A DNA stretch of 64,000 nt from positions 160,001 to 224,000 of the forward strand of contig JBMFRC010000004.1 of NCBI GenBank assembly GCA_049968235.1, written 5' to 3'. Below the pieces are notes generated by a model. The model did no database searches. It saw nothing but the letters and a program-made list of their open reading frames with translations, and was not told the DNA's origin. The position numbers and the translations under genes are program-made. This document shows positions 1 through 64,000 of the stretch, one piece after another. This stretch comes from Candidatus Hydrogenedens sp. Lineage in GTDB: Bacteria > Hydrogenedentota > Hydrogenedentia > Hydrogenedentales > Hydrogenedentaceae. The first letter of the stretch is position 1, and the number at the start of each line of letters is the position of its first letter.

Positions 1-331
1 CTGCAATAATCTTTGTTGGACTTCCTTCGACTGCTTCTCTTGCGTATCTTATCATTTTACTTCCGCCTAAAGCATGAACTGTTAGCATATCTACTTCAAG
101 GCTTCGGGCTGAATGTACTGCATTTTTTACTGTATTGGGAATATCGTGATATTTTAAGTCGAGAAAAATTTTTTTATTCTTTTTTTTAAGTAAGGAAATT
201 ACCTGAGGTCCCCATCGGGTAAATAATTGACTACCTACTTTGAACCAAACACAATTTGGACATAAATCAAGAATTTTGTGAACTTCGTCGATTGTATTAA
301 TATCTAAACCTATAATAATTTTCTCTGACAT
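1..331 (-). CDS. pyrF: orotidine 5'-phosphate decarboxylase, N-terminal part (3' end runs off window)
   Basis: Reverse-strand translation starting at the ATG complementary to 329-331 gives MSEKIIIGLDINTIDEVHKILDLCPNCVWFKVGSQLF...KKIFLDLKYHDIPNTV, the OMP decarboxylase N-terminal signature (DxK/ KxHDIPNT). It sits immediately downstream of pyrD in the same operon. It is not in the ORF track because it is truncated by the window edge. Confidence 0.6.
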   Translation of the reverse strand, partial: MSEKIIIGLDINTIDEVHKILDLCPNCVWFKVGSQLFTRWGPQVISLLKKKNKKIFLDLKYHDIPNTVKNAVHSARSLEVDMLTVHALGGSKMIRYAREAVEGSPTKIIA

Positions 332-346
332 ATATCTGCTTTCTAC

Positions 347-1279
347 TCAATCAATAATCACAGAACCTATAAGTTTATTAATATCGTCTATACCGCTGTT
401 AAGGCAATATTCTTTCAAGCCCTGTATTATACGAATAGGAGCCAATGGGTCACGGAATAAATAGGAACCTACTGCGACCATTGTTGCTCCTGCAATAAGG
501 AATTCCAGAGCATCCGAAGTGGTACAAATTCCCCCCATTCCTATCACAGGGATTTTTACTATCCTACTTACATCCCAGACCATTTTTAAGGCAATGGGAC
601 GAATAGCAGGCCCACTAAGTCCCCCTACGACATTTTTTAACTTAGGTTTTCTTGTTTTCGGGTTTATTGCCATACCCAGAAGTGTATTGATAATAGAAAT
701 AGCATCTGCTCCCCCTTTTTCTGCCGATAAAGCAGGTTCTGTAATGTCTGTAATGTTGGGAGAGAGTTTGACAATTAGAGGCAGTTTTACACTTGAACGA
801 ACAGCACGGGTATATTTTTCTACCCATTCTGGGGACTGTGCAATAAGTGGACATTTGAATTTATTTTTTGCATCATGGACATTGGGACATGATAAGTTCA
901 TTTCAATAGCATCAGCACCACCTTCTTTTTCAAGGCGTTCTGCCAATTTCACATATTCATCAATGGATGTTCCATAAATATTGGCAATAATGGTGCATTT
1001 TTTCTCTCGTAAAAATGGAAGTTTACTCATTAAATAAGTTTCTATTCCGACATTTTGTAGTCCTATAGCGTTTAACATTCCGGCGGGAGTTTCTACAATA
1101 CGGGGAGGGGTATTACCCAATCGGGGGTGTAACGTAAGACTTTTTACAGTAACTGCCCCTAATTCTGATATATCGTAATATTCAGAATATTCTTCTCCGT
1201 AGCCAAAGGTTCCTGAAGATACCGTTACAGGATTTTTTAATTTAAGATTTCCTATAGTTACCTGAAGGTTAATATTCAT
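347..1279 (-). CDS. pyrD: dihydroorotate dehydrogenase class 1B, catalytic subunit
   Basis: 310 aa. TIM-barrel DHOD motifs (GTFGYGEEY..., NLSCPN, GGI...SDALEFLIAGATMVAVGS). Paired with the PyrK electron-transfer subunit immediately upstream. Confidence 0.85.
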   Translation of the reverse strand: MNINLQVTIGNLKLKNPVTVSSGTFGYGEEYSEYYDISELGAVTVKSLTLHPRLGNTPPRIVETPAGMLNAIGLQNVGIETYLMSKLPFLREKKCTIIANIYGTSIDEYVKLAERLEKEGGADAIEMNLSCPNVHDAKNKFKCPLIAQSPEWVEKYTRAVRSSVKLPLIVKLSPNITDITEPALSAEKGGADAISIINTLLGMAINPKTRKPKLKNVVGGLSGPAIRPIALKMVWDVSRIVKIPVIGMGGICTTSDALEFLIAGATMVAVGSYLFRDPLAPIRIIQGLKEYCLNSGIDDINKLIGSVIID

Positions 1280-1280
1280 T

Positions 1281-2081
1281 TTATTTTTCTCCGATTTTAT
1301 CCCAGAGAATTACCTGTGTATCAAATACAGGTCCTTCTTTACAGACACGAGCCATCATTTCATTTTCAATTTCCATCTTTGCAGGAAGGACGCATCCCAA
1401 GCAAACACCTTCTCCACAAGCCATTTCTGCTTCTAAAGAGGCATAACAGGTCCACTTTTTTTGTTCGCAAATTTTATGGACATTTTTAATCATTGGAAGG
1501 GGACCACATGTATATACAAGAGTTGAGTCGGGTAGATTAAGCGTTTCAAGAATATCTGTTGCAAGTCCTTTGTGTCCGGAACTTCCATCTTCAGTTACAA
1601 GGTGTAACTTACAGCCCATCTGTCGAAAATCTTTTTCACACAAGAGGTGATTATAATCTTTTCCTGCTAAAATAATTTCTGGGGCAACATCCCGAATTTT
1701 TAATATTCTCTCCACTAATGCGGGAAAGGGTGCTACGCCAATTCCCCCTGCAACAATGAGATAGTGTGAATATTCTTTCAAAATAGGAAAAGAATTTCCT
1801 AAAGGTCCCTGAATATTAATTCTTTCGCCTACGGATAATGTAGAGAGAATTTTTGTTCCTTCACCACACACTTTGTAAAGGATAGAGATACCATCTGAAA
1901 AGATACGCTCTATAGACATGGGTCTGCGTAAGAAGGGATAGTATCCCGGGGAAACTTCTAACATAACAAATTGTCCGGGTAATGACGAAATTGCAATTTC
2001 TTTGCTTTGGAGCACCATTCTGTAATGATTGGGTGCTATAAGGTTATGTAAAGTTATAAGGCATTCATGAAGTTTGTCCAT
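1281..2081 (-). CDS. pyrK: dihydroorotate dehydrogenase electron transfer subunit (FAD/NAD-binding, 2Fe-2S)
   Basis: 266 aa. Ferredoxin-reductase-like fold with C-terminal Cys cluster (CGEGVCLGCV). Stop is adjacent to the pyrD start, which is the classic pyrK-pyrD arrangement. Confidence 0.8.
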   Translation of the reverse strand: MDKLHECLITLHNLIAPNHYRMVLQSKEIAISSLPGQFVMLEVSPGYYPFLRRPMSIERIFSDGISILYKVCGEGTKILSTLSVGERINIQGPLGNSFPILKEYSHYLIVAGGIGVAPFPALVERILKIRDVAPEIILAGKDYNHLLCEKDFRQMGCKLHLVTEDGSSGHKGLATDILETLNLPDSTLVYTCGPLPMIKNVHKICEQKKWTCYASLEAEMACGEGVCLGCVLPAKMEIENEMMARVCKEGPVFDTQVILWDKIGEK

Positions 2082-2090
2082 ATTTTTCCA

Positions 2091-3188
2091 CTACCTCCGG
2101 AATTCCAATCCCATTTGACTACGTAATAAATTTAAACTGCTCCGAATCCGTTCTGCCAGGACATCTCCAATCCCTTCGACCTCCATTAAATCTTCTTTGG
2201 AAGCGTGGAGTATTTGTTTAATTCCAACAAATTTTGCGACCAAATTTTCGATTAATGTTGATGGTAAACGGTGCGTCATTGTTAAAATCCGATAGCCGCG
2301 AGGAGTTAAATATGTATCCACAGAACGGAGGTTTGAACCATAACCTAATATTTGACTTATATTACCTAAATCCAGTAATTCGTCTTGCGTTAGCGCATGC
2401 AATTTTTCAAGAAGAGTATTATAATCTATCCCGGGACGTTCACGGTAGTAATCTTTTAACACTAATTCTGCTTCAGGGATTGGTATAAGTAATTCTTTGA
2501 GTTGCATTTGAATTAATCTACCTTCTGTCCCTAATTCAAGAATGATGGGGTGTAATTCGTCTGCAAGTCGTAATACGACCTGAGTTCTTTGTATGGTCTT
2601 ACATACATCAAAAATCGTTACGATATCTTGAAATTCCCGAAGGGTTAAGTCCTGAAGGGATTGGTTCATCGTTACCAGAAATCTTTCAATTGTTTGTAAA
2701 GATTGCATTGCACGACTTAATAAAGTAGGCAAAGGAGCCAAAACATGTTTGCGGTCGTTCACATAAATAGTAACTGAAGAACGTCGCTGAGATACAGCGA
2801 CAACAATACAATGTGCTTGTTGAGCCATTCGTTGAGCAACGCGATGTCGAGTGCCTGTTTCATCCGAAGGAATTTTGGCATTGGGTTTTAAGAAACGATT
2901 GGCATATAAAATTTTAGTCCCATCTGCATTAAGAATAATAGCCCCATCCATTTTTGATAATTCATAAATTAATTGAGGTTTTAATTCTTCGTTTAACTCT
3001 ACTCCTCCTTCGGAAAGTTGTGATAGTTTACGAGGTTCTCCAAAACAGAGCAAAGCACCCATTCCACTTTGAATTATTGCGGATAGGGCTTCTCGAATTC
3101 GACTTCCCGGTGCTACCATTTGTAATGCCTTTTTAAATAGTTCATCTGTATCAGGAATATTACTCACGAGATTTCTCCCGATTTTCAA
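2091..3188 (-). CDS. disA: DNA integrity scanning protein DisA (diadenylate cyclase DAC domain + HhH)
   Basis: 365 aa. DAC-domain motifs DGAIIL and TRHR. C-terminal helix-hairpin-helix region (EVEGIGDVLAERI). Overlaps radA by 29 nt, which is the conserved radA-disA linkage. Confidence 0.8.
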   Translation of the reverse strand: MKIGRNLVSNIPDTDELFKKALQMVAPGSRIREALSAIIQSGMGALLCFGEPRKLSQLSEGGVELNEELKPQLIYELSKMDGAIILNADGTKILYANRFLKPNAKIPSDETGTRHRVAQRMAQQAHCIVVAVSQRRSSVTIYVNDRKHVLAPLPTLLSRAMQSLQTIERFLVTMNQSLQDLTLREFQDIVTIFDVCKTIQRTQVVLRLADELHPIILELGTEGRLIQMQLKELLIPIPEAELVLKDYYRERPGIDYNTLLEKLHALTQDELLDLGNISQILGYGSNLRSVDTYLTPRGYRILTMTHRLPSTLIENLVAKFVGIKQILHASKEDLMEVEGIGDVLAERIRSSLNLLRSQMGLEFRR

Positions 3189-4542
3189 ACAATGGATTTA
3201 GTTCTTTTATATTTTCTAAAGAAATAATTTGTAAATTTTCTGTTTTATCAGGAATATCAGACGGTTCTATTCTTGGAATTATACAGGTTTTAAATCCAAA
3301 TTTTGCAATTTCATTAAGCCGAATTCTTGCCCCATTTACTCGTCGAATCTCACCTGCCAAACCCACCTCTCCAAAAGTAATCCAATCAGGAGGGATAGGT
3401 AAATCCCAGAAACTGGATAGCATGGAAATTACAACGGGTAGGTCAACTGCAGTTTCTTCCACAAATACTCCACCGGCGACATTAACGAAGATATCTCTAT
3501 CGGAAAGGTATATACCTGCTTTCTTTTCAAGGATAGCAACCAGTAAGGCTATTCTTTGGCTATTTAAGCCCATTATACCTCTGCGGGGTTGAGGAATTCG
3601 GCTTTTGCCTACCAGGGATTGAATTTCCACTAGTAAGGGGCGAGAACCTCCAACCATAGGGAATACGATAGAACCACTTACACCCATAGATCTTTCCTGT
3701 AAAAAGATAGCACTGGGGTCTGCTATTTCTTTTAATCCTTCACAACACATCTCAAATACACCGATTTCATGTGTGGAGCCAAATCGGTTTTTTATGGCTC
3801 GTAATACTCTCAGGGAATGTTTCCCTTCCCCTTCAAAATAAAGGACGGTATCTACAATATGTTCTAAGACTTTCGGACCTGCAATATATCCTTCTTTGGT
3901 AATATGCCCAATGATAATCATGGGAACATTTATTTGTTTTGCCTTCTGGACCAATTCATAAGTGCATTCGCGAACCTGTGTAATACTGCCAGGTAGAGAA
4001 TCTACATCTGGATTGCTAATACTCTGAATAGAATCGATAATAACCAGGGAATACTGATTTGTATCTATACTTGAAAGGATATCTGACATATCCGTTGATG
4101 GGAACATAAATAAATCTGGATGGATTGCATTTACCCTTTGTGCCCGTTCTTTTACTTGATGAAAGGATTCTTCTCCATGTATATATAATACAGGTCCATT
4201 AATTCTTGCCCATAAACCCGCCGTCTGTATAACTAATGTGGATTTTCCTATACCGGGTTCTCCGCCAATCAATATAACTGCTCCCTGAATAATTCCTCCT
4301 CCAACAACTCGGTCAAATTCTTTTATGCCGGTTGGTATTTTTTTTGATTGCTCTTCGAGATGATTCTTTTCAAAAATAGAAATAGGCTGAATATCTACTC
4401 TTTTTTGTTTATTTTTTGAAGAATTTGTAGTGATTTTTTCTAAAAAAGGGTTCCATGATTCGCATTGAGGGCATTTGCCAAGCCATTTGGGTGATTCAAA
4501 ACCACATTCGGAACATTCGTAAATTTTTTTCTCATGTGCCAT
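3160..4542 (-). CDS. radA: DNA repair protein RadA/Sms
   Basis: 460 aa. N-terminal C4 zinc finger (CSECGFESPKWLGKCPQC). Walker A GGEPGIGKST. KNRFG motif. C-terminal Lon-protease-like domain. Confidence 0.9.
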   Translation of the reverse strand: MAHEKKIYECSECGFESPKWLGKCPQCESWNPFLEKITTNSSKNKQKRVDIQPISIFEKNHLEEQSKKIPTGIKEFDRVVGGGIIQGAVILIGGEPGIGKSTLVIQTAGLWARINGPVLYIHGEESFHQVKERAQRVNAIHPDLFMFPSTDMSDILSSIDTNQYSLVIIDSIQSISNPDVDSLPGSITQVRECTYELVQKAKQINVPMIIIGHITKEGYIAGPKVLEHIVDTVLYFEGEGKHSLRVLRAIKNRFGSTHEIGVFEMCCEGLKEIADPSAIFLQERSMGVSGSIVFPMVGGSRPLLVEIQSLVGKSRIPQPRRGIMGLNSQRIALLVAILEKKAGIYLSDRDIFVNVAGGVFVEETAVDLPVVISMLSSFWDLPIPPDWITFGEVGLAGEIRRVNGARIRLNEIAKFGFKTCIIPRIEPSDIPDKTENLQIISLENIKELNPLFENREKSRE

Positions 4543-4637
4543 CGTTGTAAAATCTTATTGTTTTAATTGATATTATTTGCCATCTAAATAATATCGAATT
4601 TTTATGCTATATCCCAACTGAAAAGAAAGGGTTGTAA

Positions 4638-5891
4638 ATGGACCAATTATTTTTTTTAACTGAACAAGAGGTTTTGTATATCAAAAATAATTACGGGACA
4701 CCTATTTTTATTTATGATGAGAAGACGATGTTTCAAAAGGCACAAGAGGTATTATCATTTCCGCATGCCTTTGGTTTTACTGCCCGTTTTGCAATGAAAG
4801 CACTTCCAACACGTAAAATCCTACAAAAATTTCATATGTGGGGACTTCATATAGATGCAAGTAGTGGTTATGAAGCGGAACGAGCAATTAAAGCAGGCAT
4901 CCCTCCATCTCATATCCAAATTACAGCACAACAAATTCCTTACAACTTAAAAGAGTTGGTGGAACAGGGAGTTTTATATAATGCATGTTCCATTCAACAG
5001 TTAAAAGTATATGGAGAAATGTTCCCGGGTACAGAGGTCTGTGTTCGAATCAATCCCGGATTGGGTTCGGGTTCTTCTAATCGCACAAATGTAGGTGGAC
5101 CATCAGCCAGTTTTGGTATATGGCATGAATATCTAAATCGTGTATATACGGTAGCAGATGAATATAGGTTAAAAATTACAGGTATGCACACCCATATAGG
5201 GTCGGGGTCGGACCCGGAAGTTTGGGTTCGCTGTGCTCATTTAGCATTAGAAACTGCTGGGAAAATGCCTGATGTTCGGAGGATTAGCCTCGGTGGAGGA
5301 TATAAAGTTGCGCGTATGTCTGATGAAAAAACAGCAAATTTACAGGAAATAGGAAATAGAATATTGCCTGCGTTTTTTGAGTTTGAAAAGAAACACGGCA
5401 GGAAATTGCATTTAGAGATAGAACCTGGAACATACCTTGTTGCAAATGCAGGTTCACTTTTATGCAGTGTAATTGATGTGGTCGATACAGGAAGTACAGG
5501 GTATCGATTCATTAAAATAGATTCGGGGATGACAGAAAATGTTCGTCCCAGCATGTATGGTGCATTACATCCTTTAATAGTTGTGCCTTATGAAAAAGAT
5601 AGTCAACGGGATAAATATTCGTATATTGTTTCAGGACATTGTTGTGAAAGTGGCGATATATTTACACCTCAACGAGGAGACCCTGAAAGCCTTGAACCCA
5701 GGGAATTATTAGAAGCAAAGATAGGAGATGTTTTAGTTGTAGAGGGGGCTGGAGCATATTGCTCAAGCCAATCTTGTAAAAACTACAATTCCTTCCCTGA
5801 ATGCGGAGAATTATTACGAATAGCGCCGTTTGAATTTGAATGGATAAGAAAGCCTCAGACATTAGAACAAATGATTCAAAATGAAGTATAA
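4638..5891 (+). CDS. PLP-dependent decarboxylase, Orn/DAP/Arg decarboxylase (fold III) family (LysA- or NspC-like)
   Basis: 417 aa. PLP-lysine region FAMKALP. GGG-rich loop SLGGGYKV. Family-diagnostic HCCESGD motif (SGHCCESGDIF). The exact substrate is not resolvable from sequence alone. Confidence 0.7.
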   Translation: MDQLFFLTEQEVLYIKNNYGTPIFIYDEKTMFQKAQEVLSFPHAFGFTARFAMKALPTRKILQKFHMWGLHIDASSGYEAERAIKAGIPPSHIQITAQQIPYNLKELVEQGVLYNACSIQQLKVYGEMFPGTEVCVRINPGLGSGSSNRTNVGGPSASFGIWHEYLNRVYTVADEYRLKITGMHTHIGSGSDPEVWVRCAHLALETAGKMPDVRRISLGGGYKVARMSDEKTANLQEIGNRILPAFFEFEKKHGRKLHLEIEPGTYLVANAGSLLCSVIDVVDTGSTGYRFIKIDSGMTENVRPSMYGALHPLIVVPYEKDSQRDKYSYIVSGHCCESGDIFTPQRGDPESLEPRELLEAKIGDVLVVEGAGAYCSSQSCKNYNSFPECGELLRIAPFEFEWIRKPQTLEQMIQNEV

Positions 5892-5911
5892 AACAGGATA
5901 AGGATACATAT

Positions 5912-6691
5912 ATGACACATCGAACTGCTTTGGTTACGGGTGCCAGCAGAGGGATTGGAAAAGGGATTGTTCTTACATTAGCAAAACAGGGATATAACAT
6001 AATTGCCATAGCCAGAAACCCGGAAGGACTTCGATTGCTACAAAAGGAAATAGAAGAAAACTATCATGTAAAATGTTTCCCATTTTCTCTTGATATTGGG
6101 GACTTAAATGAACAGGAGTTATGGTTTTCCAATCATTTTCCAACCTTACCCGAAATTGATATTCTTGTGAATAATGCAGGCATAGCACCTGATAGACGTT
6201 CTGACATTTTAGAATGTTCCATAGAAAGTTATGAGAAGGTTCTTAATACAAATTTAAAAGGTGTTTTCTTCTTTACCCAAAAAATTGCCCAACGAATGGT
6301 CACTTTCATACAAAAGGGTATTAAAGAAGGGTATAAACCTCGTATTATCTTTATAACCAGTATTTCTGCGATAACTGCTTCGCCCAACCGGGCTGAATAT
6401 TGCATTAGTAAAGCAGGTTTAAGCATGGCTTCTCAACTTTATGCTGTCCGTCTCGCAGAGTATAATATACCTGTATTTGAAATACGCCCTGGCATAATTA
6501 TGACGGATATGACCGAACCTGTTCGTTCCAAATATGATACATTAATTGAACGAGGTTTATTGCTTCAAAAACGATGGGGAAAGCCTGAAGATGTAGCCAA
6601 TTGTGTTAAATCTATTGCGGAAGGAAATTTTGACTATGCTACAGGGTCTATTTTTGAAATTAGTGGGGGTTTTAGCATTTTAAGATTATAA
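5912..6691 (+). CDS. short-chain dehydrogenase/reductase (FabG-like)
   Basis: 259 aa. TGASRGIGKG Rossmann motif, NNAG, catalytic YxxxK (YCISKAG). Confidence 0.8.
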   Translation: MTHRTALVTGASRGIGKGIVLTLAKQGYNIIAIARNPEGLRLLQKEIEENYHVKCFPFSLDIGDLNEQELWFSNHFPTLPEIDILVNNAGIAPDRRSDILECSIESYEKVLNTNLKGVFFFTQKIAQRMVTFIQKGIKEGYKPRIIFITSISAITASPNRAEYCISKAGLSMASQLYAVRLAEYNIPVFEIRPGIIMTDMTEPVRSKYDTLIERGLLLQKRWGKPEDVANCVKSIAEGNFDYATGSIFEISGGFSILRL

Positions 6692-6714
6692 AATTGATTA
6701 AAGGTGAATGTGTT

Positions 6715-7380
6715 ATGAATATTAAACGACACGAATTGGCACAAATGATTGACCATACGCTTCTCCGTCCTTACGCAAGTGAGGATGATATAAGGATTTT
6801 ATGTCAGGAAGCAAAAGAAAATAATTTTTATGCAGTAAGTATTAACCCTACATGGACAAAGTTATGTGCCCAGTTACTCAAGGATACCCCTGTGAAAGTA
6901 GATGTGTGTGTGGGCTTCCCTTTAGGGGCAACTACGGCACATATTAAAGTGGCGGAAACTGCGGAAGCCATTAAAAACGGTGCTCAAGAAATCGATATGG
7001 TGATTAATATTGGTGCCTTAAAATCAGGATTTACTGCTTATGTTGAAAAAGAAATTGCTATCGTGGTTAAGACTGCTGGCACTGTTCCCGTAAAAGTTAT
7101 TTTAGAAACGAGTTATTTGAGTAATGATGAAAAAGTTGCCGTCTGCGAAATGGCAATACGCACAGGAGCAAAGTTTGTAAAAACTTCTACTGGTTACGGA
7201 ACTAAAGGGGCAACGGTGGAGGATGTTCAACTGTTGCGAAAAGCAGTGGGAAATTTTTTGGGTGTTAAGGCTGCAGGAGGTATACGGACTTATGGAGAAG
7301 CAGTGGCTATGATAGAAGCGGGGGCTAATCGTATTGGTACAAGCACAAGTTTAGATATTTTACAGGACGCCCCATTATAA
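6715..7380 (+). CDS. deoC: deoxyribose-phosphate aldolase
   Basis: DeoC class I aldolase motifs (VCVGFPLGA, KTSTGYG Schiff-base lysine region, GVKAAGGIRT). The ORF opens at 6694, but the ATG at 6715 is preceded by AGGTGA (6702-6707) and is the likelier start. Confidence 0.8.
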   Translation: MNIKRHELAQMIDHTLLRPYASEDDIRILCQEAKENNFYAVSINPTWTKLCAQLLKDTPVKVDVCVGFPLGATTAHIKVAETAEAIKNGAQEIDMVINIGALKSGFTAYVEKEIAIVVKTAGTVPVKVILETSYLSNDEKVAVCEMAIRTGAKFVKTSTGYGTKGATVEDVQLLRKAVGNFLGVKAAGGIRTYGEAVAMIEAGANRIGTSTSLDILQDAPL

Positions 7381-7423
7381 TTTCTATATCAAAAATTACA
7401 TTATTCAACAGAGGAGGTAAGAT

Positions 7424-7915
7424 ATGGATGCAATTGAAGCCATTAGAACACGCCGTTCTGTAAGAAGATATTTAAATAAGGAAGTTCCGAAAGAATTGTT
7501 AGAAACTATTGTAGATTGTGGAAGATTATCTGCTACAGCAAGGAATGAACAACCGTGGGAATTTATCGTAATTGTGGACAAAGAACTAAAAAGAAATGTG
7601 GCAGAACAGACGGACAATGGAAAATTCATCAGTGAAGCAGGTGCATGTATAGCGGTAGTATGTAAGGATACGAAATATTACATAGAGGATGGTTCTGCTG
7701 CGACACAAAACATTCTCGTTTCTGCTCGTGCATTAGGTCTGGGTTCCTGTTGGGTAGCGGGAGATAAAAAACCCTATTGTTCTTCTATTTTAAAATTATT
7801 GAATGTCCCTGAGACATACCGTCTGGTGAGTCTTATCGCTATAGGCTACCCGGAATCTATCCCATCTCCTCATAAAAGAAGTTTAAATGAGGTCTTGCAT
7901 TGGAATTGTTTTTAG
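7424..7915 (+). CDS. nitroreductase family protein
   Basis: 163 aa. N-terminal RRSVRRY FMN-binding motif and a small NAD(P)H nitroreductase fold. Preceded by GAGGAGG at 7412-7418. Confidence 0.75.
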   Translation: MDAIEAIRTRRSVRRYLNKEVPKELLETIVDCGRLSATARNEQPWEFIVIVDKELKRNVAEQTDNGKFISEAGACIAVVCKDTKYYIEDGSAATQNILVSARALGLGSCWVAGDKKPYCSSILKLLNVPETYRLVSLIAIGYPESIPSPHKRSLNEVLHWNCF

Positions 7916-9930
7916 ATACTCCCATTAAGAATCATAGCACATTGCTTAAAATAATCATATGTAGCATATTGGGCTCGAATAGTTCCTTTACCATGCTCTA
8001 CGTATCGGTTTGTTTGCCGTTCATCCAGAACGCGAGCCTTAATATTATCTTGAATCTGGAAAGAAACTATATCCAACACTTGTTTTTTTAGTTCGGAGGA
8101 AATAATGGGGAAAGCACACTCGACCCGGTAGTCAAGATTGCGTTCCATCAAATCTGCAGAGGCCAGGTAAATAGTTGTCTGTTCCCCTTTTCCAAAAATA
8201 TATATCCGTTGATGTTCTAAAAATCGGTCTAAAATAGAAATGGCAGAAATATTCGGGTGTGGAGGCATTGCATAAGTTGTGCGGACAACTAAATCAATCT
8301 TTACACCTGCATCGGCAGATTCTTTTAATTTTTTTACAATTCGGGTATCTGTGAGATGATTTACTTTCAAGAAAATATACCCATTAGTACCTTTTTCTTT
8401 TTCACGATTAATTAATTTATTTAACGATTTTCTAAGTGTGAAAGGAGAAATCCACAGATATTCAAAATCAGGTGGTGTTAAAGGAGGTAATCCGGAACTT
8501 CGGTCTAAAAGTTTAAAGGCTTCTTCGACTTCTTCAGTAATAGAGGGATTGGAAGTTAGTAAAATACTATCCACATATTGACGAGCAGTTTTTTCATGAA
8601 AGTTTCCTGTAGATAGCCCTACAAAACTTTTGTTTTTCTTTTTAATCAAAAGGAATTTTGCATGCACCTTCATCGGCGGGACACCATAAGCCACGCGAAC
8701 TCCGGCTTCTGATAAGCGTTCTGCTATCTGAATATTGTGCTGTTCATCAAATCGTGCTTGAAGCTCTATGGAAGCAAACACTTTTTTCCCGTTTCGAGCT
8801 GCATTGATAAGTGCATTAACAATTTTCGATTGACTTGCCACACGATAAATAGTCATTTTAATTTCTTCGACATCAGGGTCAATAGCAGACTCTCGAATAA
8901 GTCGTATAACATGGTCAAATGATTGGTAAGGATATGTAAGTAAAATATCCTGTTTCTCTACTATATCTAAAACGGGGGTACGAGGACCATCCAAAATGGG
9001 GTGTTTTGCGGAAGGTAAAGGTTCGAACAGTAAATCTTTTCTTTTCGCAGGGAAATTCATCAAATCTTTCATATTATGATAGCGTCCACCTGCAATTACT
9101 GTATCCTCTTCTGTGATTTTCAATTCTTTTAATAATTTTTTACATAGTTTTTTAGGCATGTTTTCATCATAGTGAAAACGGGTAGGACGACCTCCTTTAC
9201 GTTGTTCCAGGACTTTTCGCATTTTGCGAATATATCCCTCGGAGAAATCATTATCAATATCTAATTCTGCATCTCTGGATATTTTAAATTCATAGGCTTC
9301 AATATCGTCAAAGGGAAATATATATAGGACATCTGTAAGAAAGAGGCGAATTACATCGTCAATATATGCAATATTTCCACTGGGCAATTCTACAAAACGG
9401 GGAAGCGATGCGGGAATTTCCAGTACTGCATATTTTTTTTTATCCTGCATATTCATCTGAATGGCAAAATATAAGGCGCCATCCCTCAATGAAGGTAAAG
9501 GAATTTTATCCTGTAAAATTATAGGAACAAGTGTGTGAAGAATATTCTCTTTGAAATAATCGGAAAGCCAATGATATTCTGATGGTGCTAACTCATATAA
9601 ATCTTCCTGGGTTAATATTCGAATGCCGTAATTTTCTAATTCTTTTGTAATGGTTTCATACGCCTGTCGAAATCGTTCATCTAATTCGCGTGAAAATTCT
9701 CCGATGGCTTCTAAAAGATATGCCATCTTTTGTTCCCCCAATTCGAGTCGTCTTTGAACACTCGCAACACGAACCTTAAAAAATTCATCCATATTGGAAG
9801 AAAAAATACCTAAAAATTTTAATCGCTCTAATAAAGGATTTCGTTCATCTTCCGCTTCTTGTAAAACGCGTTCATTAAAAGAGAGAACAGAAATCTCACG
9901 GGTATAAAAAATTTTTTCTTTGTTAAGCAT
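7912..9930 (-). CDS. ppk: polyphosphate kinase 1
   Basis: 672 aa. PPK1 N-terminal motif (FNERVLQEA...NPLLERLKFLGIFSSNMDEFF). Two PLD-like HKD-type domains (KVHAKFLLI, HLTDTRIVK). Confidence 0.9.
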   Translation of the reverse strand: MLNKEKIFYTREISVLSFNERVLQEAEDERNPLLERLKFLGIFSSNMDEFFKVRVASVQRRLELGEQKMAYLLEAIGEFSRELDERFRQAYETITKELENYGIRILTQEDLYELAPSEYHWLSDYFKENILHTLVPIILQDKIPLPSLRDGALYFAIQMNMQDKKKYAVLEIPASLPRFVELPSGNIAYIDDVIRLFLTDVLYIFPFDDIEAYEFKISRDAELDIDNDFSEGYIRKMRKVLEQRKGGRPTRFHYDENMPKKLCKKLLKELKITEEDTVIAGGRYHNMKDLMNFPAKRKDLLFEPLPSAKHPILDGPRTPVLDIVEKQDILLTYPYQSFDHVIRLIRESAIDPDVEEIKMTIYRVASQSKIVNALINAARNGKKVFASIELQARFDEQHNIQIAERLSEAGVRVAYGVPPMKVHAKFLLIKKKNKSFVGLSTGNFHEKTARQYVDSILLTSNPSITEEVEEAFKLLDRSSGLPPLTPPDFEYLWISPFTLRKSLNKLINREKEKGTNGYIFLKVNHLTDTRIVKKLKESADAGVKIDLVVRTTYAMPPHPNISAISILDRFLEHQRIYIFGKGEQTTIYLASADLMERNLDYRVECAFPIISSELKKQVLDIVSFQIQDNIKARVLDERQTNRYVEHGKGTIRAQYATYDYFKQCAMILNGSI

Positions 9931-10031
9931 ACAATTTTATATAAGATGAATTATTTATATTTTCACTACTAATTTAAGATATTTTGTATCTATTAATCAA
10001 ACTGCTGTACCCTGGGAATTTTTTATTTCTG

Positions 10032-13000
10032 TCAGAAACAAAAACCATCCTCACTTTCATCTGGACAGGGATAATATCTCCCCATATTAAATATTTGTAT
10101 TGTGCGAATTAATTCGGAGAGAGAAATGACCCAATCCTGAGGATTGTAATCGCTGGAATGGGGTTGACAGTCGTGGTTATCACCATACCCGGGAAGATAG
10201 CCATCCTCAAGTTTAGAACTATTATCACAGTGATAAGCGCCCATGTTAAAGAACTGGACTATTCTTAATAGTTCTTCCAAATCAATCTTACCGTTTCTGT
10301 TTATATCTGAACTATGGAAATAGATGTATTCGCCTTCGAGAACCCCTTCTGTGTTCCCTTCTCCTTCTATAAGACCTTCTATATTTCCTTCTACAATTCC
10401 CTCGCCTTCACCAGTCCCCTCAAAAATACCTTCTACTATTCCTTCCTGTTGTGTGCATTCTTTATAATTTATAAAATCTGACAACTCAAAATTGGGGGGA
10501 ATTCCTTCACCAGCAGATAATCCTGCAATAAAACTTGAAGAAACGCAGTTAAGCCATGTGATAGAAATTGTTCCATCATAAAACATTTCTAACTGAATAT
10601 TGGCTTCTCCCGTACCATATCTTGGGACACTGGAAAAGGTAACAACAAAAGCATCTGTATCAAACTGATATGAAATAGAACCTCCTTTGCTTGGGTCTAA
10701 ATCATCAAACATAAGGGATATTCTTGGTAAGGAAAAATGAATTTCTAAGGATTCGGAATAGTCATCATTACCTTGTGTAAAGGTAACATAACCATTACTT
10801 CCCACATAACACCGGGAATATTTCACCCCATAAAGATAAACATAAGTTTCTAATGGGAAGTCAATCTGGGTAAAAGCATCATCTCCAATAGTAATAGGTG
10901 TTGAATTCTTTGTAGTTCTTGGGAAATCTTGCGCACTCTGTAAACATACATGATATTTATCTGAGGAATTATCGGGGGTGAATATAATCTGGTGATTAGA
11001 TAAAGGAACAGTATCTACAACATCTGAGGTATAGTAATAAGTAAAATAATCCGGTTGATGTAAAGTAGTAAAGGTATCACAATTTGTTGAATATTCGTTT
11101 CCTGCAATATCTGTTAATACAATCCTGTATGTATATTCAGTATCCGAACTCAAACCTGCAATTAAAAATTTATGATTTGTATTCATAGCAAGAGAATTTT
11201 CATATTGTTCAAAGGGAACCGAACATTGACTCCCATATTCAAAACGGGCAGAACAATTTTCATCAGTTTCTAATTGCACATCTACACTTTTTATATCTGG
11301 AATTATTGATAAAAGTAATAATTGAGGTGGGTAAATATCCGTTGTTGATTCGGCAGTGATTGTGTGAGGAGACCCTGATTCTGTCAATTCATCATAATAT
11401 TCTGCAGTAATTAACCCGTTATGAACAACAGAAAGAAGTCCATCATTATTTCCTGTGGCTAAATCTGTAAGTTGAATATTTCCTTCAAAAAACCCTGAAA
11501 TCTGCGTTTCAGTCAATACTATCTGTTCATTATCTCCGCTATCGGACCTAACCGGGATAAATATTTCTCCCTGTCCGGATAAGTTAGCATCTGCCAGGAC
11601 AAGAGTTGCTATTGAAGAGCCATTATAAATTGGTTTATCCCATTGTATAGTGCCATCTGAACCTGTAATTACAGGTAAATCTGTTTGATAGGGGACAATG
11701 GGGTTCCCCGTTATAGTCAATTTAACAATAGGAATAACTCCTGGAGGAGAAAATGCAACCAGATTACTCCCGAAATTAGAACGGACAGCACCTAATAATG
11801 TATTGGAATTAGAAAGTGATATAACTGCATTTGCCCATTCTATATAAACGGGAAATGGTAAACCATTTGGGTCAATCCCTGAACCATGAGTAATACTCGG
11901 ACTTTGTAGGATACCAGCCCATATTTCGGTAGAAGGGTCTCCTAAAAGGTTATACATTTCAAAATATCGTTGTGTGGTTGATTTGTTACCGTAATAATTG
12001 AAAAATTTTAATTTTCCATTAAGTATCATCCCTGCAGTCCATGTTTTCTTTAATGAAAAGAAACTTTCTATAACAGACTTCTCTAATATATCATCTTCCT
12101 CCCAATATGAAGTTACAGAACTCCCTACAAAACCAACCCCGCCTGCGGATACTCTCTGCCATGTTTCCCCAAAGCATTCAGGTTTGGCGTATTGCCCTGT
12201 ATCACATGCAAAACTAAGGACCCACGGATATACAGTATTGGTAAAGGAATTAATATCACTTTGTGATATAGGGGGACCATCTGCCCAACTCACATCAGAG
12301 CCATGCCCGGAATATACAATCCATCCTCGTCCAGAATTTACTGCAGTAATTACATCTGAAGTTGTTGCTCCATAAGTTACCGTATACAATTTTTGAGAAA
12401 TAAATTCTGCTGGTTCAAAGTAATTTGAGACCACATAATTGTGTGTTGCCTCTGTAATACTATAATTATCTGAACCCGTTAAAAAAGAGGCTTTTATATA
12501 CCATGGCTCCGGGAGTGTCCATTGTGCTTTTTCGTATTTGAGAATCTTGTTTAAGGCATTTTCTAATTGATTTGAGGTTGAGACGCTAATCCTACCTACC
12601 CATAAATCCGGGGTATAATATTCGTCGCCATCTACAATAGAGTAATATAAGTCTGTTATGGGATTATTGGGAGCAGAACCTGCTGGAGCCTGAATATAGT
12701 AAGGGTCGCCTACCAGGACTACAAATGTAGGCGGGACCTCCCAATTCGTATATGCCTGTTTGATATAATCTCGAATAGCAGTAGCATTTGTTCCTATATT
12801 TGCAACATTTTCTACGGTTGTAATAAAACCTCTTTGTGTTTTCCATTGAACCCATTCATTAAGTTTGCTATTCCCTACAAAAGAAGAAGCGACAATAACA
12901 AGCATTCCCACAGGAATATTATAACTTTTGCTCTCTGACTTTTCCATTAATGGAGAGGAATTTAAAATAAAGGGTTCCCATAAATCATCAATGTATTTTG

Positions 13001-13637
13001 AAAAATATTTTTTGTCTCGTGATGAAAAAGTTTTTGGAGTATCCCAACGAATAGTTAATAAGAGGTTTTTTGTTATGTAAATTTTTGAATTTAGGGGTTC
13101 ATAACTTATGGGATAATAGGTTATTTGATAGAGGTTTTTTCCACGAACATTTCCAAAAGGTTCTATTTCTGCAACTTTTTCTCCCTGTTTTTCATTTGAA
13201 TTGTAGACATTATTATTTTTTGTAAGTTTCGGTTTTTGAACTCCCTCTCTTTTTTCCCATGGAGGTTGAACAGGATAGAGAGGATACTGAATTTTTAGTT
13301 CTTCAGGGAGGGTTTGTTCCTCATAGGCCAGAGATACATTGGTTGCATTAGAAGGTAGTTCGATATATCTTCTCCATGCAGGCAATTCTGGATTGCCAAT
13401 AGAACCTGATGTTCCCATGCCCGGAATGATAATTTTTGTAAAAGTATTTTCTTCTATAGTTTCTTTTATGATTTCAGGGTTAGAAGTCAAGTTGATTTGA
13501 ATCTTAATTCCCCCTGTTTCAGGAAAAGTAGTTACGCGAACGACATCTCCTTTTGCTTCAAAAATTACCAATATTATTAGAGGTAATACTATCAAAAGAT
13601 TATTATTAAACCACAAAATACTTTTTTTCCTTTTCAT
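10032..13637 (-). CDS. secreted peptidase C25 (gingipain-like) multi-domain protein with C-terminal dockerin/EF-hand-like pair
   Basis: 1201 aa. N-terminal signal peptide/TM. C25 catalytic His and Cys motifs (WIVYSGHGS ... VLSFACDTGQY). Glu/Gly-rich tandem tract near the C-terminus. Two repeated calcium-loop-plus-helix segments (DINRNGKIDLEELLRIVQFFNMG and DYNPQDWVISLSELIRTIQIFNMG) followed by Cys-containing tails. Confidence 0.7.
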   Translation of the reverse strand: MKRKKSILWFNNNLLIVLPLIILVIFEAKGDVVRVTTFPETGGIKIQINLTSNPEIIKETIEENTFTKIIIPGMGTSGSIGNPELPAWRRYIELPSNATNVSLAYEEQTLPEELKIQYPLYPVQPPWEKREGVQKPKLTKNNNVYNSNEKQGEKVAEIEPFGNVRGKNLYQITYYPISYEPLNSKIYITKNLLLTIRWDTPKTFSSRDKKYFSKYIDDLWEPFILNSSPLMEKSESKSYNIPVGMLVIVASSFVGNSKLNEWVQWKTQRGFITTVENVANIGTNATAIRDYIKQAYTNWEVPPTFVVLVGDPYYIQAPAGSAPNNPITDLYYSIVDGDEYYTPDLWVGRISVSTSNQLENALNKILKYEKAQWTLPEPWYIKASFLTGSDNYSITEATHNYVVSNYFEPAEFISQKLYTVTYGATTSDVITAVNSGRGWIVYSGHGSDVSWADGPPISQSDINSFTNTVYPWVLSFACDTGQYAKPECFGETWQRVSAGGVGFVGSSVTSYWEEDDILEKSVIESFFSLKKTWTAGMILNGKLKFFNYYGNKSTTQRYFEMYNLLGDPSTEIWAGILQSPSITHGSGIDPNGLPFPVYIEWANAVISLSNSNTLLGAVRSNFGSNLVAFSPPGVIPIVKLTITGNPIVPYQTDLPVITGSDGTIQWDKPIYNGSSIATLVLADANLSGQGEIFIPVRSDSGDNEQIVLTETQISGFFEGNIQLTDLATGNNDGLLSVVHNGLITAEYYDELTESGSPHTITAESTTDIYPPQLLLLSIIPDIKSVDVQLETDENCSARFEYGSQCSVPFEQYENSLAMNTNHKFLIAGLSSDTEYTYRIVLTDIAGNEYSTNCDTFTTLHQPDYFTYYYTSDVVDTVPLSNHQIIFTPDNSSDKYHVCLQSAQDFPRTTKNSTPITIGDDAFTQIDFPLETYVYLYGVKYSRCYVGSNGYVTFTQGNDDYSESLEIHFSLPRISLMFDDLDPSKGGSISYQFDTDAFVVTFSSVPRYGTGEANIQLEMFYDGTISITWLNCVSSSFIAGLSAGEGIPPNFELSDFINYKECTQQEGIVEGIFEGTGEGEGIVEGNIEGLIEGEGNTEGVLEGEYIYFHSSDINRNGKIDLEELLRIVQFFNMGAYHCDNSSKLEDGYLPGYGDNHDCQPHSSDYNPQDWVISLSELIRTIQIFNMGRYYPCPDESEDGFCF
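10329..10448 (-). repeat. in-frame degenerate tandem repeat encoding a Gly-Glu-rich [V/I/T/N/L][V/E]EG[I/N/L/T/E] tract (inside the C25 peptidase CDS)
   Basis: The plus strand shows reiterated ccttc / ccctc units. The protein reads GEGIVEGIFEGTGEGEGIVEGNIEGLIEGEGNTEGVLEGE. Confidence 0.6.
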
Positions 13638-13714
13638 AACTTCCAGCCAAAGATGTTTATAATCTAATGTATAACTGTAAAATTATACCATATATTCGGA
13701 ATATTTATTCCCGT

Positions 13715-13750
13715 AAAAAGAATTACTGCGGTCTTTTTAGACCGCAGTAA
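13715..13750 (-). terminator. rho-independent terminator downstream of hup (minus strand)
   Basis: Perfect 9-bp stem actgcggtc (13725-13733) / gaccgcagt (13740-13748) with a 6-nt loop. On the minus strand it is followed by AAUUCUUUU. Located 30 nt past the hup stop. Confidence 0.5.
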
Positions 13751-13778
13751 AAATAAGTTATTTAGACTACAATACCAC

Positions 13779-14093
13779 TTACTTCTTTGCACCCAGAACT
13801 GCATCTTTTGCCGCTTTTGCAATCCGGAATTTCAAAACTTTCTTTGCGGGGACTTTCATTTTTTCTTTTGTCTGAGGATTGATTTGAATGCGGGCTTTGC
13901 GGTCAACGACCACCAGTTTGCCTAAGCCAGGAATGACAAAACTAGCCGGTGCCTGTGCATAAGCCAATTCCACTAAACTTTGAAGAACTTCATTAATGTT
14001 CTTCTTGGTTAGCCCTGTTGCCTCAGCGAGTGTGCTGATGATTTGTGCTTTGGTCATTGGCTTATCTTCTTTTTTTGCTTTTTTAAACGCCAT
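13779..14093 (-). CDS. hup: HU/IHF-family DNA-binding protein with Lys-rich N- and C-terminal tails
   Basis: 104 aa. HU core (ATGLTKKNINEVLQSLVELAY...FVIPGLGKLVVVDRKARIQINPQTKEKMKVPAKKVLKFR). Extra KK-rich termini. Confidence 0.8.
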   Translation of the reverse strand: MAFKKAKKEDKPMTKAQIISTLAEATGLTKKNINEVLQSLVELAYAQAPASFVIPGLGKLVVVDRKARIQINPQTKEKMKVPAKKVLKFRIAKAAKDAVLGAKK

Positions 14094-14135
14094 AATTGTT
14101 CCTCCAGTGGGTTACTCCCCATTGTTTTTATCTGG

Positions 14136-14170
14136 TTCACAAAACACTACAACGGGTAGTGTTTTGTGAA
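14136..14170. promoter_or_regulatory. perfect 15-bp inverted repeat (ttcacaaaacactac-N5-gtagtgttttgtgaa) in the hup / comB-like divergent intergenic region
   Basis: Exact palindrome arms at 14136-14150 and 14156-14170. It lies about 45-80 nt upstream of the hup start codon (minus strand) and about 145 nt upstream of the plus-strand gene at 14316. This is a candidate operator or 5'-UTR hairpin. Confidence 0.35.
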
Positions 14171-14315
14171 TACCATATTTTCGTTGATATATTAAAATAT
14201 ACAATTTAAACTCAAAAATCAAATTGAAAAGCAATTTATTTCTAATTTTTTTAATGTATAACCTAATAAAATGAGGGATATGACAATATTGAAGAATAAA
14301 TTTTAAGGAATTGCT

Positions 14316-15050
14316 GTGATTATTCGTTTAATACAAGGGAAAAAAGGTTGTGCTTTTGGGAAAGAACATAATTTAGGTATTGTGGTTGTTGATGCATTAA
14401 GAGCAAGTGCAACTGCAATAATGTTACTTCATCATGGCGCTAAAAGAATTTTAGTAACTGATGAAGTAGAAAATGCTCTTTACTTAAAGAAAAAATATCC
14501 ATCCGCTATGTTATTTGGTGAACGACAAGGTTTACCGCCTGCCGGCTTTGATTATGGAAATAGTCCAAGAGAAACAATACATGCACGAGATAAAGAGGTT
14601 ATCTTCACAACAACTACAGGAGCCCGCCTTCTCATTGAAGGATACAGTGAACAAATCCCATTCATAATAATGGCAACAACTATTAATGCAAAAGCGGTAA
14701 GTAATTTTCTAAAAAAGCAGAATAAAGATTTTGTCATTGTTCCCGTAGGCTTGTTCGATGATATAAACTTTTCTGCTCAGGAGGATTGGGTTGCGGGTAG
14801 TTATATTATTAGTTTATTAGATGCAGATATAAGACATGGGAAAGACGATTATGAATATTGGAAGATGAGAATTGATTCGGAAGGAATAGAAAGATTATTT
14901 AGTACTGCGCCGCACTCCGAAAAACTTCGCAAGGTGGGGCTTCAAGAAGATATTATCTGGTGTGCACAAACCAATATCTCGAATTGTATTCCTATAGTAG
15001 TAAAGAAGGAGAATGAATATGTTATTCTCGAAAATATTGGGGCGTATTGA
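14316..15050 (+). CDS. 2-phosphosulfolactate phosphatase (ComB) family protein
   Basis: 244 aa. ComB-family motifs VVVVDALRASATAI and GERQG...GFDYGNSPRE. Confidence 0.55.
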   Translation: MIIRLIQGKKGCAFGKEHNLGIVVVDALRASATAIMLLHHGAKRILVTDEVENALYLKKKYPSAMLFGERQGLPPAGFDYGNSPRETIHARDKEVIFTTTTGARLLIEGYSEQIPFIIMATTINAKAVSNFLKKQNKDFVIVPVGLFDDINFSAQEDWVAGSYIISLLDADIRHGKDDYEYWKMRIDSEGIERLFSTAPHSEKLRKVGLQEDIIWCAQTNISNCIPIVVKKENEYVILENIGAY

Positions 15051-15053
15051 TAA

Positions 15054-15521
15054 CTATTCCGGAATATAACCTTCAGGGGATTTTGTAAGAATAGCCCACG
15101 CCGATTTGTCCACCCATTCATATAATTTTTCTACACCTAAACCGAGTGAATACCACGCTGGTATATACATTAATGTAATCTGTCCGTGCAAATTCCATCG
15201 CATATGGGAATAATCCCAGATTCTTAACCCTAAAACTTTATGAAATATTATTCCGGATACATATTCAACAATAAAGATACCTATCATATAAACGATGGCT
15301 CGGAAAGGTAATGGGATTTTTTTTGCTTTTAATGGATTTCGGAGCCATGGAGTAATAATCCCTAACAAGCCATAATCTATCATCATCCATGGCGAAGAAT
15401 GCCCATTCATACTTATATTTCCGTGCGATATTAACCCTCCTATCCCTGTGAATAAAACTTCCATCGTTAATCCTAATATAGAAAAGATTATGAAACGGAT
15501 TAAGGCTCTTTGAAACTTCAT
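15054..15521 (-). CDS. small polytopic membrane protein (DUF1113 / 'ABC-transporter type IV'-like), function unknown
   Basis: 155 aa. Four predicted hydrophobic helices. Convergent with the ComB-like gene. No catalytic motif recognised. Confidence 0.4.
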   Translation of the reverse strand: MKFQRALIRFIIFSILGLTMEVLFTGIGGLISHGNISMNGHSSPWMMIDYGLLGIITPWLRNPLKAKKIPLPFRAIVYMIGIFIVEYVSGIIFHKVLGLRIWDYSHMRWNLHGQITLMYIPAWYSLGLGVEKLYEWVDKSAWAILTKSPEGYIPE

Positions 15522-15557
15522 AGAGATTCCTTTCTTTATTTGTTGTTAGTACGTTCA

Positions 15558-16463
15558 TCATGCGCGAGGATGTGCATTTTTATGGGCTTGTGTAATTCGT
15601 TCTACACTTACATGGGTATAAATTTGAGTAGTAGAGATGTTGGAATGTCCAAGAAGTTCCTGAACAACTCGTAAATCAGCCCCTCTATTTAATAAATGTG
15701 TTGCGAAGGTATGTCGTAAGGTATGAGGGGTAACTTTATCCGATAATCCTGCTAATGATGCATAATGTTTTATAATCCGCCATAGAGTTACTCTGCTCAT
15801 AGGTTTGCCTGTTTGGGATAGAAATACCGATGGGGATTTTACTTTGCCTGTTTCTCTTACTCTGAGCCAGTTCTGTATTCTTTCTATGGCTATGTTTCCT
15901 ATGGGGACAATGCGAATCTTATCTCCTTTACCCCGAACTCTCAACATTCCTTCATTTAGAGATAAATCATGTATCGTAATGTGACTTAGTTCACTAACTC
16001 TTAAACCACAAGAATAGAAAAGTTCCAATATTGCAATGTCTCTTTCTTTATTTCGGGGCGAAGTTTCTGCGACTTTGAATATTTGTTCTATTTCGCCTTC
16101 TGTCAAAAAATGAGGTAACTTTTTGGATAAACGGGGTGTATCCAATCCATCAATAGGATTTTTATCGATTATTTGTTCATTATGGAGAAACTTATAAAAC
16201 CCACGTAATGTGCTGAGATGTTGTGCTAAAGAACGAGCCGATATTCCCCGTTTTTGAAGAGTTAAAAGATATTCTAAAATCAAGTGCGAATTGATTTTTA
16301 TGAGTTCATCGATATTTTTTTCACTGATAAAAAGGCTGAATGAATTCAAGTTTCGTCTGTATGTTAAAAGCGTATTCTCTGATAATCCCCATTCAAATAC
16401 AGCTAGTTCAAGGAAATAATCAATAAGTGGTTTAAACTTTGAGGTTATATCATTCTGGTTCAT
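15558..16463 (-). CDS. xerD: tyrosine site-specific recombinase XerC/XerD
   Basis: 301 aa. C-terminal catalytic box LRHTFATHLLNRGADLRVVQELLGHSNISTTQIYTHV (R..H..R..Y). N-terminal SAM-like core-binding domain. Confidence 0.85.
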   Translation of the reverse strand: MNQNDITSKFKPLIDYFLELAVFEWGLSENTLLTYRRNLNSFSLFISEKNIDELIKINSHLILEYLLTLQKRGISARSLAQHLSTLRGFYKFLHNEQIIDKNPIDGLDTPRLSKKLPHFLTEGEIEQIFKVAETSPRNKERDIAILELFYSCGLRVSELSHITIHDLSLNEGMLRVRGKGDKIRIVPIGNIAIERIQNWLRVRETGKVKSPSVFLSQTGKPMSRVTLWRIIKHYASLAGLSDKVTPHTLRHTFATHLLNRGADLRVVQELLGHSNISTTQIYTHVSVERITQAHKNAHPRA

Positions 16464-17058
16464 CCAGAGTAAATTCTCCGGGCTCTTTTATAGGGGTTTG
16501 TTTTGTTTTATTGTCTTCACTTACTTTTTTAAGTTTCTCTTCTTCTTCCAATTTCCGGACAACTTTTAACAAGAGTTTGTTTGCACTGGGATGTTCTAAT
16601 TCTACTGCTTTTTCCAACATCCATCGGCTACGGTTCAAATCGCCTAATTTGTAATAGCAAAATCCTAAACCATAATAGGCATCGCGATGTTCTGGATTCT
16701 CTTCGCATATCCATCGGTATAAGGCAACTGCCTCGACAATTTTACCACGATTCACCAGAGTAGCTGCTTCTCTGGAACGAATTTTAATATCTGATGAAAA
16801 TGTCAGATTACTTCTACCTGTAGTTTCAAAACCATCATCGGGCAATGGAAGTTTTACTACAGTTTTTGGAATTTCTTCTTTAGGAGCGGGAGAATCTTTG
16901 CTTGATAAATATTCTCCTTCGGGCTTTTCCAGTCGTACGGAAAGAATTTTACCACAACGTGGACAGGTTCCTTTCATTTCATTTTGTTCGATTTTGGGCA
17001 ATATTTTAGCCCCACATTCGCATTCTAAAATTTTGGTGATTGTTTCATTTCTGTCCAT
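16450..17058 (-). CDS. zinc-ribbon + TPR domain protein, function unknown
   Basis: 202 aa. N-terminal CxC...CxxC (ECECGAK...CPRCGK). C-terminal TPR-like helices (ALYRWICEENPEHRDAYYGLGFCYYKLGDLNRSRWMLEKAVEL). Overlaps the xerD start by 14 nt, so it is probably co-transcribed. Confidence 0.45.
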   Translation of the reverse strand: MDRNETITKILECECGAKILPKIEQNEMKGTCPRCGKILSVRLEKPEGEYLSSKDSPAPKEEIPKTVVKLPLPDDGFETTGRSNLTFSSDIKIRSREAATLVNRGKIVEAVALYRWICEENPEHRDAYYGLGFCYYKLGDLNRSRWMLEKAVELEHPSANKLLLKVVRKLEEEEKLKKVSEDNKTKQTPIKEPGEFTLDEPE

Positions 17059-17105
17059 CTAAATACTCCTACAAAACTTATGTTACATCCATGAAATCTT
17101 TGCCT

Positions 17106-18161
17106 TCATTGATTGCATAATCCATATTTTGTGTTTTTTTTCCCCTCTTCTGTCTCTGAGATTTCTTTACATGAAAACTTTCTTATGCTCTCTGCGATAT
17201 GACCCAATAAATCGGATTCTATAGCCTTTATTGCACCACGAATACCGTTAGCAATTCCCAATGCTGTAGATGCGCCATGTAAAACAATCACAATTCCCTG
17301 TACACCTAATAAGGGCGCACCCGGATATTCATTAGGATTTACAGTTTTCTTTAATTCTTGAAGGGCACTTCTTGCTAATACAGCCCCTAAACGATTCATC
17401 GAGGTTTTTAAAAGTTGTTCTTTCATAAAATTACCTACGAATTTAGCAACGGATTCAGCAGTTTTTAAAATAATATTTCCTACAAATCCATCGCAGACAA
17501 CAACATCTGCTTCTCCGCCAAAAACGCCATTCGGCTCAATATTTCCTACAAATGTAATACCTTCTACTTTACTTAGAATCTGGAAAGTTTGTTTTAAAAC
17601 ATTACTCCCTTTTACCATTTCTTCACCGATATTAATCAGTCCAAGTCGAGGATTTTCAACACCTAATGCATAATGGGAATAGGCAATACCCATCAAGGCA
17701 AAATCACAAAGATGACGAACCTGACAGTCCACATTAGCACCTAAATCTAACAGAACAACTTTTCCGCCAATTGTCGGTAGTGCCTGGGCTAAGGCTGGTC
17801 GTGATATACCTTGCATAATCCCAAGGATAATTCGTGAACCTACCATAACAGCACCTGTATTCCCTGCACTTACAACCGCATCTACCTCCCCTGCTTTTAA
17901 TTTCCGTAAAGCGACAAGAAGGCTACTTTCTTTCTTCTGGCGAAGGGCGATTACGGGCTGATCTTGCATAGAAATATATTCCGGGGTGTGGACTATCTCT
18001 ATATTCCCTTTTTTAGGATACTTTTCTAATTCTTTCTTTAATATTTCTTCATTACCGACAAGAATAATATCGCAATTTTGGTCTAAACTTGCTTCCACAG
18101 CCCCTTGCACCTCTATGGCAGGAGCACCATCTGAACCCATCGCATCTAAAGCGATGCGCAT
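17106..18161 (-). CDS. plsX: phosphate acyltransferase PlsX
   Basis: 351 aa. MRIALDAMGSDGAP N-terminus, typical PlsX. Downstream of rpmF as in most bacteria. Confidence 0.9.
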   Translation of the reverse strand: MRIALDAMGSDGAPAIEVQGAVEASLDQNCDIILVGNEEILKKELEKYPKKGNIEIVHTPEYISMQDQPVIALRQKKESSLLVALRKLKAGEVDAVVSAGNTGAVMVGSRIILGIMQGISRPALAQALPTIGGKVVLLDLGANVDCQVRHLCDFALMGIAYSHYALGVENPRLGLINIGEEMVKGSNVLKQTFQILSKVEGITFVGNIEPNGVFGGEADVVVCDGFVGNIILKTAESVAKFVGNFMKEQLLKTSMNRLGAVLARSALQELKKTVNPNEYPGAPLLGVQGIVIVLHGASTALGIANGIRGAIKAIESDLLGHIAESIRKFSCKEISETEEGKKNTKYGLCNQ

Positions 18162-18191
18162 GTTTTTTCTCCATGTTAAAGTTTGGAATTT

Positions 18192-18374
18192 CTATTCTTC
18201 TTCAAGATTTAATATCATACGATTTTTGTAATACCCGCATTTGGGGCAAACACGGTGCGGAAGGATTTTCTCACTGCAATGGGGACATTCAACCAAATTT
18301 GATTTTGTTAATGCATGATGAGACCTTCTCATATTTTTCTTTGCTTTACCGGTTCTTCGTTTTGGTACAGGCAC
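18192..18374 (-). CDS. rpmF: 50S ribosomal protein L32
   Basis: 60 aa. MPVPKRRTGKAKKNMRRSHHAL... with the C4 zinc ribbon CPHC...CPKCG. Confidence 0.9.
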   Translation of the reverse strand: MPVPKRRTGKAKKNMRRSHHALTKSNLVECPHCSEKILPHRVCPKCGYYKNRMILNLEEE

Positions 18375-18377
18375 TTT

Positions 18378-18986
18378 TTACTCCTCCTTTAAGTTAAGTT
18401 TAATTCCTTGAAGTAATTCAGATAATTTTGTGTTTGAAAGTTGTGTTTGTTCATCTTCGCTATTGATATTACATGAGCATGTTTCATGATTTAGATTTGT
18501 GCCACATATAGGACATAAACCTGCACATCTTTCACTACATAAAAATTTATAGGGCATATCCAATACCAATTCTTCCCAGATATAAGGAGTTAAATCAATT
18601 TCATCTCCTTGAAATACTCTTTTTTCTGCCAATTCATCAAATTCTTCTTTACCTTTCCTGTGTTTATTTTCAACATTACGGTTACTTTCTTCTATAGGAT
18701 TTAAATATATATTCATTTGTCCTCGTTCAAATAGCCATGTCATTTCTTTTTCCAGTTTATACTGCATATTGTCAAGGCAACGGTCACAGGTATGATTATA
18801 ATATCCTGATATTTTCCCTTGAAATAAAAAGTTTTTCCCTGTTTTCTTTATTATCCCGCATAAATGTATTGTTTCTATTGGAAGTGGGTCTATATCAATG
18901 GGCTGTAATTCAGCAACATTAATGATTTCATTAATCAGATAACCCTTATCTGATATATCCATTATTCTTATTTTTAGTATATCCAA
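18378..18986 (-). CDS. yceD: DUF177 / YceD-family protein (23S rRNA accumulation protein)
   Basis: 202 aa. Cys-rich C-terminus (CSERCAGLCPICGTNLNHETCSC). Conserved position immediately upstream of rpmF-plsX. Confidence 0.75.
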   Translation of the reverse strand: MDILKIRIMDISDKGYLINEIINVAELQPIDIDPLPIETIHLCGIIKKTGKNFLFQGKISGYYNHTCDRCLDNMQYKLEKEMTWLFERGQMNIYLNPIEESNRNVENKHRKGKEEFDELAEKRVFQGDEIDLTPYIWEELVLDMPYKFLCSERCAGLCPICGTNLNHETCSCNINSEDEQTQLSNTKLSELLQGIKLNLKEE

Positions 18987-19203
18987 TGATGTAATCCTTA
19001 ATCAGATAGGGCTTGTTTTGAAAATTGTAACACACTTCAAAAAAAGATTCAAACAAGGAAAATTTTTATTTCCTAAGGGATAAGATATTATATTATACAT
19101 TAAATAACCATAATTTTCCAAAATAAATTTTTTTAATGAGAAATATTCATAAAATAGAAACTGTTTTGTTACAATAAAGGAATAAACGATAGGAGAAACA
19201 AAA

Positions 19204-19815
19204 ATGGCTAAAACCGATGCAATCCAAAAATCAATAATCATCGTTTCAACATGCATGTTCATCTGTGTGGTGTTTGGGCTTTCACATCAAGCAAAAGCCT
19301 TGAATATTGGCGACCCTATGCCTGATTTCAATCTTAAAGATTATGATGGTAAAGAATATTCATTGGCTCAATTCAAGGGTAAAATTGTTGTTCTTGAGTT
19401 TTGTTCTCAAGAATGTCCTTATTCTCGAGGAGCCGACCCGGATATAGCGGAATTACATGCAAAATATAGTACGAGAGGTGTTGTTTTTCTCGGTATAGAT
19501 TCTCACTTTAAAACACAACCTGAAGATATAAAAAAATATGCACTTGAAACAAAAAAACCATACCCTATATTGAAAGATATAGAAAACAAATACGCTGATA
19601 AGGTAGATGCTAAAGTAACACCGGAAATTTTTATTGTGGATAAGGATGGTAAGGTAGTTTATCATGGGGCATTTGATGACCGTAAAGGACCGGATGGACA
19701 ACCAACGGAAAAATATACGGAGAATGCTCTTGAAGCCTTATTAGCAGGTAAACCTATAGAAAAAGCAGAAACAAAGGCGTGGGGTTGTACTATTAAAAGA
19801 GTTCCTAAAAATTGA
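19204..19815 (+). CDS. redoxin/AhpC-TSA family thiol-disulfide oxidoreductase with signal peptide
   Basis: 203 aa. N-terminal hydrophobic signal. Thioredoxin-fold active site region VVLEFCSQECPYS. Confidence 0.7.
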   Translation: MAKTDAIQKSIIIVSTCMFICVVFGLSHQAKALNIGDPMPDFNLKDYDGKEYSLAQFKGKIVVLEFCSQECPYSRGADPDIAELHAKYSTRGVVFLGIDSHFKTQPEDIKKYALETKKPYPILKDIENKYADKVDAKVTPEIFIVDKDGKVVYHGAFDDRKGPDGQPTEKYTENALEALLAGKPIEKAETKAWGCTIKRVPKN

Positions 19816-19830
19816 TATCGTTCTGAATAA

Positions 19831-20388
19831 TTGAATTTTATGATAAATTGTTATTACAAGTTTAATGTTCTTGTTTTTGCTGTTATCTTATCAATAACAT
19901 TTTCTTTTTTTTTAGTAGCAGAGGAGAAATCGACTGAAGAAGAACCTGTTATTCATGATATTAAACTAACTCAAATAGAGACCTTGCTTTCTGAAAAAAA
20001 GCGAGGTCTCATTATTATCAACTTATGGGCGACATGGTGCCCTCCATGTGTTTCGGAACTCCCCTATTTTGGGGATATTTATAAAAAATATTCGGAAGAG
20101 CAAGTTCATATATATTTAATCAACATAGAAGGGAAAGAAATAAAGGAGAAGGTTTTAAAACCATTTTTAAAAAAGAATTCTCTCCCCTGCCCTGTATATT
20201 TATTAGAAGAAGGAAAACCTGAGGAACTCGAAAAAGTTTTAAGCACAGAAATAAGCGGTGCTTTACCAATTACGCTTATATATAATTCAGATGGGAAACT
20301 GATTAAGAAGTTCGAAGGGGCAATCACTGTAGATGATATAAAATCGGTTTTACGTGGAAATGGTATTTTACCTATTTCCCCAAAATAA
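19831..20388 (+). CDS. TlpA-like membrane-anchored thioredoxin
   Basis: 185 aa. N-terminal TM helix. WCPPC active site (INLWATWCPPCVSELPYF). Confidence 0.7.
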   Translation: MNFMINCYYKFNVLVFAVILSITFSFFLVAEEKSTEEEPVIHDIKLTQIETLLSEKKRGLIIINLWATWCPPCVSELPYFGDIYKKYSEEQVHIYLINIEGKEIKEKVLKPFLKKNSLPCPVYLLEEGKPEELEKVLSTEISGALPITLIYNSDGKLIKKFEGAITVDDIKSVLRGNGILPISPK

Positions 20389-20743
20389 GGGGAAATGTTC
20401 GTGTAATGACAACATTAACCTCTGTTCCCATAAAATTTTGGATAATTACTTGACCGCATTTCGCAGGAAGAGAGATTTTCTGTTTATACAATTGAGATAA
20501 TAATGGCTTAATGTATCTTTTAGGTATAGGTTTATCCGTTTTGACGGGGATATAGGGCATTTCTTCTGAATCTGTTTGAACAACCGCTGTAACAACTCGT
20601 TTAGGGTCTGTTACTTCTTCATGAGCATATACCTCTCCTCGTTCACATTTTGCACCTTGAAATTGGTATTGTCCTGTGGAAGTTTTTTCGACTGTAATAT
20701 GACAACCGTTTGGACAACTTAAACAGATGATTTCTTTTTCCAT
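20372..20743 (-). CDS. DUF1667 domain protein (small Cys-rich partner of GlpA-like flavoproteins)
   Basis: 123 aa. CLSCPNGCHITVE...GAKCERG. Last gene of a 3-gene module together with the two flavoproteins upstream. Confidence 0.6.
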   Translation of the reverse strand: MEKEIICLSCPNGCHITVEKTSTGQYQFQGAKCERGEVYAHEEVTDPKRVVTAVVQTDSEEMPYIPVKTDKPIPKRYIKPLLSQLYKQKISLPAKCGQVIIQNFMGTEVNVVITRTFPLILGK

Positions 20744-20755
20744 AGTCTTATCCTG

Positions 20756-22018
20756 TTAACTAAGTGAAAATTCTATGGGTAATAATTCTCCATTACAAAC
20801 CAATTCATTTAAATCTTCTTGTTTCAATTCTATATGAAACATTTCAGCGGGTTTGACATGCCTTAATGTAAACTGACGGATTGTTTTTTCACCCTGGCGG
20901 ATGGTTAATGTTGCTTTATCACTAACAATCAGGGAACGCATGGAAAATCGGTTTTTCTCACCTAATCGATATTTATTGGGAAGTACATATTTTAGATTAG
21001 CCCCTACAATAACTTTTCCCTGCTCAATTTTTTCGGTTTTTCCCTGTAAAAAGTTTAATAATTCATTTGCACATCTCCGTGCCTCATCCGATACCCAATC
21101 GACAAGGTCATGGACATGTAAAACATTGCCACATGCAAAAACGCCTTCTGCAGAAGTCATTAATCTTGTATCTACTAAAGGACCTCCTGTTTCAGGATTA
21201 ATTTTTATTCCTGCAGACTGGGTCAATTCATTTTCCGGGACAAGTCCTACAGAAAATAGGAGAGTATCACACTCTACTTTGAAGGTTTTTGTAAAATTGG
21301 GAGTTCCATTTATCAGTGGAGTTATTTCTACTGCTTCTACCCTATCTTTTCCTTCTATTTTTGTTATAATATGGCTTAAGTATAGAGGAATATTAAAGTC
21401 ATTTAGACATTGGACAACATTCCTCGTAATACCAGAAGGGTAGGGCAATATTTCAACGACAGCGAGTACTTCTGCTCCTGTCCATGTTAATCTACGAGCC
21501 ATAATCAAACCAATATCTCCCGAACCAACAATAACTACTCGTTTGCCCGGGATATAGCCATCTATATTAATCAATCGTTGAGCCAGACCGGCAGTAAATA
21601 TTCCCGCAGGTCTTGTTCCAGGGATACCTAAATTACCTCGATTTCGTTCTCTACAACCCATTGCGAGGACTATAGCCCTTGCATTAATTCTGAAAACACC
21701 ATGTTGACTACTGCATAGATTTACCTGTTTTACAGGTTGATGAACCGCCATATTTGTTGCTGTTGTATTCAAATAAATATCTATGTCCGATTTGACAATA
21801 TCTTGAATAAATCGTTCAGCAAATTCAGGTCCTGTAAGTTCTTCCTTAAATAAATGTATTCCAAATCCATTATGAATACACTGGGGTAAGATTCCCCCTA
21901 AGAAAGGCTCTCGGTCAACAATAGCAGTTTTCAAACCTTGTTCTGCTACTTTTAATGCAGAAGCCATTCCTGCTGCACCTGCGCCTATTACTAAAACATC
22001 ATAGTTTCGTTCCTGCAT
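20756..22018 (-). CDS. NAD(P)/FAD-dependent pyridine-nucleotide-disulfide-type oxidoreductase
   Basis: 420 aa. Two Rossmann dinucleotide motifs (VLVIGAGAAGMASA and VVIVGSGDIGLIMA). Confidence 0.75.
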   Translation of the reverse strand: MQERNYDVLVIGAGAAGMASALKVAEQGLKTAIVDREPFLGGILPQCIHNGFGIHLFKEELTGPEFAERFIQDIVKSDIDIYLNTTATNMAVHQPVKQVNLCSSQHGVFRINARAIVLAMGCRERNRGNLGIPGTRPAGIFTAGLAQRLINIDGYIPGKRVVIVGSGDIGLIMARRLTWTGAEVLAVVEILPYPSGITRNVVQCLNDFNIPLYLSHIITKIEGKDRVEAVEITPLINGTPNFTKTFKVECDTLLFSVGLVPENELTQSAGIKINPETGGPLVDTRLMTSAEGVFACGNVLHVHDLVDWVSDEARRCANELLNFLQGKTEKIEQGKVIVGANLKYVLPNKYRLGEKNRFSMRSLIVSDKATLTIRQGEKTIRQFTLRHVKPAEMFHIELKQEDLNELVCNGELLPIEFSLS

Positions 22019-22027
22019 ATAAAACTC

Positions 22028-23494
22028 CTATCTCTCTGCTTTCTCATCGGCAAGGGATTGTAGACGTTGAGATATTATCCAGCTATTATCTCCCCGTTTC
22101 GTAATTTGTTCTATCGGTATACCTGTCTCTTGTGAAATTATCTTTAAAATTTTGTAAGTACAAAATGCTCCCTGACACCGTCCCATTCCGGCACGGGTAT
22201 AAAACTTTATTCCATCAAGGGTTGTGTGTCCCTTGGAAATGGCTTCAACAATTTCCGCTTCAGAAACACTTTCACATCGGCAAACAATATGCCCATATTT
22301 AGGGTCTTTTTCTACAATCTTTTCTAATTCTTCAAAACTTAATTCACGCACTTTAATAGGATGTGGTAGGAATGGGTCAAAATCCTTTTTCTCTATGAGT
22401 TGTAATCCTTGTTGTTTTAGTATGTCTTTTACATACTCTCCAATAGCAGGAGAGGCAGTTAATCCCGGTGACTGAATGCCTGCAACTTGAATAAAGCATG
22501 GTTGTTTTTTAGAAGGCTCAATATAAAAATCATTGCCTTTCATTGTGGGTCTTAAACCTGCAAAAGAGGTAATTATTTCCCTTCGCGAAATAGCAGGAAC
22601 CATATAAGTTGCCTGCATAAATACCGTTTCTAAATTCTGTGATGTTGTTTCAACATCATATTTATCTTCTGTTTCTATTGCAGTAGGACCCACCATTAAT
22701 GTTCCCTCAACTGTGGGAATAGCTAATATCCCTTTTGTGTGAGCACCAGGAACAGGGAAAATTACATGATTGGGTAAACCTCTTGCATTCCGTTGTAATA
22801 AGAATTCTTCGCCTTTACGTGGAGTAATTTCAAAAATTTCTGCATTGAATGATTTTGAAATTTCATCAGCAAAAAGTCCCGCTGAATTTACTACATACCT
22901 TGCTTTGATAGTTTCTCCCTCTTTTGATTTTATAATCCAATAATCATTCATCCGTGTCCCCTGTTCTACCGTAAATTGTGCTTTTATGTCCACTCCATTT
23001 TTTTGTGCGGATTCAACTAAAGCAAAAACATAACGGTAAGGTTCTATAATTCCACCTGTGGGGGCATATAATCCTCCAACTACATCAGTATTTAACTGAG
23101 GCTCTAAACTCAAAATTCGTTCTCTTCCACATATTTCCATTCGGGGAACGCCATTTGCTATACCCTGGGCATATAGGTGTTCGATAGTTTTCATCTCTTC
23201 AACGCTAAAAGCGACAACAATAATCCCAACCCTTTTAAAGGGGAAGCCCAATTCATAATGGAGTTGGTCGAACATCAAATTTCCGCGTATCTCCAAACGG
23301 GCTTTTAAGGAGGTAATGGGGTGATGAAAACCTGCGTGTATAATCCCTGAATTGGCTTTGGTAACACCAAATCCAACATCTACACATTTTTCTAACAAGA
23401 CTACTGATATTTCATACGCAGACAATTTACGGGCAATGGAAGCACCACAACATCCAGCGCCAATGATAGCAACATCATAAATTTGACTATTCAT
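22028..23494 (-). CDS. FAD-dependent oxidoreductase (GlpA / L-2-hydroxyglutarate-oxidase-like) with C-terminal BFD-like [2Fe-2S] domain
   Basis: 488 aa. N-terminal VAIIGAGCCGASIA FAD motif. C-terminal BFD-like Cys motif CRCESVSEAEI...GMGRCQGAFC. Confidence 0.75.
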   Translation of the reverse strand: MNSQIYDVAIIGAGCCGASIARKLSAYEISVVLLEKCVDVGFGVTKANSGIIHAGFHHPITSLKARLEIRGNLMFDQLHYELGFPFKRVGIIVVAFSVEEMKTIEHLYAQGIANGVPRMEICGRERILSLEPQLNTDVVGGLYAPTGGIIEPYRYVFALVESAQKNGVDIKAQFTVEQGTRMNDYWIIKSKEGETIKARYVVNSAGLFADEISKSFNAEIFEITPRKGEEFLLQRNARGLPNHVIFPVPGAHTKGILAIPTVEGTLMVGPTAIETEDKYDVETTSQNLETVFMQATYMVPAISRREIITSFAGLRPTMKGNDFYIEPSKKQPCFIQVAGIQSPGLTASPAIGEYVKDILKQQGLQLIEKKDFDPFLPHPIKVRELSFEELEKIVEKDPKYGHIVCRCESVSEAEIVEAISKGHTTLDGIKFYTRAGMGRCQGAFCTYKILKIISQETGIPIEQITKRGDNSWIISQRLQSLADEKAER

Positions 23495-23566
23495 TGTTAT
23501 ATTTGTTTTTCCTGTATTTCTTTAATTTAACAAAAATTTTGATTGTTTTATGCATAAATATATCAA

Positions 23567-24622
23567 TTAAAGGGTTTCTTTTTCGAATTGGCGAGAATGT
23601 AAGATTAAGTTTTCTAATTTGTGCATTGCTTTTCCGGAATCTATTGCTTCTTCGGCAATACAAATTGCCTCTTTCCAATCGGAGGTTCTTCCACTGACTA
23701 AAATTCCAAAAATAGCGTTCAATAAAACAGCATCTCTATACGGAGTTTTTTCTCCCATTAAGACACTTCGGACTATTTCTGCGTTTTTTTCTAATGTTCC
23801 TCCTTTAATATGTTCAATGGAATGTCTCAACAAACCAAAATCTTCTGGACAAATTTGATAATGCTTGATATCATCTTCTGAGATTTCTATGACATCCGTT
23901 TTGTCAGAGATACTTAATTCATCTACTCCATCATTTCCCCAGACGACAAAACCTTTCTTTATTCCTAACTTTTGTAATGCCTTTGCAATCGGTTCTAATA
24001 ATTCTTTTGCAAAAATTCCTATTATCTGTCCATCTAAAGACACAGGATTTGATAATGGACCTAATAAGTTAAATACTGTCGGGAAAGGTAATTCTGAACG
24101 AACTTTTGCTACATTTTTCATAGCAGGATGAAATCTTCGGGCAAATAAGAAACCAATTCCCACTTCTTCAATGCAGTTTACTACTTTATCCGGGGGAAGG
24201 TCAATAACAACTCCAAGATGCTCCAGGACATCTGCACTTCCACAAGAACTGGTAGCACTCCGATTGCCATGTTTTGCCACATAAATATCTGCCCCAGCAC
24301 AAACAAAGGCTGTTGTGGTTGAGATATTGAAAGTTCCTTTTCGGTCACCGCCTGTTCCACATGTATCTATAATAGGATGTTTATCAATATTTATGGGAAG
24401 AGCAAATTTTCGCATTGCTGTTGCAAGACCTGCCAATTCTTCACCTTGATAGGGACGAAGTGATAAAGCGGTTAAAAAGGAAGCCGTCAGGATTTCCGAG
24501 ACATTTCCTTCCATTATTTCTGATAGAGCATCGGAATAATCTTCGCGGGATAAGTTTTCACTCTTTACAATTTTTTTAAAGATATCTGAAAATAACATAT
24601 TTACACCTCTTGAATAGTTCAT
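23567..24622 (-). CDS. trpD: anthranilate phosphoribosyltransferase family protein (orphan TrpD / TrpD2-like)
   Basis: 351 aa. Glycine-rich PRPP loop DTCGTGGDRKGTFNISTTTAFV and the KHGNRS motif. No other trp genes in the window. Confidence 0.75.
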   Translation of the reverse strand: MNYSRGVNMLFSDIFKKIVKSENLSREDYSDALSEIMEGNVSEILTASFLTALSLRPYQGEELAGLATAMRKFALPINIDKHPIIDTCGTGGDRKGTFNISTTTAFVCAGADIYVAKHGNRSATSSCGSADVLEHLGVVIDLPPDKVVNCIEEVGIGFLFARRFHPAMKNVAKVRSELPFPTVFNLLGPLSNPVSLDGQIIGIFAKELLEPIAKALQKLGIKKGFVVWGNDGVDELSISDKTDVIEISEDDIKHYQICPEDFGLLRHSIEHIKGGTLEKNAEIVRSVLMGEKTPYRDAVLLNAIFGILVSGRTSDWKEAICIAEEAIDSGKAMHKLENLILHSRQFEKETL

Positions 24623-24645
24623 TTATTTTAAGAGCAGTGGAAAAA

Positions 24646-26091
24646 TCATTTATCTTTTTTAGGAATTTTCAAATCACGAGGTGATGAATTGTATATACCG
24701 ATGTAGTCTAAAGTTGGACAAGCAAGTGCTTTATCTATTTGTATTCTTACCTCTTTTGTTTTTTGTTCTGGGATACAATGGATTCTTTTGTAGCCAATGG
24801 TAGTGGCAGTACTTACCTTTTCCCATTTTGCTTTTTTATTTTTAACCCATATTGAATGTTCTTCTACTCTTTGTCCTAATGAAATTTGCTCTTTTATAAC
24901 TACGCGGTCGAATACAATTGGGGATTTGAATTTTAATGTAATATATCCAGCAAGGATATGGTCATCTGTAGCCCAGTATTTATTATCATTTTCTTTTAAG
25001 CACATTTCAGGAGCATAGTCTGGAGCGTTACCGCGAATATTACTTGCATCCCAATCTGCTTTCTCTGCAAGATTTGTTTTGAATGTTTCATCCAGAACAG
25101 AACGCCACTCTAAAAGGCGTTCAACATCTGGTTCCGGTAAATGACCGGAACGGTCCGGAGACACATTCAGTAGGAGAACAGCACCTCTTCCTACAGAGTA
25201 ATAATAAATCCGTAATAGTTGATTTAATGACAACAATTTCTTTTCGCCATCTGTATGAAAGAACCATTGTCCCTGTCGAATAGGGACATCACATTCCGCA
25301 GGATACCAAACTTTTTTCCCTTCTCTTTCTTGCACGTTCCATAGTGTTTCTGGTGCCAAACCATCTTCATTTCCTACCCAACGAATATCGGGCCCACAAA
25401 TAGCAATCAAAGCATTGGGTTGTTTTTCTTTTATCAATTTATAGTAGCCATCCCAATCATATACATGCCCTTTGGTTCCGGCACCATCAAACCATACCTC
25501 GAACACCGGTCCATAATTTGTTAACAATTCCTGAAGAAGGTTCTTAAAATATTCATCATAGGCTTTGTTATCATTATAACGTGGTTCATGACGGTCCCAT
25601 GGGGAGAGATAAAAGCCGAAATGGATACCAGCTTTATTACATGCCTCTGCAACACCTTTTACAACATCACCTTGTCCATTTGCCCATGGAGAGAAACGGA
25701 CACAATAATCTGTATGCATTGTGGGATATAAAACAAACCCGTCATGATGTTTTGCGGTTATTATTAAATAACCCATATATACCTTTCTGGCTACATCTGC
25801 CCACTGTTGTGGATTGAAATCTGTCGGATTAAAACTATCAGCAGGTTTTGTTCCGTCTGTCCATTCTTCATTGTGGAAAGTATTAATTCCGAAATGGCAA
25901 AACATACCCATCTCCTGTTGGTGCCATTTGACCTGCTGAGGAGTTGGGATAGGATATAACGGTTCAGGAGGGCTTATTCTACGAAGCGAACAACATGTCG
26001 AATTGTCTTTACAATCGGCATGTATATTTTCTGCATATACAATCATAAATACGACGATAGTAATAATACTTATTTTAGTAAGCAGGTTCAT
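24646..26091 (-). CDS. alpha-L-fucosidase (GH29) with signal peptide and C-terminal F5/8-type-C-like domain
   Basis: 481 aa. N-terminal signal. GH29 core (FGINTFHNEEWTDG...ITAKHHDGFVLYPT...). C-terminal beta-sandwich region. Confidence 0.8.
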   Translation of the reverse strand: MNLLTKISIITIVVFMIVYAENIHADCKDNSTCCSLRRISPPEPLYPIPTPQQVKWHQQEMGMFCHFGINTFHNEEWTDGTKPADSFNPTDFNPQQWADVARKVYMGYLIITAKHHDGFVLYPTMHTDYCVRFSPWANGQGDVVKGVAEACNKAGIHFGFYLSPWDRHEPRYNDNKAYDEYFKNLLQELLTNYGPVFEVWFDGAGTKGHVYDWDGYYKLIKEKQPNALIAICGPDIRWVGNEDGLAPETLWNVQEREGKKVWYPAECDVPIRQGQWFFHTDGEKKLLSLNQLLRIYYYSVGRGAVLLLNVSPDRSGHLPEPDVERLLEWRSVLDETFKTNLAEKADWDASNIRGNAPDYAPEMCLKENDNKYWATDDHILAGYITLKFKSPIVFDRVVIKEQISLGQRVEEHSIWVKNKKAKWEKVSTATTIGYKRIHCIPEQKTKEVRIQIDKALACPTLDYIGIYNSSPRDLKIPKKDK

Positions 26092-26106
26092 CTCTTATTC
26101 TCCTGT

Positions 26107-27021
26107 TTATTTAACATTAGCATTTCTTCGGTCAATAAGTATCTCATTATCCGGTTGTGATTTACACTGCATATACAATTGTCTCAATGAATCGAACACG
26201 GATTTTGTCGATATTGTTATATGAGGATTACATAAGAGACCACACAAATAAAGATTAAGCAAAGATTCTTTTTTGTTTTTTGTTGTTTCCATGGATAATT
26301 TATGATTGGAACATATTTCAGGTAATAGTTCTTCCCATGATTTTTTCAAATCCTTTAGGAATACTTCCAAATTTTTTGGGGGTATCAAACACATAAAATG
26401 TCCGTTTCCTATGTGCCCCAATTGGTAGTCTTTCCCAAAATAAGCATTTGCAACGGTTTTGATATGCCTTGCAAAAGTATTGACAATTTTTAATGTATCT
26501 GCATTGGAAAGGGTAGATTGTAAAGAAGGCAAACCAGACAATTCTATATAAACAAAGCCACATTTCTGATGAAGTAAGATGGCTCTTTGTAATTCTAATC
26601 GTATGAAACGAACACTTCCAAGTCCTGTATAGGAATCCACTAGAGGGGTATTTTCTATTGAAGTTGCCAGAGTATTCAGCCGTGAAAGGAGTAGTGATAA
26701 TGAAATAGGTTTTACTAAATAGTCATCTCCCCCTTGTGAGAAACCGTGTTCTATTTCTTCCGGGTCATTCATTGCAGAAAGGAAGATAATCCCTGTATTG
26801 TAAACATCTCTATTAATACGAATTTGTCGGCATAATTCGAAACCGGAATTACGGGGCATCATTACATCAAGTAAGACAATAGTAATTCCATCCCGTTTTA
26901 TTGTATCTACCACATGTTCCGGAGAATTTAATTCGAAACATTGGTAATTTTTTTGTTCTAAGGCATGTTTTAATTGATTTGAAAAACTTATATCATCATC
27001 AACGATAAGTAATTTTACCAA
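26107..27021 (-). CDS. response regulator: REC domain + degenerate GGDEF domain
   Basis: 304 aa. REC (LLIVDDD...LLDVMMP...DDYLVKP). GGDEF-like fold beginning DSYTGLG, but the active-site GG(D/E)EF is replaced by GNGHF. This predicts loss of diguanylate cyclase activity. Confidence 0.7.
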   Translation of the reverse strand: MVKLLIVDDDISFSNQLKHALEQKNYQCFELNSPEHVVDTIKRDGITIVLLDVMMPRNSGFELCRQIRINRDVYNTGIIFLSAMNDPEEIEHGFSQGGDDYLVKPISLSLLLSRLNTLATSIENTPLVDSYTGLGSVRFIRLELQRAILLHQKCGFVYIELSGLPSLQSTLSNADTLKIVNTFARHIKTVANAYFGKDYQLGHIGNGHFMCLIPPKNLEVFLKDLKKSWEELLPEICSNHKLSMETTKNKKESLLNLYLCGLLCNPHITISTKSVFDSLRQLYMQCKSQPDNEILIDRRNANVK

Positions 27022-27187
27022 ATTATGATTCCTGAATTATGTTTTATGAAACCGTTATTAAATATCGTTTATATTCTATTTAAAATTAATGTCGATGAAC
27101 AACTAATTATCTATACCTATTTTTGTATAATATATTTATATCGTTGGTTAATCATAAACCCCAGGAGAAAATATAAATTTTTATTTT

Positions 27188-29722
27188 ATGAATGACGAAG
27201 AGAAAAATAAAGAACCTACTTCTTTAAATTCTCCTGATAACAATATTAATTCTTCATCATCGAATCAGGAGAAAGGGGTTGATGAGGTATTAGACCAATC
27301 CTTTATTGACTCTTTATTTCAAAATGCTCAAAAAGAGGCATCCCCACCTCCCATTGATACTCCATCCCCAGAAAGTTCACCTCAAACTTCTACCCCTGCA
27401 AAGGAGGAAATTCCTCCTAATTTAGCACAGAAAATAGTTGCTCCTCCTAAAAAACAAGATGCAGAAGTGGCATTACTCAGTCAGGATGAAATTGAGGAAT
27501 TGATTGAGTTAGCACGAAAAGAGGATAAAGAACGGCAAAAGAAGAAACAGGAAATATTAGAACAAATCACCAGTAAAGCAGTGGCTCAGCCCAGTCAAAA
27601 ACCTGTTTCTAAGAAGAAAATTAATTTAAAAAAATACCTCATCCCTATTGGTATCAGTCTGATATTAGGACTAACGAGTGGGATATGGACTTATATTTAT
27701 CTCATGAAGAATCGTCTAATTCCTGTGGAAGAGATAGCACCTACATATACGAAAGACCTTTCTACAGCAAAGGAATATGCGAAGATACTTATTGATGACA
27801 AACAATACTTAAACGCAATATATATATTAGAGAGGGCTTTGAAAAATAATCCACAATCTTCCCCTGATAAAGCAGATGCTCAATTCCTTTTAATTAAAGC
27901 GAAATACCTTTCCGGAAGAATAAATCCGGGAACAAAGGAATTTCAAAAGTTCATAGATGAAATAGAAACCGTAACAAAAGAAAATCCTGACCATCCTATG
28001 GCACCTTATGTATTCCTCTGGAAAGGGAAACTTCATGAGGCTGATAATTTTCCATATCCCGCTATAGAAGCGTATGAACGAATCGTTCAAACTTATCCTC
28101 AATTTGAAGGGCGAGATGAGGCTTTGTTTGCATTAAGTCGTCTTGAATTACAGATGAACAACACTGTGAAATCAGCCCAGTGGGGACAGCAATTGATAAA
28201 AGAATTTCCTGCTTCCCCTTATGCATTAGAGGCAAGGTTCAATCTTGCGGAATCATATCGTTTGACAGGATTATTGGAAGATGCGAGAACATTATATATT
28301 CGAATTGCAGATATGGCACCTGACACAGAAATAGGTGCTCGGGCAATTCTCCGTTTATCTGAAATGGCATATAAACAAGGGAGATATGAACAGGCATTAA
28401 TCCCATTAGAAACAAAATTAAATTATATTCGTCAGTTCCAATATAACGATGAAGCATATTTATTGTTAGCAAAAACATATAAGGCACTCGGAAGATTAGA
28501 GGAAGCCAGAACTGCTTTGCAAGATTTACTGTTTTTTTTCCCTGCTTCCGAAGTTCATCCTCATGCATGGGTAGAACTAAGTCAGATATATTACTCCTTA
28601 GGAGATAAAGAAAAAGCATTTCAAACCGCGAATGAGGCGAGTCTTTTATATCCAAACCATCCTGATGTATTGGCAAATAAAGCAGACTTTTTAGCTTTAC
28701 AGGGTAATTCATATGCTTCTGCTATTGCTTATCTTGAAGCAGAAAAAAATGGAGGAATCAAACCATCATATTTACTAAAAGCAGGGCAACTATTAATGAT
28801 AAATTCTCAACTTGAAGAGGCGATAAAAGCATTTGATGAATTGAAGAATCGCTATTATGGGACAAAAGAGGCATTAAAAGGAAGTATTGAAAGAGCAAAA
28901 TGTCTGTATAAATTAGGGAAGTTTTCTTCTGCTGTTTCTTCGCTTGAAGATTTGAAGAAATTAACTCCCGCTACAGAACCTGAATATAAAAGTATATTAC
29001 AGGAATTGACGACGATGTATTTTGAACTTGGTCTTAAAGAAACATCTGCCGAAATTGCAAAAGAGTGGTTCCAAAAAGCGGATACCCCGGAAGAAAAGAT
29101 TAATTCTGCCATGTTCCTGATTAATAATGATAATACAAATATAGTTTATTCCAATCTGTCATCTATTGATTTATCTACCGTTAACAAGGAAAAAACAGTA
29201 AATTTTCTTTATTTGTTATCACAAAAATTATTAACAACGCTTCCCTCTGAAGGATTGGCTCTTTTAGAACAGGTGTATTATCAATATCCTGAATTTAGGT
29301 CATCCGATATCCGCTATCATTTGTTAGAAACATATATCCATACGGAACGAACAACTTCAGCAAGGCGAATTATTCAAGATTGGGAAACAGAACTGGATAC
29401 ACAAAAAGAATCTATTCAGAATTTTATTGATGGAGAAATTTTATGGGGTAATTATATGTTTGAAAGACAAGAATGGGAACCTGCGTTGCAGGCATATTCT
29501 ACTGCTATTGAAATTTCCGAGAAAAATGGGGAACAATTGCAGGGAATACGATTTCATACGGATTGGGCAAAATATCAGAGAGCCAATATTCTTGCTCAAA
29601 CATCTCTGATGGAGGAATCTATAAAAATACTTGATGAGTTGATACGAGCCAAATCAGCATTGACATCTTTAGCCCAGGTAAAACTAGAACAAATTAAACT
29701 TGAAATGATTGCAAAAAAGTAA
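27188..29722 (+). CDS. large membrane-anchored TPR-repeat protein with Pro/Ser-rich N-terminal region
   Basis: 844 aa. Low-complexity N-terminus (SPPPIDTPSPESSPQTSTP). Single TM helix (YLIPIGISLILGLTSGIWTYIYL). At least 15 TPR-like repeats downstream. Confidence 0.6.
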   Translation: MNDEEKNKEPTSLNSPDNNINSSSSNQEKGVDEVLDQSFIDSLFQNAQKEASPPPIDTPSPESSPQTSTPAKEEIPPNLAQKIVAPPKKQDAEVALLSQDEIEELIELARKEDKERQKKKQEILEQITSKAVAQPSQKPVSKKKINLKKYLIPIGISLILGLTSGIWTYIYLMKNRLIPVEEIAPTYTKDLSTAKEYAKILIDDKQYLNAIYILERALKNNPQSSPDKADAQFLLIKAKYLSGRINPGTKEFQKFIDEIETVTKENPDHPMAPYVFLWKGKLHEADNFPYPAIEAYERIVQTYPQFEGRDEALFALSRLELQMNNTVKSAQWGQQLIKEFPASPYALEARFNLAESYRLTGLLEDARTLYIRIADMAPDTEIGARAILRLSEMAYKQGRYEQALIPLETKLNYIRQFQYNDEAYLLLAKTYKALGRLEEARTALQDLLFFFPASEVHPHAWVELSQIYYSLGDKEKAFQTANEASLLYPNHPDVLANKADFLALQGNSYASAIAYLEAEKNGGIKPSYLLKAGQLLMINSQLEEAIKAFDELKNRYYGTKEALKGSIERAKCLYKLGKFSSAVSSLEDLKKLTPATEPEYKSILQELTTMYFELGLKETSAEIAKEWFQKADTPEEKINSAMFLINNDNTNIVYSNLSSIDLSTVNKEKTVNFLYLLSQKLLTTLPSEGLALLEQVYYQYPEFRSSDIRYHLLETYIHTERTTSARRIIQDWETELDTQKESIQNFIDGEILWGNYMFERQEWEPALQAYSTAIEISEKNGEQLQGIRFHTDWAKYQRANILAQTSLMEESIKILDELIRAKSALTSLAQVKLEQIKLEMIAKK

Positions 29723-29734
29723 GAAAGAACAGAG

Positions 29735-30181
29735 ATGACATCCTTTAAAGAGAAACAGTCGCAGAATTTTTTATATTGGTCTCAACGACAACAAGCATGG
29801 CTAAAATCCCAAATAAAATCAGCAGAAAACCTGAAATTGTTGTTAGAAAAAAATAATTTAGATAATGAAATAGAAACGGAAATAAAAAAACATGGAAAAC
29901 AAAATGAGCAATTAAATACATTGATACAAGAATATGATATTTTAAGAAAAGAAATACCCTCTGATATTTTAAAGGAACAAAAGAATCAGGAAATTATTAA
30001 AGGAATAAAAGAACTTATTCAGACATTGATAAAAATTAATGATGAAATATATCAAATAGTGTTAAAACAAAAAGAAAATCTTCAAAAAGAAATGGGTGAC
30101 TTTTTCTCACTAAAAAGTCGGTTTGAAAAATACAATCCACAGGGGAAAAAGTTATCGGAAAATGTAGATTATGATGTCTAA
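29735..30181 (+). CDS. small coiled-coil protein, unknown (translationally coupled to the histidine kinase)
   Basis: 148 aa. Lys/Glu-rich, heptad-like. Its 3' end overlaps the downstream kinase start by 11 nt. Confidence 0.4.
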   Translation: MTSFKEKQSQNFLYWSQRQQAWLKSQIKSAENLKLLLEKNNLDNEIETEIKKHGKQNEQLNTLIQEYDILRKEIPSDILKEQKNQEIIKGIKELIQTLIKINDEIYQIVLKQKENLQKEMGDFFSLKSRFEKYNPQGKKLSENVDYDV

Positions 30182-31343
30182 ACCTACAGAAAAAATGGTT
30201 TCTATTTCTCAGATAGATTTAGAGAACCTTACAAAAGCATTAGAAGAATTTACCAAAACCAGTCAATCATGGGAGCAGGCATATTCATTACTACAAAAAA
30301 GGATTTCCGAACTTAACCATGAATTGGAATTAAAAAATCATGAATTAGCAATGACATCCGAATATTTAGGTAATCTTCTGGAATCTATATCGGATGGTGT
30401 TATTGCAGTAGATCTGGAGGATAAAATAAATCGTTTTAACCGTTCTGCTTCGCTTATTTCGGGATATAAATCTTCGGAAGTTTTAGGCAAAAAATTTTCT
30501 GAAGTTTTTAACCGCCCCTTCTCTATCGAAGAAAATAATGAGAATACTTATCAACTCTGTTCGAAAACAGGGAGGCTCATTCCTATTACAGAACGAAATT
30601 CTTTTATAACAGATTCACATGGAAATGTAATAGGAAAAGTCAAAGTTTTCCAGGATTTAAGTGAAATTCTTGAGCTAAGGGCGCACATTCAACATAAGGA
30701 GAGGTTAGCATTAATAGGAGAAATGTCTGCTACCATTGCTCATGAAATACGCAATCCGTTAGGGGGGATACGCGGATTTGCTTCCTTTCTGGCACAGGAC
30801 TTACCCGAAGATGACCCAAGACAAAGATTTGTAAAAAAGATAATGCAAGGAATCCAGACATTAGAACACACTATCAATGATTTATTAGAGTATGCTCGCC
30901 CTATAGAATTAAAACAGGAAGTAAGACCTTTATGTGAGTTAATTCGTTCCAGTTTAGAATTTCTATCCTATGATAAAAAGAATATATCCATTCTGGTGGA
31001 ATGTCCTCCTGAGATAAAAACTAACTTTGATTTTATCCGCATGAAACAGGTTATCACGAACATTGTTGTAAATGCGGTTCAAAGTATTAGCACACAGGGG
31101 ATAATTAAGATTAAAGGCGAAGTAGAAAATAAATTTGTTCGAATAGAAATAAAAGATAATGGCTGTGGAATAAAACCTGAAATACTACCCAAGATTTTTT
31201 CCCCATTTTTTTCGACAAAAGAAAGGGGAACAGGTTTAGGATTAGCCTTGTGTGCTAAAATTGTAGATGCACATGGAGGACAAATTAAAGCAGAAAGTGC
31301 TGTGGGCGAAGGGACTACAATCACAATATGGTTGCCTTTATAG
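30171..31343 (+). CDS. soluble PAS-domain sensor histidine kinase (NtrB/AtoS-like)
   Basis: 390 aa. No TM helices. PAS region (LESISDGVIAVD...). H-box HEIRNPLGGIRGF. HATPase N, G1 (DNGCGI) and G2 (GTGLGLAL) boxes. Confidence 0.8.
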   Translation: MMSKPTEKMVSISQIDLENLTKALEEFTKTSQSWEQAYSLLQKRISELNHELELKNHELAMTSEYLGNLLESISDGVIAVDLEDKINRFNRSASLISGYKSSEVLGKKFSEVFNRPFSIEENNENTYQLCSKTGRLIPITERNSFITDSHGNVIGKVKVFQDLSEILELRAHIQHKERLALIGEMSATIAHEIRNPLGGIRGFASFLAQDLPEDDPRQRFVKKIMQGIQTLEHTINDLLEYARPIELKQEVRPLCELIRSSLEFLSYDKKNISILVECPPEIKTNFDFIRMKQVITNIVVNAVQSISTQGIIKIKGEVENKFVRIEIKDNGCGIKPEILPKIFSPFFSTKERGTGLGLALCAKIVDAHGGQIKAESAVGEGTTITIWLPL

Positions 31344-31375
31344 GAAGAATTCAAATAGTTCAGAAGGGATAAATT

Positions 31376-32767
31376 ATGCCAAAAGCAAAAATTCTTGTAA
31401 TTGACGATGAGCCTCTCATGCGTGAATTTATCGAGGAAGCCATGACTCGTGCTGGCTATCGTGTGGTGAGTTCTGGAAGTGGCGCAGAAGGGGTAGAATT
31501 GATTAAAACACAACCCTTTGATTTGATAATAACGGACTTAAAAATGGAACCGGTTGATGGTATGGAGGTGTTACAAGAAAGTGTTAAGGTCTCCCCGGAG
31601 ATACCTGTTATCATAATGACTGCTTACGCAACAATAGAAACCGCCATCAGGACATTAAAAGCAGGTGCAGTAGATTATCTTGTAAAGCCTTTTACTCCGG
31701 AGGCTATTGAAATTGCAGTAAAACGGGCTCTGGACAAAGTCAAAATGAACGCAGAAAATAAGTACCTCCGTTCGGAACTGAATGCATATTTAGGTCCTCC
31801 TGAAATTATTGGAAAAAGTAAAATAATGCAAGAATTGCATGAGAAAATAAACAAGATTGCTGATTCTCGTTCCACCGTGCTTATTCGTGGAGAAACTGGA
31901 GTAGGAAAAGAGTTAGTGGCACGGACGATTCATGTCTTAAGTCCTCGAAGAGAAAAACCTTTTATAAAGGTAAATTGTGCCGCTCTTTCTTCAGGTATTC
32001 TTGAAAGTGAACTTTTCGGGCATGAACGAGGAGCCTTCACTGGTGCTTATGAGAAAAAGATTGGTCGTTTTGAACTTGCCAATGGTGGGTCCTTATTGCT
32101 GGATGAAATAAGTGAGATTCATGTAGACCTTCAGCCCAAACTCCTTCGTGCATTACAGGAACGAGAAATTGAAAGGGTGGGCGGAACAGAGACTATATCT
32201 GTAGATGTTCGTATTATTGCCACGTCCAATAGAAACCTTGAAGAAGCCATTGAGAAACATTCTTTCCGTCAGGATTTGTTTTACCGCTTAAATGTTATAA
32301 CGATTTATGTGCCACCCCTTCGCGAAAGGAAAGAAGACATTCCCGAATTGGCAAATTATTTCTTGAAACGGTTTTCTAAAGAAAATGGGAGAAATGTTGA
32401 TACCATTACCCCCAAGGCGATGGAATATTTTATGGAATATGACTGGCCTGGAAATGTTCGTGAATTGCAAAACATAATAGAACGCGCTGTGGTCCTTGCC
32501 GGTGATAAGAAAACTCTATGTATAAAGGATTTTGAGTTTCTTAAAATAAGGAGTCATAGTGAACATAATGTTTCGCAGATGCAGACAGGTATTACCTTGG
32601 CAGAAATGGAAAAAAATATCATTCTCAAGACATTAGAACATTGTGGAGGTAATAAAACGAAATCGGCTGAGGTTTTAGGCATTAGTGTGCGAACACTTAG
32701 AAATAAATTGCATGAATATGGATTGGTTAAACCGCAGAAAAATCGAATGGAACGCATTCCAAAATAG
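31376..32767 (+). CDS. sigma-54-dependent response regulator (NtrC/AtoC family enhancer-binding protein)
   Basis: 463 aa. REC. AAA+ sigma-54 interaction domain with Walker A GETGVGKE and the GAFTGA motif (ESELFGHERGAFTGA). C-terminal Fis-type HTH. Confidence 0.9.
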   Translation: MPKAKILVIDDEPLMREFIEEAMTRAGYRVVSSGSGAEGVELIKTQPFDLIITDLKMEPVDGMEVLQESVKVSPEIPVIIMTAYATIETAIRTLKAGAVDYLVKPFTPEAIEIAVKRALDKVKMNAENKYLRSELNAYLGPPEIIGKSKIMQELHEKINKIADSRSTVLIRGETGVGKELVARTIHVLSPRREKPFIKVNCAALSSGILESELFGHERGAFTGAYEKKIGRFELANGGSLLLDEISEIHVDLQPKLLRALQEREIERVGGTETISVDVRIIATSNRNLEEAIEKHSFRQDLFYRLNVITIYVPPLRERKEDIPELANYFLKRFSKENGRNVDTITPKAMEYFMEYDWPGNVRELQNIIERAVVLAGDKKTLCIKDFEFLKIRSHSEHNVSQMQTGITLAEMEKNIILKTLEHCGGNKTKSAEVLGISVRTLRNKLHEYGLVKPQKNRMERIPK

Positions 32768-32811
32768 AAATGGAATAAAAAATATCCTATCTTGAAATAT
32801 AATTATAAAGT

Positions 32812-34995
32812 ATGAAAAAAAAAGAGACTATATTTTTTCTTTTAATTATTCTTTTTGCGATTGTAATACGGGTTATATATTTCTACTATATCTCACAACA
32901 ACCTGAATTTTCACACCCAATTATAGATCCTCAATTTAACGATTACTGGGCACATAAAATATTGTATCAGGGTAATTATCCATCTCCAACGGGAGATGAC
33001 CCTATGATAGAAAATACACCTTATGGAAGACCGCCAGGTTATCCTTTTCTTCTAGCTTTTATATACTTTCTTTTCGGAGATAATTATAATTCTCCGCGGT
33101 TAATACAATTTTTTGTGGGAATTGTAAATGTTTTTTTTATGTATTATTTTGTTTCGAGAATTTTTGTGAGTAAAAAAGCAGGATTAGTTTCTGCATTTTT
33201 AATGGCTATCCTTTGGGAACCTATTTATTTTGAAGGGGAAATAAACTATCCTGTATGGGTAATCTCACTTACAATAGTTCTTTTATTTACCTCATTACGA
33301 TATCTGCAAATAAAAACAACAAAATTTGTGATTCTTTCGGGCTTTTTACTAGGAATTATCGCTCTCTTTAGACCCAATGGACTTTTATTGTTACCTATGT
33401 ATGTTGGAATTGTGTTTCATATATTTGGGAAACGGAACTTCAAGAAGGCTCTTGCTCATTGCATTCTCTTTTCTGTATCCGTATTCTTAATAATATCTCC
33501 TGTTTTTATTAGAAACTATATAGTCAGTAATGATTTTTTTTTGATTTCGTGTTTTGGGGGGATAAATACATACATAGGTAACAATGCCCAGTCAACGGGG
33601 GACAGTCCTACGGTCCCGAATATAATTCATTTGTGTGGAGTTGATAATTGGGATTGTTTTAATTATCGATTATTAGTAAAAGGTCTTGGGATAAAACAAG
33701 AGGGTCGTTACTATTCATTCAAGGAGGCTTCTCAGTTCTTTTATAAAAAGGTTTATGAGTATTGGAAAAAAGAACCTATCTCTGCAATCAAATTAACGGC
33801 TCGTAAATTCTTTTTATTTTGGGGTCCTGCTATAGTTTCTGATGGAAAAGTTATTTATCATGACAGGGAAGCAACATTTCTTCGTTTATTGCCCGGTTTT
33901 CCTTTTCTGGTGGGATTATCTTTTTACTTCTTAATTTTGTTTATTCGACAGAGAAATCAATTACCTCCGGAACTTAAAACGCTTCTATTATTTATTTTTA
34001 CATGGAGTTTTGTTTATTCGTTATCTGTTATTCCTTTTTTTGTTTCAGAACGATACCGAATCCCTATTATTCCACCTTTATGCATTATAGGGGGAATAGG
34101 TACCGTTTTATTTCTTAGTAATACTGGTAATCAAAATAAGTTAAACAAGTTTAAACAAATTATTATTTGTTTACTATGCCTTACCCTTGTTTATAAGACA
34201 CCTGTAAAATATGAACCGGATACACCTCGATGGTTTTACCATAAAGCCATTGTTTCCTATAAATCTCAAAATGAAAAAGATGCGGTTTACTATGCTAATA
34301 AAGCCATTTCAAAGAACCCCAATTATTCAGAAGTTTATGCCTTTCTTGGTATAATCTCTCTTAATCATCATGAGTTTAAAGAGGCAGAAAATTATTGTTT
34401 AAAAGCATTAGAAAAAAATCCTGATTATGCTATGGCAAATAATAATTTAGGTTATATTATGGAATTAGAAAAGAAATTTGACCTTGCAGAAAAGTATTAC
34501 TATAAAGCATGTGAATTAAGTCCTGTATATACCCTGGCATGGATAAACCTCGGGAGAATGTATTTGTATTATCATAACCAGATTAACTTAGCAAAAGATT
34601 GTTTCGTAAAAGTAACTGAGTTAGACCCCAACTCATGGGTTGGATGGTTTCACTTAGGGAATGTATATATACAAATGGGAGAATACTCCTCAGCGGAGAA
34701 ATTTCTAACAAAATCTCTTTCATTAAATCCGGAAAATGCCCTTATTCATAATAATTTTGGTTTTTTATATATACAGAGAAAACAGTATGAAAAAGCGATA
34801 GAGTTTTTAAAAACAGCATTAGAAAAAGAGCCACAATTTACAGATGCTATGTTTAATCTCGGGAATGCGTTTAAAGAAATGAAGCAATATGAAGAGGCAG
34901 AATATTGGTATAAAAAAGTTTTAGAAATTGACCCACAATTTACAGATGCAGTAGATAAAATCAATGAAATAAATACAAATAAAAAAACTAACTAA
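32812..34995 (+). CDS. membrane GT-C glycosyltransferase (PMT/ArnT/TMTC-like) fused to C-terminal TPR repeats, subfamily A
   Basis: 727 aa. About 12 TM helices in the N-terminal 440 aa, with an acidic first-loop motif (PQFNDYWAHK) and RPPGYPFLLA. C-terminal about 270 aa of canonical TPRs (AFLGIISLNHHEFKEAENYCLKALEKNPDY...). The architecture parallels eukaryotic TMTC O-mannosyltransferases. Confidence 0.65.
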   Translation: MKKKETIFFLLIILFAIVIRVIYFYYISQQPEFSHPIIDPQFNDYWAHKILYQGNYPSPTGDDPMIENTPYGRPPGYPFLLAFIYFLFGDNYNSPRLIQFFVGIVNVFFMYYFVSRIFVSKKAGLVSAFLMAILWEPIYFEGEINYPVWVISLTIVLLFTSLRYLQIKTTKFVILSGFLLGIIALFRPNGLLLLPMYVGIVFHIFGKRNFKKALAHCILFSVSVFLIISPVFIRNYIVSNDFFLISCFGGINTYIGNNAQSTGDSPTVPNIIHLCGVDNWDCFNYRLLVKGLGIKQEGRYYSFKEASQFFYKKVYEYWKKEPISAIKLTARKFFLFWGPAIVSDGKVIYHDREATFLRLLPGFPFLVGLSFYFLILFIRQRNQLPPELKTLLLFIFTWSFVYSLSVIPFFVSERYRIPIIPPLCIIGGIGTVLFLSNTGNQNKLNKFKQIIICLLCLTLVYKTPVKYEPDTPRWFYHKAIVSYKSQNEKDAVYYANKAISKNPNYSEVYAFLGIISLNHHEFKEAENYCLKALEKNPDYAMANNNLGYIMELEKKFDLAEKYYYKACELSPVYTLAWINLGRMYLYYHNQINLAKDCFVKVTELDPNSWVGWFHLGNVYIQMGEYSSAEKFLTKSLSLNPENALIHNNFGFLYIQRKQYEKAIEFLKTALEKEPQFTDAMFNLGNAFKEMKQYEEAEYWYKKVLEIDPQFTDAVDKINEINTNKKTN

Positions 34996-35008
34996 ATATT
35001 AAAAGAAT

Positions 35009-37654
35009 ATGGATAACGAAAATAAAAAAAATAAAGATTGGGTAATTCTCTCGTGGATACTTTTGTTTGCGTTCTGTTTTCGGATTATTTATCTCTGGCA
35101 ATTAGTAGATGCTCCAGACTTTATTGCACTTCGGCAGGACTTGGATGTTCAGGATTATCAGGCAAGAGCGATACTATCCGGAGATTGGACTGTTCGGGAA
35201 GGGGTTTCTGACCCACATATTCCAACGACGCCGTATTATCGACCTCCGGGTTACCCATACTTCCTTGCAGTTGTATATTATTTTTTTGACGGTTCCTATC
35301 TGGCACCGCGATTCATTCATTTTTTTCTTGGACTCGTGCATATTGTCCTAATATATTTTTTAGCCAGAATTATATTTAATAGAATCGCAGGTTTATGTGC
35401 ATCTTTTCTTGTAGCCACTTATTGGGCTTTTATTTATTATGAAGGAGAAGTAAACGACCCTGCTTTATTTGTTTTTCTTGTCCCCTGTATATTATTTCTG
35501 ATTTATTATGCTGTTACTAAGGACTTTATCTTGTATTCTTTTTTCTCAGGCTTATGTATTGGTATATATGCCATCATGAGACCTAATATTCTATCATTTA
35601 TTCCTTTTTTATCATTATGGATTTTGTTCTTTTTTTATAAGCAGAAAAAACTATTTAAGAGTTTCTTTCATATATTTTTTTTGATAATTGCAATTTTTAC
35701 TGTGATAACTCCGGTTACAGTTCGGAATTATCTCGTATCGGGTGAATTTGTGCCTATCTCTACTTATTTTGGGGAGAATCTATTGATAGGAAATAGTGAG
35801 GATGCTGATGGAGTAACGCCGTGGTTGCCTTACCTTCAGGAATTAGAAGGAACGGGTAATTGGTCTGTATGGCATTATGATAATGTTGTAAAGGGTTTAG
35901 GGAAATTTTTGGGGAGAGAAGTTTCACATTCCGAAGCATCAAATATTTTTGCTAAAATGGCTATAAATTATATTATTCATCACCCATGGCAAACATTTTT
36001 ACTCACATGCAAAAAAGCTATTTTATTCTGGAGTCCACAAGAAATTACAGAGAACAAAGTTGTAGAGGGGGAAAGACAACATTATATACCTCTGAAATAT
36101 ATGCCTCGATTTCCTATTGTCCTGAGTACATTTTTATTAGGTTTGTTTTTTTTGATAAAAAATATATTTTTCAATAAGACATTTAAAGATACAAATATAA
36201 ATATTTATTTTCTAACACTGGTATTGTTGTTTATATTTACATATTTTGCTTCATTTCTTCCCTTTTTTGTAAATGCAAGGGCTCGTGTTCCGATATTGGG
36301 ATTGATGTTCATCATCGGCGGATACACATTTTCAGAAATTCGGTATTTATTTGTTAAGAGAAGAATAACTCCCGCTCTCATAAGTATTTTTGTTTTAGTA
36401 ATACTTTTTCTCATAACTCATATTGATATTATTCCCTATAAACCGGATATGTGCCGTTGGCATTATGACCGTGCTGACTCTTATCTCCGTGTAGGTCGTG
36501 TTGATGAAGCATTACAGGAAGTACATGCTCTTATGTCTCGTCCGGAACGTCCTATGACTTACATGCCATTCCGGCTGGGACATGCACTTGCAAAGTTAAA
36601 TTATTCCGAATTAGCTATAGATTTATTACGACTGGCACTTAGTCCTGACCCTTCAGAACAGCCTTCTATGTATAGAGAAGATATTTACTATCATATCGGT
36701 GCTTTATTTATGAAATTAAAAAGATATGATGAAGCCATCAAAGAATTTGAAAATGCTTTATCTTTAAATCCCAAAGACCCGAGAGTTCATAATGACCTAG
36801 GTGTCATTTACAAAGAACGCAATGACTTAGTAAAAGCCGAACAAGAATATAAATATGCTATTGATACAGAACCAGAATTTAATCTTGCTATAGCAAACTT
36901 GACAGAATTGTATATTCAACAGAAAAAATACGCTGAAGCGATTGAATTGCTGGGAAATAGCCTAAAATTACAGCCTCAAAATACAGAGTTACTTTATAAT
37001 TTAGGATTTGTTTATCATAATTCGGGACAACTTGAAAAAGCACTTTCCTATTACCAACAAGTATTATCTCATGATAGTAAGGAACCTAATACACTTAATA
37101 ATATGGCTATGATTTATTTAGAAAAAAATGACCTGGAAAAAGCCAAAAATACCCTGTTATGGTGTATATGCAAGAATTCCTATTTTACACTCGCATATGC
37201 GAATATGGGGGACATTTTATATTCAGAAAACCAACTACCAAAAGCCCTATATTATTATGATAAAGGGCTTGAAACGAATTATGAACATATAGGACTTTGC
37301 GCTGCGTTAGCCTTACTTTATACAGAAATGGGTAATGCCGAGAAAGGGATTGTGGAATTAATGGATGTTTTAAAAAAACATCCAGAGTCCACCAATTTAT
37401 GGTTTGCTCTGGGAAATATCTATAAAAATAGTAATCAAAATAATGAGGCTATTGGTGCTTATAATAAAGTATTAGATATAGATAGTTCTTATACATCGGC
37501 GTATAGAAATTTGATGGAAATTTATTTAAATAAAGGAGATGTTAATAAAACACTGGAAATCTTTGAAAAAGCGAAACAAAACATTAAAGATTCTGAACAA
37601 ATAGAATATTTATCCTCTCTTATCCTGGAAAAACAAGGAAATACCAATAAATGA
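35009..37654 (+). CDS. membrane GT-C glycosyltransferase (PMT/ArnT/TMTC-like) fused to C-terminal TPR repeats, subfamily A paralog
   Basis: 881 aa. Paralogous to the upstream gene (VQDYQARAIL...YYRPPGYPYFLAVVYYFF). Multiple TM helices. C-terminal about 400 aa of TPRs. Stop overlaps the downstream GT2 start (ATGA at 37651-37654). Confidence 0.65.
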   Translation: MDNENKKNKDWVILSWILLFAFCFRIIYLWQLVDAPDFIALRQDLDVQDYQARAILSGDWTVREGVSDPHIPTTPYYRPPGYPYFLAVVYYFFDGSYLAPRFIHFFLGLVHIVLIYFLARIIFNRIAGLCASFLVATYWAFIYYEGEVNDPALFVFLVPCILFLIYYAVTKDFILYSFFSGLCIGIYAIMRPNILSFIPFLSLWILFFFYKQKKLFKSFFHIFFLIIAIFTVITPVTVRNYLVSGEFVPISTYFGENLLIGNSEDADGVTPWLPYLQELEGTGNWSVWHYDNVVKGLGKFLGREVSHSEASNIFAKMAINYIIHHPWQTFLLTCKKAILFWSPQEITENKVVEGERQHYIPLKYMPRFPIVLSTFLLGLFFLIKNIFFNKTFKDTNINIYFLTLVLLFIFTYFASFLPFFVNARARVPILGLMFIIGGYTFSEIRYLFVKRRITPALISIFVLVILFLITHIDIIPYKPDMCRWHYDRADSYLRVGRVDEALQEVHALMSRPERPMTYMPFRLGHALAKLNYSELAIDLLRLALSPDPSEQPSMYREDIYYHIGALFMKLKRYDEAIKEFENALSLNPKDPRVHNDLGVIYKERNDLVKAEQEYKYAIDTEPEFNLAIANLTELYIQQKKYAEAIELLGNSLKLQPQNTELLYNLGFVYHNSGQLEKALSYYQQVLSHDSKEPNTLNNMAMIYLEKNDLEKAKNTLLWCICKNSYFTLAYANMGDILYSENQLPKALYYYDKGLETNYEHIGLCAALALLYTEMGNAEKGIVELMDVLKKHPESTNLWFALGNIYKNSNQNNEAIGAYNKVLDIDSSYTSAYRNLMEIYLNKGDVNKTLEIFEKAKQNIKDSEQIEYLSSLILEKQGNTNK

Positions 37655-38802
37655 CACATTGTGATGAAATAGAACTAAGCGTTGTATTACCTTGTTTGAA
37701 TGAAGAACGGACTATTGGACAATGTGTACAGAAAACACAAAAGGTTTTCGATAAATATCATATTAAAGGTGAAATTATTGTCGCAGATAATAATTCTACG
37801 GATAGTTCCTCATCAATTGCGGAACAAGCAGGTGCGAAGGTAGTCAAGGTAATTACTCCTGGATACGGGAATACTCTTCGAAACGGTATAAAAGAAGCAA
37901 AAGGGAAATATATAATCTTTTTTGATTCTGATTTATCCTATGACCCTGAGGATATTCCTCAAATATTAGAGAAATTACGAGAAGGTTATCCTATTGTTCT
38001 GGGGTCTAGGAAAAAAGGAACGATTGATAGAGGCTCTATGCCATGGTTACATAGATATATAGGCACTCCGATAATGACTTTACTTGCGAATATTTTTTTT
38101 AAGGCACATATAACGGATATTAATTCGGGTATGCGTGGTATGTCCCGAAAAGTATTTGATGAATTAGATTTACATTCGGAAGGCATGGAATTTGCTTCTG
38201 AAATGATAGCAAAAGCACATTGGACCCAAACTAAAATAGCGGAAGTTCCTATTCATTTTCACTGTGACCAGAGGGGAAGGCGTCCACATTTACATTCTGT
38301 TCGTGATGGATGGAGACATTTACAACTTATGTTTCATTATTGTTCTATTAATTGGTTTCTTATACCGGGTTTTATATTGTTATTTTTTTCATACCTTGTA
38401 TTTTTTATTCTGCCTCAGTATATGGATATTTATACATCCTTTTTTATTTCTTTACTAACCAACATTATTGCAACCCAAATTTTATTGATTGGAGTCATTG
38501 CTCAGGGTAGAGTTCGTGGTTCAAAGTTTAGATACATTCCATCAAAATATCTCCTTTTTTTATCCCGAATAATCAAAGTCGAAAAGGGTATGTTTTTGGG
38601 TTTAGGGATATGTTTTTTAGGCATGTTTTTAATGCTTTATACTCTTCGTTCAGGAATAAACATGCCAGATATAACTATAAAAATATTTTTTGGGGGTATT
38701 CTATGTTTTGTTCAGGGGGTTCAGGTTTTATTTAGTTCCATTTTAATCGGGCTGTTTGGAATTCGTGTTTCAGAAGAGGAAGAATTTTTTAGAAAATCTT
38801 AG
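37651..38802 (+). CDS. GT2 polyprenyl-phosphate glycosyltransferase (DPM1/ArnC/GtrB-like) with C-terminal TM helices
   Basis: 383 aa. GT-A N-terminus (LSVVLPCLNEERTI, DSD...YDPED). Four C-terminal hydrophobic helices. This is the architecture of lipid-phosphate-sugar donor synthases that feed GT-C enzymes. Confidence 0.8.
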   Translation: MTHCDEIELSVVLPCLNEERTIGQCVQKTQKVFDKYHIKGEIIVADNNSTDSSSSIAEQAGAKVVKVITPGYGNTLRNGIKEAKGKYIIFFDSDLSYDPEDIPQILEKLREGYPIVLGSRKKGTIDRGSMPWLHRYIGTPIMTLLANIFFKAHITDINSGMRGMSRKVFDELDLHSEGMEFASEMIAKAHWTQTKIAEVPIHFHCDQRGRRPHLHSVRDGWRHLQLMFHYCSINWFLIPGFILLFFSYLVFFILPQYMDIYTSFFISLLTNIIATQILLIGVIAQGRVRGSKFRYIPSKYLLFLSRIIKVEKGMFLGLGICFLGMFLMLYTLRSGINMPDITIKIFFGGILCFVQGVQVLFSSILIGLFGIRVSEEEEFFRKS

Positions 38803-38817
38803 AGTTATAATAAAGAT

Positions 38818-40281
38818 ATGAAACATGTTGTATTTGTAATGCCACCATATCCTTATTCTCGTTCCATTGGACAGGAGGAAGGAAAAAGGCAAATTGGGTT
38901 AATGCCGCCTTTAGGTGTTGGGTATCTTACTGCATACTTAGAGCGGACAGGGAAATACCAATGTTATTTTGTCGATGCAGTTGCGGAGAGGTTATCTATT
39001 GAGGAAACTGTTTCTCGTATTCTATCATTCGAACCGGATGTAATTGGAATTTCATCTTTTACGACTTTTCTTCTCAATACTTCATATCAACTTGCACGAA
39101 GATTAAAAGAAGAATGTCCTTCGATTCCATTGTTAATGGGAGGTCCTCACACTACTTCTTTCGGGGAACAGGTGTTGAAAGACTGTCCGTATATTGATTA
39201 TGTCATTCCGGGAGATGCTGAAGTTCCTCTTTTAGAGTTATTAGAAAAGATTTTTTGTGGAGATATACCGGATAAGGTAAAAGGCATCATTTATAAAAAT
39301 GAAAAAGATGAAATCGTAGATACGGGCTGTTCTATCCCTGTAGATGATATTGATACTCTACCTTTCCCCTCACGACACATTTATAACCATGAGTTATATG
39401 AGCCTTTACCGAGTTTAAGTCCCAAACGCCCTGCCATGTCGATGATTACAGCACGGGGTTGTCCATGGGCACGATGTAAATTTTGTTATCAGGGAGGGAA
39501 ATATGCATCTCCATTTCGTCGTCGGTCTCCGGAAAATGTTGTGGCAGAATTAAAATACCTTATTGAAAAATATAATGTAAAAAATATTGTATTCTGGGAT
39601 GATAATTTTTGTATCTTTCCTGAATGGATACATAAATTTTGCTCCCTTATAAAACAGGGGAAAATAAAATTAGATTGGTCTGTTTTATCGCGTGTAAATA
39701 CAGTAACACCGGAAATGTTAAATGAAATGGCAGAAGTAGGTTGTTACAGTATTCAATTTGGTATTGAATCCGGAAATGAGGAAATACTTAAACTTATTCG
39801 AAAAGGTCACACATTAGAACAATGTCGAAATGCAGTCCGCTGGGCAAAATCCGCTGGTATGGAGACAAGGGCTTTCTTTGTTTTGGGTTTTCCTACGGAG
39901 ACCCCAGCAATGAGTGAAGAGACTATTCGTTTTGCATGTGAATTAAATATCGATTATGTTGTTTTCTTTTCGTATTATGTAGCACCCGGAACACTTCTTG
40001 CCGAGATTGCTATGAGAGAAGGGCAGTGTTTTGAATTTATAGGACAACATTTACCTTCTTACCTTCCTAATACCTATCCTGATTTGGAGACATTAACAAA
40101 GAAAGTACAATCCGCCTATCGAAGATATTACCTCAGACCTCGATATTTCGCTCGAACTATTACAAGAACGATTCGTCGTCCCCATCATTTGAAAAATCAA
40201 ATAAAGGCATTTAATTATTGGCTTGGATTGAGTTTAAAAAAATGGACTCACAACAAAAATTCAACAGTTAACATAACCTAA
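38818..40281 (+). CDS. B12-binding domain radical SAM protein (class B rSAM)
   Basis: 487 aa. N-terminal cobalamin-binding Rossmann region (DVIGISSFTTF...LLMGGPHTT). Radical SAM Cys cluster (RGCPWARCKFCYQG), then the TIM-barrel core. Confidence 0.8.
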   Translation: MKHVVFVMPPYPYSRSIGQEEGKRQIGLMPPLGVGYLTAYLERTGKYQCYFVDAVAERLSIEETVSRILSFEPDVIGISSFTTFLLNTSYQLARRLKEECPSIPLLMGGPHTTSFGEQVLKDCPYIDYVIPGDAEVPLLELLEKIFCGDIPDKVKGIIYKNEKDEIVDTGCSIPVDDIDTLPFPSRHIYNHELYEPLPSLSPKRPAMSMITARGCPWARCKFCYQGGKYASPFRRRSPENVVAELKYLIEKYNVKNIVFWDDNFCIFPEWIHKFCSLIKQGKIKLDWSVLSRVNTVTPEMLNEMAEVGCYSIQFGIESGNEEILKLIRKGHTLEQCRNAVRWAKSAGMETRAFFVLGFPTETPAMSEETIRFACELNIDYVVFFSYYVAPGTLLAEIAMREGQCFEFIGQHLPSYLPNTYPDLETLTKKVQSAYRRYYLRPRYFARTITRTIRRPHHLKNQIKAFNYWLGLSLKKWTHNKNSTVNIT

Positions 40282-40297
40282 AAATAAAGGATAAACT

Positions 40298-41767
40298 ATG
40301 AGAACAAATATGTTCTTTTATTACTTCATAACAGGATTTCTATTCTCAATAATCTTTCAACAAATAGGAATAACCGAAGAAATATATAATATAGGAAACC
40401 GACGAGAAATTTTTATTGATAATAAATTAATTGATAAATTAGAGAATATATCATTTAAGTTATGTGAGCCTATTCCTGCTGAGAAGGTTTTATATTTTGA
40501 TAAACCGTGGGAGGGTAAACACAGTGGATATGTGACCTTAATCCATGACCAAGACATTTATCGCCTCTATTACAGAGGACTTCCTGTTTCAAAAGCCGAT
40601 GGCTCAAATGCAGAAGTTACCTGTTATGCAGAAAGCACAGATGGTATTCATTTCATTAAACCATCTTTGGGACTCTTTGAAATAGCAGGTTCAAAAGACA
40701 ATAATGTAATTCTTGCTAATGATCCACCTTTTTCACATAATTTTGCTCCTTTTATAGACGAAAAGCCCAACATTCCCAAGGAAGAACGATATAAAGCAGT
40801 GGCAGGGACTTTTGATAGTGGTTTATATACCTTCGTTTCCCCAGATGGAATCCGATGGCGGAAATTATCAGAGAAACCTATACTTAAAGGGGCATCATGG
40901 AAAGATTTTGCCTTTGATTCTCAAAATGTAGCTTTTTGGTCTATTTTAGAACAAAAGTATATTTTGTATTTTCGCACCTGGAATGGTCCCAATCAAGAAT
41001 ATCGTTGGGTAAGTCGAACAACCAGTTCAGATTTTTTAAATTGGGAAAAACCTGTAGTAATGGATAAAGGAAATGCACCATGGGAACATATATATACCAA
41101 TCAGACAATCCCTTATTTTAATGCTCCACACCTATATGTTTCAATATCAGCCCGATTTGTCCCTGGATGTAAAGTATTATTACAAGAAGAAATAAAATCC
41201 ATAGGGGTTGATATAGATTACAGTCATGATTGTTCCGATGTAATATTCATGAGTAGTCGAGGGGATAATATATATAGCCGATTTTTTTTAAATGCTTTCT
41301 TAAAACCTGAATATCCTTTAGAAAACTGGGTATCCAGAACCAATTATCCTGTGCGAGGCATTGTTCCTGCAGGTGATTATCAAATGGCTTTTTATATTCA
41401 AAAAAATTATGCACAGGACACTGCATATATTCAGCGATATTTACTTCGTCTGGATGGTTTTTCCTGTCTTTCCGCAGGATATGCAGAAGGTATTATTACC
41501 ACTGTGCCGTTAATTTTCAAAGGGGATAATCTGTTTCTTAACTTTGTTACCTCTGCTATAGGTTATATAAATGTAGAAGTTCAGGATATAAATGGAAATT
41601 CCATATCGGGATATGAGTTTAGTAATTCCATACCGTTGAAAGGAAATCGGATTAATTTCAAAGTATCATGGAATGATACTAATAATTTATCTTCATTGCA
41701 GGGAGCACCTATTCGATTATCTTTTAAGATGAAAGATGCAGATTTATATGCAATCCAATTTAAGTAA
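40298..41767 (+). CDS. secreted hypothetical protein (possible beta-propeller glycan-active enzyme)
   Basis: 489 aa. N-terminal hydrophobic signal/anchor. No motif I can assign with confidence. Occupies the operon between the rSAM and an esterase. Confidence 0.35.
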   Translation: MRTNMFFYYFITGFLFSIIFQQIGITEEIYNIGNRREIFIDNKLIDKLENISFKLCEPIPAEKVLYFDKPWEGKHSGYVTLIHDQDIYRLYYRGLPVSKADGSNAEVTCYAESTDGIHFIKPSLGLFEIAGSKDNNVILANDPPFSHNFAPFIDEKPNIPKEERYKAVAGTFDSGLYTFVSPDGIRWRKLSEKPILKGASWKDFAFDSQNVAFWSILEQKYILYFRTWNGPNQEYRWVSRTTSSDFLNWEKPVVMDKGNAPWEHIYTNQTIPYFNAPHLYVSISARFVPGCKVLLQEEIKSIGVDIDYSHDCSDVIFMSSRGDNIYSRFFLNAFLKPEYPLENWVSRTNYPVRGIVPAGDYQMAFYIQKNYAQDTAYIQRYLLRLDGFSCLSAGYAEGIITTVPLIFKGDNLFLNFVTSAIGYINVEVQDINGNSISGYEFSNSIPLKGNRINFKVSWNDTNNLSSLQGAPIRLSFKMKDADLYAIQFK

Positions 41768-41783
41768 TTAAGGAGGTATAACT

Positions 41784-42857
41784 ATGCTTTATAAAGCATT
41801 AACATTACTTCTTGTTTTTTTCTTAAACCAACAAAACATTTTAGAAAAACCTCCTTTTTATAAGGATAAGAATAATTTGCTTTATTACATTGGAAATGGA
41901 GGAGAAATTCATGAGATAACGAGTTTAAAAGAATGGGATATAAGGAAAAATCATATACTTCAAAATATGCTTCTTGTAATGGGTCCATTGCCAGACCGTT
42001 CCCATTTACCTCCTCTGGATGTGAAAGTTGAATCTACAGAGGATATGGGGTCATATTGGCGAAAGAAAATTACATTTAATGCTGAAAAAAATGATAGATT
42101 ACCTGCTTATTTGTTGGTACCTAAAAATGTTAATGGTAAAAGACCTGCTATTGTATGTTTACATCAAACTATAGATATTGGGAAAGCCGGTCCTGTGGGT
42201 ATCGGTGATTCTAAGAATCGACATCTGGCAAAAGAACTTGCTGAAAGAGGATATATTGTTATTGTCCCGGATTATCCGGGCTTTGGCGATTATAAGATTG
42301 ATGTATATTCAATGGGATATGCAAGTGCCACTGCGAAAGGTATTGGGAATCACCGTCGTTGCATTGACCTGCTACAAACAATGATTGAAGTGGATAAAGA
42401 TAAAATTGGCGCTATTGGACATTCTTTAGGTGGACACAACACTCTTTTTTTAGGGGCATTTGATAAACGGATTAAAGTAATGGTTACCAGTTGCGGTTTT
42501 ACCAGTATGAGAAAATATTATAATGGTGACTTAACAGGGTGGTCTCATAAAGGTTATATGCCAAGAATAAAAGAACAATATCAATGCAATCCGGACTTAC
42601 TCCCTTTTGATTTTACGGAAGTTCTCGGGATATTAGCTCCCCGCCCCGTATTTATTAACGCCCCCATACATGACAATAATTTTGAAGTAACAGGTGTAGA
42701 TGATTGCGTTAATTCTGCGCAAAGGATTTATACCCTTTATAAGGCAGAAGAAAACTTAAAAGGAATTCATCCGGATTGTGGACATGATTTCCCCCCTGAA
42801 ATCCGAGAAGAAGCCTATCGTTTTTTAGATAAACATTTAGGCTGGAACCCTAAATAG
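41784..42857 (+). CDS. alpha/beta-hydrolase (dienelactone hydrolase / acetyl-esterase-like) with signal peptide
   Basis: 357 aa. Nucleophile elbow GHSLGGHN. Catalytic His near the C-terminus (HPDCGHDFP). Confidence 0.7.
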   Translation: MLYKALTLLLVFFLNQQNILEKPPFYKDKNNLLYYIGNGGEIHEITSLKEWDIRKNHILQNMLLVMGPLPDRSHLPPLDVKVESTEDMGSYWRKKITFNAEKNDRLPAYLLVPKNVNGKRPAIVCLHQTIDIGKAGPVGIGDSKNRHLAKELAERGYIVIVPDYPGFGDYKIDVYSMGYASATAKGIGNHRRCIDLLQTMIEVDKDKIGAIGHSLGGHNTLFLGAFDKRIKVMVTSCGFTSMRKYYNGDLTGWSHKGYMPRIKEQYQCNPDLLPFDFTEVLGILAPRPVFINAPIHDNNFEVTGVDDCVNSAQRIYTLYKAEENLKGIHPDCGHDFPPEIREEAYRFLDKHLGWNPK

Positions 42858-42858
42858 A

Positions 42859-45072
42859 TTATCTGCCTTCACTTCCTAATTTTGCTGTTAAATATTCCTC
42901 AAAAAAAGACTCAATAAAAATTCCTTTATCTTTCAATTCATAATATTCCCGCAATGCTTTTTTATAATTCTTTTCTATGAAAATGGAATCAAGAAGATTT
43001 TTCCATGACCGGTATTGCCCATTTTCACATTGTATAGCGGAATAGAACCAATTTTTTGCTTCTTCCTCATTACCTTGAGATAGTGAAATAACACCTAAGG
43101 CAATTCGTGGAAGAGCAATATCAGGATTTATATGGATAATAAAGCGAAGTTTTTCTTGTGTGGTTTTCATATCGCCGTTTATCGATGTCATTATAGCATC
43201 AAAACATAGGTATGCCAATTTCAAATCTTTATCTAACAGAATCGCTTTTTGAAGGAAATATTCTTTATATCCCGGATTTATGTTTCTCTGACTTATCTGA
43301 TAATATCTCAGGGATTTTGTAAGTGTGGTGATATTTCCCCCACTTTTGAGAGTATTATATAAATTCTGAAATTGCAATTTTTGTAATGGGTCATTATTAA
43401 TCAATTTCTCAATTAGATACATTGCACACTCTTTGTGATTGGTTTCGACATTGGCAAGGGCAAAATCAGATATTGTAAATTTAAGGGAATCATTTTCAAA
43501 TTCTTTGCCTGCCTGATGAGAATATCCACCTCCTTGTTGGAATAGTACTTTATATAATCGGATAGGTTCTATACCGTATAAATCATAAGTTTCATATTGA
43601 ATTTGGTTGTTACTTAACAAACATTCCAATTCAGGGGAACCAAAATCGCCGAAATAAAAGGAGATATAAACAAACCATATTTTATCCGACAAACAACTTG
43701 ATTTTCTTTGAAATAGTTCATGAATAATTGGAATGAACGTGCTTATATCTTCAACAAAGGACACCGGTATTTTTTCATTTTTAAGATTAAATGTAAAGAC
43801 ATCTTTATTGATTGCTTGATACACAAATACAGGGGAGTTCTCTTTATCTGAATTTTGTTTTTCTATAAAATGAACTGTATCTTGCCAATTTGTTCTTTGG
43901 GGTCCCGGAAGAGTAATGATTAATTGATAACACAATATTAATATCAAGAAGATTAATAGTAAATAACCAATAATTTTGTGCTTATTTATTTTTATTAAAC
44001 TACCATAAAGCAAATATATTGCAAGGCTACAATATAAGGTATATCTTGGGAATATACATGGTCTCCATATAATAGACAGGACATATAATAATAACGGGGG
44101 GATTAAGATTATTAACAATAAAAGAACTATTCCATACCTTAATTTTAATTCACTTTCATTATCAACATGCCTAAAAACAAACCTAAAACTTAAAATCATC
44201 ACTATTGTAGTTATAACCAATAGAGAAGCATCAAATATAGAATGTATATTTATAAAATATTTGGGGATAACTTCTTCTATAACTCTTACCTGATATGTCA
44301 TTTTTACTGCGTCATCAGCAAATAAATCTCCAAGAAATTCAAATAGTGTCGGTATTTTAAACCAGGAAGACTGTTCCGATGAATAATAATGTATACTTGA
44401 TATATACACGATTGAGGGAATACTAATTAATATTTGAGATGCAATAAAGTAGTATTTCTTATAATCGCTTGTATAAAAAACATAAAATATCCATACTATT
44501 TCGATTATAAGGATAATTACAGCAAAAGGATGTGTCCATAATAAAAGGATGTTTATTAATGTTAAAGTAATCCAATTTTTTCTATTACGATTCTCAGAAT
44601 ATAAAAGCAAAAAATATATGGACAGAGTAAACAAAAGTGTTAATAAAACATACATTCGTATTCCCTGTCCAAAAAAACGATGAATCGGAGATATAGCGAA
44701 AAAAAATCCCGCCAACAAGCCCATCTTTTCTGAATTGAATCTTCGACCTATAAGGAATAGAACAGGGATAGTCATTACACTTAACAGAATGGATAGTAAA
44801 CGCAGACCTATAACAGAGGGGGAAACATAATGCCAGAAAAGGTATTCGAGTATATAATAAACAGGCATAGTGGCAGGGTCATAAAGAGGATTTAAGAAAA
44901 GGAATTCCTTTAATGATTCAGCATTAATATGCACTAAACTGGAATACTCATCCCACCAGACCGATTCATCTGAAATGTTATATATACGAATAACAAAAGC
45001 CAATAGGACAATAAGTGAACAATAAACTAACACGTGTATTTTATGTTTTTTTTGTCCTTTTATTTTTTCCAC
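42859..45072 (-). CDS. membrane GT-C glycosyltransferase (PMT/ArnT-like, DE-motif) with C-terminal TPR-like domain, subfamily B
   Basis: 737 aa. First-loop WWDEYSS (the DE motif of the PMT/ArnT/GT39-83 superfamily). About 11 TM helices. C-terminal soluble helical-repeat (TPR-like) region. Convergent with the esterase, with zero intergenic spacing. Confidence 0.7.
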   Translation of the reverse strand: MEKIKGQKKHKIHVLVYCSLIVLLAFVIRIYNISDESVWWDEYSSLVHINAESLKEFLFLNPLYDPATMPVYYILEYLFWHYVSPSVIGLRLLSILLSVMTIPVLFLIGRRFNSEKMGLLAGFFFAISPIHRFFGQGIRMYVLLTLLFTLSIYFLLLYSENRNRKNWITLTLINILLLWTHPFAVIILIIEIVWIFYVFYTSDYKKYYFIASQILISIPSIVYISSIHYYSSEQSSWFKIPTLFEFLGDLFADDAVKMTYQVRVIEEVIPKYFINIHSIFDASLLVITTIVMILSFRFVFRHVDNESELKLRYGIVLLLLIILIPPLLLYVLSIIWRPCIFPRYTLYCSLAIYLLYGSLIKINKHKIIGYLLLIFLILILCYQLIITLPGPQRTNWQDTVHFIEKQNSDKENSPVFVYQAINKDVFTFNLKNEKIPVSFVEDISTFIPIIHELFQRKSSCLSDKIWFVYISFYFGDFGSPELECLLSNNQIQYETYDLYGIEPIRLYKVLFQQGGGYSHQAGKEFENDSLKFTISDFALANVETNHKECAMYLIEKLINNDPLQKLQFQNLYNTLKSGGNITTLTKSLRYYQISQRNINPGYKEYFLQKAILLDKDLKLAYLCFDAIMTSINGDMKTTQEKLRFIIHINPDIALPRIALGVISLSQGNEEEAKNWFYSAIQCENGQYRSWKNLLDSIFIEKNYKKALREYYELKDKGIFIESFFEEYLTAKLGSEGR
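44741..45040. repeat. direct repeat copy A (5' end of the GT-C gene 42859-45072); near-identical to 52618-52900
   Basis: A run of roughly 110 bp appears identical in both copies (gacctataacagagggggaaacataatgccagaaaaggtattcgagtatataataaacaggcatagtggcagggtcataaagaggatttaagaaaaggaattcctttaatga). The flanks are roughly 85-90% similar. Copy B carries a short deletion in the 3' flank. Confidence 0.7.
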
Positions 45073-45329
45073 AAGAAAGCCTTAAATCACAAGTTATAAG
45101 ATAGAATTACATACTTACAGTTTAGCAATTGGGTGTTCGTGAATTCCATAGCCCCTTTGTAGCACGATGAATAAATATAAATGTTCAATATCAACAGGAA
45201 ATAAGACATTTATAAAAGTATATAGCAATAAGAAATAAGATAAAGCAGATAATATTAGAAAGCAAGAAGGAGAAATATATACTTGCGATTAAGTATCACC
45301 TAAATGCGAATACTATTCTGCAAAAACGA

Positions 45330-45995
45330 AAGATGATTAAAGAACCGAAAGAACCTATAAAACAATCGTAAAACTGTTGTATCTACGCCCGAGGATGATA
45401 ATGAAAGTAGAAGAATTGAGAAAACTTGATGATAAATCATCACGATCCCATAAACTACGAACCGTGTTCAATCTGAAGAATGACCAGAAAGCAGAGAATG
45501 TTAAAGCATTTTTAGATGAGTTGATGGCAGTCTATCCTTATCCAATACGAATGATACCGACCAATAATGGTAAGGAATCTACTAACTGCTTCTGCCGGGG
45601 TAGAAAACAACCCTCCGGTAAATATATCTTTGGGCACCTCTGTCAGAGACTCGTTATAGGATACTGACTGACTTTCCCTATACACCGGAAATAAATGGTT
45701 AGTAGAAGGTTTTAATGGTATAATAACAGAAATATTAAAACAACATTATTTCACGGATTACAAAAAGTCGATGGATAAATCAAACCAGTATACCTATTGT
45801 TATAATTATGTTCATAAACAACAATTATTAAACAACAAAAGCCCAGCAGAGGCATTAGGTAAATGGTATAATAAAAAATCTTTCCTTTTTCGCCCTCTTT
45901 TATTCTATCAAATTACATCTTTTCAAAACCTAGCAATTAATTACTATGAGAAAGAAAATCAGACGCAAAGTTATCCCTCAAACCTATTAAACTGA
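45330..45995 (+). pseudogene. degraded IS481/IS3-type transposase (rve integrase core) remnant
   Basis: Two short ORF fragments. LDDKSSRS...VKAFLDELMAVYPYPIRMIPTNNGKESTNCF matches the DDE core pattern (IDDHSR...AFL...VLTDNGxEF). ...YTYCYNYVHKQQLLNNKSPAEAL matches the conserved HxYNxxRPHxxL...TP C-terminus. There are multiple frame disruptions and no intact ORF. Confidence 0.55.
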
Positions 45996-48261
45996 GTACT
46001 TGTTGATACCGCATTTCCATTATCTTATTATTAGAGATAACAGGTTCTTTATGCAAAATCTTTCTAAGTTCTTGTTCACTCTTCCATTTATATGGGAAAC
46101 AGCCCAAGGGAAGTATACATTGCGAATCTTCCAATTTATGTTTCGCAAAATGGTTTAAGTAATGAGCTGGACAAAAACCATAGTTCATCAATTTTTCAGA
46201 TTCTTTGGCGAGAGATCTGTAGTCCTTACTCTTCAAAGCGTTCCAAATAGGTCTCATTGTATAGTAGAAAAATATATTTAACCTTTTGCACTTATTAAAT
46301 ACTTTTTCTGCCTCATCAGGATTAGTTTCCAAAAGAGATAATGCATATGGAAAACTTATCCAGGAGATAATATCTATTCCTGGCTTTAATAAATTTTCAA
46401 TCCAGCAAGATTTCCCAATGGATATCCAATCCATAGCCACCTGAATATACGAGCCTCTTTCAGGTGTCTCGTCTGGATTTATATAGTGGGACAAAATAAT
46501 CCCATCTAAAGAATTTACCTCATTTTCAAAGCATAGTTTAAGGTTGGCCATCAATTCCTCAGGAAGTTCCTTTTTTAACCGAAAGTCTGAAGTTTTTCCG
46601 TCAACAATATTCTTAAGGTTATCTTCTACTCGAAACCCGAAATACGCTAAACCTTCAAAAAATGGAAATTCCTTCACAGTAAAATAAATAAGGTGATTCT
46701 CCTCCCACTCTTTCCTTATTGACGGTGCTAATATCCCATATTCTGTCCTCAGAACGACCCACACCGTATATTCCGAAGGAAGATGCTTAATAAGGTATAC
46801 GAGGGCATCAGTGGCTAAATGGAGGGACCCCGCAGAAATTAAGACAGGCTCTTTCTGTTTTAGTCTGGAGCACCAGTGATAGTAAAAAATTGGTGTAATC
46901 TCCTGATGAGCAATAATGAATATATCTTTACCGCTTACATCTTGGGACAAAAGGTCTGTGCATTCATTCCAGGCAGTATATGGCTTCCCTTGTTGATACA
47001 TAAGATATTGAAGAAAAATATATCCCAGCACAACCAAAACCAATAATACCTTCAAAATTCTCTTAGAAGAAGCCCACCTAAAAACCAAATTAATCAGTAG
47101 CCCCCACCGAATAATCAAAGCAGGCAAAAGAAAGCGGAGTGTCATTACAGGAATCTTTGACACCAGGGTAAATCCTACAAAAAACAATGGCATCAAAAAC
47201 GCTAAACATATTAGCGTAAACTCCGGAAGTTCGTCATGTATTGTCTTATCCTTGATACGAGAAAACATCTCCACCAAAAAATAAAATAGTAGAATCAACT
47301 CAAAGACAACATTCCCGCCCTTAAGGGAATAAACCAATATTTTGTCGACAGCACTTGCAATCATATTAGTAAAATCACTATAGCCAAAGATGGAGAAAAT
47401 TAAAATTGCAAACGATGCAAATCGGGGAACTTCATCATCATAAATCCCAAACACATAATTAAAAATAGTAAATAAACAAATTTGAGGTGTATATGCTACA
47501 TTAGAAGGCATAGCAAACAAATCGAGATAAAGCAAAACTAAACAACCCATAAGTAGATTTAACAAACCGAGCATCAGAATTTTTTTCGACCTGTTATTGA
47601 GGAAAAAGTAAATGATAATCCCCGCCTCAAAGAAGAGTAACCACATATAAATATAATAGGTCAGCAGTAATAAGAGATTTACAAAAATTAGGAGTAAACA
47701 TTGAGATGTTCTTATTTCTCCTTCATTCCTTTTGATAAGATTAAAAAATAAATAAAGAGAGCAGATAGAAAGGGAAAAACCCGACGCATGAGGTCTTAAA
47801 AGCATACTGTACCATAAAAAAGTTGGAATAGTAGCGATTGTCATTGCGGATAAAAAACAAACAATTTCATTCCGGAAAAAAATCTTGAATAATCGGTAGC
47901 CAAAAATAACAGTAAATATACTTGCAATTATAGAGAACAATCTAAAAGATTCCGGAGATATACCCAGCAACTTCACAAATATATAAAATATAGTCAAATA
48001 AACAGGGGCAACTTCAGGTCCCTGCGTTCCCACCATTTGGATAAAAGTGTACAAATCCTGAACCTTCAAATATGCTACTCCCCAAAAATACTCATCAAAC
48101 CATATAGAAGGCTTTTGAGATAAGAACAAAATTAATAAGCAGGTGAGAACTACAAGAATACCTATCGGCAAATACCTTTTTTTTACTAATATCAAAGAGT
48201 TATCCATACCTATCTCCAAATTACATAATATCTCGAATTCGTATGAGGTCCATAATCTCAC
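45937..48261 (-). CDS. membrane GT-C glycosyltransferase (PMT/ArnT-like, DE-motif) with C-terminal helical domain, subfamily B
   Basis: 774 aa. First-loop IWFDEYFWG. Many TM helices across about 450 aa. C-terminal soluble domain homologous to that of the adjacent upstream gene (HKLEDSQCILPLGCFPY vs HKLEGSKCVLPIGVFPF). Confidence 0.6.
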   Translation of the reverse strand: MRLWTSYEFEILCNLEIGMDNSLILVKKRYLPIGILVVLTCLLILFLSQKPSIWFDEYFWGVAYLKVQDLYTFIQMVGTQGPEVAPVYLTIFYIFVKLLGISPESFRLFSIIASIFTVIFGYRLFKIFFRNEIVCFLSAMTIATIPTFLWYSMLLRPHASGFSLSICSLYLFFNLIKRNEGEIRTSQCLLLIFVNLLLLLTYYIYMWLLFFEAGIIIYFFLNNRSKKILMLGLLNLLMGCLVLLYLDLFAMPSNVAYTPQICLFTIFNYVFGIYDDEVPRFASFAILIFSIFGYSDFTNMIASAVDKILVYSLKGGNVVFELILLFYFLVEMFSRIKDKTIHDELPEFTLICLAFLMPLFFVGFTLVSKIPVMTLRFLLPALIIRWGLLINLVFRWASSKRILKVLLVLVVLGYIFLQYLMYQQGKPYTAWNECTDLLSQDVSGKDIFIIAHQEITPIFYYHWCSRLKQKEPVLISAGSLHLATDALVYLIKHLPSEYTVWVVLRTEYGILAPSIRKEWEENHLIYFTVKEFPFFEGLAYFGFRVEDNLKNIVDGKTSDFRLKKELPEELMANLKLCFENEVNSLDGIILSHYINPDETPERGSYIQVAMDWISIGKSCWIENLLKPGIDIISWISFPYALSLLETNPDEAEKVFNKCKRLNIFFYYTMRPIWNALKSKDYRSLAKESEKLMNYGFCPAHYLNHFAKHKLEDSQCILPLGCFPYKWKSEQELRKILHKEPVISNNKIMEMRYQQVLSLIGLRDNFASDFLSHSN

Positions 48262-50470
48262 CGTATCGGGTTTCTATTTTTTGATTCACTGTTTTATTAG
48301 GCTCTTTAAGCAAAATATCCCTTAATCTACTCTCACTATTTGTAGTGAATGGGAAAACACCTATGGGGAGAACACATTTTGAACCTTCTAACTTATGTTC
48401 CGCAAGATGATAAAACACATAAGCAAAAAAATAACCGTCATTTAGGAGCCTCTCAGATTCTTTCTTCAATAATGAATACTCATTCTTTTTAAGGTATTCC
48501 CAAATATTGGAAAACACAAAAGCAAAGTAAGGATTTTGCCCTTTTAGTCTCCGAAATATTTCCTCAGCCACATTCTGATTTTCCAACTCTGATAAAGCAT
48601 ACCCAAAAGTTACCCAAGAAGTTAGTTTCTGATATTGCTTTAAAAGAATTCTTGCCCAATCCGACTTTCCTAATCTTATAAGGTCGAGGATTATATGTAT
48701 AACATTAGTCATGCCTATTTCATCCCCAAAATCCCTATAGCGAGCCAATATAATTTTCTCTTCCTCCGTAAACTCATTCTTAAGATTAGCCTGGAGCAGG
48801 GGCACCAATGGACTAGACGAGTATAAGGATTCTTCTACATAAGGCGACTCTTCCTTCACCTTAAGATTTTCCTCGACGGAAAATATATAACACAAAATCC
48901 CTTCCCAAGAAGGGAATCTTGCCAAGGAGTATCTTAAATTGTATTCATCATAAACGGCGGTCATTTTTTGTTCGAAACTTGGGTCCCACTTAGTATTGTA
49001 TATAATGCATATCTTATGTTCAGGGGGAAGTTGCTTAACCAAATAGAGGAGGAAATCCAGAGAAGTATCTAAAGAATCCGAGGTAAAGATAGAAGGAAAC
49101 TTTCTCCTTGTCTTTTCCCGCCAATTGTATTTGAACACAGCACAATCCACATCTGAACCACAAATTATGATGTCATCTTCTCTGAGGTTTTCATTAACAT
49201 ATTGAACGCATCCTTCCCAATCCGTATAAATACTATTTGCTCTAAACAAAAGATATTGATGTAATGCCCATATTAAAATAACAGCAACAACAAACCACTT
49301 TAGTAGAACTTTTTTAGTATTCCAATTATTCAACATAATAAACAACCAACAGAACTTTGCAACATAACAAACTAAAATATATCGAGCCACCAGAACATTA
49401 CCACCAGAAATAAAAGACCAGCCGGCGAAAACAATAGGGCATACAAAGGCAAGTAAGTATATAAATAACAGTTTTTCATCGAATGTCCAAAAGCCTTTTA
49501 TCAATTTCCAAGTTGTAGCTAGGAACGAAGCGAAAAGTACCAACGCAATCAATCCGCCTCCAACATTTAAAACTACTAACGGAGCAACATCACATATCTT
49601 TTGAATCATCGGTGGAGGTACATTCGGAGCAATAATCGGCTGAATATAAACACTCCAAGAAACATAAGAAGGCACTTCAAAATTTCTCACCCCAAAAATT
49701 ATTTCCAACACCTCCAAAAATGAGTAATTTAAGGGAAGTGCCAAAAACTGGTTGCCATAAAAAACATAAACCAAATACATAAAACCTAAAGAAAAAACTA
49801 TCAGGTTGAGGATAGTAGGAAGTAAATACACAAATTTATCTCTAATTACCCTTAGGAAAAGCAAAAAAATCTCAACAGCAATAATCCAAATAAAGAGATA
49901 GTGTGATAAAACCATAAAAATATTAATTACAGGAAGAGAAAAAATAAAAAAAAGTGAATTTTTCCTCTCCGAAGACAAACAGCGAATAAGTAAATATAAT
50001 GAGATAAAAGCAAACATCTGAACTATGGAGTGATACCTCAAAGAAAAGGCATTCCACAAAAATAGGGGAAAGGATACAAATAATAAACTCGCGGCGAGAG
50101 CATATCTTCGTGGTAACAAACTTTTTGCAATAAGGTAGATAAAATTGGCACTCACAATGTTAAAAAGAACTATTACCCATCGAAAAGATTCCACTGAAAC
50201 ACCTAACCTTCCACAAATTAAATAAAGGAAAAAAAAATAAAGAGGAGGGCCCTGGGGGCCATAAGATAAGATATACAGATAAAAAGTAGTGAAACTCGGA
50301 ACATTTAGGTAGTCTAACCCTCCTAAATACTCATCTCCCCAAACAGACGGCTTTTGAGCGATTAATAATATAAATGTTAATGTTATAATCGACAATAATA
50401 AGTGTTCAATACTTCCTATCCGACGGGACAAGTTCCAATATTTACCTATATATATCATGTTAAAATCCAA
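48221..50470 (-). CDS. membrane GT-C glycosyltransferase (PMT/ArnT-like, DE-motif) with C-terminal helical domain, subfamily B, tandem paralog
   Basis: 749 aa. First-loop VWGDEYLGG. Same architecture as the downstream neighbour. The 3' end overlaps the next gene by 41 nt. Confidence 0.6.
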   Translation of the reverse strand: MDFNMIYIGKYWNLSRRIGSIEHLLLSIITLTFILLIAQKPSVWGDEYLGGLDYLNVPSFTTFYLYILSYGPQGPPLYFFFLYLICGRLGVSVESFRWVIVLFNIVSANFIYLIAKSLLPRRYALAASLLFVSFPLFLWNAFSLRYHSIVQMFAFISLYLLIRCLSSERKNSLFFIFSLPVINIFMVLSHYLFIWIIAVEIFLLFLRVIRDKFVYLLPTILNLIVFSLGFMYLVYVFYGNQFLALPLNYSFLEVLEIIFGVRNFEVPSYVSWSVYIQPIIAPNVPPPMIQKICDVAPLVVLNVGGGLIALVLFASFLATTWKLIKGFWTFDEKLLFIYLLAFVCPIVFAGWSFISGGNVLVARYILVCYVAKFCWLFIMLNNWNTKKVLLKWFVVAVILIWALHQYLLFRANSIYTDWEGCVQYVNENLREDDIIICGSDVDCAVFKYNWREKTRRKFPSIFTSDSLDTSLDFLLYLVKQLPPEHKICIIYNTKWDPSFEQKMTAVYDEYNLRYSLARFPSWEGILCYIFSVEENLKVKEESPYVEESLYSSSPLVPLLQANLKNEFTEEEKIILARYRDFGDEIGMTNVIHIILDLIRLGKSDWARILLKQYQKLTSWVTFGYALSELENQNVAEEIFRRLKGQNPYFAFVFSNIWEYLKKNEYSLLKKESERLLNDGYFFAYVFYHLAEHKLEGSKCVLPIGVFPFTTNSESRLRDILLKEPNKTVNQKIETRYGEIMDLIRIRDIM

Positions 50471-50773
50471 TCATCATCATTATCATAGAGTATAAAACCC
50501 CAACTAAATAGGAGTAATATATGAAGAGAAGTTTTAACAAATCAATTCAATAGTACTATACAACAAATCGTAAATATCCATCTATAAAACTACTAATAAC
50601 AACTAAGTTCAAAAAAATTTCAATTAGAGTGGTAAGAACATAAAACAAAAATCTGTCAGTTTGTAATGGTAGTATTTGGAGGATGAAAATTATAATACAC
50701 GTTTTGTAGTATAATAAAGGAATATATTGTGTTATGTTTGTGTTTTATTGAAAAAAAGGGTAAAAGATAGTTT

Positions 50774-52312
50774 ATGAATGTTTTATTAGTTTCACTCCAA
50801 AAAAATTTTAGTATTATTGGCTTAAAACTCTTACACGAGATATTACGCAGAGAGGGCTTTAATTCTAACATTTTATACATACCGGGCTTCCCACAGGATT
50901 CAAAAAATCTCGATTCTCTAAAAGGATATATAAAAGATTTTTCACCAGAATGGATAGGGGTAAGTCTTACATCAACAGAGTATAAATATGCAAGGGATTT
51001 TACATTATTTATGAAAAAAAACTTTGACATCCCGGTAATATGGGGTGGAGTAGAACCTACTGTTTCGCCCGAGCACTGTATAGATTATGCTGACTATGTG
51101 TGTATAGGAGAAGGGGAGAAAGCAGTTATAGATATTTCAAATGTTATAAAAAATGGTAAAAAGTTAGAAAATATTAACAATTTAGCATTCAGAGATGGAA
51201 AAGAAATTCATAGAAATCCATTAAACCCTTTAATTGAGAACTTGGATGAGTTACCTTTTATACCTCGTGTACCCTCTAACTCATTCTTGTTATACAAAGG
51301 TAAATTACTAGAACTAACTCATAAACTGGTTAGAAAAAATACAGTACTCCACGCAAGCATTTACAGAGTCATAAATAGCCGCGGATGTCCAATGCACTGT
51401 ACTTTTTGCATAAATTCCTTCTACTTTGATTTGTATCCCACCTATCATTTTAGGACTGCTTCACCTAAACACATAATAGAAGGTATAGTCCGTGGTCTGC
51501 AGGAGCCACTACCAGTTGCAGTTATATCATTTTTAGATGAAAACTTCTTCGCCCGCAAAAAAGAAGACTTGGACATGTTCTTCAAACTATACAAGGAAAG
51601 GGTAAACATCCCGTATATCATCTATTCTTCCCCGAATTACATCACCGATGAAAATCTTGAAAAGGCAATTGATTCAGGACTACGAGGTATTCAAATAGGT
51701 TTACAGAGCGGAAGTGAATCAGTCTGCAAAAACATTTACAAAAGGACTGTCTCCATCAAAAAATTCTTGGAAAGTGTAGAAAGAGTAAAAAGATATGATG
51801 TTGTCCCTAATATTGATGTCATCTGCGATAACCCATTCGAGACACTCGAAGATGACTTAGCGACAATCGAAGTTTTGTGCAAAATTCCAAAACCTTACTT
51901 TTTCTATCTGCTTTCTTTAACATTCTTTGAAGGTATCCCTCTGAGAAAAATAGCTGAAGAAAAAAAACCCGAAGTTCTTCATGACCCACATGTAAAAGAT
52001 ATCCTCATAACCAAACCTACAACCGTAAACAGACTAAAACATTTAGCTGGCATATCTCCGTCTAAAATTGTCATGTTCTTCAGCAAGTGGTATAAGAAAA
52101 ATCCTGATTCAGTAATACTAAAAATACTTGTAGAAATTTGCTTTTGGTTCACACTAATTTTCATCCAACCATTTGTATTTCTCTGGATACTTTATATCTT
52201 TAGCAAAAAGTCTATAAAGCAAATGTTAAAGTATCTTTACTATTTTGTCGATTTCCGTATATTCAAAACCTTCAACTTCTGGCGAACTTCTAAAGACACA
52301 GCCCAAACATAA
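50774..52312 (+). CDS. B12-binding domain radical SAM protein (class B rSAM) with C-terminal hydrophobic segment
   Basis: 512 aa. B12-binding N-terminus (WIGVSLTSTEY...VIWGGVEPTVSPEH). Canonical CxxxCxxC (RGCPMHCTFC). C-terminal TM-like helix (ICFWFTLIFIQPFVFLWILYIF). Confidence 0.8.
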   Translation: MNVLLVSLQKNFSIIGLKLLHEILRREGFNSNILYIPGFPQDSKNLDSLKGYIKDFSPEWIGVSLTSTEYKYARDFTLFMKKNFDIPVIWGGVEPTVSPEHCIDYADYVCIGEGEKAVIDISNVIKNGKKLENINNLAFRDGKEIHRNPLNPLIENLDELPFIPRVPSNSFLLYKGKLLELTHKLVRKNTVLHASIYRVINSRGCPMHCTFCINSFYFDLYPTYHFRTASPKHIIEGIVRGLQEPLPVAVISFLDENFFARKKEDLDMFFKLYKERVNIPYIIYSSPNYITDENLEKAIDSGLRGIQIGLQSGSESVCKNIYKRTVSIKKFLESVERVKRYDVVPNIDVICDNPFETLEDDLATIEVLCKIPKPYFFYLLSLTFFEGIPLRKIAEEKKPEVLHDPHVKDILITKPTTVNRLKHLAGISPSKIVMFFSKWYKKNPDSVILKILVEICFWFTLIFIQPFVFLWILYIFSKKSIKQMLKYLYYFVDFRIFKTFNFWRTSKDTAQT

Positions 52313-52617
52313 GAAAATCAACCTGGTCTCAAGCACAATTAGAATATTCGATAACGACAAGTGTATTGGGTACCACGAAGAAATTCAAAATTTAGCAAGT
52401 TAATATCTAAAACTAAAAAAACTCCTTTCATCAGTCTGCGAATAATCAATTCATTTAATTAAAAAGTATTCAGCCCACTTTATTACCACTTCACAATTAA
52501 AATAAAGAATATATATCCAATATTAAGAGGACGATATGAGAATTTAAGAAACGATAGAATTTGAAGGAGTTTACTACCCACCTTCTGCTGAGTAAAAAAA
52601 ACAGCCCTCAGGAAAAT

Positions 52618-52900
52618 ATATCTTCGACCTATAAGAAATTGGACATAGATAGTAAACGCAGACCTATAACAGAGGGGGAAACATAATGCCAGAAAAGGTA
52701 TTCGAGTATATAATAAACAGGCATAGTGGCAGGGTCATAAAGAGGATTTAAGAAAAGGAATTCCTTTAATGACCCAGCATTTATATGAACTAAACTGGAA
52801 TACTCATCCCACCACCCTGATTCATCTGAAGTTTTATATATACAAATAACAAAAGCCAATAAAATAATAAGCAAACAAAAAACAAACACTTGTATATTAT
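52618..52900. repeat. direct repeat copy B (inside the chimeric pseudogene)
   Basis: See copy A. The two copies have the same orientation and lie about 7.8 kb apart. They bracket the IS remnant, two GT-C paralogs and a B12-rSAM gene. Confidence 0.7.
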
Positions 52901-53401
52901 GTCTCTTAGGTAATAATCCGGGATTTTGGATTATTTCCCCTGTCTTATCCTTCCAGTAAATCCCATTAATATTCTGTAATGACTCTTTTTCCGGAAAAGT
53001 TTCTATAATCTGCTTTAATGCAATTTCGCCTTCCCCGGGACCAGAATATCTATATCTACATCGTCAAAGACACCTTTTCGGACTGCAGAAGCATGTGGTC
53101 ATCCTACAATAATCCATGCAGAAGGACAGGCTGTTCTAAGCATAGGAATTAATGAAGGCAATAAATAGGCAAAGGTTGTAAAAGTAGATATACCTATAAT
53201 ATCGGGATTAAATTCTTTAATACGCCCGCATAATTCTTCTACGCTATAATTTTCTAATCTTTGATTTAATATGCCTATATCAATATCTCTTAACGCCCTT
53301 CGGAGATACGCCGAAAGATAAAGTAAACCCATAGGAGGTGTGGCTAATGGATATAAAGGCCTTCGTAAACCCAGATTAACTAAAAACAATCTTTTCTTCA
53401 T
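52629..53401 (-). pseudogene. chimeric pseudogene: 5' part of a B12-rSAM (B12-binding domain) fused in-frame to the 5' end of a subfamily-B GT-C gene; disrupted by an in-frame TGA and a -1 frameshift
   Basis: Minus-strand reading 53401->53099 gives MKKRLFLVNL...IGISTFTTF...AWIIVG then TGA. The intact paralog has IVGGPHxx here, so GGA->TGA. Continuing gives PHASAVRKGVFDDVDIDILV. Then a 1-nt loss in a G-run (ccgggg) shifts into GEGEIALKQIIETFPEKESLQNINGIYWKDKTGEIIQNPGLLPKRHNIQ. This runs directly into VFVFCLLIILLAFVICIYKTSDESGWWDEYSSLVHINAGSLKEF..., the N-terminus of the 42859-45072 GT-C protein. It terminates at 52629. Confidence 0.6.
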
Positions 53402-53451
53402 TTATCTCGGACCTAAATAGTTAAAATTATACACCAAATTTTTTTATCATT

Positions 53452-54624
53452 TCAGATAGCATGGAAAAATTTTTCATAGGTATGTGCTGGTATAGCATGA
53501 AATTTACATAAAATCCATACCAACCATTTAAATTTTCGAAGTAAGGGATAATACGAGGGATAGTCTGTAAAGTACTTATTGGGTGCATTAATAATTGCCT
53601 CAAATTCTTCACGACTTATACCTTGTTTTCTTAAACAATGTTCAACTCGTTCTTCATCTTCAAAAAATGGAACTTCTCGTAACGCTCTTAATGCGGATTC
53701 GCGAGATATTACACCCGTTCTGACTTTTGCAGATAGTTCTACTACACGCCAGTCAAAACCGAATTTTCTCCGGGCATAATAGTAAACCAGAGTAAACAGT
53801 TCATTATCCAGGTGATGTTGCCCTGTATCCTGCCAATCAAATTTCTCTTTTAATAATTTCTCTACTTTTTCCCCCGTATCATCATAGTAATTGGTAATAT
53901 TTATTACACGGATTCTTTTCCAGAGAATCCAATAAATCATATCCTTTAATTCTACATTTTGAAAATGCTTTAACGGTATTGTGCAATATCGTTTGACAAT
54001 AGCACGCGTATATTTCCCGTCAATGTAGTTCCATTTCAATGGCGTTATCCCTTCTTCACGGAAGGAATGACTTAAAATAATGTAATGGACATTCTCGGCA
54101 ACTGCAGTTCGATATAAACTACTTGCAATGCCTATATCATCTGTTAGGTCAATATAAGGGACACAGGCGCGGATAGTTGCATTAGTCAATTCTCGTGATT
54201 CAGGCCAGTCCATAATTATTGTATGTAATTCTACATCTAATTTATCGCAGAGTTTGGCAAGGTTTGTTTTGGCAATTTCCGAGTCCCAACCGTTATCAAA
54301 ATGAACAGCCAGAGGACGCAATTTCATTATTTCCTTAACATAATATAAACAATAAGAAGTATCTCTCCCACCACTGACCCCAACTATACAATCGTATTTT
54401 TTTTCTTTTCCATCGTTTCTTATCTTCTCTGCAATTTTTTGCAATATCATTGCTCCTTTTTCGCCGGTAGGAAAACGCCTATCCAATTTATCATGTATGT
54501 GGCAGAAATTACATATACCTTGATGATCTAAATAAACTCCCGGAATAGATGTATCCATAACACATCGTTTGCATAATGTTTTATCTTCATTTTGTCGAAA
54601 CATATATCTACCAACTCTATTCAT
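53452..54624 (-). CDS. N-acetyl sugar amidotransferase, PP-loop ATPase family (WbuX/PseA-like)
   Basis: 390 aa. N-terminal Cys cluster (CKRCVMD...CNFC). PP-loop SGGxDS (CIVGVSGGRDTSY). Immediately followed by HisF- and HisH-like genes, the conserved acetamidino-sugar trio. Confidence 0.75.
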   Translation of the reverse strand: MNRVGRYMFRQNEDKTLCKRCVMDTSIPGVYLDHQGICNFCHIHDKLDRRFPTGEKGAMILQKIAEKIRNDGKEKKYDCIVGVSGGRDTSYCLYYVKEIMKLRPLAVHFDNGWDSEIAKTNLAKLCDKLDVELHTIIMDWPESRELTNATIRACVPYIDLTDDIGIASSLYRTAVAENVHYIILSHSFREEGITPLKWNYIDGKYTRAIVKRYCTIPLKHFQNVELKDMIYWILWKRIRVINITNYYDDTGEKVEKLLKEKFDWQDTGQHHLDNELFTLVYYYARRKFGFDWRVVELSAKVRTGVISRESALRALREVPFFEDEERVEHCLRKQGISREEFEAIINAPNKYFTDYPSYYPLLRKFKWLVWILCKFHAIPAHTYEKFFHAI

Positions 54625-55439
54625 AATCGTGATAATTCTAAATCAATCGGTTTTTTGGGGTCTCTTTTCCGAACATGTTCAGGTCGAAAATGCTCTAATA
54701 ATTGTTCTTCTGTAGGATAAGTTATTAATACTGTTCTTCGAGGACCGTAAAAAAGGAAGAATGCCCCACATGCTACTGCAGAAACTCCCGAAAAATAATA
54801 GGCATCCGCTAAATCTTTTACAGAACCTGCACCTCCGCAAGCAATTACAGGAATCTGGACATTATCTACAATCACTTTTATTAATTCCAAATCATATCCT
54901 TCAAGAGTCCCATCTCTATCAATACTTGTAATTAATATTTCACCTGCTCCTTCTTCCTCCGCTCTTTTCGCCAATTCGATTGGATTCAATCCTGTTGATT
55001 TTCGTCCTCCATGTGTGAATACTTCATATTTGCCATTTACTCTACGGACATCAATGGATACTACAATACATTGTCTTCCAAACTGTTCAGCGGATTTTTT
55101 TAATAAATCGGGAACCTCAATTACAGAAGTGTTAAGGACCACTCTATCAGCCCCTGCATTCAGTAATTCTCTTATGGTATTAATATCACGAATTCCGCCT
55201 CCAACTGTAAACGGCATGGATGTTTCCGCAGATATTTGTTTCACTATCTCTATTTCTGGAGAGCGATTTTCAAGTGTTGCTACAATATCTAACAAGATTA
55301 ATTCATCTACATTATGTTGATTAAAAACACGAGCTGCATTAATGGGACAACCCACATATTTCGGATTGGTAAATTGGATTGTTTTTTCCAATCCCCAATG
55401 TCGTAATAAAAGGACAGGTATCACTCTAACTTTTAGCAT
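54621..55439 (-). CDS. imidazole glycerol phosphate synthase cyclase-subunit paralog (HisF-like, WbuZ-type) of a glycan amidotransferase module
   Basis: 272 aa. HisF (beta/alpha)8 motifs (RVIPVLLL...DELILLDI...FTVGGGIR...ADRVVLNTS...IVVSIDV...GAGEILITSIDRDGT). Its context, not the his operon, indicates the LPS/glycan role. Confidence 0.8.
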   Translation of the reverse strand: MLKVRVIPVLLLRHWGLEKTIQFTNPKYVGCPINAARVFNQHNVDELILLDIVATLENRSPEIEIVKQISAETSMPFTVGGGIRDINTIRELLNAGADRVVLNTSVIEVPDLLKKSAEQFGRQCIVVSIDVRRVNGKYEVFTHGGRKSTGLNPIELAKRAEEEGAGEILITSIDRDGTLEGYDLELIKVIVDNVQIPVIACGGAGSVKDLADAYYFSGVSAVACGAFFLFYGPRRTVLITYPTEEQLLEHFRPEHVRKRDPKKPIDLELSRL

Positions 55440-56085
55440 TCAATACCTCGTTTAAAAAATTTTGTATTAACATTGTACCACTGATATAACTCTTTTCGGG
55501 ATGAAATTGAGTTCCATAAATATTCTTGTTTTGATATAAGGAAATAAATGGAATTCCATATTCCGTTATTCCCAGTTTTCCATTAATTTCCTTAAATGGA
55601 ACAAAATAAGAATGAGCAAAATAAAAATTAGGGGTTTCTATCATTCCGGATAACAATGATAATTCTTCTTTATAAACCTTTACATCGTTCCAACCGATAT
55701 GTGGTACGCGAATAGGGTCTTTAACTACATCTCGTATATGACAAACTCTTGCAGGTATCCATCCTAATCCCTTTGATTTTCCTTCCTCACTGAATTCTGT
55801 CATAATTTGAAAGCCTAAACAAATACCCAAGACGGGCTTTTTTAATTCTAATACATAATGATTTAATCTTCTGGTCAAGCCTATCTTTGTAAGGAAATCC
55901 ATAGCACTTCCGCAAGCACCAACTCCAGGTAAGACAATTGCATCGAATTTATCCAACTCAATTTCATTACTAACAACTTCAATAGCAACTCCGGTTTTAG
56001 CAAAACAACGATATACTGAATGTATATTTCCTGCGGAGTAATCAATAATTCCAATTTTTATATTTTTATCTTGAAATATTTTCAT
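55426..56085 (-). CDS. glutamine amidotransferase subunit paralog (HisH-like, WbuY-type)
   Basis: Class I GATase triad context (GICLGFQ Cys; HPEKS His). The ORF track extends to 56121, but MKIFQDKNIKIGIIDYSAGN at about 56085 is the likelier start. Confidence 0.8.
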   Translation of the reverse strand: MKIFQDKNIKIGIIDYSAGNIHSVYRCFAKTGVAIEVVSNEIELDKFDAIVLPGVGACGSAMDFLTKIGLTRRLNHYVLELKKPVLGICLGFQIMTEFSEEGKSKGLGWIPARVCHIRDVVKDPIRVPHIGWNDVKVYKEELSLLSGMIETPNFYFAHSYFVPFKEINGKLGITEYGIPFISLYQNKNIYGTQFHPEKSYISGTMLIQNFLNEVLNAKS

Positions 56086-57811
56086 TCCCACGGAAACTAT
56101 CCTTGTTTTGTGCCACCACAAAATTATTCAAAAACAGGTAATCCAGTCCTGACTCTATAAATGTCTGTAAGGCTTCTTCTGGAGTCCGAACAATGGGTGA
56201 TTCATGCATATTGAAACTTGTATTCAGTATTACACTGGTTCCTGTTAATTCCTTATAATTTTTTAATATTTTATAAAAAGTCGGATTATTTTCTTTTTTT
56301 ACAAGTTGGGCTCGCGTTGTTCCATCTATATGTACAACGGCACCATGTTGTTCTTTCATCTTTTGTGTACTTCGAAAACAGCATGTCATAAATTCACCTG
56401 CATGCCTTGCTTTTTCATATCCTATCAAAAACTGTTCCGCGTCCTCATATAAAAGAGCCGGAGCAAAAGGCATAAAATCACTTCGTTTTAACATAATGTT
56501 TAACTTTCCTGTTATATCCCGCATTGTAGAATCACATAAGATAGAACGATTACCTAAAGCACGTGGTCCCCATTCCATTTTATCATAAAATCGTGCAATA
56601 ATTTTTTTATGATAAAGACTTTCTGCTATAAATTGAAATATTTTTGTATCATCAAATTCCTGAAATGGAAGATTATATTTAAGTATTGCTGATTTAATTT
56701 CTTCGTTACTAAAACAATCTCCCCAAAATGCGTGCGGGAGGGGCTGGGGATTGAAATGGAATTGCGAACATATAGCCCCCAGGCTCAGTCCCCCATCTCC
56801 CATGTTTGGATATACAAATAATTCTTCGACTTCTGGTAATTCATGTATTTTTTGATTTAGCAACACATTAGCAAATACTCCTCCTGCAACGGCTACCTTA
56901 TTAAGTCCTGTTTTCTTTAGCCAATATTGAATTAAAGAACCAATTGTCTGTTCTAAGATATTTTGTGACCATGCACATAAATCCTCTCTTGAATATTTTT
57001 GTAATAATTGCAAAAGCCAGTCTCTTAATTTTTTACCATGAGGACCTTTGTATAAGAGAAGATTTTCATTCCATGAAAATGGGTTTTCATCTTTAATTTT
57101 GGATGCATCTCCATGGGCAGAAAGTCCCGTAAGTTTTCCTTCATCTCTACAAGGAACAAAGCCTAATACCTCTGTTAAATTTTCAAAAAATAGGCCAAAA
57201 GAACTTTTAGCAGAGGATTTCCATAACCTTGTTATAATATTTCCATGTCCTTGAGAAACAGTTAAGGATAGTCCATCCCCCATTCCATCTGCAGTAACAA
57301 TAAGTGCATTATCATACCCCGAACAGAAATAACTTCCCCATGCATGGGCTTCGTGATGCTCAATAAAATAAATAGGGATATGAGGAGGAAGAAAGGGTAA
57401 TCGCTTATGAATTATTTTTTTCAAAATGACAGATAATTTTTTTTTCATTCCTTCGGATGGATTCATATAACTAATAGGATTATAAGAAACAGCCCATTCT
57501 GTAATATTACTCCAATATGTTTTACTTTTTTGATTTTTTTCTCGCCTTGAAAGAAATGCTTTTTTTTGTAAATTTGGGAATAAGCGAAAAAATGGGAATG
57601 GGGTTACAAATCCAGAGACACATACTCCTTCTATATCTTTCCAGGTTAAACCTGTTTGTTTTAAGGCATTTTCTAACGATAGGTATGGAAAGCCTCCCTC
57701 ATTTTTTCTTTGTGTGTATCGTTCCTCGTTGGACATAAATAAAATTTTATCATCATCACAAAGAGTAACACCCGCGTCAAAAAAATCTTCACTAATTCCC
57801 AATATAATCAT
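56066..57811 (-). CDS. NodU/CmcH-family carbamoyltransferase
   Basis: 581 aa. ASKHA-fold N-domain (MIILGISEDFFDAGVTLC...). Metal-binding His residues (HHEAHAW). C-terminal YrdC-like carbamoyl-adenylate domain. Family members O-carbamoylate sugars and antibiotics. Confidence 0.8.
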   Translation of the reverse strand: MIILGISEDFFDAGVTLCDDDKILFMSNEERYTQRKNEGGFPYLSLENALKQTGLTWKDIEGVCVSGFVTPFPFFRLFPNLQKKAFLSRREKNQKSKTYWSNITEWAVSYNPISYMNPSEGMKKKLSVILKKIIHKRLPFLPPHIPIYFIEHHEAHAWGSYFCSGYDNALIVTADGMGDGLSLTVSQGHGNIITRLWKSSAKSSFGLFFENLTEVLGFVPCRDEGKLTGLSAHGDASKIKDENPFSWNENLLLYKGPHGKKLRDWLLQLLQKYSREDLCAWSQNILEQTIGSLIQYWLKKTGLNKVAVAGGVFANVLLNQKIHELPEVEELFVYPNMGDGGLSLGAICSQFHFNPQPLPHAFWGDCFSNEEIKSAILKYNLPFQEFDDTKIFQFIAESLYHKKIIARFYDKMEWGPRALGNRSILCDSTMRDITGKLNIMLKRSDFMPFAPALLYEDAEQFLIGYEKARHAGEFMTCCFRSTQKMKEQHGAVVHIDGTTRAQLVKKENNPTFYKILKNYKELTGTSVILNTSFNMHESPIVRTPEEALQTFIESGLDYLFLNNFVVAQNKDSFRGNENISR

Positions 57812-57841
57812 GAATAATCAATCCTTTGAATTGAAAACAAT

Positions 57842-58828
57842 TTATATCCATAGAGCATTCCAGATTGCAGAAGGATTTAAATTCCATATTAAAGCAAGTT
57901 CTACTATCGGTGCACACCAACAGGTTGCACAACCTATAGGAACTGTTAATTGTTTTATTGACTTCTCGAAATTTTTTTCTGTTTCTTTTTTCTGTTTATA
58001 CAGTTTTCGTGTTCCAAACAAGTGGCAGGAAAGTATCGTTCCATCCGGTTCTATTGTATATGTTAACCGACCTGCACAACACCATATTTTCGTGGGATGA
58101 GGCCAGTTGCTTAAATATTTTAAGCCTGCAAATGAATTGCGTACAGGTGCCCCCTGTTTTTTATTTTTTATAATGTACTGTATCGTATCAAAATACTCAT
58201 CTTTATTAGGAGCAATTGGATTGGGTTTTAATGATGAATCCAGATGTAGAGTTGCAGGTTGAAACATTACTTTAATATGTTCTTCCTGAGCCTTTTGCAA
58301 AACATAATCTATTGTTTTTATATTTAGTTTTGAAATTACACATAAAAAAGATGTAGATATATTTTTCATTTTGCAATATTTTACAACCTCAAATAAATGT
58401 TTGTAGGTCCCTTTACCTCGGATTTCATCATGTATCTCTTCGGGACCATCAAAACTTAAATTAATATGGTCAATATACTTCTCAATTCCGTCATGTTTTT
58501 CTATGTTTACCCCCGTAGAACTTAAAAAAATGTTCAATCCAAGTGATTTTGAATGTTGCAAAATTGTCATTATATCTTTTTTAATTAATGGTTCTCCTCC
58601 ACCAAATGTAATCCATCTTACACCTGATTTGTATAAGATTGTTAATCTTTCTATAATTTCTTCCGTATCTAACTCATTTATAGAAACTTCACGAGAACCA
58701 CAGTAAAGGCACTGATAAGGACAACGAAAAGTTAAATTCCATTCTACAAACAATGGTGCATTTATCCCTAATATTTTTGTTTTTATCCATGATTTTAAGA
58801 GTGCAGGGACGTTTTTTATTTTCTTCAT
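57842..58828 (-). CDS. radical SAM protein with C-terminal SPASM/twitch-like Cys-rich domain
   Basis: 328 aa. CxxxCxxC (LTFRCPYQCLYCGS). C-terminal auxiliary-cluster cysteines (CCAGRL...CHLFG...CATCWC). Confidence 0.7.
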   Translation of the reverse strand: MKKIKNVPALLKSWIKTKILGINAPLFVEWNLTFRCPYQCLYCGSREVSINELDTEEIIERLTILYKSGVRWITFGGGEPLIKKDIMTILQHSKSLGLNIFLSSTGVNIEKHDGIEKYIDHINLSFDGPEEIHDEIRGKGTYKHLFEVVKYCKMKNISTSFLCVISKLNIKTIDYVLQKAQEEHIKVMFQPATLHLDSSLKPNPIAPNKDEYFDTIQYIIKNKKQGAPVRNSFAGLKYLSNWPHPTKIWCCAGRLTYTIEPDGTILSCHLFGTRKLYKQKKETEKNFEKSIKQLTVPIGCATCWCAPIVELALIWNLNPSAIWNALWI

Positions 58829-59757
58829 TGAATACTTTCTTCCAAATGAATCTTTTTATATAATTTCAATCGAAATAGTGCTAACCAACCTACGGGAATC
58901 CATATCCAGAATGTAATTATACGAAACAGTCCTATAACAAGGATTATTTCTGGCAACTGAACCTTAAGCCAGTGCAGAGAAATACTCATTGTTGTTTCAA
59001 CAATCCCAATTCCTCCGGGGATTCCGCTACATATTGCGAGGAAGAGATTTCCCAACACAATCATTTCTGCTTGAGTTAAATATATTCCTGATTCTTTTCC
59101 TCCTAACAATAAATAAAAAATAAGACCGTTAACAGCCCAACCTATTGAACAACCTATGCAAAATATGATGAGGAATAAAGGATGTGATAAATCATCTGCC
59201 AGTGATATTTTGAATTTTGATAACAAGGGCTTTGACATTTTAATGAATAAAGGGAACATAATTAATATTAAAAGTGAAAGAATTATCGGCAGGAGAAAAG
59301 TATTCGCATAAAATCCTAAGGACATAATTATTATTAAAAATGCTCCTTCAAAAACACATAATAAAAATAGAAATTCTAAAGACATTGCCTTTGAGAGGGA
59401 AATATCTGTTGTTTTTGTAATTATATATCCTCTTAAAGCCCTTCCTAACTGTGCGGGCAATATAATTCCTGCTCCAGAACTCAGGTAAATCCAAACTGAC
59501 TTCATTATAGGAACATTTGCAGAATACTTTTTGAGCATACATCTCCATAAATAATAATCCAATATCCAGTCTAACAACCGTAAAGAACATGCAAACAGGA
59601 ACAATCGCCATCTATTTATAATTAAATTCTTTATATCTGTAAGATTCTCTTCTCTTATCTGATAAATTCCAAAACAAGTTATTACAAAAAGAAGAACAAA
59701 ACCAGATATATGTAGTAAATTTAATATTTTGTCTTTATTTTTTATAAAATTAAACAT
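58825..59757 (-). CDS. flippase-like polytopic membrane protein (UPF0104 / LPG-synthase-TM-like)
   Basis: 310 aa, about 8 TM helices. This family is commonly adjacent to GT2 polyprenyl-phosphate glycosyltransferases. Overlaps the upstream rSAM by 4 nt. Confidence 0.5.
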   Translation of the reverse strand: MFNFIKNKDKILNLLHISGFVLLFVITCFGIYQIREENLTDIKNLIINRWRLFLFACSLRLLDWILDYYLWRCMLKKYSANVPIMKSVWIYLSSGAGIILPAQLGRALRGYIITKTTDISLSKAMSLEFLFLLCVFEGAFLIIIMSLGFYANTFLLPIILSLLILIMFPLFIKMSKPLLSKFKISLADDLSHPLFLIIFCIGCSIGWAVNGLIFYLLLGGKESGIYLTQAEMIVLGNLFLAICSGIPGGIGIVETTMSISLHWLKVQLPEIILVIGLFRIITFWIWIPVGWLALFRLKLYKKIHLEESIQ

Positions 59758-59781
59758 TAGTTAAATTATTTTAATTTAGGA

Positions 59782-60978
59782 TTGTATATGATACCACGAC
59801 GATGGATACATATTTTACCTGCTGAATATAACGAAGTTCTAAATCCTTCCCCGGAAGTACTATCCAATTACGATATTATTTCCCGATGGGAAAATGAGTT
59901 CCGTTCTTTTATAGGTTCTCCAAATGCTGTTTCTTTGCCCTCTGGAAGAGTTGGACTAAAACTTATATTACAACATTTGAATCTTAAAGAGAATGACGAA
60001 ATAATTATTCCTGCACTCACATTGAAAGCACTGGTAAGTATTATAACATCATCAGGACTAAAACCTGTTTGTGCAGATATAAACCCTAAAACATTAAATA
60101 TAGACCCTGAATCGGTTCAGAATTTAATTTCACCCCGAACAAAAGCTATAATCGCTTTACATACTTTTGGGAATCCTTGCTTAATTGAAAAAATATGCAA
60201 AATAGGTCAGGAAAATAATATCCCTGTTATTGAAGATACTGCTCATGCTTGTGGTGCCAGAATTCAGAATCAATTTGCGGGGACATTCGGATATGCTGGT
60301 TTTTTTAGTTTTGATATATCCAAGCCCGTAAATACATACGGGGGTGGAATGGTTACCAGTGAAGATTCGTCACTTATTGACTTCATTCGAGAATACAATA
60401 AAAAACTTATTATAGATACAGTTGAAATAACCAGGAAAGCAAAGTCTATTAAGTTAGAACAGACGTTATATAACATAAAACTCATGTATCCTATTCTTTA
60501 TTTAAGACTGTTCCGACCCTTTTTTAAGTCCCTTGAGTTTGTATACCGTAAAATTCAAAGTGTCCCTCCCGAGAATGTTCAGTTTACACCTCTACAAGCA
60601 AGTATAGGCATAGAAAAATTACCTTTCTTAAGTTCAAAAGTAGAACAAAGAAATGAAGTGGCACAATTATATCGTAAGTTATTATCTGATAAAATTAATA
60701 TTCCTTATGTAAGACCTGATTGTATACCTTCTTATTACATGTTTGTTGTTATTCTTCCTAAAAAATCTCATAATATCTGTTCTTCCCTTCTTTTTCGTGG
60801 TATTGATACTGCATTTGAGGAAGAAATAATTGATGATGTTTCTCTAATAATTGAAAAATCACATTGTCCAAACGCTAATAAGGTATACCCAAATTTGTTA
60901 GCCTTACCTTTCTATGATGGTATTTCACAAGATACTATTGAATATATCTGTAATTGTTTAAATAAACTTGTGGAATAA
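59782..60978 (+). CDS. DegT/DnrJ/EryC1/StrS-family PLP-dependent sugar aminotransferase
   Basis: 398 aa. Fold-type I aminotransferase. PLP-lysine region GFFSFDISKPVNTYGGG. DTAHA motif. Confidence 0.8.
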   Translation: MYMIPRRWIHILPAEYNEVLNPSPEVLSNYDIISRWENEFRSFIGSPNAVSLPSGRVGLKLILQHLNLKENDEIIIPALTLKALVSIITSSGLKPVCADINPKTLNIDPESVQNLISPRTKAIIALHTFGNPCLIEKICKIGQENNIPVIEDTAHACGARIQNQFAGTFGYAGFFSFDISKPVNTYGGGMVTSEDSSLIDFIREYNKKLIIDTVEITRKAKSIKLEQTLYNIKLMYPILYLRLFRPFFKSLEFVYRKIQSVPPENVQFTPLQASIGIEKLPFLSSKVEQRNEVAQLYRKLLSDKINIPYVRPDCIPSYYMFVVILPKKSHNICSSLLFRGIDTAFEEEIIDDVSLIIEKSHCPNANKVYPNLLALPFYDGISQDTIEYICNCLNKLVE

Positions 60979-60990
60979 AATAAAAAACTA

Positions 60991-63900
60991 TTAATCGGAA
61001 AGACCGATTCGTTTAATTCTTTGCTTTATATCGTCATTTTGAGGATTGAGGCTTATAACTTCTGAAAATACTTTTTTTGCATTATTTTTATCGTTTATTT
61101 TGAGGTATGTTTCCCCTAATTCTATTAACACTTCTGTAAGTGTTTCTAGTGGGACATCTTTTACTTTTAGTTTTTGAACTGCTTCTTGAAAAAGTTGTAT
61201 TGCCTGTTGATAATCACCTATCTCTTTTTTAAATTCAGCATAAGTTGCCCAGCCTTCACCATCACCGGGGTATATATCCAACGCAGTTTTATAAGCCTTC
61301 TCTGCCTCCTCGTATCTTTTCTGCTTTCTATACAAATTTCCTAAATTCCTCCATGCAAGAGGAAATTTGTATTCTAAATTTATCGCTTCCTTTAAATGTT
61401 CTTCTGCTAAATCAAACATACCCACCTGAAAAGCATAAAATCCTAAGGCATTGTGCAGGTTATGGTCATGAGGCTGTTTTTCTAATGCTTTTTCAAAATA
61501 AGGAATTACTTTTTCCAATTCCCCTTTTACATAAAAGGCATCAGCAATATTATATAGAGCGTTTATTAGGTCGGGTTTTATGGATAATGATTTTTGATAA
61601 AGTTCTATTGCTTTGTCAATATCCCCCGACACAAAAGCATGATACCCTAAATTATTATATGCCAGCGGATTTTTATCGTCTATTTTCAGAGCTTTGTTAT
61701 ACATTTCTTCCGCTTCTTTTGTTTTCCCTAATCGGTCGTATAAAACTCCTAGGTCATAAGGGACATAAGAATTATTTGGGCTATTTATCATCGCCTTCCG
61801 GTATAAGTCTATTGCTTGCTCTGTATTCCCCTTCTTTTCTGCCAACTGTGCTAGGTTATAGTATGCCAATTCATCATCAAGTCTTATTTTTAAGGCTTCA
61901 TAAAATTTACTTTCCGCTTCTTCCCACTTATTTAACTTGACTAATAAACTCCCCCAGTTGTTCAATACTAAAGTAAAATCAGGAACAATTTCTAATGCCT
62001 TTTTAAAGTGCTCTATGGCTTCTTCAGGTTTATCGTCTTGTATTAAGATTGCTAATTCTCGATGTGCTCGTGCATCCTTCGCATTCATTTCTATTGCTTT
62101 TTCAAAATATGCTATCGCTTCTTCTTTTTTTCCCATCCTTGACAATACCTGTCCTGTCATATAATATACATTCTGAGAGGAGGGGTCAATATTTAATGCT
62201 AACTTTAATTTTTCTAATGACTTTTCATACTCTCCTTTATTAGCATAAATAGCACCCATTTTGGCTATAACATAAGAAAACTGAGGATAGGCTTCTAACG
62301 CTTTTTCATAACAGGTAATCGCTTGTTCATAGTCTTTCCTCATTTCCATAATCTCTCCCAACTCATTCCATGCCCGAGCATCCCTAACATTTAGTTCTAT
62401 TGCTTTTCGAAAATAAACCTCCGCTTCATCCATTTTTTTCTGTTTCTTTAAAGCACATCCTAAAAGATAAATACTGTCTTGATATTCCGGATTTAGTTGA
62501 ATTGCCTTTTTAAAATTATTCACAGCCTCTTGTAAGTTATCTTTGGCAAAAAGAATCCTTCCCAATCGCTCATAGGCATAGGCAAAATCGGGTTTAGCAG
62601 ATACTGCTCGTCGGTAATATTCTTCTGCTGTATCCCATTCGCCATCATCCGCATGAATATTCCCCAATTCACAGAGTGCTCTTGCATCCTCTGGATTTAA
62701 ATCTATCGCTTTTAACAAAGTATCTCTCGCTTCTTCAATTCGACCTATATTCCTCAATTCTCGACCTATAAGAAAATATACATCTTGATATGAAGGGTCT
62801 GTCTCCAACGCCTTTTTGTAAAAAGTCAGAGCATCTTCAGACCGTCCTTGTGATGAGAGTATTCTGCCATATTTATCCAGGACATAAGTAAAATCGGGTA
62901 TAATTTGCAGAGCCTTTTCATAATGTATAAGTGCTTCCTTCCAATTTCCCTGGTGTTCAAGAATTTCTCCTATCTCGTTGTGGGCACGGGCATCATTCGG
63001 ATTTAATTCAAGCGACTTTATAAAATATTTCTCTGCCTTCACTTCATCTTTTAATGCAAGATAAGTTTTTCCAAGATAATAAAACATATCTTGATAATCG
63101 GGGGCTAATCGGATGCCTTTCTCGAACTGTTCTTTTGCCTCGTGAAAATAACCCGATTTAAATAAGTCCTTGCCTAACCGATGATGCATATAGGGTAAAC
63201 TTTTAGGCATGTAAAGAAGTGTCTGTGCTTCTTCCAGAGCCTTTTGAATTTCTCCTCTTCTTAAATACGAATCGGCTCGTTGATAATGCCACCTTGCCAA
63301 ATCTGGTTCAAAGGGAACCCATCGGATAGAAATAAGAATAAAGCATACAAGGAGTAGTGACAACCAACGCGTTAAAGATAAAGTATCTTTATTTTTTATA
63401 CATACCCACAAAAAATAAATAAAGTTTGCACCTATTAAAAAGAACAAAGGGAGAACAGGAACGCGTGCTCTCCCATTCACAAAAAACATCAAGAAACTGC
63501 CTAAATAAGTGATAATAAATAAATAAATTAACAATAACAATTCGTTAGAATATGAACTATTCGATAGAAAAAGAAATTTTGAAATATTGTCTTTGCTTAA
63601 CCCAGATTTTATGTTTAAAAAAATAAGAATTGTGCCTGCAATAAAAAGCCCGCCTGCCCATGGAAAAGTGGGGAGATATTTCAGAGGAGGGTAATGTTTT
63701 ATTTCGTAATACACAACTTTATTACAGGTAATTTCGATAGGACACCACAGTAAAATTGCTTTTTTAATAATCTGTATAATTGTTTTTTCAGGATGCGTTT
63801 TAATATATTCCAATGCTTTCTTTGTAAATATCATTGAAGCATCTGCATGTTTCAAGTTTTTTATCCCCAATTCTTTACCCAATCCTTTTACCACATTCAC

Positions 63901-64000
63901 ATAATCACGGGCAGTCCAGTTTCCAGTACCTTCTAATTTTTGTAAATATTGATTCCATGGAGTTGTGCCGTCTGCTTCCGGATTATTACCTATAAAAAGA
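60991..64000 (-). CDS. membrane GT-C glycosyltransferase fused to a very long TPR array, subfamily A; 5' end lies beyond the window
   Basis: The ORF-track start at 63900 (MNVVKGL) is internal. The reverse-strand frame stays open to position 64000 and reads ...GNNPEADGTTPWNQYLQKLEGTGNWTARDYVNVVKGLGKELG. This aligns to LIGNSEDADGVTPWLPYLQELEGTGNWSVWHYDNVVKGLGKFLG of the 35009-37654 protein. It is followed by more than 20 TPR repeats. Confidence 0.7.
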   Translation of the reverse strand, partial: LFIGNNPEADGTTPWNQYLQKLEGTGNWTARDYVNVVKGLGKELGIKNLKHADASMIFTKKALEYIKTHPEKTIIQIIKKAILLWCPIEITCNKVVYYEIKHYPPLKYLPTFPWAGGLFIAGTILIFLNIKSGLSKDNISKFLFLSNSSYSNELLLLIYLFIITYLGSFLMFFVNGRARVPVLPLFFLIGANFIYFLWVCIKNKDTLSLTRWLSLLLVCFILISIRWVPFEPDLARWHYQRADSYLRRGEIQKALEEAQTLLYMPKSLPYMHHRLGKDLFKSGYFHEAKEQFEKGIRLAPDYQDMFYYLGKTYLALKDEVKAEKYFIKSLELNPNDARAHNEIGEILEHQGNWKEALIHYEKALQIIPDFTYVLDKYGRILSSQGRSEDALTFYKKALETDPSYQDVYFLIGRELRNIGRIEEARDTLLKAIDLNPEDARALCELGNIHADDGEWDTAEEYYRRAVSAKPDFAYAYERLGRILFAKDNLQEAVNNFKKAIQLNPEYQDSIYLLGCALKKQKKMDEAEVYFRKAIELNVRDARAWNELGEIMEMRKDYEQAITCYEKALEAYPQFSYVIAKMGAIYANKGEYEKSLEKLKLALNIDPSSQNVYYMTGQVLSRMGKKEEAIAYFEKAIEMNAKDARAHRELAILIQDDKPEEAIEHFKKALEIVPDFTLVLNNWGSLLVKLNKWEEAESKFYEALKIRLDDELAYYNLAQLAEKKGNTEQAIDLYRKAMINSPNNSYVPYDLGVLYDRLGKTKEAEEMYNKALKIDDKNPLAYNNLGYHAFVSGDIDKAIELYQKSLSIKPDLINALYNIADAFYVKGELEKVIPYFEKALEKQPHDHNLHNALGFYAFQVGMFDLAEEHLKEAINLEYKFPLAWRNLGNLYRKQKRYEEAEKAYKTALDIYPGDGEGWATYAEFKKEIGDYQQAIQLFQEAVQKLKVKDVPLETLTEVLIELGETYLKINDKNNAKKVFSEVISLNPQNDDIKQRIKRIGLSD

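Follow-up and report, generated by a model that had tools for sequence, protein, structure and literature searches.

A block of ten co-directional genes in a MAG of an uncultured Candidatus Hydrogenedens bacterium was found to combine glycosyltransferases of two kinds with a B12-type radical SAM enzyme. Relatives of this enzyme lie beside membrane transferases in many phyla of bacteria and archaea, and cell-surface glycosylation may thus include a radical step not described so far. The block is tentatively read as a regulated envelope-glycosylation module in which a polyprenyl-phosphate (Pren-P) sugar synthase, a radical sugar modifier and GT-C/TPR transferases act together. This reading was given somewhat less than an even chance (about 0.45).

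Extent and conservation of the block

The window analysed was a DNA stretch of 64,000 nucleotides. Six plus-strand genes had been described in the first-pass annotation; their coordinates were all confirmed in the ORF list, and their domain assignments were borne out by domain profile searches. These genes form the distal part of a larger block (27188-42857), which continues upstream on the same strand with gaps of 12, -11, 32 and 44 nt and comprises:

27188..29722, +, TPR-rich protein of 844 aa (TPR_19, TPR_2 and YfiO/BamD-like matches)
29735..30181, +, conserved 148-aa protein without functional assignment (sub-threshold FliT match only)
30171..31343, +, soluble PAS histidine kinase (PAS, HisKA, HATPase_c)
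31376..32767, +, sigma-54-dependent NtrC-type response regulator (Response_reg, Sigma54_activat, HTH_8)
32812..34995, +, GT-C (PMT_2) membrane glycosyltransferase with C-terminal TPR, paralogue 1 (PMT_2 44.2 bits, cutoff 26.1)
35009..37654, +, GT-C (PMT_2) membrane glycosyltransferase with C-terminal TPR, paralogue 2 (PMT_2 42.9 bits, cutoff 26.1)
37651..38802, +, predicted GT2 polyprenyl-phosphate sugar synthase, DPMS/ArnC/GtrB type (Glycos_transf_2 99.6 bits)
38818..40281, +, radical SAM enzyme with B12-binding domain, CX4CX2C clade (B12-binding 68.1 bits, Radical_SAM 91.8 bits)
40298..41767, +, five-bladed beta-propeller with C-terminal beta-sandwich, CAZyme-like, probably exported, accessory (no Pfam match)
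41784..42857, +, alpha/beta serine hydrolase, CE15-like carbohydrate esterase candidate, probably exported, accessory

Spacings of 13, -4, 15, 16 and 16 nt were found between the six distal genes; the 4-nt overlap claimed before was thus recovered, and the claimed gap range of 13-26 nt was slightly loose. No terminator-like site was found in any of these gaps, including the 15-nt gap between the GT2 and radical SAM genes, and the genes are presumably co-transcribed. In a genome scan, the full block order was also present in five other MAG contigs (L010, L011, L012, L013 and L015), with a radical SAM identity of 72-87% in L011, L012, L013 and L015 and of 92% in L010. Two further contigs (L003, L014) differed only in the last two genes. 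Since the full order is kept in five contigs and nearly so in two more, it is more than chance packing. The TPR-rich 844-aa protein and the 148-aa protein, whose gene overlaps the kinase start by 11 nt, were both kept at the same position in L003, L010, L011, L013 and L015.

Expression of the block is probably controlled by the upstream sigma-54 regulator and PAS kinase; no hydrophobic segment was found in the latter. Kinase and regulator pairs also follow radical SAM gene pairs, formed by this enzyme and a second one described below, in other Hydrogenedentota loci (L034, L041). A search of the intergenic regions gave no match to the sigma-54 promoter consensus.

The two GT-C paralogues are 31% identical; paralogue 1 is multi-TM in its N-terminal half, and paralogue 2 is likewise multi-TM. 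The best NCBIfam matches of the GT2 protein were AglJ, PpgS (Pren-P-GalNAc synthase, ranked second) and Dol-P-hexose transferase, all below cutoff, and its best PDB matches were 5mlz (P. furiosus Dol-P-Man synthase), ArnC and GtrB. Because these solved relatives are all polyprenyl-phosphate glycosyltransferases, the protein is predicted to be a DPMS/ArnC/GtrB-type synthase. A DxD motif (DSD, residues 92-94) and four C-terminal TM segments likewise support the lipid-linked donor synthase proposed at first pass.

The CX4CX2C radical SAM clade and its neighbours

The cluster motif of the radical SAM enzyme was located as C215-PWAR-C220-KF-C223 (positions 39460-39486). Cobalamin binding is predicted solely from the Pfam domain match. 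No curated family was matched: HpnJ, the best-scoring one in NCBIfam, reached 185 bits (cutoff 578), and BchE reached 181 bits (cutoff 481). The enzyme is not BchE, HpnJ, HpnP or HpnR, so that clustering with BchE- or HpnP-type families, which the first-pass annotation had named as evidence against its proposal, cannot be held against it. The motif was invariant across the clade, whereas HpnJ, BchE and every other paralogue examined lacked it, and HpnJ fell outside the clade in an NJ tree without support values. The clade is uncharacterised and its CX4CX2C motif non-canonical.

The motif aligned residue for residue with that of OxsB, in which CX4CX2C replaces the usual CX3CX2C (PMC9204698), and it has been reported for the sugar C-methylase GenD1, which acts on a gentamicin intermediate (PMC4340712). 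The top structural match was AprD4 (PDB 6fd2, 18% identity). OxsB acts on a deoxyadenosine phosphate, whose sugar ring it contracts; AprD4 is not known to use cobalamin. At 18-20% identity, the similarities in motif and fold are weak and leave the substrate unfixed, and the substrates of class-B radical SAM enzymes vary greatly.

The link of the enzyme to glycosylation genes was found to hold well beyond the source genome. Surveyed were 53 loci of the clade, each flanked on either side by 2 kb or more; lineages of the clade include Hydrogenedentota, Patescibacteria, Woesearchaeota, Elusimicrobia, Deltaproteobacteria and Coriobacteriia. A strict GT-C (PMT_2) gene directly adjoined the radical SAM gene in 17 loci (on the same strand in 14), and within 5 kb GT-C was present in 31, GT2 in 21 and either in 35 of the 53. 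Nine of ten sampled adjoining genes matched Pfam PMT_2, eight of them above cutoff. Of the 11 loci with a radical SAM score of at least 600 bits, 9 had a GT2 gene directly preceding the radical SAM gene on the same strand. In Patescibacteria/DPANN loci, the gene was located inside runs of GT2, AsnB-like amidotransferase, methyltransferase, radical SAM, GT-C and GT4 genes, and in L043 radical SAM and GT-C genes alternate.

Mere proximity within a large, plastic island for surface polysaccharide, with the radical SAM enzyme belonging to some unrelated pathway, is very unlikely. The mosaic make-up of the 27-64 kb region would suit this explanation, as would the third or so of the surveyed loci with neither GT-C nor GT2 within 5 kb. 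However, GT-C/GT2 adjacency is found again and again in phyla of both bacteria and archaea, where the genes frequently share a strand and overlap or almost abut, and the outer flanks had a much lower density of strict GT-C genes (7 in 521 kb); both observations count against mere neighbourhood.

Modification of a lipid instead of the sugar is also unlikely. The enzyme would then act on the polyprenyl carrier or on a membrane lipid serving as GT-C acceptor, and the reaction would be, for example, methylation or C-C coupling as by HpnP/HpnR or archaeal tetraether enzymes. GT-C enzymes such as ArnT do accept lipids, and flippase-like LPG_synthase_TM genes recur near the radical SAM loci. Sub-threshold matches were obtained to HpnJ, HpnR and the lipid family TIGR04072, and several class-B radical SAM enzymes modify lipids (review PMC13459092). 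The lipid-family scores, however, were all far below cutoff, and the conserved neighbourhoods are devoid of lipid-biosynthesis genes and hold GT2, GT4, amidotransferase and methyltransferase genes instead, as is typical of glycan clusters. Both the motif and the closest fold lead to enzymes whose substrates are sugars and nucleosides.

A protein or peptide substrate, as for MgmA, Mmp10 and RiPP C-methyltransferases, with later glycosylation of the same protein by the TPR-bearing GT-C enzymes, was considered scarcely likely. NCBIfam matches to ApyD and RiPP C-methyltransferases reached 150-156 bits, TPR domains mostly bind proteins, and the block encodes a conserved small protein (29735-30181). 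This protein, however, is conserved only in the Hydrogenedens clade, no precursor-peptide-like gene was found beside the radical SAM gene in distant lineages, and the immediate partners are GT2 and GT-C, not RiPP proteases or transporters.

Terminal pair and genes 3' of the block

The 40298-41767 protein had been described as secreted and of unknown fold. The fold proved to be a known one, a five-bladed beta-propeller as in CAZymes with a beta-sandwich; no Pfam family matched, and the GH130-like NCBIfam score was 23.8 bits (cutoff 450). The esterase matched GCE_fung (41.3 bits, cutoff 27) and Peptidase_S9 (42.8 bits), its PDB matches were CE15 glucuronoyl esterases (OtCE15A, MZ0003) and a MHETase, and its nucleophile motif is GHSLGG (Ser214).

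Both proteins had been placed in the operon and named as candidates for periplasmic glycan trimming or deacylation; they proved not to belong to the conserved core and are attached only in the Hydrogenedens-level clade. It is doubtful that they would perform integral pathway steps, i.e. periplasmic deacylation or trimming of the glycan or of the flipped lipid-linked sugar. Analogues would be ArnD, HpnK and the presumed Pren-P-GalNAc deacetylase of mycobacteria. Consistent with such steps are the PpgS match of GT2, the hydrophobic N-terminal segment with which both proteins begin, and their position after the radical SAM gene with 16-nt gaps, an order shared by five further MAG contigs (protein identity 63-93%). 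On the other hand, the pathway deacylases ArnD and HpnK have folds other than propeller and alpha/beta hydrolase, and each of the two families is very large, with more than 6,000 detected homologues, and strongly conserved, its members being more than 50% identical across phyla in unrelated contexts (esterase: more than 6,200, elsewhere without GT neighbours). Neither glycosylation neighbours nor each other were found beside more distant relatives in seven sampled contexts. The pair was absent from every radical SAM locus outside the Hydrogenedens clade; within it, L014 lacks the esterase, and L003 lacks the esterase and retains only a fragment of the propeller gene. The two look like ordinary secreted carbohydrate enzymes, recruited only in the Hydrogenedens lineage and accessory to the GT2/radical SAM/GT-C core.

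The following features were located 3' of the block:

42859..45072, -, convergent GT-C-like membrane protein of 737 aa (weak PMT_2 match, 21.2 bits)
48221..50470, -, further PMT_2 GT-C gene, divergent from the second B12 radical SAM gene (PMT_2 32.2 bits)
50774..52312, +, second B12-binding radical SAM enzyme, canonical CX3CX2C (B12-binding, Radical_SAM)
53452..59757, -, sugar-tailoring cluster (WbuX amidotransferase, HisF-like, HisH-like, carbamoyltransferase, small radical SAM, flippase-like LPG_synthase_TM)

The 737-aa protein scored 392 bits with a custom GT-C HMM, carries a WWDE motif after TM1 and is kept at the same position in L007 and L010-L013. Orthologues of the second radical SAM enzyme lie directly 3' of the CX4CX2C enzyme in L022, L025, L034, L041 and L050. 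The sugar-tailoring cluster (WbuX 218.6 bits, cutoff 203.2) is syntenic in L003, L007, L010-L013 and L031. The block itself contains no flippase gene; the closest candidate is the flippase-like gene at 58825-59757, 16 kb away. Signs of rearrangement in the 27-64 kb region are a 263-nt repeat and a split pseudogene.

Proposed mechanism and comparison with known systems

The steps proposed for the envelope-glycosylation module were deduced from homology and genomic context. GT2 would transfer a sugar from a nucleotide donor to polyprenyl phosphate at the cytoplasmic membrane face. The lipid-linked sugar or its immediate precursor would undergo a radical reaction by the cytoplasmic B12-type enzyme, either C-methylation or skeletal rearrangement at an unactivated sugar carbon. 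Methylation-type chemistry is favoured for this putative reaction because a ring contracted to a carbocycle would be no ordinary glycosyl donor. Once flipped, the modified sugar would be passed on by the two GT-C paralogues to acceptors in the periplasm, which the TPR domains of these paralogues would select. The propeller protein and the CE15-like esterase would be exported and accessory.

No characterised counterpart was found in the literature searched, in line with the first-pass annotation. A precedent for a putative radical SAM enzyme with a proposed action on a lipid-linked sugar from a neighbouring glycosyltransferase is the hpnI-hpnJ-hpnK-LPG_synthase operon (HpnI-HpnJ-HpnK-HpnL, e.g. 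Mycetohabitans rhizoxinica pBRH01). As in the block, a membrane glycosyltransferase gene is directly followed by a radical SAM gene and HpnJ is grouped with B12-type models in NCBIfam; a hydrolase and an LPG_synthase_TM protein are near, as in the window. The role proposed for HpnJ is a ring contraction of BHT-glucosamine, by which this lipid-linked sugar is remodelled (PMC13459092). In contrast to the block enzyme (185 bits with the HpnJ family, cutoff 578), HpnJ has the canonical CX3CX2C motif and lies outside the clade. HpnI is GT21-type whereas the block GT2 is DPMS-like, and the hydrolase is YdjC-like (HpnK) instead of alpha/beta. The block is without squalene-hopene cyclase context, and hpn operons are without GT-C/TPR genes.

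OxsB (oxetanocin) and GenD1 (gentamicin) share the B12 domain, radical SAM domain and CX4CX2C motif with the block enzyme, whereas the 1,2-diol dehydratase AprD4 shows canonical motif spacing in the alignment. The 40298-41767 protein is only 10-16% identical to five-bladed beta-propeller CAZymes (GH130, GH137, GH43, GH32) and FpGalNAc deacetylase. The 41784-42857 protein resembles CE15 enzymes in its GCE_fung match, PDB matches and serine motif, but it is smaller than typical members, and scores are low (35-44 bits) and similar for Peptidase_S9, dienelactone hydrolase and MHETase. In architecture only, the genes at 32812-37654 resemble TPR-fused GT-C enzymes (eukaryotic TMTC1-4, bacterial PMT_2-TPR), in which a multi-TM PMT_2 region precedes a long TPR array.

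In three-component systems (ArnC/ArnD/ArnT, GtrA/GtrB/GtrX, PpgS/Rv3779, Dol-P-Man synthase/PMT), GT2 loads Pren-P and GT-C transfers the sugar outside the membrane. Deformylation of the lipid-linked sugar before transfer in the Arn pathway parallels the proposed radical SAM step. The block differs in lacking a GtrA- or ArnEF-type flippase gene and in the long TPR domains of its GT-C enzymes, and it adds a B12-type radical SAM tailoring enzyme, which none of these systems has.

Layout and transcription signals of the block

Six plus-strand open reading frames had been proposed as an operon by the first-pass annotation. They were recovered at the same coordinates, and the domain calls made for them were all borne out by Pfam and NCBIfam. 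The junctions between the six genes measured 13 nt, a 4-nt overlap, 15, 16 and 16 nt. The block exceeds the extent originally proposed and comprises ten co-directional genes at 27188-42857; the spacing among the upstream genes was 12, -11, 32 and 44 nt.

Genes of the block
from 27188, plus strand: four upstream genes, encoding a TPR protein, a protein of 148 aa, a soluble histidine kinase with a PAS domain and a response regulator of the sigma-54 type
32812-34995, plus strand: GT-C/TPR gene, PMT_2 44.2 bits (cutoff 26.1) and TPR array
35009-37654, plus strand: GT-C/TPR gene, PMT_2 42.9 bits (cutoff 26.1) and TPR array
37651-38802, plus strand: GT2 gene, Glycos_transf_2 (PF00535) 99.6 bits
38818-40281, plus strand: radical SAM gene, B12-binding (PF02310) 68.1 bits (cutoff 32.1), Radical_SAM (PF04055) 91.8 bits
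40298-41767, plus strand: 489-aa propeller gene, no family match
41784-42857, plus strand: esterase gene, alpha/beta hydrolase

Terminator-like sites were absent from every gap of the block in a scan of the window, which shows merely that no boundary was seen; the whole window yielded 6 sites, fewer than the 11.5 expected from shuffling. We infer that the block is co-transcribed. The sigma-54 promoter TGGCAC-N5-TTGC was searched for with up to two mismatches, and no convincing site was found in the intergenic regions 27022-27187 or 32768-32811. A sigma-54 activator is encoded within a block in which the -24/-12 consensus is missing from both of these regions. The DNA 5' of 27188 is AT-rich and contains a TGTATAAT-like element. 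An Rfam scan of the entire window returned zero matches, and therefore no cobalamin riboswitch is present in the window.

The radical SAM enzyme and the glycosyltransferases

The radical SAM enzyme was classified as soluble by hydrophobic-segment analysis. In its AF2 model, the N-terminal alpha/beta domain resembles the B12 domains of TsrM, CysS, TokK and MetH, and the enzyme is predicted to use cobalamin. The closest solved structure is AprD4, which has an identical domain layout; we know of no use of cobalamin by AprD4. Residues C215, C220 and C223 are invariant across the family alignment and form the cluster motif C215-PWAR-C220-KF-C223, that is, CX4CX2C instead of the usual CX3CX2C.

The distribution of this motif was surveyed in 79 loci recovered from a species-representative genome collection. 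All homologues with a score of 296 bits or more contained C[PSA][WY]xxCxFC. Homologues below 270 bits had the canonical spacing, the lone exception being a 123-bit paralogue in locus L088 (CYWGVCSFC). The canonical CX3CX2C was also present in all other B12-binding radical SAM paralogues, including the second one in the window, and in annotated HpnJ (CRSRCTFC) and annotated BchE (CPFTCRFC). Among database sequences, the variant occurred in all 120 close homologues and, of the best 149 representatives of 50%-identity clusters, in 28. The CX4CX2C sequences formed a single clade, separate from HpnJ and BchE, in a neighbour-joining tree calculated without support values. The same spacing is known in OxsB (PMC9204698), whose motif GCDYSRCTFC aligns residue for residue with that of the window enzyme, and the gentamicin C-methylase GenD1 is likewise reported to have it (PMC4340712).

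The best curated families for the enzyme were HpnJ (TIGR03471, 185.4 bits, cutoff 577.6) and BchE (TIGR02026, 181 bits, cutoff 481.35). In NCBIfam, HpnR scored 68.7 bits against a cutoff of 650, HpnP was missing from the matches, and no cutoff was reached by any of 30 relatives, that of HpnJ included. Clustering with BchE or HpnP, which the first-pass annotation had regarded as contrary to its proposal, was thus not observed. An identity as HpnJ was rejected on score, motif and gene context. BchE was rejected on score, its canonical motif, its position outside the clade and the lack of photosynthesis genes nearby. Hopanoid genes were absent among the ORFs annotated in the window from 15.5 kb onward.

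Within the CX4CX2C clade, a Rosetta-stone search detected no fusion of the radical SAM enzyme to GT2 or GT-C domains. Those cluster representatives that were long proved to be multi-copy radical SAM proteins with the canonical motif. Giants of 1,500-2,600 aa (P0242, P0243, P0244, P0260, P0264 and others) each combined as many as seven matched stretches with as many as four B12-binding radical SAM cores of the canonical motif.

In the PDB, the closest relative of the GT2 protein was the Pyrococcus Dol-P-Man synthase 5mlz (63 bits, residues 6-288), followed by ArnC and GtrB; all three are polyprenyl-phosphate glycosyltransferases. The DxD motif is D92-S-D94 (DSD, residues 92-94), and the C-terminus contains four hydrophobic segments (residues 231-374); the orthologue in contig L007 gave a weak GT2_TM_C match. 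The top NCBIfam matches (AglJ, PpgS and a Dol-P-hexose transferase) stayed under cutoff, and the protein lies outside the curated equivalogs that would identify its sugar (AglJ, 132 bits vs 325; PpgS, 82 vs 370; ArnC, 53 vs 529). On the basis of the PDB relatives, the NCBIfam matches, the DSD motif and the C-terminal hydrophobic segments, a role as donor synthase is well supported.

The two GT-C/TPR proteins are paralogues with a full-length identity of 31%. Their N-terminal halves are multi-TM, with about 9-12 hydrophobic segments, and a PDB sequence search with the membrane domain gave no match. In a poor alignment, 'DE' was found after TM1 in the GT-C proteins encoded at 42859 and 48221 and in 9 of 10 GT-C proteins adjacent to the radical SAM enzyme in other phyla; in the two TPR-fused proteins, the same poor alignment placed D-x4-DY in the first extracytoplasmic loop instead.

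Conservation of the neighbourhood and the surrounding island

ORFs were called in all fetched loci of relatives (L numbers) and labelled by phmmer against the window proteins and by iterated GT2 and GT-C HMMs. Strict GT-C calls required 100 bits or more and five or more hydrophobic segments; the looser GT-C HMM picked up a TPR-only protein as well. The Hydrogenedens-level clade was defined by a radical SAM score of at least 800 bits. The window comes from a Candidatus Hydrogenedens MAG, and its enzyme is 92% identical to its counterpart in Ca. Hydrogenedens terephthalaticus (L010). The order TPR protein, small protein, histidine kinase, response regulator, GT-C, GT-C, GT2, radical SAM was found in all contigs reaching upstream (L003, L010, L011, L013, L015). 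The propeller and esterase genes followed in five distinct contigs (L007/L015, L010, L011, L012, L013); L014 is without the esterase gene, and in L003 the propeller gene is reduced to a 147-aa remnant and the esterase gene is missing. In the tier of 600-800 bits, a same-strand GT2 gene was located directly upstream of the radical SAM gene in three of five loci with full flanks (L004, L018, L031), and also in L016, whose contig stops just downstream of the radical SAM gene. This tier is without propeller and esterase.

In deeper tiers, a PMT_2 GT-C gene was the recurrent neighbour. Neighbours were counted with the strict GT-C call in 53 CX4CX2C loci with 2 kb or more of flank on each side. A GT-C gene was directly adjacent (at most 150 nt away or overlapping) in 17 of these, on the same strand in 14. 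Within 5 kb, GT-C genes were present in 31 loci, GT2 genes in 21 and either type in 35. The outer flanks (5-10 kb off) contained 7 GT-C genes in a total of 521 kb. Mere co-location of the genes is one alternative to the pathway model proposed below. Pfam PMT_2 matched 9 of 10 sampled adjacent genes, 8 of them above cutoff. The lineages with such neighbours include Patescibacteria, Woesearchaeota, Elusimicrobia, Deltaproteobacteria and Coriobacteriia. The radical SAM gene was located inside glycan clusters in five Patescibacteria/Saccharibacteria loci (L053, L057, L059, L065, L069) and one of Woesearchaeota (L052), so that it belongs to such clusters in both ultra-small bacteria and DPANN archaea. 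Most of these six loci contained co-directional genes for a GT2, an AsnB-like amidotransferase, one or two class-I methyltransferases, the radical SAM enzyme, a GT-C and a GT4; in some, members were absent or on the opposite strand. Among the papers searched, none tied radical SAM enzymes to GT-C enzymes or polyprenyl-phosphate sugars.

Several further arrangements were recorded. In the Hydrogenedentota loci L034 and L041, the radical SAM gene is followed by a second type of B12-binding radical SAM gene, a histidine kinase and a sigma-54 regulator. Three B12-binding radical SAM and three GT-C genes alternate in L043:34-14208 (Hydrogenedentota), and five or six tandem B12-binding radical SAM genes are present in L042:9995-21113 (Deltaproteobacteria MAG), which suggests that such pairs have expanded extensively by paralogy. 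Contigs labelled 'uncultured Nitrospirales' (L007/L015, L014 and other 'binchicken' MAGs) are syntenic with the Hydrogenedens loci at 73-79% identity, and the taxonomic labels of these records look unreliable. In a cultured host, Solidesulfovibrio carbinolicus DSM 3852, plasmid pDCAR1 (L095, 62971-76218) contains a related cluster in the order GT2, canonical-motif B12-binding radical SAM, 501-aa hypothetical protein, small hypothetical protein, sialate O-acetylesterase, methyltransferase-like protein. This similar layout offers a possible model for experiments.

The 489-aa protein, initially described as having an unknown fold, is a five-bladed beta-propeller according to its AF2 model (pLDDT 91.7, 34 homologues as input) and a fold search, as in the propeller CAZymes of GH130, GH43, GH137 and GH32. 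By sequence it fell into no defined GH family. The propeller is accompanied by an N-terminal hydrophobic helix (residues 2-22) and a C-terminal beta-sandwich. No Pfam match and no PDB sequence match were obtained, and the NCBIfam beta-1,2-mannobiose phosphorylase model gave 23.8 bits (cutoff 450). The family (P0001-P0120) is unusually well conserved, with at least 6,609 matches and about 75 invariant positions, and homologues more than 50% identical were found in Bacteroidota, Calditrichota, Acidobacteriota and Planctomycetota. In five sampled genomes the homologue was a singleton in unrelated contexts, with no conserved neighbours. The 357-aa esterase matched the CE15 model GCE_fung (PF22244, 41.3 bits, cutoff 27) and contains GHSLGG with Ser214; it matched CE15 structures weakly, and Peptidase_S9, dienelactone hydrolase and MHETase equally weakly. 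Its family (P0390-P0509) has at least 6,293 matches, and homologues more than 55% identical in Armatimonadota, Gemmatimonadota and Planctomycetota; elsewhere, homologues were unlinked to the propeller or to glycosyltransferases. A GFO_IDH_MocA oxidoreductase gene abuts the esterase homologue in L097, is located ~4 kb from it in L096, and abuts the propeller homologue in L091.

The preferred reading of the two proteins is that they are exported enzymes active on carbohydrates, which were recruited to the block in one lineage. Trimming or deacylation of the operon's own product by them is possible: about half a dozen contigs retain the arrangement and the top structural match of the propeller in the fold search is a deacetylase, but wider conservation gives this role no backing. 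Separately, their two families are flagged here as very large and highly conserved, with members that are probably exported and have no assigned function.

The block is the plus-strand arm of a ~35 kb envelope-glycan island, since glycan genes lie downstream of it and the genes upstream of 27 kb are housekeeping genes.

Further features of the island
42859-45072, minus strand: GT-C-like membrane protein
45937-48261, minus strand: GT-C-like membrane protein (774 aa), matched by our own GT-C HMM alone (110 bits)
48221-50470, minus strand: GT-C-like membrane protein (PMT_2)
50774-52312, plus strand: second B12-binding radical SAM protein
53452-60978, mainly minus strand, DegT aminotransferase on plus strand: sugar cluster with WbuX, HisF-like, HisH-like, NodU-like carbamoyltransferase, 328-aa radical SAM and LPG_synthase_TM proteins
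downstream of the block: TPR protein

The WbuX N-acetyl-sugar amidotransferase scored above cutoff (218.6 bits), and the cluster at 53452-60978 suggests a pathway to an acetamidino and carbamoylated sugar. The segment from WbuX onward is syntenic in relatives; in L031, the sugar cluster (WbuX etc.) directly follows the GT2-radical SAM pair. No flippase gene was found within the block. The flippase-like LPG_synthase_TM gene is located at 58825-59757 (Pfam 75.3 bits; TIGR00374 30.9 vs cutoff 43.2). A GH29 alpha-L-fucosidase with an F5/8 type C domain (24646-26091, minus strand) is encoded just upstream of the island, and a tyrosine recombinase of the phage-integrase family at 15558-16463 (minus strand).

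A direct repeat of 263 nt (92% identical, spacing 7,856 nt) is present at 44789-45051 and 52645-52907. Its second copy is a duplicate of the 5' end of GT-C gene 42859-45072, and a 34-nt repeat lies beside each copy. A third B12-binding radical SAM gene is a split pseudogene, with residues 3-176 at 52878-53398 (minus strand) and residues 462-479 at 45125-45178 (minus strand). The former part shares 71% identity with the intact L011 gene and has an in-frame stop and a frameshift. The two parts are ~7.7 kb apart, and the genes for the 774-aa membrane protein, the PMT_2 protein and the second B12-binding radical SAM protein lie between them. The region 45.2-52.9 kb looks like an insertion, because the intact third gene is located between the GT-C gene and WbuX in L011-L013; possibly it is an artefact of MAG assembly. 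A transposase remnant, suggested by eye at 45377-45667, had no Pfam support, and this label was dropped.

Proposed pathway and comparison with known systems

Lipid-linked sugar donors are made by GT2 and used by GT-C enzymes. In the best-supported model, which is proposed here, a polyprenyl-phosphate sugar would be made by the GT2 protein, altered at an unactivated carbon by the CX4CX2C radical SAM enzyme, and passed to periplasmic acceptors by the GT-C/TPR enzymes; the adjacent PAS kinase and sigma-54 regulator would probably control the whole system. The identities and folds of the proteins, the motif, the packing and the cross-phylum linkage are established by the analysis, and the substrate, chemistry and acceptor are what we infer; the probability of the model was estimated at roughly 45%. 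Alternatively, the radical SAM enzyme may act on a lipid or on a protein. For the sugar-modifying pathway, C-methylation is favoured over ring contraction because contraction to a carbocycle would deprive the sugar of its normal role as glycosyl donor.

More tentatively, the CX4CX2C clade may be a previously unrecognised, dedicated partner of GT-C enzymes in Bacteria (Hydrogenedentota, Patescibacteria, Elusimicrobia and others) and DPANN archaea, performing radical C-H functionalisation (C-methylation or ring rearrangement) of polyprenyl-phosphate-linked sugars. The tailoring known to us at the stage of the lipid-linked donor is hydrolytic (ArnD). If true, a radical, probably cobalamin-dependent step would be a new class of chemistry for envelope glycosylation and a new kind of tailoring at this stage, leading to sugars undescribed in these uncultured lineages. 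A function would be assigned to a radical SAM clade outside all curated families, and unusual sugars, C-methylated or rearranged, would be predicted on the cell surfaces of Hydrogenedentota, CPR bacteria and DPANN archaea, groups with envelopes that are, to our knowledge, almost unstudied. The CX4CX2C motif together with GT-C adjacency provides a simple rule to find such systems. Related GT2-radical SAM clusters occur in cultured hosts (Solidesulfovibrio carbinolicus, canonical motif), and an experimental test is therefore feasible.

The ArnC/ArnD/ArnT, Gtr and PpgS/Rv3779 systems are nearest in logic; we know of no radical enzyme in any of them. By gene content, the nearest known system is the hpnI-hpnJ-hpnK-LPG_synthase operon. 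HpnJ, a putative radical SAM enzyme that NCBIfam places among its B12-type models, has been proposed to remodel a lipid-linked amino sugar supplied by the neighbouring glycosyltransferase (PMC13459092). Membership of the window system in the hpn system fails on score, motif, glycosyltransferase type and context, the GT2 protein of the window being DPMS-like whereas HpnI belongs to Glyco_transf_21.

What the first reader, a model, noticed from the sequence alone, without database searches (positions are those of the whole stretch)
38818..58828. Three-plus radical SAM enzymes within one glycan island
The island holds two intact class-B (cobalamin) rSAMs at 38818 and 50774, one decayed copy at 53099-53401, and a SPASM-type rSAM at 57842. 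Radical SAM density this high in a surface-glycan locus is unusual.

The SPASM enzyme could form a thioether or epimerise a sugar or peptide. The B12 enzymes often methylate unactivated carbons. The substrates are unknown.
Basis: inference. Interest (0 to 1): 0.55.

Follow-up and report, generated by a model that had tools for sequence, protein, structure and literature searches.

The report
Radical SAM enzymes in glycan island
A conserved envelope-sugar gene island of an uncultivated Hydrogenedentota bacterium carries three intact radical SAM enzymes and one broken one, all from uncharacterised families, which most likely tailor an amino sugar before it is attached outside the cell membrane.

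Summary
38818-40281 and 50774-52312 encode intact B12-binding radical SAM (rSAM) proteins (B1, B2). 53401-~52880 is a true remnant of a third (B3), intact in relatives. 57842-58828 is a small rSAM.

"SPASM-type" is only partly right. The family conserves five C-terminal cysteines, not the seven-Cys SPASM set, and misses the Pfam SPASM model. That fits a one-cluster Twitch-like domain.

The clustering is not chance:
- A membrane-anchored GT2 of polyprenyl-phosphate-sugar-synthase type lies directly upstream of B1 orthologues in 16 of 17 loci.
- Within the small rSAM's family, a carbamoyltransferase follows directly in 16 of 30 loci.
- A DegT aminotransferase lies within 3 kb in 9 of 21 loci and is fused to the rSAM in public proteins.
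- B2 belongs to a portable three-gene module inserted here; the B3 remnant adjoins the insertion.

Best reading (inferred): a lipid-carrier glycosylation system (GT2, flippase-like protein, six GT-C transferases) for an aminated, acetamidino- and carbamoyl-modified sugar, with rSAM steps. The chemistry is untested. Moderately interesting.

The parts
32812..34995 (+). GT-C glycosyltransferase (PMT_2) with C-terminal TPR repeats; first gene of the plus-strand operon
   Evidence: Pfam PMT_2 44.2 bits plus many TPR models. Multiple TM segments. Orthologues in L002 and L091-L100.
35009..37654 (+). Second GT-C (PMT_2) plus TPR glycosyltransferase; its end overlaps the GT2 start by 4 nt
   Evidence: Pfam PMT_2 42.9 bits plus TPR. 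Coordinates.
37651..38802 (+). Membrane-anchored GT2 of the polyprenyl-phosphate-sugar synthase type
   Evidence: Glycos_transf_2 99.6 bits. Best NCBIfam hits are AglJ, PpgS, Dol-P-hexose transferase and ArnC, all below cut-off. About four C-terminal TM segments at residues 231-374. Directly upstream of B1 orthologues in 16 of 17 loci.
38818..40281 (+). B1: intact B12-binding-domain radical SAM enzyme
   Evidence: 933 homologues, mostly labelled Hydrogenedentes. AlphaFold model pLDDT 87. Foldseek top hits TsrM, OxsB, AprD4 (TM 0.72/0.76), MgmA, TokK, CysS.
40298..41767 (+). 489-aa protein of unknown family with a hydrophobic N-terminus (read from the sequence; the TM scan did not flag it); syntenic with B1
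   Evidence: No Pfam hit. Only a weak GH130-like NCBIfam hit. Conserved after B1 in L006-L011 and L092-L100.
41784..42857 (+). Alpha/beta hydrolase (esterase-like, glucuronyl/acetyl-xylan esterase-type hits)
   Evidence: Pfam Peptidase_S9, GCE_fung, AXE1. Syntenic in relatives.
42859..45072 (-). GT-C-like glycosyltransferase, 737 aa, full-length copy
   Evidence: Weak PMT_2 hit. 60-72% identical to the L006/L007 gene that follows B3 or WbuX. Eight TM segments.
45073..52644 (.). Extra segment of about 7.6 kb carrying the B2 module, bounded by a direct repeat of the GT-C gene's 5' end (44789-45051 versus 52645-52907, 92% over 263 nt)
   Evidence: Repeat found. The segment is absent from L006-L011 and L092-L100. 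The same three genes lie elsewhere in MAG GCA_017880035.1, locus L089, where B2 is 90% identical.
45937..48261 (-). GT-C-like polytopic membrane protein, 774 aa, tandem paralogue of the next gene
   Evidence: No Pfam hit. 30% identical over its full length to 48221-50470. Many TM segments.
48221..50470 (-). GT-C (PMT_2) glycosyltransferase, 749 aa
   Evidence: PMT_2 32.2 bits.
50774..52312 (+). B2: intact B12-binding-domain radical SAM enzyme with a C-terminal hydrophobic segment (residues 444-478)
   Evidence: 413 homologues. A 34%-identical full-length homologue lies next to LPG_synthase_TM and GT-C genes in L005.
52629..52907 (-). Duplicated 5' fragment (residues about 8-95) of the GT-C gene 42859-45072
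   Evidence: tblastn 69-76% amino-acid identity. 92% DNA identity.
52878..53401 (-). B3 remnant: N-terminal B12-binding domain of a third rSAM, with an in-frame TGA, a frameshift and loss of the rSAM core
   Evidence: Intact orthologue in L006, L009, L011, L096, L097 and L100.
53452..54624 (-). WbuX-type N-acetyl sugar amidotransferase
   Evidence: TIGR03573 218.6 bits, above the 203.2 cut-off.
54621..55439 (-). HisF-like acetamidino-modification protein (AglZ/HisF2 family)
   Evidence: NF038364 327.7 bits, above the 310 cut-off.
55426..56121 (-). HisH-like glutamine amidotransferase subunit
   Evidence: TIGR01855 197.6 bits, above the 105.4 cut-off.
56066..57811 (-). NodU/CmcH-type carbamoyltransferase
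   Evidence: Carbam_trans_N 93 bits and Carbam_trans_C 187 bits. Directly downstream of the small rSAM in 16 of 30 species-representative loci.
57842..58828 (-). Small radical SAM enzyme with a Twitch-like C-terminal domain (five conserved extra Cys: C251, C268, C300, C303, C305)
   Evidence: Model pLDDT 90. Foldseek hits SuiB, BlsE, CteB, PqqE, SkfB, MoaA, anSME. Profile against PDB: SkfB 4e-30, CteB, PqqE. Fusions to DegT and to a B12-rSAM.
58825..59757 (-). LPG_synthase_TM (MprF flippase-domain-like) membrane protein; its stop overlaps the small rSAM start by 4 nt
   Evidence: PF03706 75.3 bits. TIGR00374 flippase-like domain, below cut-off. Upstream of the small rSAM in 13 of 32 loci.
59782..60978 (+). 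DegT/DnrJ/EryC1-family sugar aminotransferase, divergent from the minus-strand operon
   Evidence: PF01041 211.5 bits. Best NCBIfam hits LegC, PseC and ArnB, all below cut-off. 33% identical over its full length to the DegT half of fusion protein P0424.
60991..64000 (-). GT-C plus TPR glycosyltransferase that runs off the window end
   Evidence: Aligns to residues 255-1253 of the 1255-aa L006 protein at 80% identity. TPR models.

Best explanation
The region is a conserved envelope-glycan island of a Hydrogenedens-like bacterium (phylum Hydrogenedentota). It is built like the Arn, Gtr or PMT type of lipid-carrier glycosylation system.

**Proposed pathway**
1. A membrane-anchored GT2 loads a sugar onto polyprenyl phosphate.
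2. An MprF-flippase-like membrane protein moves the lipid-linked sugar across the membrane.
3. Six GT-C transferases, three of them with TPR domains, attach it to acceptors outside the cytoplasmic membrane.

**Sugar tailoring.** The sugar is made or tailored by a DegT aminotransferase, a WbuX/HisH/HisF acetamidino-forming trio and a NodU-type carbamoyltransferase.

**Radical SAM steps**
- *Small Twitch-like enzyme.* It acts on the sugar together with DegT. The most likely role is an oxygen- and NAD-independent oxidation of a sugar C-OH to a ketone, which DegT then transaminates, as BtrN and BtrS do. Less likely roles are the reverse DesI/DesII-type deamination, or an epimerisation.
- *B1.* It acts on the product of the GT2 immediately upstream, that is, a lipid-linked sugar. 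The reaction would be a C-methylation or a rearrangement.
- *B2.* It is membrane-anchored and belongs to a portable module with two GT-C genes that was inserted into this island. The remnant of B3, a third cobalamin-type enzyme, directly adjoins that insertion.

**Shown:** the domain architectures, family memberships by curated cut-off, synteny, gene fusions and the rearrangement.

**Inferred:** every substrate and every chemical step.
For: **Architecture and family scores**
- Searches give the domain and family scores.
- WbuX, HisF2/AglZ and HisH pass curated cut-offs.
- GT2 is closest to AglJ, PpgS, Dol-P-hexose transferase and ArnC, and has C-terminal TM segments.

**B1 and GT2**
- GT2 lies immediately upstream of B1 in 4 of 4 look-ups.
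- It also does so in 12 of 13 metagenome loci with at least 55% identity.

**Small rSAM and its partners**
- It overlaps the LPG_synthase_TM gene by 4 nt.
- A carbamoyltransferase follows it in 16 of 30 loci. DegT lies within 3 kb in 9 of 21. One or the other is present in 16 of 21.
- Rosetta-stone fusions exist in both orders: rSAM-DegT (P0416) and DegT-rSAM (P0424). A B2-like B12-rSAM is also fused to the small rSAM (P0474).
- Both halves of P0424 align over their full length to the window's DegT (33%, E=1e-59) and to its small rSAM (31%, E=1e-48).
- Five conserved extra cysteines fit a single auxiliary cluster.
- The fold lies in the SPASM/Twitch group, which includes the sugar-acting BlsE at TM 0.68.
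- For BtrN, the auxiliary cluster is proposed to accept the electron during alcohol oxidation (PMC9012708).

**B2 and B3**
- B2 has a C-terminal hydrophobic segment, kept in its closest homologues.
- B2 recurs beside GT-C-like genes.
- The rearrangement is documented.

**Comparable loci:** the Omnitrophota locus L036 interleaves rSAM genes with GT2, GT9 and DegT.
Against: - No substrate or product is known for any of these rSAM families.
- By sequence, the small rSAM is closest to peptide-modifying enzymes: SkfB 4e-30, then CteB and PqqE. BtrN matches only weakly (E=0.002, core only).
- The island lacks a recognisable nucleotidyltransferase, 4,6-dehydratase or N-acetyltransferase, so the sugar's origin is unclear.
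- In many Hydrogenedentota loci the triad LPG_synthase_TM / small rSAM / carbamoyltransferase stands alone, without DegT, GT2 or GT-C nearby.
- The 44-49%-identity clade of B1 relatives lies in a different context, next to a lipid A acyltransferase.
- B1's best global structural match, AprD4, does not bind cobalamin (PMC12931638). Cobalamin use by B1 is therefore not certain.
- No flippase activity has been shown for this branch of PF03706.
Confidence: 0.55

Rival explanations
1. The island makes or modifies a membrane lipid or glycolipid head group rather than a surface glycan. GT2 followed by B1 would work like HpnI and HpnJ of hopanoid biosynthesis: a sugar is added to a lipid and then undergoes radical ring contraction to a cyclitol. 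The archaeal calditol synthase is a similar precedent. LPG_synthase_TM would play the part of HpnL, and B2 would modify lipid chains.
For: - HpnJ is the top NCBIfam hit of B1 (185 bits).
- The trio of GT2, B12-rSAM and a PF03706 protein mirrors hpnI, hpnJ and hpnL (own knowledge for HpnL; HpnI, HpnK and HpnJ are described in PMC13459092).
- B2's best hits include the 'lipid biosynthesis B12-binding/radical SAM protein' TIGR04072 (81 bits).
- B2 has a membrane anchor.
- A B1-like clade lies beside an LpxL-type acyltransferase and a ceramidase-like gene.
- The LPG_synthase_TM / rSAM / carbamoyltransferase triad often occurs without glycosyltransferases.
Against: - HpnJ scores far below its cut-off (185 against 578), and BchE scores almost the same (181).
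- No shc, hpnH, hpnG or hpnK-type genes were seen in the window.
- Six GT-C transferases with TPR domains, and the acetamidino trio known from O-antigen and N-glycan sugars, point to glycan transfer onto acceptors.
Confidence: 0.2
2. The small rSAM is a peptide (RiPP) maturase that forms a thioether or other cross-link, as its closest solved relatives do. On this reading it is not functionally linked to the sugar genes.
For: The profile search against PDB ranks SkfB (4e-30), CteB (1.2e-29) and PqqE (4.8e-24) first. Foldseek ranks SuiB, CteB, PqqE and SkfB high.
Against: - There is no room for a precursor-peptide gene. The gene overlaps LPG_synthase_TM by 4 nt and lies 31 nt from the carbamoyltransferase.
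- No RiPP recognition, leader peptidase or transporter genes are present.
- The conserved partners are a carbamoyltransferase and DegT.
- Family members are fused to DegT in both orders.
- All named peptide-maturase models score far below their cut-offs.
Confidence: 0.05
3. The B12-type enzymes are sugar C-methyltransferases of the GenK, GenD1 or MoeK5 kind acting on soluble nucleotide sugars in the cytoplasm. They would not act on lipid-linked intermediates, and their position next to GT2 and GT-C genes would reflect only operon packing.
For: - Most characterised class-B rSAMs are methyltransferases, including several that act on sugars (PMC12931638).
- B3's best hits are methyltransferase families (Sden_1168, ApyD).
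- B1 has no TM segment.
Against: - The near-invariant position of B1 immediately after a membrane-anchored GT2 (16 of 17 loci) suggests a more specific link.
- So does B2's own membrane anchor.
- B1's top family hits, HpnJ and BchE, are non-methylating members.
Confidence: 0.15

Closest known systems
Arn pathway (ArnC GT2, ArnD, ArnE/F flippase, ArnT GT-C); also mycobacterial PpgS/Rv3779 and DPM synthase with PMT/TMTC O-mannosylation
   Same: A membrane-anchored GT2 whose nearest families are AglJ, PpgS, Dol-P-hexose transferase and ArnC. A candidate flippase. PMT_2-type GT-C transferases, some with TPR domains as in the eukaryotic TMTC enzymes (the comparison with TMTC is from my own knowledge). 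An ArnB-like DegT aminotransferase.
   Different: All scores are below the equivalog cut-offs. The candidate flippase is a PF03706 protein, not ArnE/F or GtrA. There are six GT-C paralogues. Radical SAM genes are embedded in the operons, which is not a feature of those systems.
HpnI / HpnK / HpnJ / HpnL of hopanoid side-chain biosynthesis
   Same: A GT2 directly followed by a B12-binding rSAM, with a PF03706 membrane protein nearby. HpnJ is the best-scoring named family for B1 (PMC13459092).
   Different: B1 scores 185 bits against a cut-off of 577.6. No squalene-hopene cyclase, HpnH, HpnG or HpnK genes are seen. The context here is GT-C/TPR, acetamidino and carbamoyl genes.
BtrN (Twitch rSAM dehydrogenase) with BtrS aminotransferase; DesI with DesII
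   Same: An rSAM enzyme functionally paired with a DegT-family aminotransferase on an amino-sugar or aminocyclitol pathway. BtrN has one auxiliary cluster in a truncated SPASM (Twitch) domain (PMC9012708). Here the pairing shows up as adjacency and as gene fusions.
   Different: Sequence similarity to BtrN is marginal (E=0.002, core only) and to DesII insignificant (E about 0.02). The cysteine pattern has an extra fifth Cys. The substrates are unknown. The context is envelope glycan, not an antibiotic pathway.
AglX/AglY/AglZ and WbuX/WbuY/WbuZ acetamidino-sugar systems
   Same: WbuX, the HisF-like protein and the HisH-like protein all pass curated cut-offs.
   Different: None for these three genes. 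The novelty lies in their rSAM neighbours.
Structurally characterised class-B rSAMs (TsrM, OxsB, TokK, MgmA/QCMT, CysS) and AprD4
   Same: B1's model matches them with Foldseek E-values from 1e-19 to 1e-23. The domain order is the same: an N-terminal Rossmann-like B12 domain followed by the rSAM barrel.
   Different: Only 15-21% identity. No C-terminal extension like those of TokK or OxsB. The best global match, AprD4, is a sugar diol-dehydratase that does not bind cobalamin (PMC12931638).

Membership tests
Class B (cobalamin-binding) radical SAM enzymes | N-terminal B12-binding (Rossmann) domain, PF02310, above the gathering score | tested here: met
   B1 68.1 bits, B2 55.0 bits and the remnant 35.5 bits, against a cut-off of 32.1.
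Class B (cobalamin-binding) radical SAM enzymes | Radical SAM core with a CxxxCxxC-type cluster motif | tested here: met
   B1 has C215/C220/C223 (Cx4Cx2C) and B2 has C205/C209/C212. The remnant has lost this part.
Class B (cobalamin-binding) radical SAM enzymes | Actual binding and use of cobalamin | not testable with these tools
   AprD4 and ArsL carry a similar domain without binding cobalamin (PMC12931638). AprD4 is B1's best global fold match.
HpnJ (hopanoid-associated rSAM, TIGR03471) | Score above the curated equivalog cut-off | tested here: not met
   B1 scores 185.4 bits against 577.6.
HpnJ (hopanoid-associated rSAM, TIGR03471) | Hopanoid gene context (shc, hpnH, hpnG, hpnK) | tested here: not met
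   None was found among the window ORFs scanned with Pfam.
BchE (TIGR02026) | Score above the curated cut-off | tested here: not met
   B1 scores 181 bits against 481.35 and B2 52.7 bits.
SPASM-domain radical SAM enzymes | PF13186 SPASM domain and the seven-Cys motif for two auxiliary clusters | tested here: not met
   No PF13186 hit at E up to 0.01. Only five conserved extra Cys in 24 family members.
Twitch-domain radical SAM enzymes | Truncated SPASM domain with cysteines for one auxiliary cluster, and a fold shared with SPASM/Twitch enzymes | tested here: met
   Invariant C-x17-C ... C-x2-C-x-C in the alignment (C251, C268, C300, C303, C305 counting Met1). The CX9-15GX4C element is present. 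Foldseek hits SuiB, BlsE, CteB, PqqE, SkfB, MoaA and anSME. Cluster binding itself is not testable here.
PqqE / anaerobic sulfatase maturase / named peptide maturases | Score above the curated cut-off and the cognate gene context | tested here: not met
   PqqE scores 82.8 bits against 381.35. Every other named model is far below its cut-off. There are no pqq genes, sulfatase genes or precursor-peptide genes nearby.
WbuX/HisH/HisF (AglXYZ) acetamidino-sugar system | All three proteins above the curated cut-offs and adjacent | tested here: met
   TIGR03573 218.6 above 203.2. NF038364 327.7 above 310. TIGR01855 197.6 above 105.4. The genes are contiguous at 53452-56121.
NodU/CmcH/TobZ carbamoyltransferases | Carbam_trans_N and Carbam_trans_C domains | tested here: met
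   93 and 187 bits. The NodU equivalog itself is not met (86 bits against 1000).
Lipid-carrier (polyprenyl-phosphate) three-component glycosylation | A GT2 polyprenyl-P-sugar synthase, a flippase and a GT-C transferase encoded together | tested here: inconclusive
   The architecture is present: GT2 with TM segments, a PF03706 protein and PMT_2 proteins. All equivalog cut-offs are missed, and neither the lipid-linked donor nor flipping can be tested.

The most novel reading that the evidence does not exclude
Uncultivated anaerobic phyla (Hydrogenedentota, Omnitrophota) may use radical SAM chemistry as a routine part of envelope-glycan biosynthesis.

- A Twitch-type rSAM, sometimes fused to a DegT aminotransferase, would provide an NAD- and oxygen-independent route to keto and amino sugars.
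- A cobalamin-type rSAM would remodel a sugar after it has been loaded onto polyprenyl phosphate. That would be a radical counterpart of DprE1/DprE2 or ArnD, and possibly an HpnJ-like ring contraction.
- The result would be surface sugars of a kind not yet described.
Probability: 0.3. Interest if true: 0.7.

Novelty: new variant of a known kind. Interest (0 to 1): 0.5.

Why it matters
Radical SAM enzymes that act on sugars are known almost only from antibiotic pathways such as butirosin, desosamine, gentamicin and apramycin.

Here four distinct, uncharacterised rSAM families are fixed partners of envelope-glycosylation genes across a whole candidate phylum. One of them is fused to a sugar aminotransferase in public proteins.

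If the inferred roles hold, three things follow:
- Several large 'unknown' rSAM families would get a function. The small rSAM family alone has more than 150 representative clusters at 50% identity that score at least 300 bits.
- The surface sugars of organisms that have never been cultured could be predicted.
- It would be a case of sugar tailoring at the lipid-linked stage by radical chemistry.

The proteins are small and soluble (B1 and the small rSAM), so the idea can be tested directly in vitro.

Tried and rejected
- **Sequence-similarity network against RadicalSAM.org.** Not possible with these tools. I used NCBIfam curated cut-offs and PDB sequence and fold searches as a substitute.
- **Sigma-54 promoter.** A search for a -24/-12 promoter downstream of the conserved sigma-54 two-component pair found 29 matches, a count reached by 1 of 100 shuffles (mean 18.5), but none at a relevant intergenic site.
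- **Sigma-70 promoters and terminators.** The scan gave nothing usable.
- **Literature.** Searches for rSAM together with Hydrogenedentes, GT-C/TPR or carbamoyltransferase/polyprenyl found no relevant paper.
- **PDB sequence search for B2.** No hit.
- **Decayed copy as a recent duplicate of B1 or B2.** Rejected: 39% and about 34% identity, against 65-67% to the B3 orthologue.
- **TGA in the remnant as recoding.** Rejected, because a frameshift and a deletion of the whole rSAM core accompany it.
- **Apparent truncation of the last GT-C/TPR gene.** This is only the window edge.

Full report

Yes. ORF listing and Pfam scans confirm each feature.

- B1 (38818-40281, +, 487 aa) has a B12-binding domain (68.1 bits) and a Radical_SAM domain (91.8 bits).
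- B2 (50774-52312, +, 512 aa) has the same two domains (55.0 and 65.1 bits).
- The 100-aa ORF at 53099-53401 (-) has a B12-binding domain only (35.5 bits).
- The 328-aa protein at 57842-58828 (-) has Radical_SAM (76.7 bits) and Fer4_12, but no SPASM hit.
- Cluster motifs are present in all three intact proteins.
- No rSAM domain was found among the ORFs scanned in the first 30 kb of the window, which encode housekeeping functions (ORFs of at least 100 aa that did not lie inside a longer ORF). tblastn with the three rSAM proteins finds nothing else in the window.

**2. The decayed copy**

- Reading the minus strand shows an in-frame TGA exactly where B12-rSAMs carry GGPH ("IIVG*PH").
- A frameshift follows. 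Recognisable sequence then continues to about 52880.
- The remnant is only 39% identical to B1. It is 65-67% identical to residues 3-176 of an intact 479-aa B12-rSAM ("B3"). In close relatives B3 sits between WbuX and a GT-C gene (L006, L009, L011, L096, L097, L100).
- The rSAM core of B3 is deleted.
- The remnant abuts a duplicated 5' piece (residues about 8-95) of the GT-C gene. The full copy of that gene is at 42859-45072.
- The two copies form a 263-nt direct repeat, 92% identical and 7,856 nt apart.
- Between the repeats lie B2 and two tandem GT-C-like paralogues (45937-48261 and 48221-50470, 30% identical to each other).
- The relatives lack this 7.6-kb segment. The same three genes, with B2 at 90% identity, sit at an unrelated place in MAG GCA_017880035.1 (L089).
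- So B2 arrived as a portable module by a recombination event, and the deleted B3 remnant lies directly at its edge. Some relatives (L007, L008, L010) lack B3 altogether.

**3. Organism and family breadth**

- The B1 protein occurs identically on a 12.4-kb contig of MAG GCA_049971155.1.
- The nearest named genome is Candidatus Hydrogenedens terephthalaticus, whose small rSAM is 87% identical (L032).
- B1 has 933 detectable homologues and B2 has 413. Most labelled ones are Hydrogenedentes/Hydrogenedentota.
- A profile of the small rSAM finds more than 150 representative clusters (50% identity level) that score at least 300 bits over the full length. 3,992 clusters match at E up to 1e-30.

**4. 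Family placement**

- No rSAM here reaches the curated cut-off of any NCBIfam model.
  - B1: HpnJ 185 against 578, BchE 181 against 481.
  - B2: MJ_1487 family 83 against 251, ladderane-type lipid rSAM 81 against 360.
  - Small rSAM: PTO1314 family 101 against 306, PqqE 83 against 381.
  - B3: Sden_1168 P-methyltransferase family 151 against 575.
It is not met.
- An AlphaFold model of B1 (pLDDT 87) matches TsrM, OxsB, AprD4 (TM 0.72/0.76), MgmA, TokK and CysS. This confirms the class-B architecture.
- The review PMC12931638 notes that AprD4 does not bind cobalamin, so cofactor use by B1 stays inferred.

**5. The "SPASM" enzyme**

- An alignment of 24 family members shows the rSAM triad plus five invariant cysteines: C251, C268, C300, C303 and C305, counting Met1. 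The pattern is C-x11-G-x4-C ... C-x2-C-x-C.
- That is the first SPASM element plus a shortened second one. It is enough for one auxiliary cluster, which is how a Twitch domain is defined in PMC9012708.
- The model (pLDDT 90) matches SuiB, BlsE (TM 0.68/0.68), CteB, PqqE, SkfB, MoaA, anSME and viperins.
- By profile sequence search the closest solved proteins are SkfB (4e-30), CteB and PqqE. BtrN is marginal at 0.002.

**6. Gene context**

*Plus-strand operon*

| Coordinates | Gene |
|---|---|
| 32812-34995 | GT-C + TPR |
| 35009-37654 | GT-C + TPR |
| 37651-38802 | GT2 |
| 38818-40281 | B1 |
| 40298-41767 | 489-aa unknown protein |
| 41784-42857 | esterase-like hydrolase |

A PAS histidine kinase and a sigma-54 response regulator precede this operon, and they are conserved in the same order in L002.

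GT2 is closest to AglJ, PpgS, Dol-P-hexose transferase and ArnC, and carries C-terminal TM segments. GT2 lies immediately upstream of B1 orthologues in 4 of 4 look-ups and in 12 of 13 metagenome loci with at least 55% identity.

*Minus-strand operon*

| Coordinates | Gene |
|---|---|
| 58825-59757 | LPG_synthase_TM protein (4-nt overlap with the next gene) |
| 57842-58828 | small rSAM |
| 56066-57811 | NodU-type carbamoyltransferase |
| 55426-56121 | HisH-like |
| 54621-55439 | HisF2/AglZ |
| 53452-54624 | WbuX |
| 52878-53401 | B3 remnant |

HisH, HisF2/AglZ and WbuX all score above their curated cut-offs. DegT (59782-60978) is divergent from this operon.

*Partners of the small rSAM across 35 species-representative loci*

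- The carbamoyltransferase follows directly in 16 of 30.
- LPG_synthase_TM precedes it in 13 of 32.
- DegT lies within 3 kb in 9 of 21.
- The carbamoyltransferase or DegT is present in 16 of 21.

*Fusions.* Public proteins fuse this rSAM family to DegT in both orders (P0416 and P0424) and to a B2-like B12-rSAM (P0474). P0424 aligns over its full length to the window's DegT (33%) and to its small rSAM (31%).

*Omnitrophota.* Locus L036 packs about seven rSAM genes among two GT2, one GT9 and one DegT gene in one 17-kb operon. Six are confirmed by Pfam scan or family membership. The seventh rests on a tblastn match only.

**7. Mechanism**

Shown: the architecture, the synteny and the fusions.

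Inferred:

- The island is a lipid-carrier glycosylation system of the Arn, Gtr or PMT kind.
- It handles a sugar that is aminated (DegT), converted to an acetamidino form (WbuX/HisH/HisF) and carbamoylated.
- The fusion and adjacency with DegT, together with a single auxiliary cluster, best fit a BtrN-like radical oxidation of C-OH to C=O that feeds the transaminase. A DesI/DesII-type deamination or an epimerisation are alternatives.
- B1 most plausibly acts on the lipid-linked product of its upstream GT2. The reaction would be a methylation or a rearrangement. HpnI/HpnJ is the nearest precedent for a GT2 followed by a B12-rSAM (PMC13459092).
- B2 has a C-terminal hydrophobic segment that its closest homologues keep. 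It recurs beside GT-C-like genes.

**8. Caveats**

- The sequence neighbours of the small rSAM are peptide maturases.
- The triad LPG_synthase_TM / rSAM / carbamoyltransferase often stands alone.
- A B1-like clade at 44-49% identity sits beside a lipid A acyltransferase.
- No nucleotide-sugar-forming genes are visible in the island.
- A lipid or glycolipid product therefore remains a serious rival.

**9. Novelty and score**

- The enzyme classes and the glycosylation logic are known.
- The fixed embedding of four uncharacterised rSAM families in such islands was not found described in the literature I could search. Nor were the rSAM-DegT fusions.
- I rate it a new variant of a known kind, with interest 0.5.

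Noticed in passing
window 30171-32767 (+): A PAS histidine kinase and a sigma-54-dependent response regulator sit directly upstream of the GT-C/TPR-GT2-B1 operon, in the same order as in locus L002. This suggests the island is regulated. No convincing -24/-12 promoter was found.
   Followed up: partly
window 10032-13637 (-): A 1201-aa protein with Peptidase_C25 (gingipain-type) and its propeptide domain.
   Followed up: no
public proteins P0416, P0424, P0474, P0473: Natural fusions of the small-rSAM family: rSAM-DegT, DegT-rSAM, B12-rSAM-small rSAM, and SPASM rSAM-small rSAM.
   Followed up: partly
L036 1-17709 (Omnitrophota MAG JABMQS010000025.1): A single-strand operon with about seven radical SAM genes: one SPASM, four B12-type and two small, one of which is identified only by a tblastn match. 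They are interleaved with two GT2, one GT9 (heptosyltransferase family) and one DegT gene.
   Followed up: partly
L135 8461-13805: A B1-like protein of the 44-49% identity clade lies between a ceramidase-like gene and a beta-CASP nuclease, next to an LpxL-type lipid A acyltransferase. This is a different, lipid-flavoured context.
   Followed up: no
window 40298-41767 (+): A 489-aa protein with a hydrophobic N-terminus and no Pfam family, only a weak GH130-like hit. It is strictly syntenic with B1 and the esterase in close relatives.
   Followed up: no
window 20372-23494 (-) and 24646-26091 (-): GlpA/GlpB-like FAD oxidoreductases with DUF1667, and an alpha-L-fucosidase with an F5/8 type C domain.
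   Followed up: no
window 15558-16463 (-): A tyrosine recombinase (Phage_integrase plus SAM-like N-terminal domain), possibly housekeeping XerC/D. It is more than 16 kb from the island.
   Followed up: no
window 60991-64000 (-): The GT-C/TPR gene is cut by the window end. The listed GTG start at 63900 is an artefact, because similarity to the 1255-aa orthologue continues to base 63999.
   Followed up: yes

What the first reader, a model, noticed from the sequence alone, without database searches (positions are those of the whole stretch)
52629..53401. Chimeric rSAM::GT-C pseudogene with nonsense and homopolymer-frameshift lesions, forming a 280-bp direct repeat with an intact paralog 7.8 kb away
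The minus strand encodes the first roughly 170 aa of a B12-binding rSAM, most similar to the 38818 gene. This is fused in-frame to the first roughly 85 aa of the 42859-45072 GT-C gene. The reading frame is broken by TGA in place of the conserved GGA (IVG*PH vs IVGGPH) and by a 1-nt loss in a G-run.

The GT-C-derived part is a near-identical direct repeat of 44741-45040. Together these indicate recent duplication, fusion and deletion among island genes.

The direct repeats flank the IS remnant, two GT-C paralogs and the second B12-rSAM. They could mediate excision or amplification of that block, acting as a paralog-shuffling mechanism that varies the surface glycan.
Basis: seen in the sequence. 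Interest (0 to 1): 0.6.

Follow-up and report, generated by a model that had tools for sequence, protein, structure and literature searches.

The report
Broken gene stump beside inserted cassette
This is a dead gene fragment, the front end of a vitamin-B12-dependent enzyme gene joined to the front end of a sugar-transferase gene, left when a roughly 7.7-kb block of extra sugar-coat genes came to lie inside the enzyme gene in an uncultured Hydrogenedens bacterium; it is a real but ordinary scar of gene-cluster reshuffling.

Summary
On the minus strand, 53401-52913 encodes codons 1-165 (the B12-binding domain) of a radical SAM gene. It carries a TGA at 53099-53101 and a 1-nt loss in the G-run at 53033-53036.

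Two further assemblies of the same Candidatus Hydrogenedens population share the fusion, the frameshift and the 25-bp deletion. One of them still reads GGA where the window has TGA. The lesions are therefore real, and the nonsense mutation is the youngest.

The interpretation needs revision. The rSAM part is not a copy of an island gene. It is the 5' stump of a distinct gene, here called rSAM_X, which is intact between the WbuX amidotransferase and the GT-C gene in three related species. Its last 18 codons survive at 45178-45125, just upstream of the intact GT-C. rSAM_X was therefore split by a block made of the GT-C fragment, a spacer, a B12-rSAM, two GT-C genes and an IS remnant.

Outside a 125-nt identical patch, the two GT-C copies are about 15% diverged. 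That pattern indicates gene conversion, not a fresh duplication. No evidence supports excision, amplification or programmed shuffling. The feature is ordinary.

The parts
52913..53401 (-). 5' stump of rSAM_X: codons 1-165, the B12-binding domain of a class B radical SAM gene
   Evidence: Pfam PF02310 at E 4e-15. It is 89% aa identical to the N-terminus of the intact 479-aa ortholog in L012. Omega versus L012 is 0.04.
53099..53101 (-). TGA nonsense codon replacing a conserved GGA (Gly101)
   Evidence: It reads GGA in GCA_049969095.1 and TGA in the window and in GCA_049971155.1. TGA is the stop codon of 12 of 41 large ORFs in the window.
53033..53036 (-). G4 run, inferred to be G5 originally; the 1-nt loss shifts the frame inside the VPGEGE motif
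   Evidence: It is identical in all three assemblies.
52620..52912 (-). C': a copy of codons 8 to about 112 of a GT-C gene, joined in frame to the rSAM_X stump. It has a 25-bp deletion at 52645/52644, which brings TAG at 52629-52631 into frame.
52648..52772 (-). 125-nt patch identical to 44792-44916, flanked on both sides by sequence about 15% diverged; a gene-conversion tract
   Evidence: P about 5e-6.
52313..52619 (.). Spacer of unknown origin between C' and the stop codon of rSAM_50774
   Evidence: It matches nothing in the window or in the 67 fetched loci apart from the two same-population assemblies. No terminator-like or above-chance promoter-like sites.
45937..52312 (.). Three-gene module: GT-C 45937-48261 (-), GT-C 48221-50470 (-) and B12-rSAM 50774-52312 (+)
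   Evidence: Pfam. The same module occurs at 78-82% nt identity in a different genomic context in GCA_017880035.1. rSAM homologs elsewhere have other right flanks, and similarity always ends at the stop codon at 52312.
45377..45900 (+). Degenerate, frameshifted and 5'-truncated remnant of a DDE (rve-type) transposase
   Evidence: Weak Pfam rve_3 hit at E 3e-4, below the gathering score.
45122..45178 (-). 3' stump of rSAM_X: the last 18 codons plus the stop (IFIHRATKGLWNSRTPNC*)
   Evidence: tblastn against intact rSAM_X of L012 and L013: 83% over aa 462-479; alignment. Read by eye from that alignment, the differences from L012 are mostly synonymous (about 8 synonymous against 3 non-synonymous codons).
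42859..45072 (-). Intact GT-C gene, ortholog of the GT-C that follows rSAM_X or WbuX in relatives. Its 5' end, 44739-45056, is the other arm of the repeat.
53452..54603 (-). WbuX-family N-acetyl sugar amidotransferase, the conserved upstream neighbour used as the anchor
   Evidence: NCBIfam TIGR03573 at 218.7 bits, cutoff 203.2.

Best explanation
The feature is a non-functional scar. The ancestral order on the minus strand was hisH, hisF2, wbuX, rSAM_X (a roughly 479-aa class B radical SAM gene) and then a GT-C glycosyltransferase. Three related species still have this order.

In the window's lineage rSAM_X stayed under purifying selection until recently. Its middle, codons 166 to about 459, was then replaced by a block of about 7.7 kb. 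The block consists of a truncated GT-C 5' fragment (C'), a 307-nt spacer, a B12-rSAM gene, two GT-C genes and an IS that is now degenerate. This left a 5' stump fused in frame to C' at 53401-52620, and an 18-codon 3' stump at 45178-45125 in front of the resident GT-C gene.

C' was already about 15% diverged from the resident copy when the two were joined. One of the two copies therefore comes from another lineage or from an old paralog. Most simply, C' arrived with the block. The in-frame join is chance, with odds of 1 in 3.

Later events were:
- a 125-nt gene-conversion patch between the two copies;
- the G-run frameshift and the 25-bp deletion, both shared by all three sampled strains;
- last, the GGA-to-TGA mutation, seen in two of the three strains.

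Shown: the anatomy, the ancestral order, the split of rSAM_X, the reality and relative order of the lesions, and the mosaic divergence. Inferred: the single-event replacement, the foreign origin of C', and any role for the IS.
For: **Ancestral order.** L012, L013 and L015 carry an intact rSAM_X of 479-486 aa between wbuX and the GT-C ortholog. The L012 N-terminus is 89% identical to the window's stump.

**rSAM_X is split.** Its C-terminal 18 codons match window 45178-45125, directly upstream of GT-C 42859.

**Inactivation was recent.**
- The stump versus L012 gives pN 0.072 and omega 0.04. The intact wbuX gives pN 0.067 and omega 0.046.
- pN to the outgroup L013 is the same for the window (0.117) and for L012 (0.118).
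- The 3' stump keeps the conserved protein sequence, whereas the L006 and L011 remnants have decayed.

**The copies were already diverged.** In the first 129 nt, C versus C' shows 19 differences, C versus L011 shows 23, and C' versus L011 shows 18. In the next 127 nt, C versus C' shows 1 difference, while each differs from L011 by about 20.

**The identical patch is not chance.** Max-chi-square p is about 0.002, and the 125-nt run has P about 5e-6.

**The block is a portable module.**
- The two GT-C genes plus the rSAM occur at 78-82% nt identity in a different context in GCA_017880035.1.
- rSAM homologs in L063-L067 have other flanks.
- A weak rve_3 remnant lies at one end of the block.

**The lesions are real and can be ordered.** Three assemblies agree, and GGA is retained in one.
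Against: - No donor locus with a 'C' + spacer + module' arrangement was found. The spacer matches nothing.
- The IS remnant scores below Pfam's threshold and is 5'-truncated. No inverted repeats or target duplications were seen, so a role for the IS is conjecture.
- A two-step alternative gives the same present-day structure and cannot be excluded. In it C' is the resident copy, and the intact GT-C, with its upstream rSAM_X 3' end, is the incoming allele. A separate 1-kb deletion would then have made the fusion.
- The window's 3' stump begins within about 3 nt of the 3' breakpoint of the independent, older rSAM_X deletion in L006 and L011. This coincidence is unexplained.
- The three assemblies appear to come from one sequencing project and one population, so they are only partly independent.
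Confidence: 0.75

Rival explanations
1. The chimera arose by recent local duplication, fusion and deletion among island genes. The roughly 290-bp direct repeats now serve as a substrate for RecA-mediated excision or amplification of the 7.86-kb block. This would be a paralog-shuffling switch that varies the surface glycan.
For: - The repeats are direct and share a 125-nt perfect tract, long enough for homologous recombination.
- The conversion patch shows the two copies have physically interacted.
- A crossover would place GT-C 42859, from its internal GTG at 45033/52889, directly after wbuX and the stump. That resembles the arrangement in relatives without the block.
Against: - The copies are about 15% diverged outside the patch, while the rSAM_X stump shows no neutral decay. 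This excludes a duplication made at or after the fusion.
- The rSAM part is a resident gene stump, not a duplicate.
- All three assemblies carry the block next to the pseudogene and next to GT-C 42859.
- Relatives without the block retain the rSAM_X 3' stump and a different junction, so they are not excision products.
- No site-specific recombinase or other dedicated machinery is present.
Confidence: 0.08
2. Assembly or sequencing artefact. On this view the TGA, the G-run loss or the chimeric joins are errors of a metagenome assembly, and the true genome has an intact gene or a different arrangement.
For: - The source is a MAG.
- One contig of a sister assembly appears to end inside the repeat, judging from a partial 669-aa GT-C product.
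Against: - Two other assemblies reproduce the fusion, the frameshift, the 25-bp deletion and both flanks without gaps, while differing by 3-4 SNPs elsewhere.
- The TGA/GGA difference is a clean SNP between assemblies.
- The copies differ at 25 positions, so they are not a collapsed repeat.
- The alternative resolution of the repeat graph would give a deletion plus a circle, not a linear chromosome. This last point is inference.
Confidence: 0.02
3. C' is a silent donor cassette. Gene conversion from it, or into it, diversifies the N-terminal membrane segment of the expressed GT-C, in the manner of pilS/pilE or vls systems.
For: - A conversion tract between a non-expressed copy and the expressed gene is present.
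- The diverged part encodes 12 aa differences in about 45 aa.
Against: - There is only one cassette.
- The expressed copy is identical in the two assemblies that cover it: 3 SNPs in 12.4 kb, none in the repeat.
- The converted tract made the copies identical rather than different.
- The cassette is decaying, with a 25-bp deletion.
Confidence: 0.03
4. The pieces are functional small proteins: a stand-alone cobalamin-binding domain of 100-128 aa and an 86-aa membrane peptide. The public annotation treats them as two genes.
For: Both ORFs are called as proteins in NCBI records, as 'cobalamin-dependent protein' and 'hypothetical protein'.
Against: - ORF length is polymorphic within the population (100 versus 128 aa) because of the nonsense SNP.
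- The 128-aa form ends in frameshifted residues.
- The radical SAM core is absent.
- Intact orthologs are 479 aa.
- Promoter-like sites occur at chance level.
Confidence: 0.03

Closest known systems
Gene remnants and IS scars in polysaccharide (O-antigen or capsule) gene clusters, left by cassette gain, loss or replacement (own knowledge of E. coli, Shigella and Salmonella rfb loci and of pneumococcal cps loci; not tested here)
   Same: A variable glycan-synthesis island in which a block of transferase and modification genes sits next to a degenerate transposase and truncated resident genes. Related strains and species show alternative gene contents at the same conserved flanks.
   Different: The organism is an uncultured Hydrogenedentota bacterium. 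The genes are GT-C/PMT_2-type transferases and class B radical SAM enzymes rather than the usual Wzx/Wzy sets. The scar includes an in-frame chimera of two unrelated gene fronts.
Class B (cobalamin-dependent) radical SAM enzymes
   Same: The stump carries the N-terminal B12-binding domain (PF02310). Its intact orthologs carry the radical SAM core with a CxxxCxxC motif.
   Different: The window copy lacks the whole radical SAM core. No NCBIfam equivalog reaches its cutoff, so the substrate of the intact enzyme is unknown.
Ectopic gene conversion between a pseudogene and its functional paralog
   Same: An internal identical tract of 125 nt is bounded on both sides by sequence about 15% diverged.
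   Different: It is a single event with no evidence of recurrence or of functional consequence. Which copy was the donor is unknown.
Repeat-mediated (RecA-dependent) deletion or amplification between direct repeats
   Same: Direct repeats of about 290 nt with a 125-nt perfect core flank a 7.86-kb block.
   Different: No deletion or amplification product was observed in the three assemblies. This remains a potential, not a demonstrated activity.

Membership tests
Class B radical SAM (B12-binding rSAM) | N-terminal cobalamin-binding domain (Pfam PF02310) | tested here: met
   E 4e-15, 56.1 bits against a cutoff of 32.1, on the repaired stump.
Class B radical SAM (B12-binding rSAM) | Radical SAM core (PF04055) with the CxxxCxxC cluster motif | tested here: not met
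   There is no PF04055 hit on the window fragment, because the sequence ends at codon 165. The intact orthologs contain CPYQCMWC. The window copy is a remnant of a member, not a functional member.
GT-C fold glycosyltransferase (PMT_2 / ArnT-like) | Multi-pass N-terminal membrane domain matching PMT_2 | tested here: inconclusive
   The intact 42859 gene scores 21.2 bits, below the gathering score of 26.1. Paralogs 48221, 32812 and 35009 pass. The fragment covers only codons 8 to about 112 and gives no hit.
Pseudogene (decayed remnant of a once-functional gene) | Truncation and frame disruption relative to intact orthologs | tested here: met
   The fragment has 165 of 479 codons, a nonsense codon, a -1 frameshift and a 25-bp deletion. 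Intact orthologs are in L012, L013 and L015.
Phase-variable contingency locus (homopolymer slippage) | A long homopolymer tract whose length varies among strains | tested here: not met
   The tract is only G4 and is identical in all three assemblies.
Stop-codon recoding (TGA read as Gly or Sec) | TGA used as a sense codon in the genome | tested here: not met
   TGA terminates 12 of 41 large ORFs. The site is a GGA/TGA polymorphism between strains.
Composite transposon or IS-bounded cassette | IS copies or inverted repeats at both ends, with target-site duplication | tested here: not met
   There is one degenerate rve_3-like remnant at one end only. No inverted repeats were found in 36-56 kb.
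Repeat-mediated excision or amplification switch | Both states, block present and block absent or amplified, joined at the repeat, observed in the population | tested here: not met
   All three assemblies have the block. Relatives without the block have a different junction. Read-level frequencies could not be tested with these tools.
Silent-cassette gene-conversion variation (pilS- or vls-like) | Multiple silent cassettes and sequence variation in the expressed copy among clones | tested here: not met
   There is a single cassette. The expressed copy is identical in the second assembly.

The most novel reading that the evidence does not exclude
The two repeat arms could act as a working recombination switch. 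A crossover would drop the three-gene module (two GT-C genes and a B12-rSAM) and reconnect the resident GT-C to the wbuX operon. Conversion would exchange N-terminal transferase sequence. A Hydrogenedens population could then toggle or vary its surface glycan by homologous recombination at a pseudogene-derived repeat.
Probability: 0.05. Interest if true: 0.5.

Novelty: new member of a known kind. Interest (0 to 1): 0.18.

Why it matters
The main value is for annotation and evolutionary bookkeeping.

- Two ORFs deposited as separate proteins, a 'cobalamin-dependent protein' of 100 aa and an 86-aa hypothetical, are pieces of one dead chimera.
- The locus gives a dated example of how a glycan island in an uncultured phylum is remodelled. 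A resident gene is split by a portable block of transferase and rSAM genes, gene conversion follows between old and new copies, and decay proceeds stepwise with a visible order across strains.
- The analysis also brings out a conserved wbuX, class B rSAM and GT-C triad in Hydrogenedentota, which may be worth biochemical attention.

It does not reveal a new mechanism.

Tried and rejected
1. Exact look-ups of the 390-aa WbuX and the 272-aa HisF2 ORFs failed. For WbuX the public annotation uses a different start codon; the 383-aa form was found.
It therefore gave no test of block presence or absence in other samples.
3. I tested whether the sequence upstream of the window's 3' stump (45180-45250) is the same rSAM_X deletion junction as in L011 and L006. 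That would have made the right half an L011-type allele.
   - A tblastn extension was suggestive.
   - Local and anchored alignments were no better than shuffles: z = 0.5, against z = 9.8 for the positive control. The idea was rejected.
4. TGA recoding as Gly was rejected.
5. Homopolymer phase variation was rejected, because the G4 run is invariant.
6. The spacer 52313-52619 and the region 45179-45376 were compared at DNA and translated level with all fetched loci. Nothing matched beyond the same-population contigs.
7. Promoter and terminator scans gave nothing above chance.
8. Two literature searches gave nothing specific to this locus or to Hydrogenedentes glycan islands.
9. A search for closer homologs of the GT-C fragment found only the fragment itself.

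Full report
**Observation**

Reading the minus strand from 53401, one frame gives MKKRLFLVNLGLRRPLYPLATPPMG...AWIIVG and then TGA at 53099-53101. The sequence continues PHASAVRKGVFDDVDIDILVPG. After a 1-nt loss in the GGGG run at 53033-53036, it continues in the next frame as GEGEIALKQIIETFPEKESLQNINGIYWKDKTGEIIQNPGLLP. This runs directly into KRHNIQVFVFCLLIILLAFVICIYKTSDESGWWDEYSSLVHINAGSLKEFLF...GLRLLSMSNFL*.

- The first 165 residues match Pfam B12-binding at E 4e-15, with no radical SAM core.
- They are 34% identical to the rSAM at 38818 and 29% identical to the rSAM at 50774.
- The remainder is 85% identical to residues 8-95 of the GT-C gene at 42859-45072.
- At DNA level, 52645-52907 matches 44789-45051 at 92% identity, with a spacing of 7856 nt.
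A 25-bp deletion is followed by 25 more homologous bases down to 52620, after which similarity ends.

The only corrections are small coordinate shifts and this one extra lesion.

**Source organism and reality of the lesions**

The 100-aa first piece is deposited at NCBI as 'MAG: cobalamin-dependent protein [Candidatus Hydrogenedens sp.]', on a 254-kb contig and on a second contig.

- The second assembly, GCA_049971155.1, covers window 50361-55323 with 4 SNPs and no gaps. None of the SNPs lies in the pseudogene.
- Another contig of the same assembly covers 34908-47312 with 3 SNPs.
- A third assembly, GCA_049969095.1, covers 51500-54408 with 3 SNPs. It shares the frameshift, the fusion and the 25-bp deletion, but reads GGA where the window has TGA. 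Its ORF is therefore 128 aa instead of 100 aa.

The lesions are real. The fusion, the frameshift and the 25-bp deletion predate the common ancestor of the three strains. The nonsense mutation is a younger SNP that is still segregating. TGA is an ordinary stop codon in this genome, ending 12 of 41 large ORFs. The G-run is too short and too invariant for phase variation.

**What the rSAM part is**

The upstream neighbour is a WbuX-family N-acetyl sugar amidotransferase, scoring 218.7 bits on TIGR03573 (cutoff 203.2). It is preceded by AglZ/HisF2 and HisH genes. I used this amidotransferase as an anchor to collect orthologous loci from related Hydrogenedentota.

- In three species (L012, L013, L015) an intact class B radical SAM gene of 479-486 aa lies between wbuX and the GT-C ortholog. 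I call this gene rSAM_X.
- The L012 protein is 89% identical to the window's 165-aa stump and contains the CPYQCMWC cluster motif.
- Other relatives (L006-L011, L014) lack rSAM_X. L006 and L011 retain decayed remnants of its first roughly 30-46 codons and its last roughly 20 codons in the spacer between wbuX and the GT-C gene. That is an older, independent internal deletion.
- L015 is the most distant of these relatives, at 79% WbuX identity. By parsimony, the order wbuX, rSAM_X, GT-C is therefore ancestral.

So the window's rSAM fragment is not a copy of the 38818 or 50774 genes. It is the resident rSAM_X.

**rSAM_X is split**

The last 18 codons of intact rSAM_X (IFIHRATKGLWKSQTINC in L012) match window 45178-45125 (IFIHRATKGLWNSRTPNC, then a stop). 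This lies immediately upstream of the intact GT-C gene, followed by the same short spacer as in relatives. Read on the minus strand, the window has this order:

1. wbuX
2. rSAM_X codons 1-165
3. the GT-C 5' copy C' (52912-52620)
4. a 307-nt spacer with no match anywhere
5. the rSAM at 50774, on the opposite strand
6. GT-C 48221
7. GT-C 45937
8. a degenerate, 5'-truncated rve-type transposase remnant (weak rve_3 hit, E 3e-4)
9. the rSAM_X 3' stump
10. the resident GT-C 42859

The three-gene module is portable. It occurs at 78-82% nt identity in an unrelated context in GCA_017880035.1. Homologs of its rSAM gene have yet other right-hand neighbours. In every case similarity ends exactly at the stop codon at 52312.

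**Timing**

The 5' stump compared with L012 gives pN 0.072, pS 0.70 and omega 0.04. This is indistinguishable from the intact wbuX next door (pN 0.067, omega 0.046). Its non-synonymous distance to the outgroup L013 (0.117) equals that of L012 (0.118).

By eye on the alignment, the 3' stump differs from L012 mostly at synonymous positions, about 8 synonymous against 3 non-synonymous codons. The same segment is visibly decayed in L006 and L011. rSAM_X was therefore under selection until shortly before the three sampled strains diverged.

The two GT-C copies tell a different story.

- In the first 129 nt of the repeat, C versus C' shows 19 differences, C versus the L011 ortholog shows 23, and C' versus L011 shows 18. 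This is a trichotomy at species-level depth.
- In the next 127 nt, C and C' differ at 1 site, while each differs from L011 at about 20 sites.
- After the 25-bp indel the copies differ again, at 3 of the remaining aligned positions.
- Mismatch clustering is significant, with a max-chi-square permutation p of about 0.002. A 125-nt perfect run has P about 5e-6.

Suppose C' had been copied from C when rSAM_X was broken. The 15% divergence outside the patch would then require at least about 7.6% neutral change. That would have raised the stump's pN to roughly 0.19 against L013, which is about 4 standard errors above the observed value. This last step is my inference.

It follows that the copies were already diverged when they were joined. 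One of them comes from another lineage or from an old paralog. The identical core is a later gene-conversion tract.

**Best explanation**

A single replacement event, or a small number of events, put the block into rSAM_X. That left the 5' stump fused to C', in frame by chance, and the 3' stump in front of the resident GT-C. Conversion between C and C' followed, and then stepwise decay.

I cannot distinguish two variants. In one, C' arrived with the block. In the other, C' is resident and the GT-C gene, with its upstream rSAM_X 3' end, is the incoming allele, with a separate 1-kb deletion making the fusion. No donor locus was found.

I tested whether the right half is an L011-type deletion allele and rejected it. 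One coincidence remains unexplained. The window's 3' stump starts within about 3 nt of the 3' breakpoint of the L006 and L011 deletion.

The repeats are direct and have a 125-nt perfect core. RecA-mediated deletion of the 7.86-kb block is therefore chemically possible. The conversion tract also shows that the arms have interacted.

However, all three assemblies carry the block on both sides. Relatives that lack the block still keep the rSAM_X 3' stump, which a repeat crossover would remove. No dedicated recombination machinery is present either. The 'paralog-shuffling mechanism' is an untested possibility, not a finding. The metagenome scan that might have found block-less variants returned only distant relatives.

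**Verdict**

This is a real, well-resolved pseudogene scar in a variable glycan island of an uncultured bacterium. It is ordinary in kind. Its use is to correct the annotation and to illustrate cassette insertion followed by gene conversion. Interest is low.

Noticed in passing
L006:11150-11432 and L011:2946-3254, compared with window 45122-45200: Relatives lacking rSAM_X carry an older internal deletion, of roughly codons 30-47 to 459. Its 3' breakpoint coincides within about 3 nt with the start of the window's rSAM_X 3' stump, although the two events appear independent. This may be a fragile or microhomology site, or shared history that I could not demonstrate.
   Followed up: partly
window 45937-52312; L005:5133-11539; L063-L067: The module of two GT-C genes plus a divergently transcribed B12-rSAM recurs at 73-82% nt identity in other Hydrogenedens-like genomes. 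Its flanks there are quite different: FlgM on one side with a methyltransferase on the other, or thioredoxin, ArsR and ArsP. This suggests a portable glycan-modification cassette.
   Followed up: partly
L012:10001-14888, L013:636-5523, L015:10001-14922, L028:10001-15155: A WbuX amidotransferase followed by a class B radical SAM gene and a GT-C transferase is a recurring triad across Hydrogenedentota. In L028 the rSAM is of the 50774 type (36% identity). This hints at a functional coupling that has not been described biochemically.
   Followed up: no
window 40298-41767: This 489-aa ORF is conserved at 63-88% aa identity in all related loci, between the hydrolase and rSAM_38818. It has no Pfam match even at E <= 1.
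   Followed up: no
window 52629-52889 and 53099-53401: Public annotation lists the two pieces of the pseudogene as separate proteins, MGC8737932.1 (hypothetical) and MGC8737933.1 (cobalamin-dependent protein), rather than as one pseudogene.
   Followed up: yes
window 45033-45150; L006:11339-11417: The start of GT-C 42859 is ambiguous. Three products are on record: 737 aa from the GTG at 45072, 724 aa from the GTG at 45033 (which lies inside the repeat), and a partial 669-aa product. Gene calls in relatives give 763 aa, starting inside the rSAM_X 3' remnant.
   Followed up: partly
window 48221-48261: The ORFs of the two module GT-C genes overlap by 41 nt as listed (TTG and GTG starts). The true starts are uncertain. 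Neither exact ORF translation is in the protein collection.
   Followed up: no
L003:1-1309 and L004:102-1387: The closest homologs of rSAM_X found by the protein search (47-48% identity), on short metagenome contigs, are themselves split into two or three ORFs. This reflects either low-coverage assembly errors or further pseudogenes.
   Followed up: no
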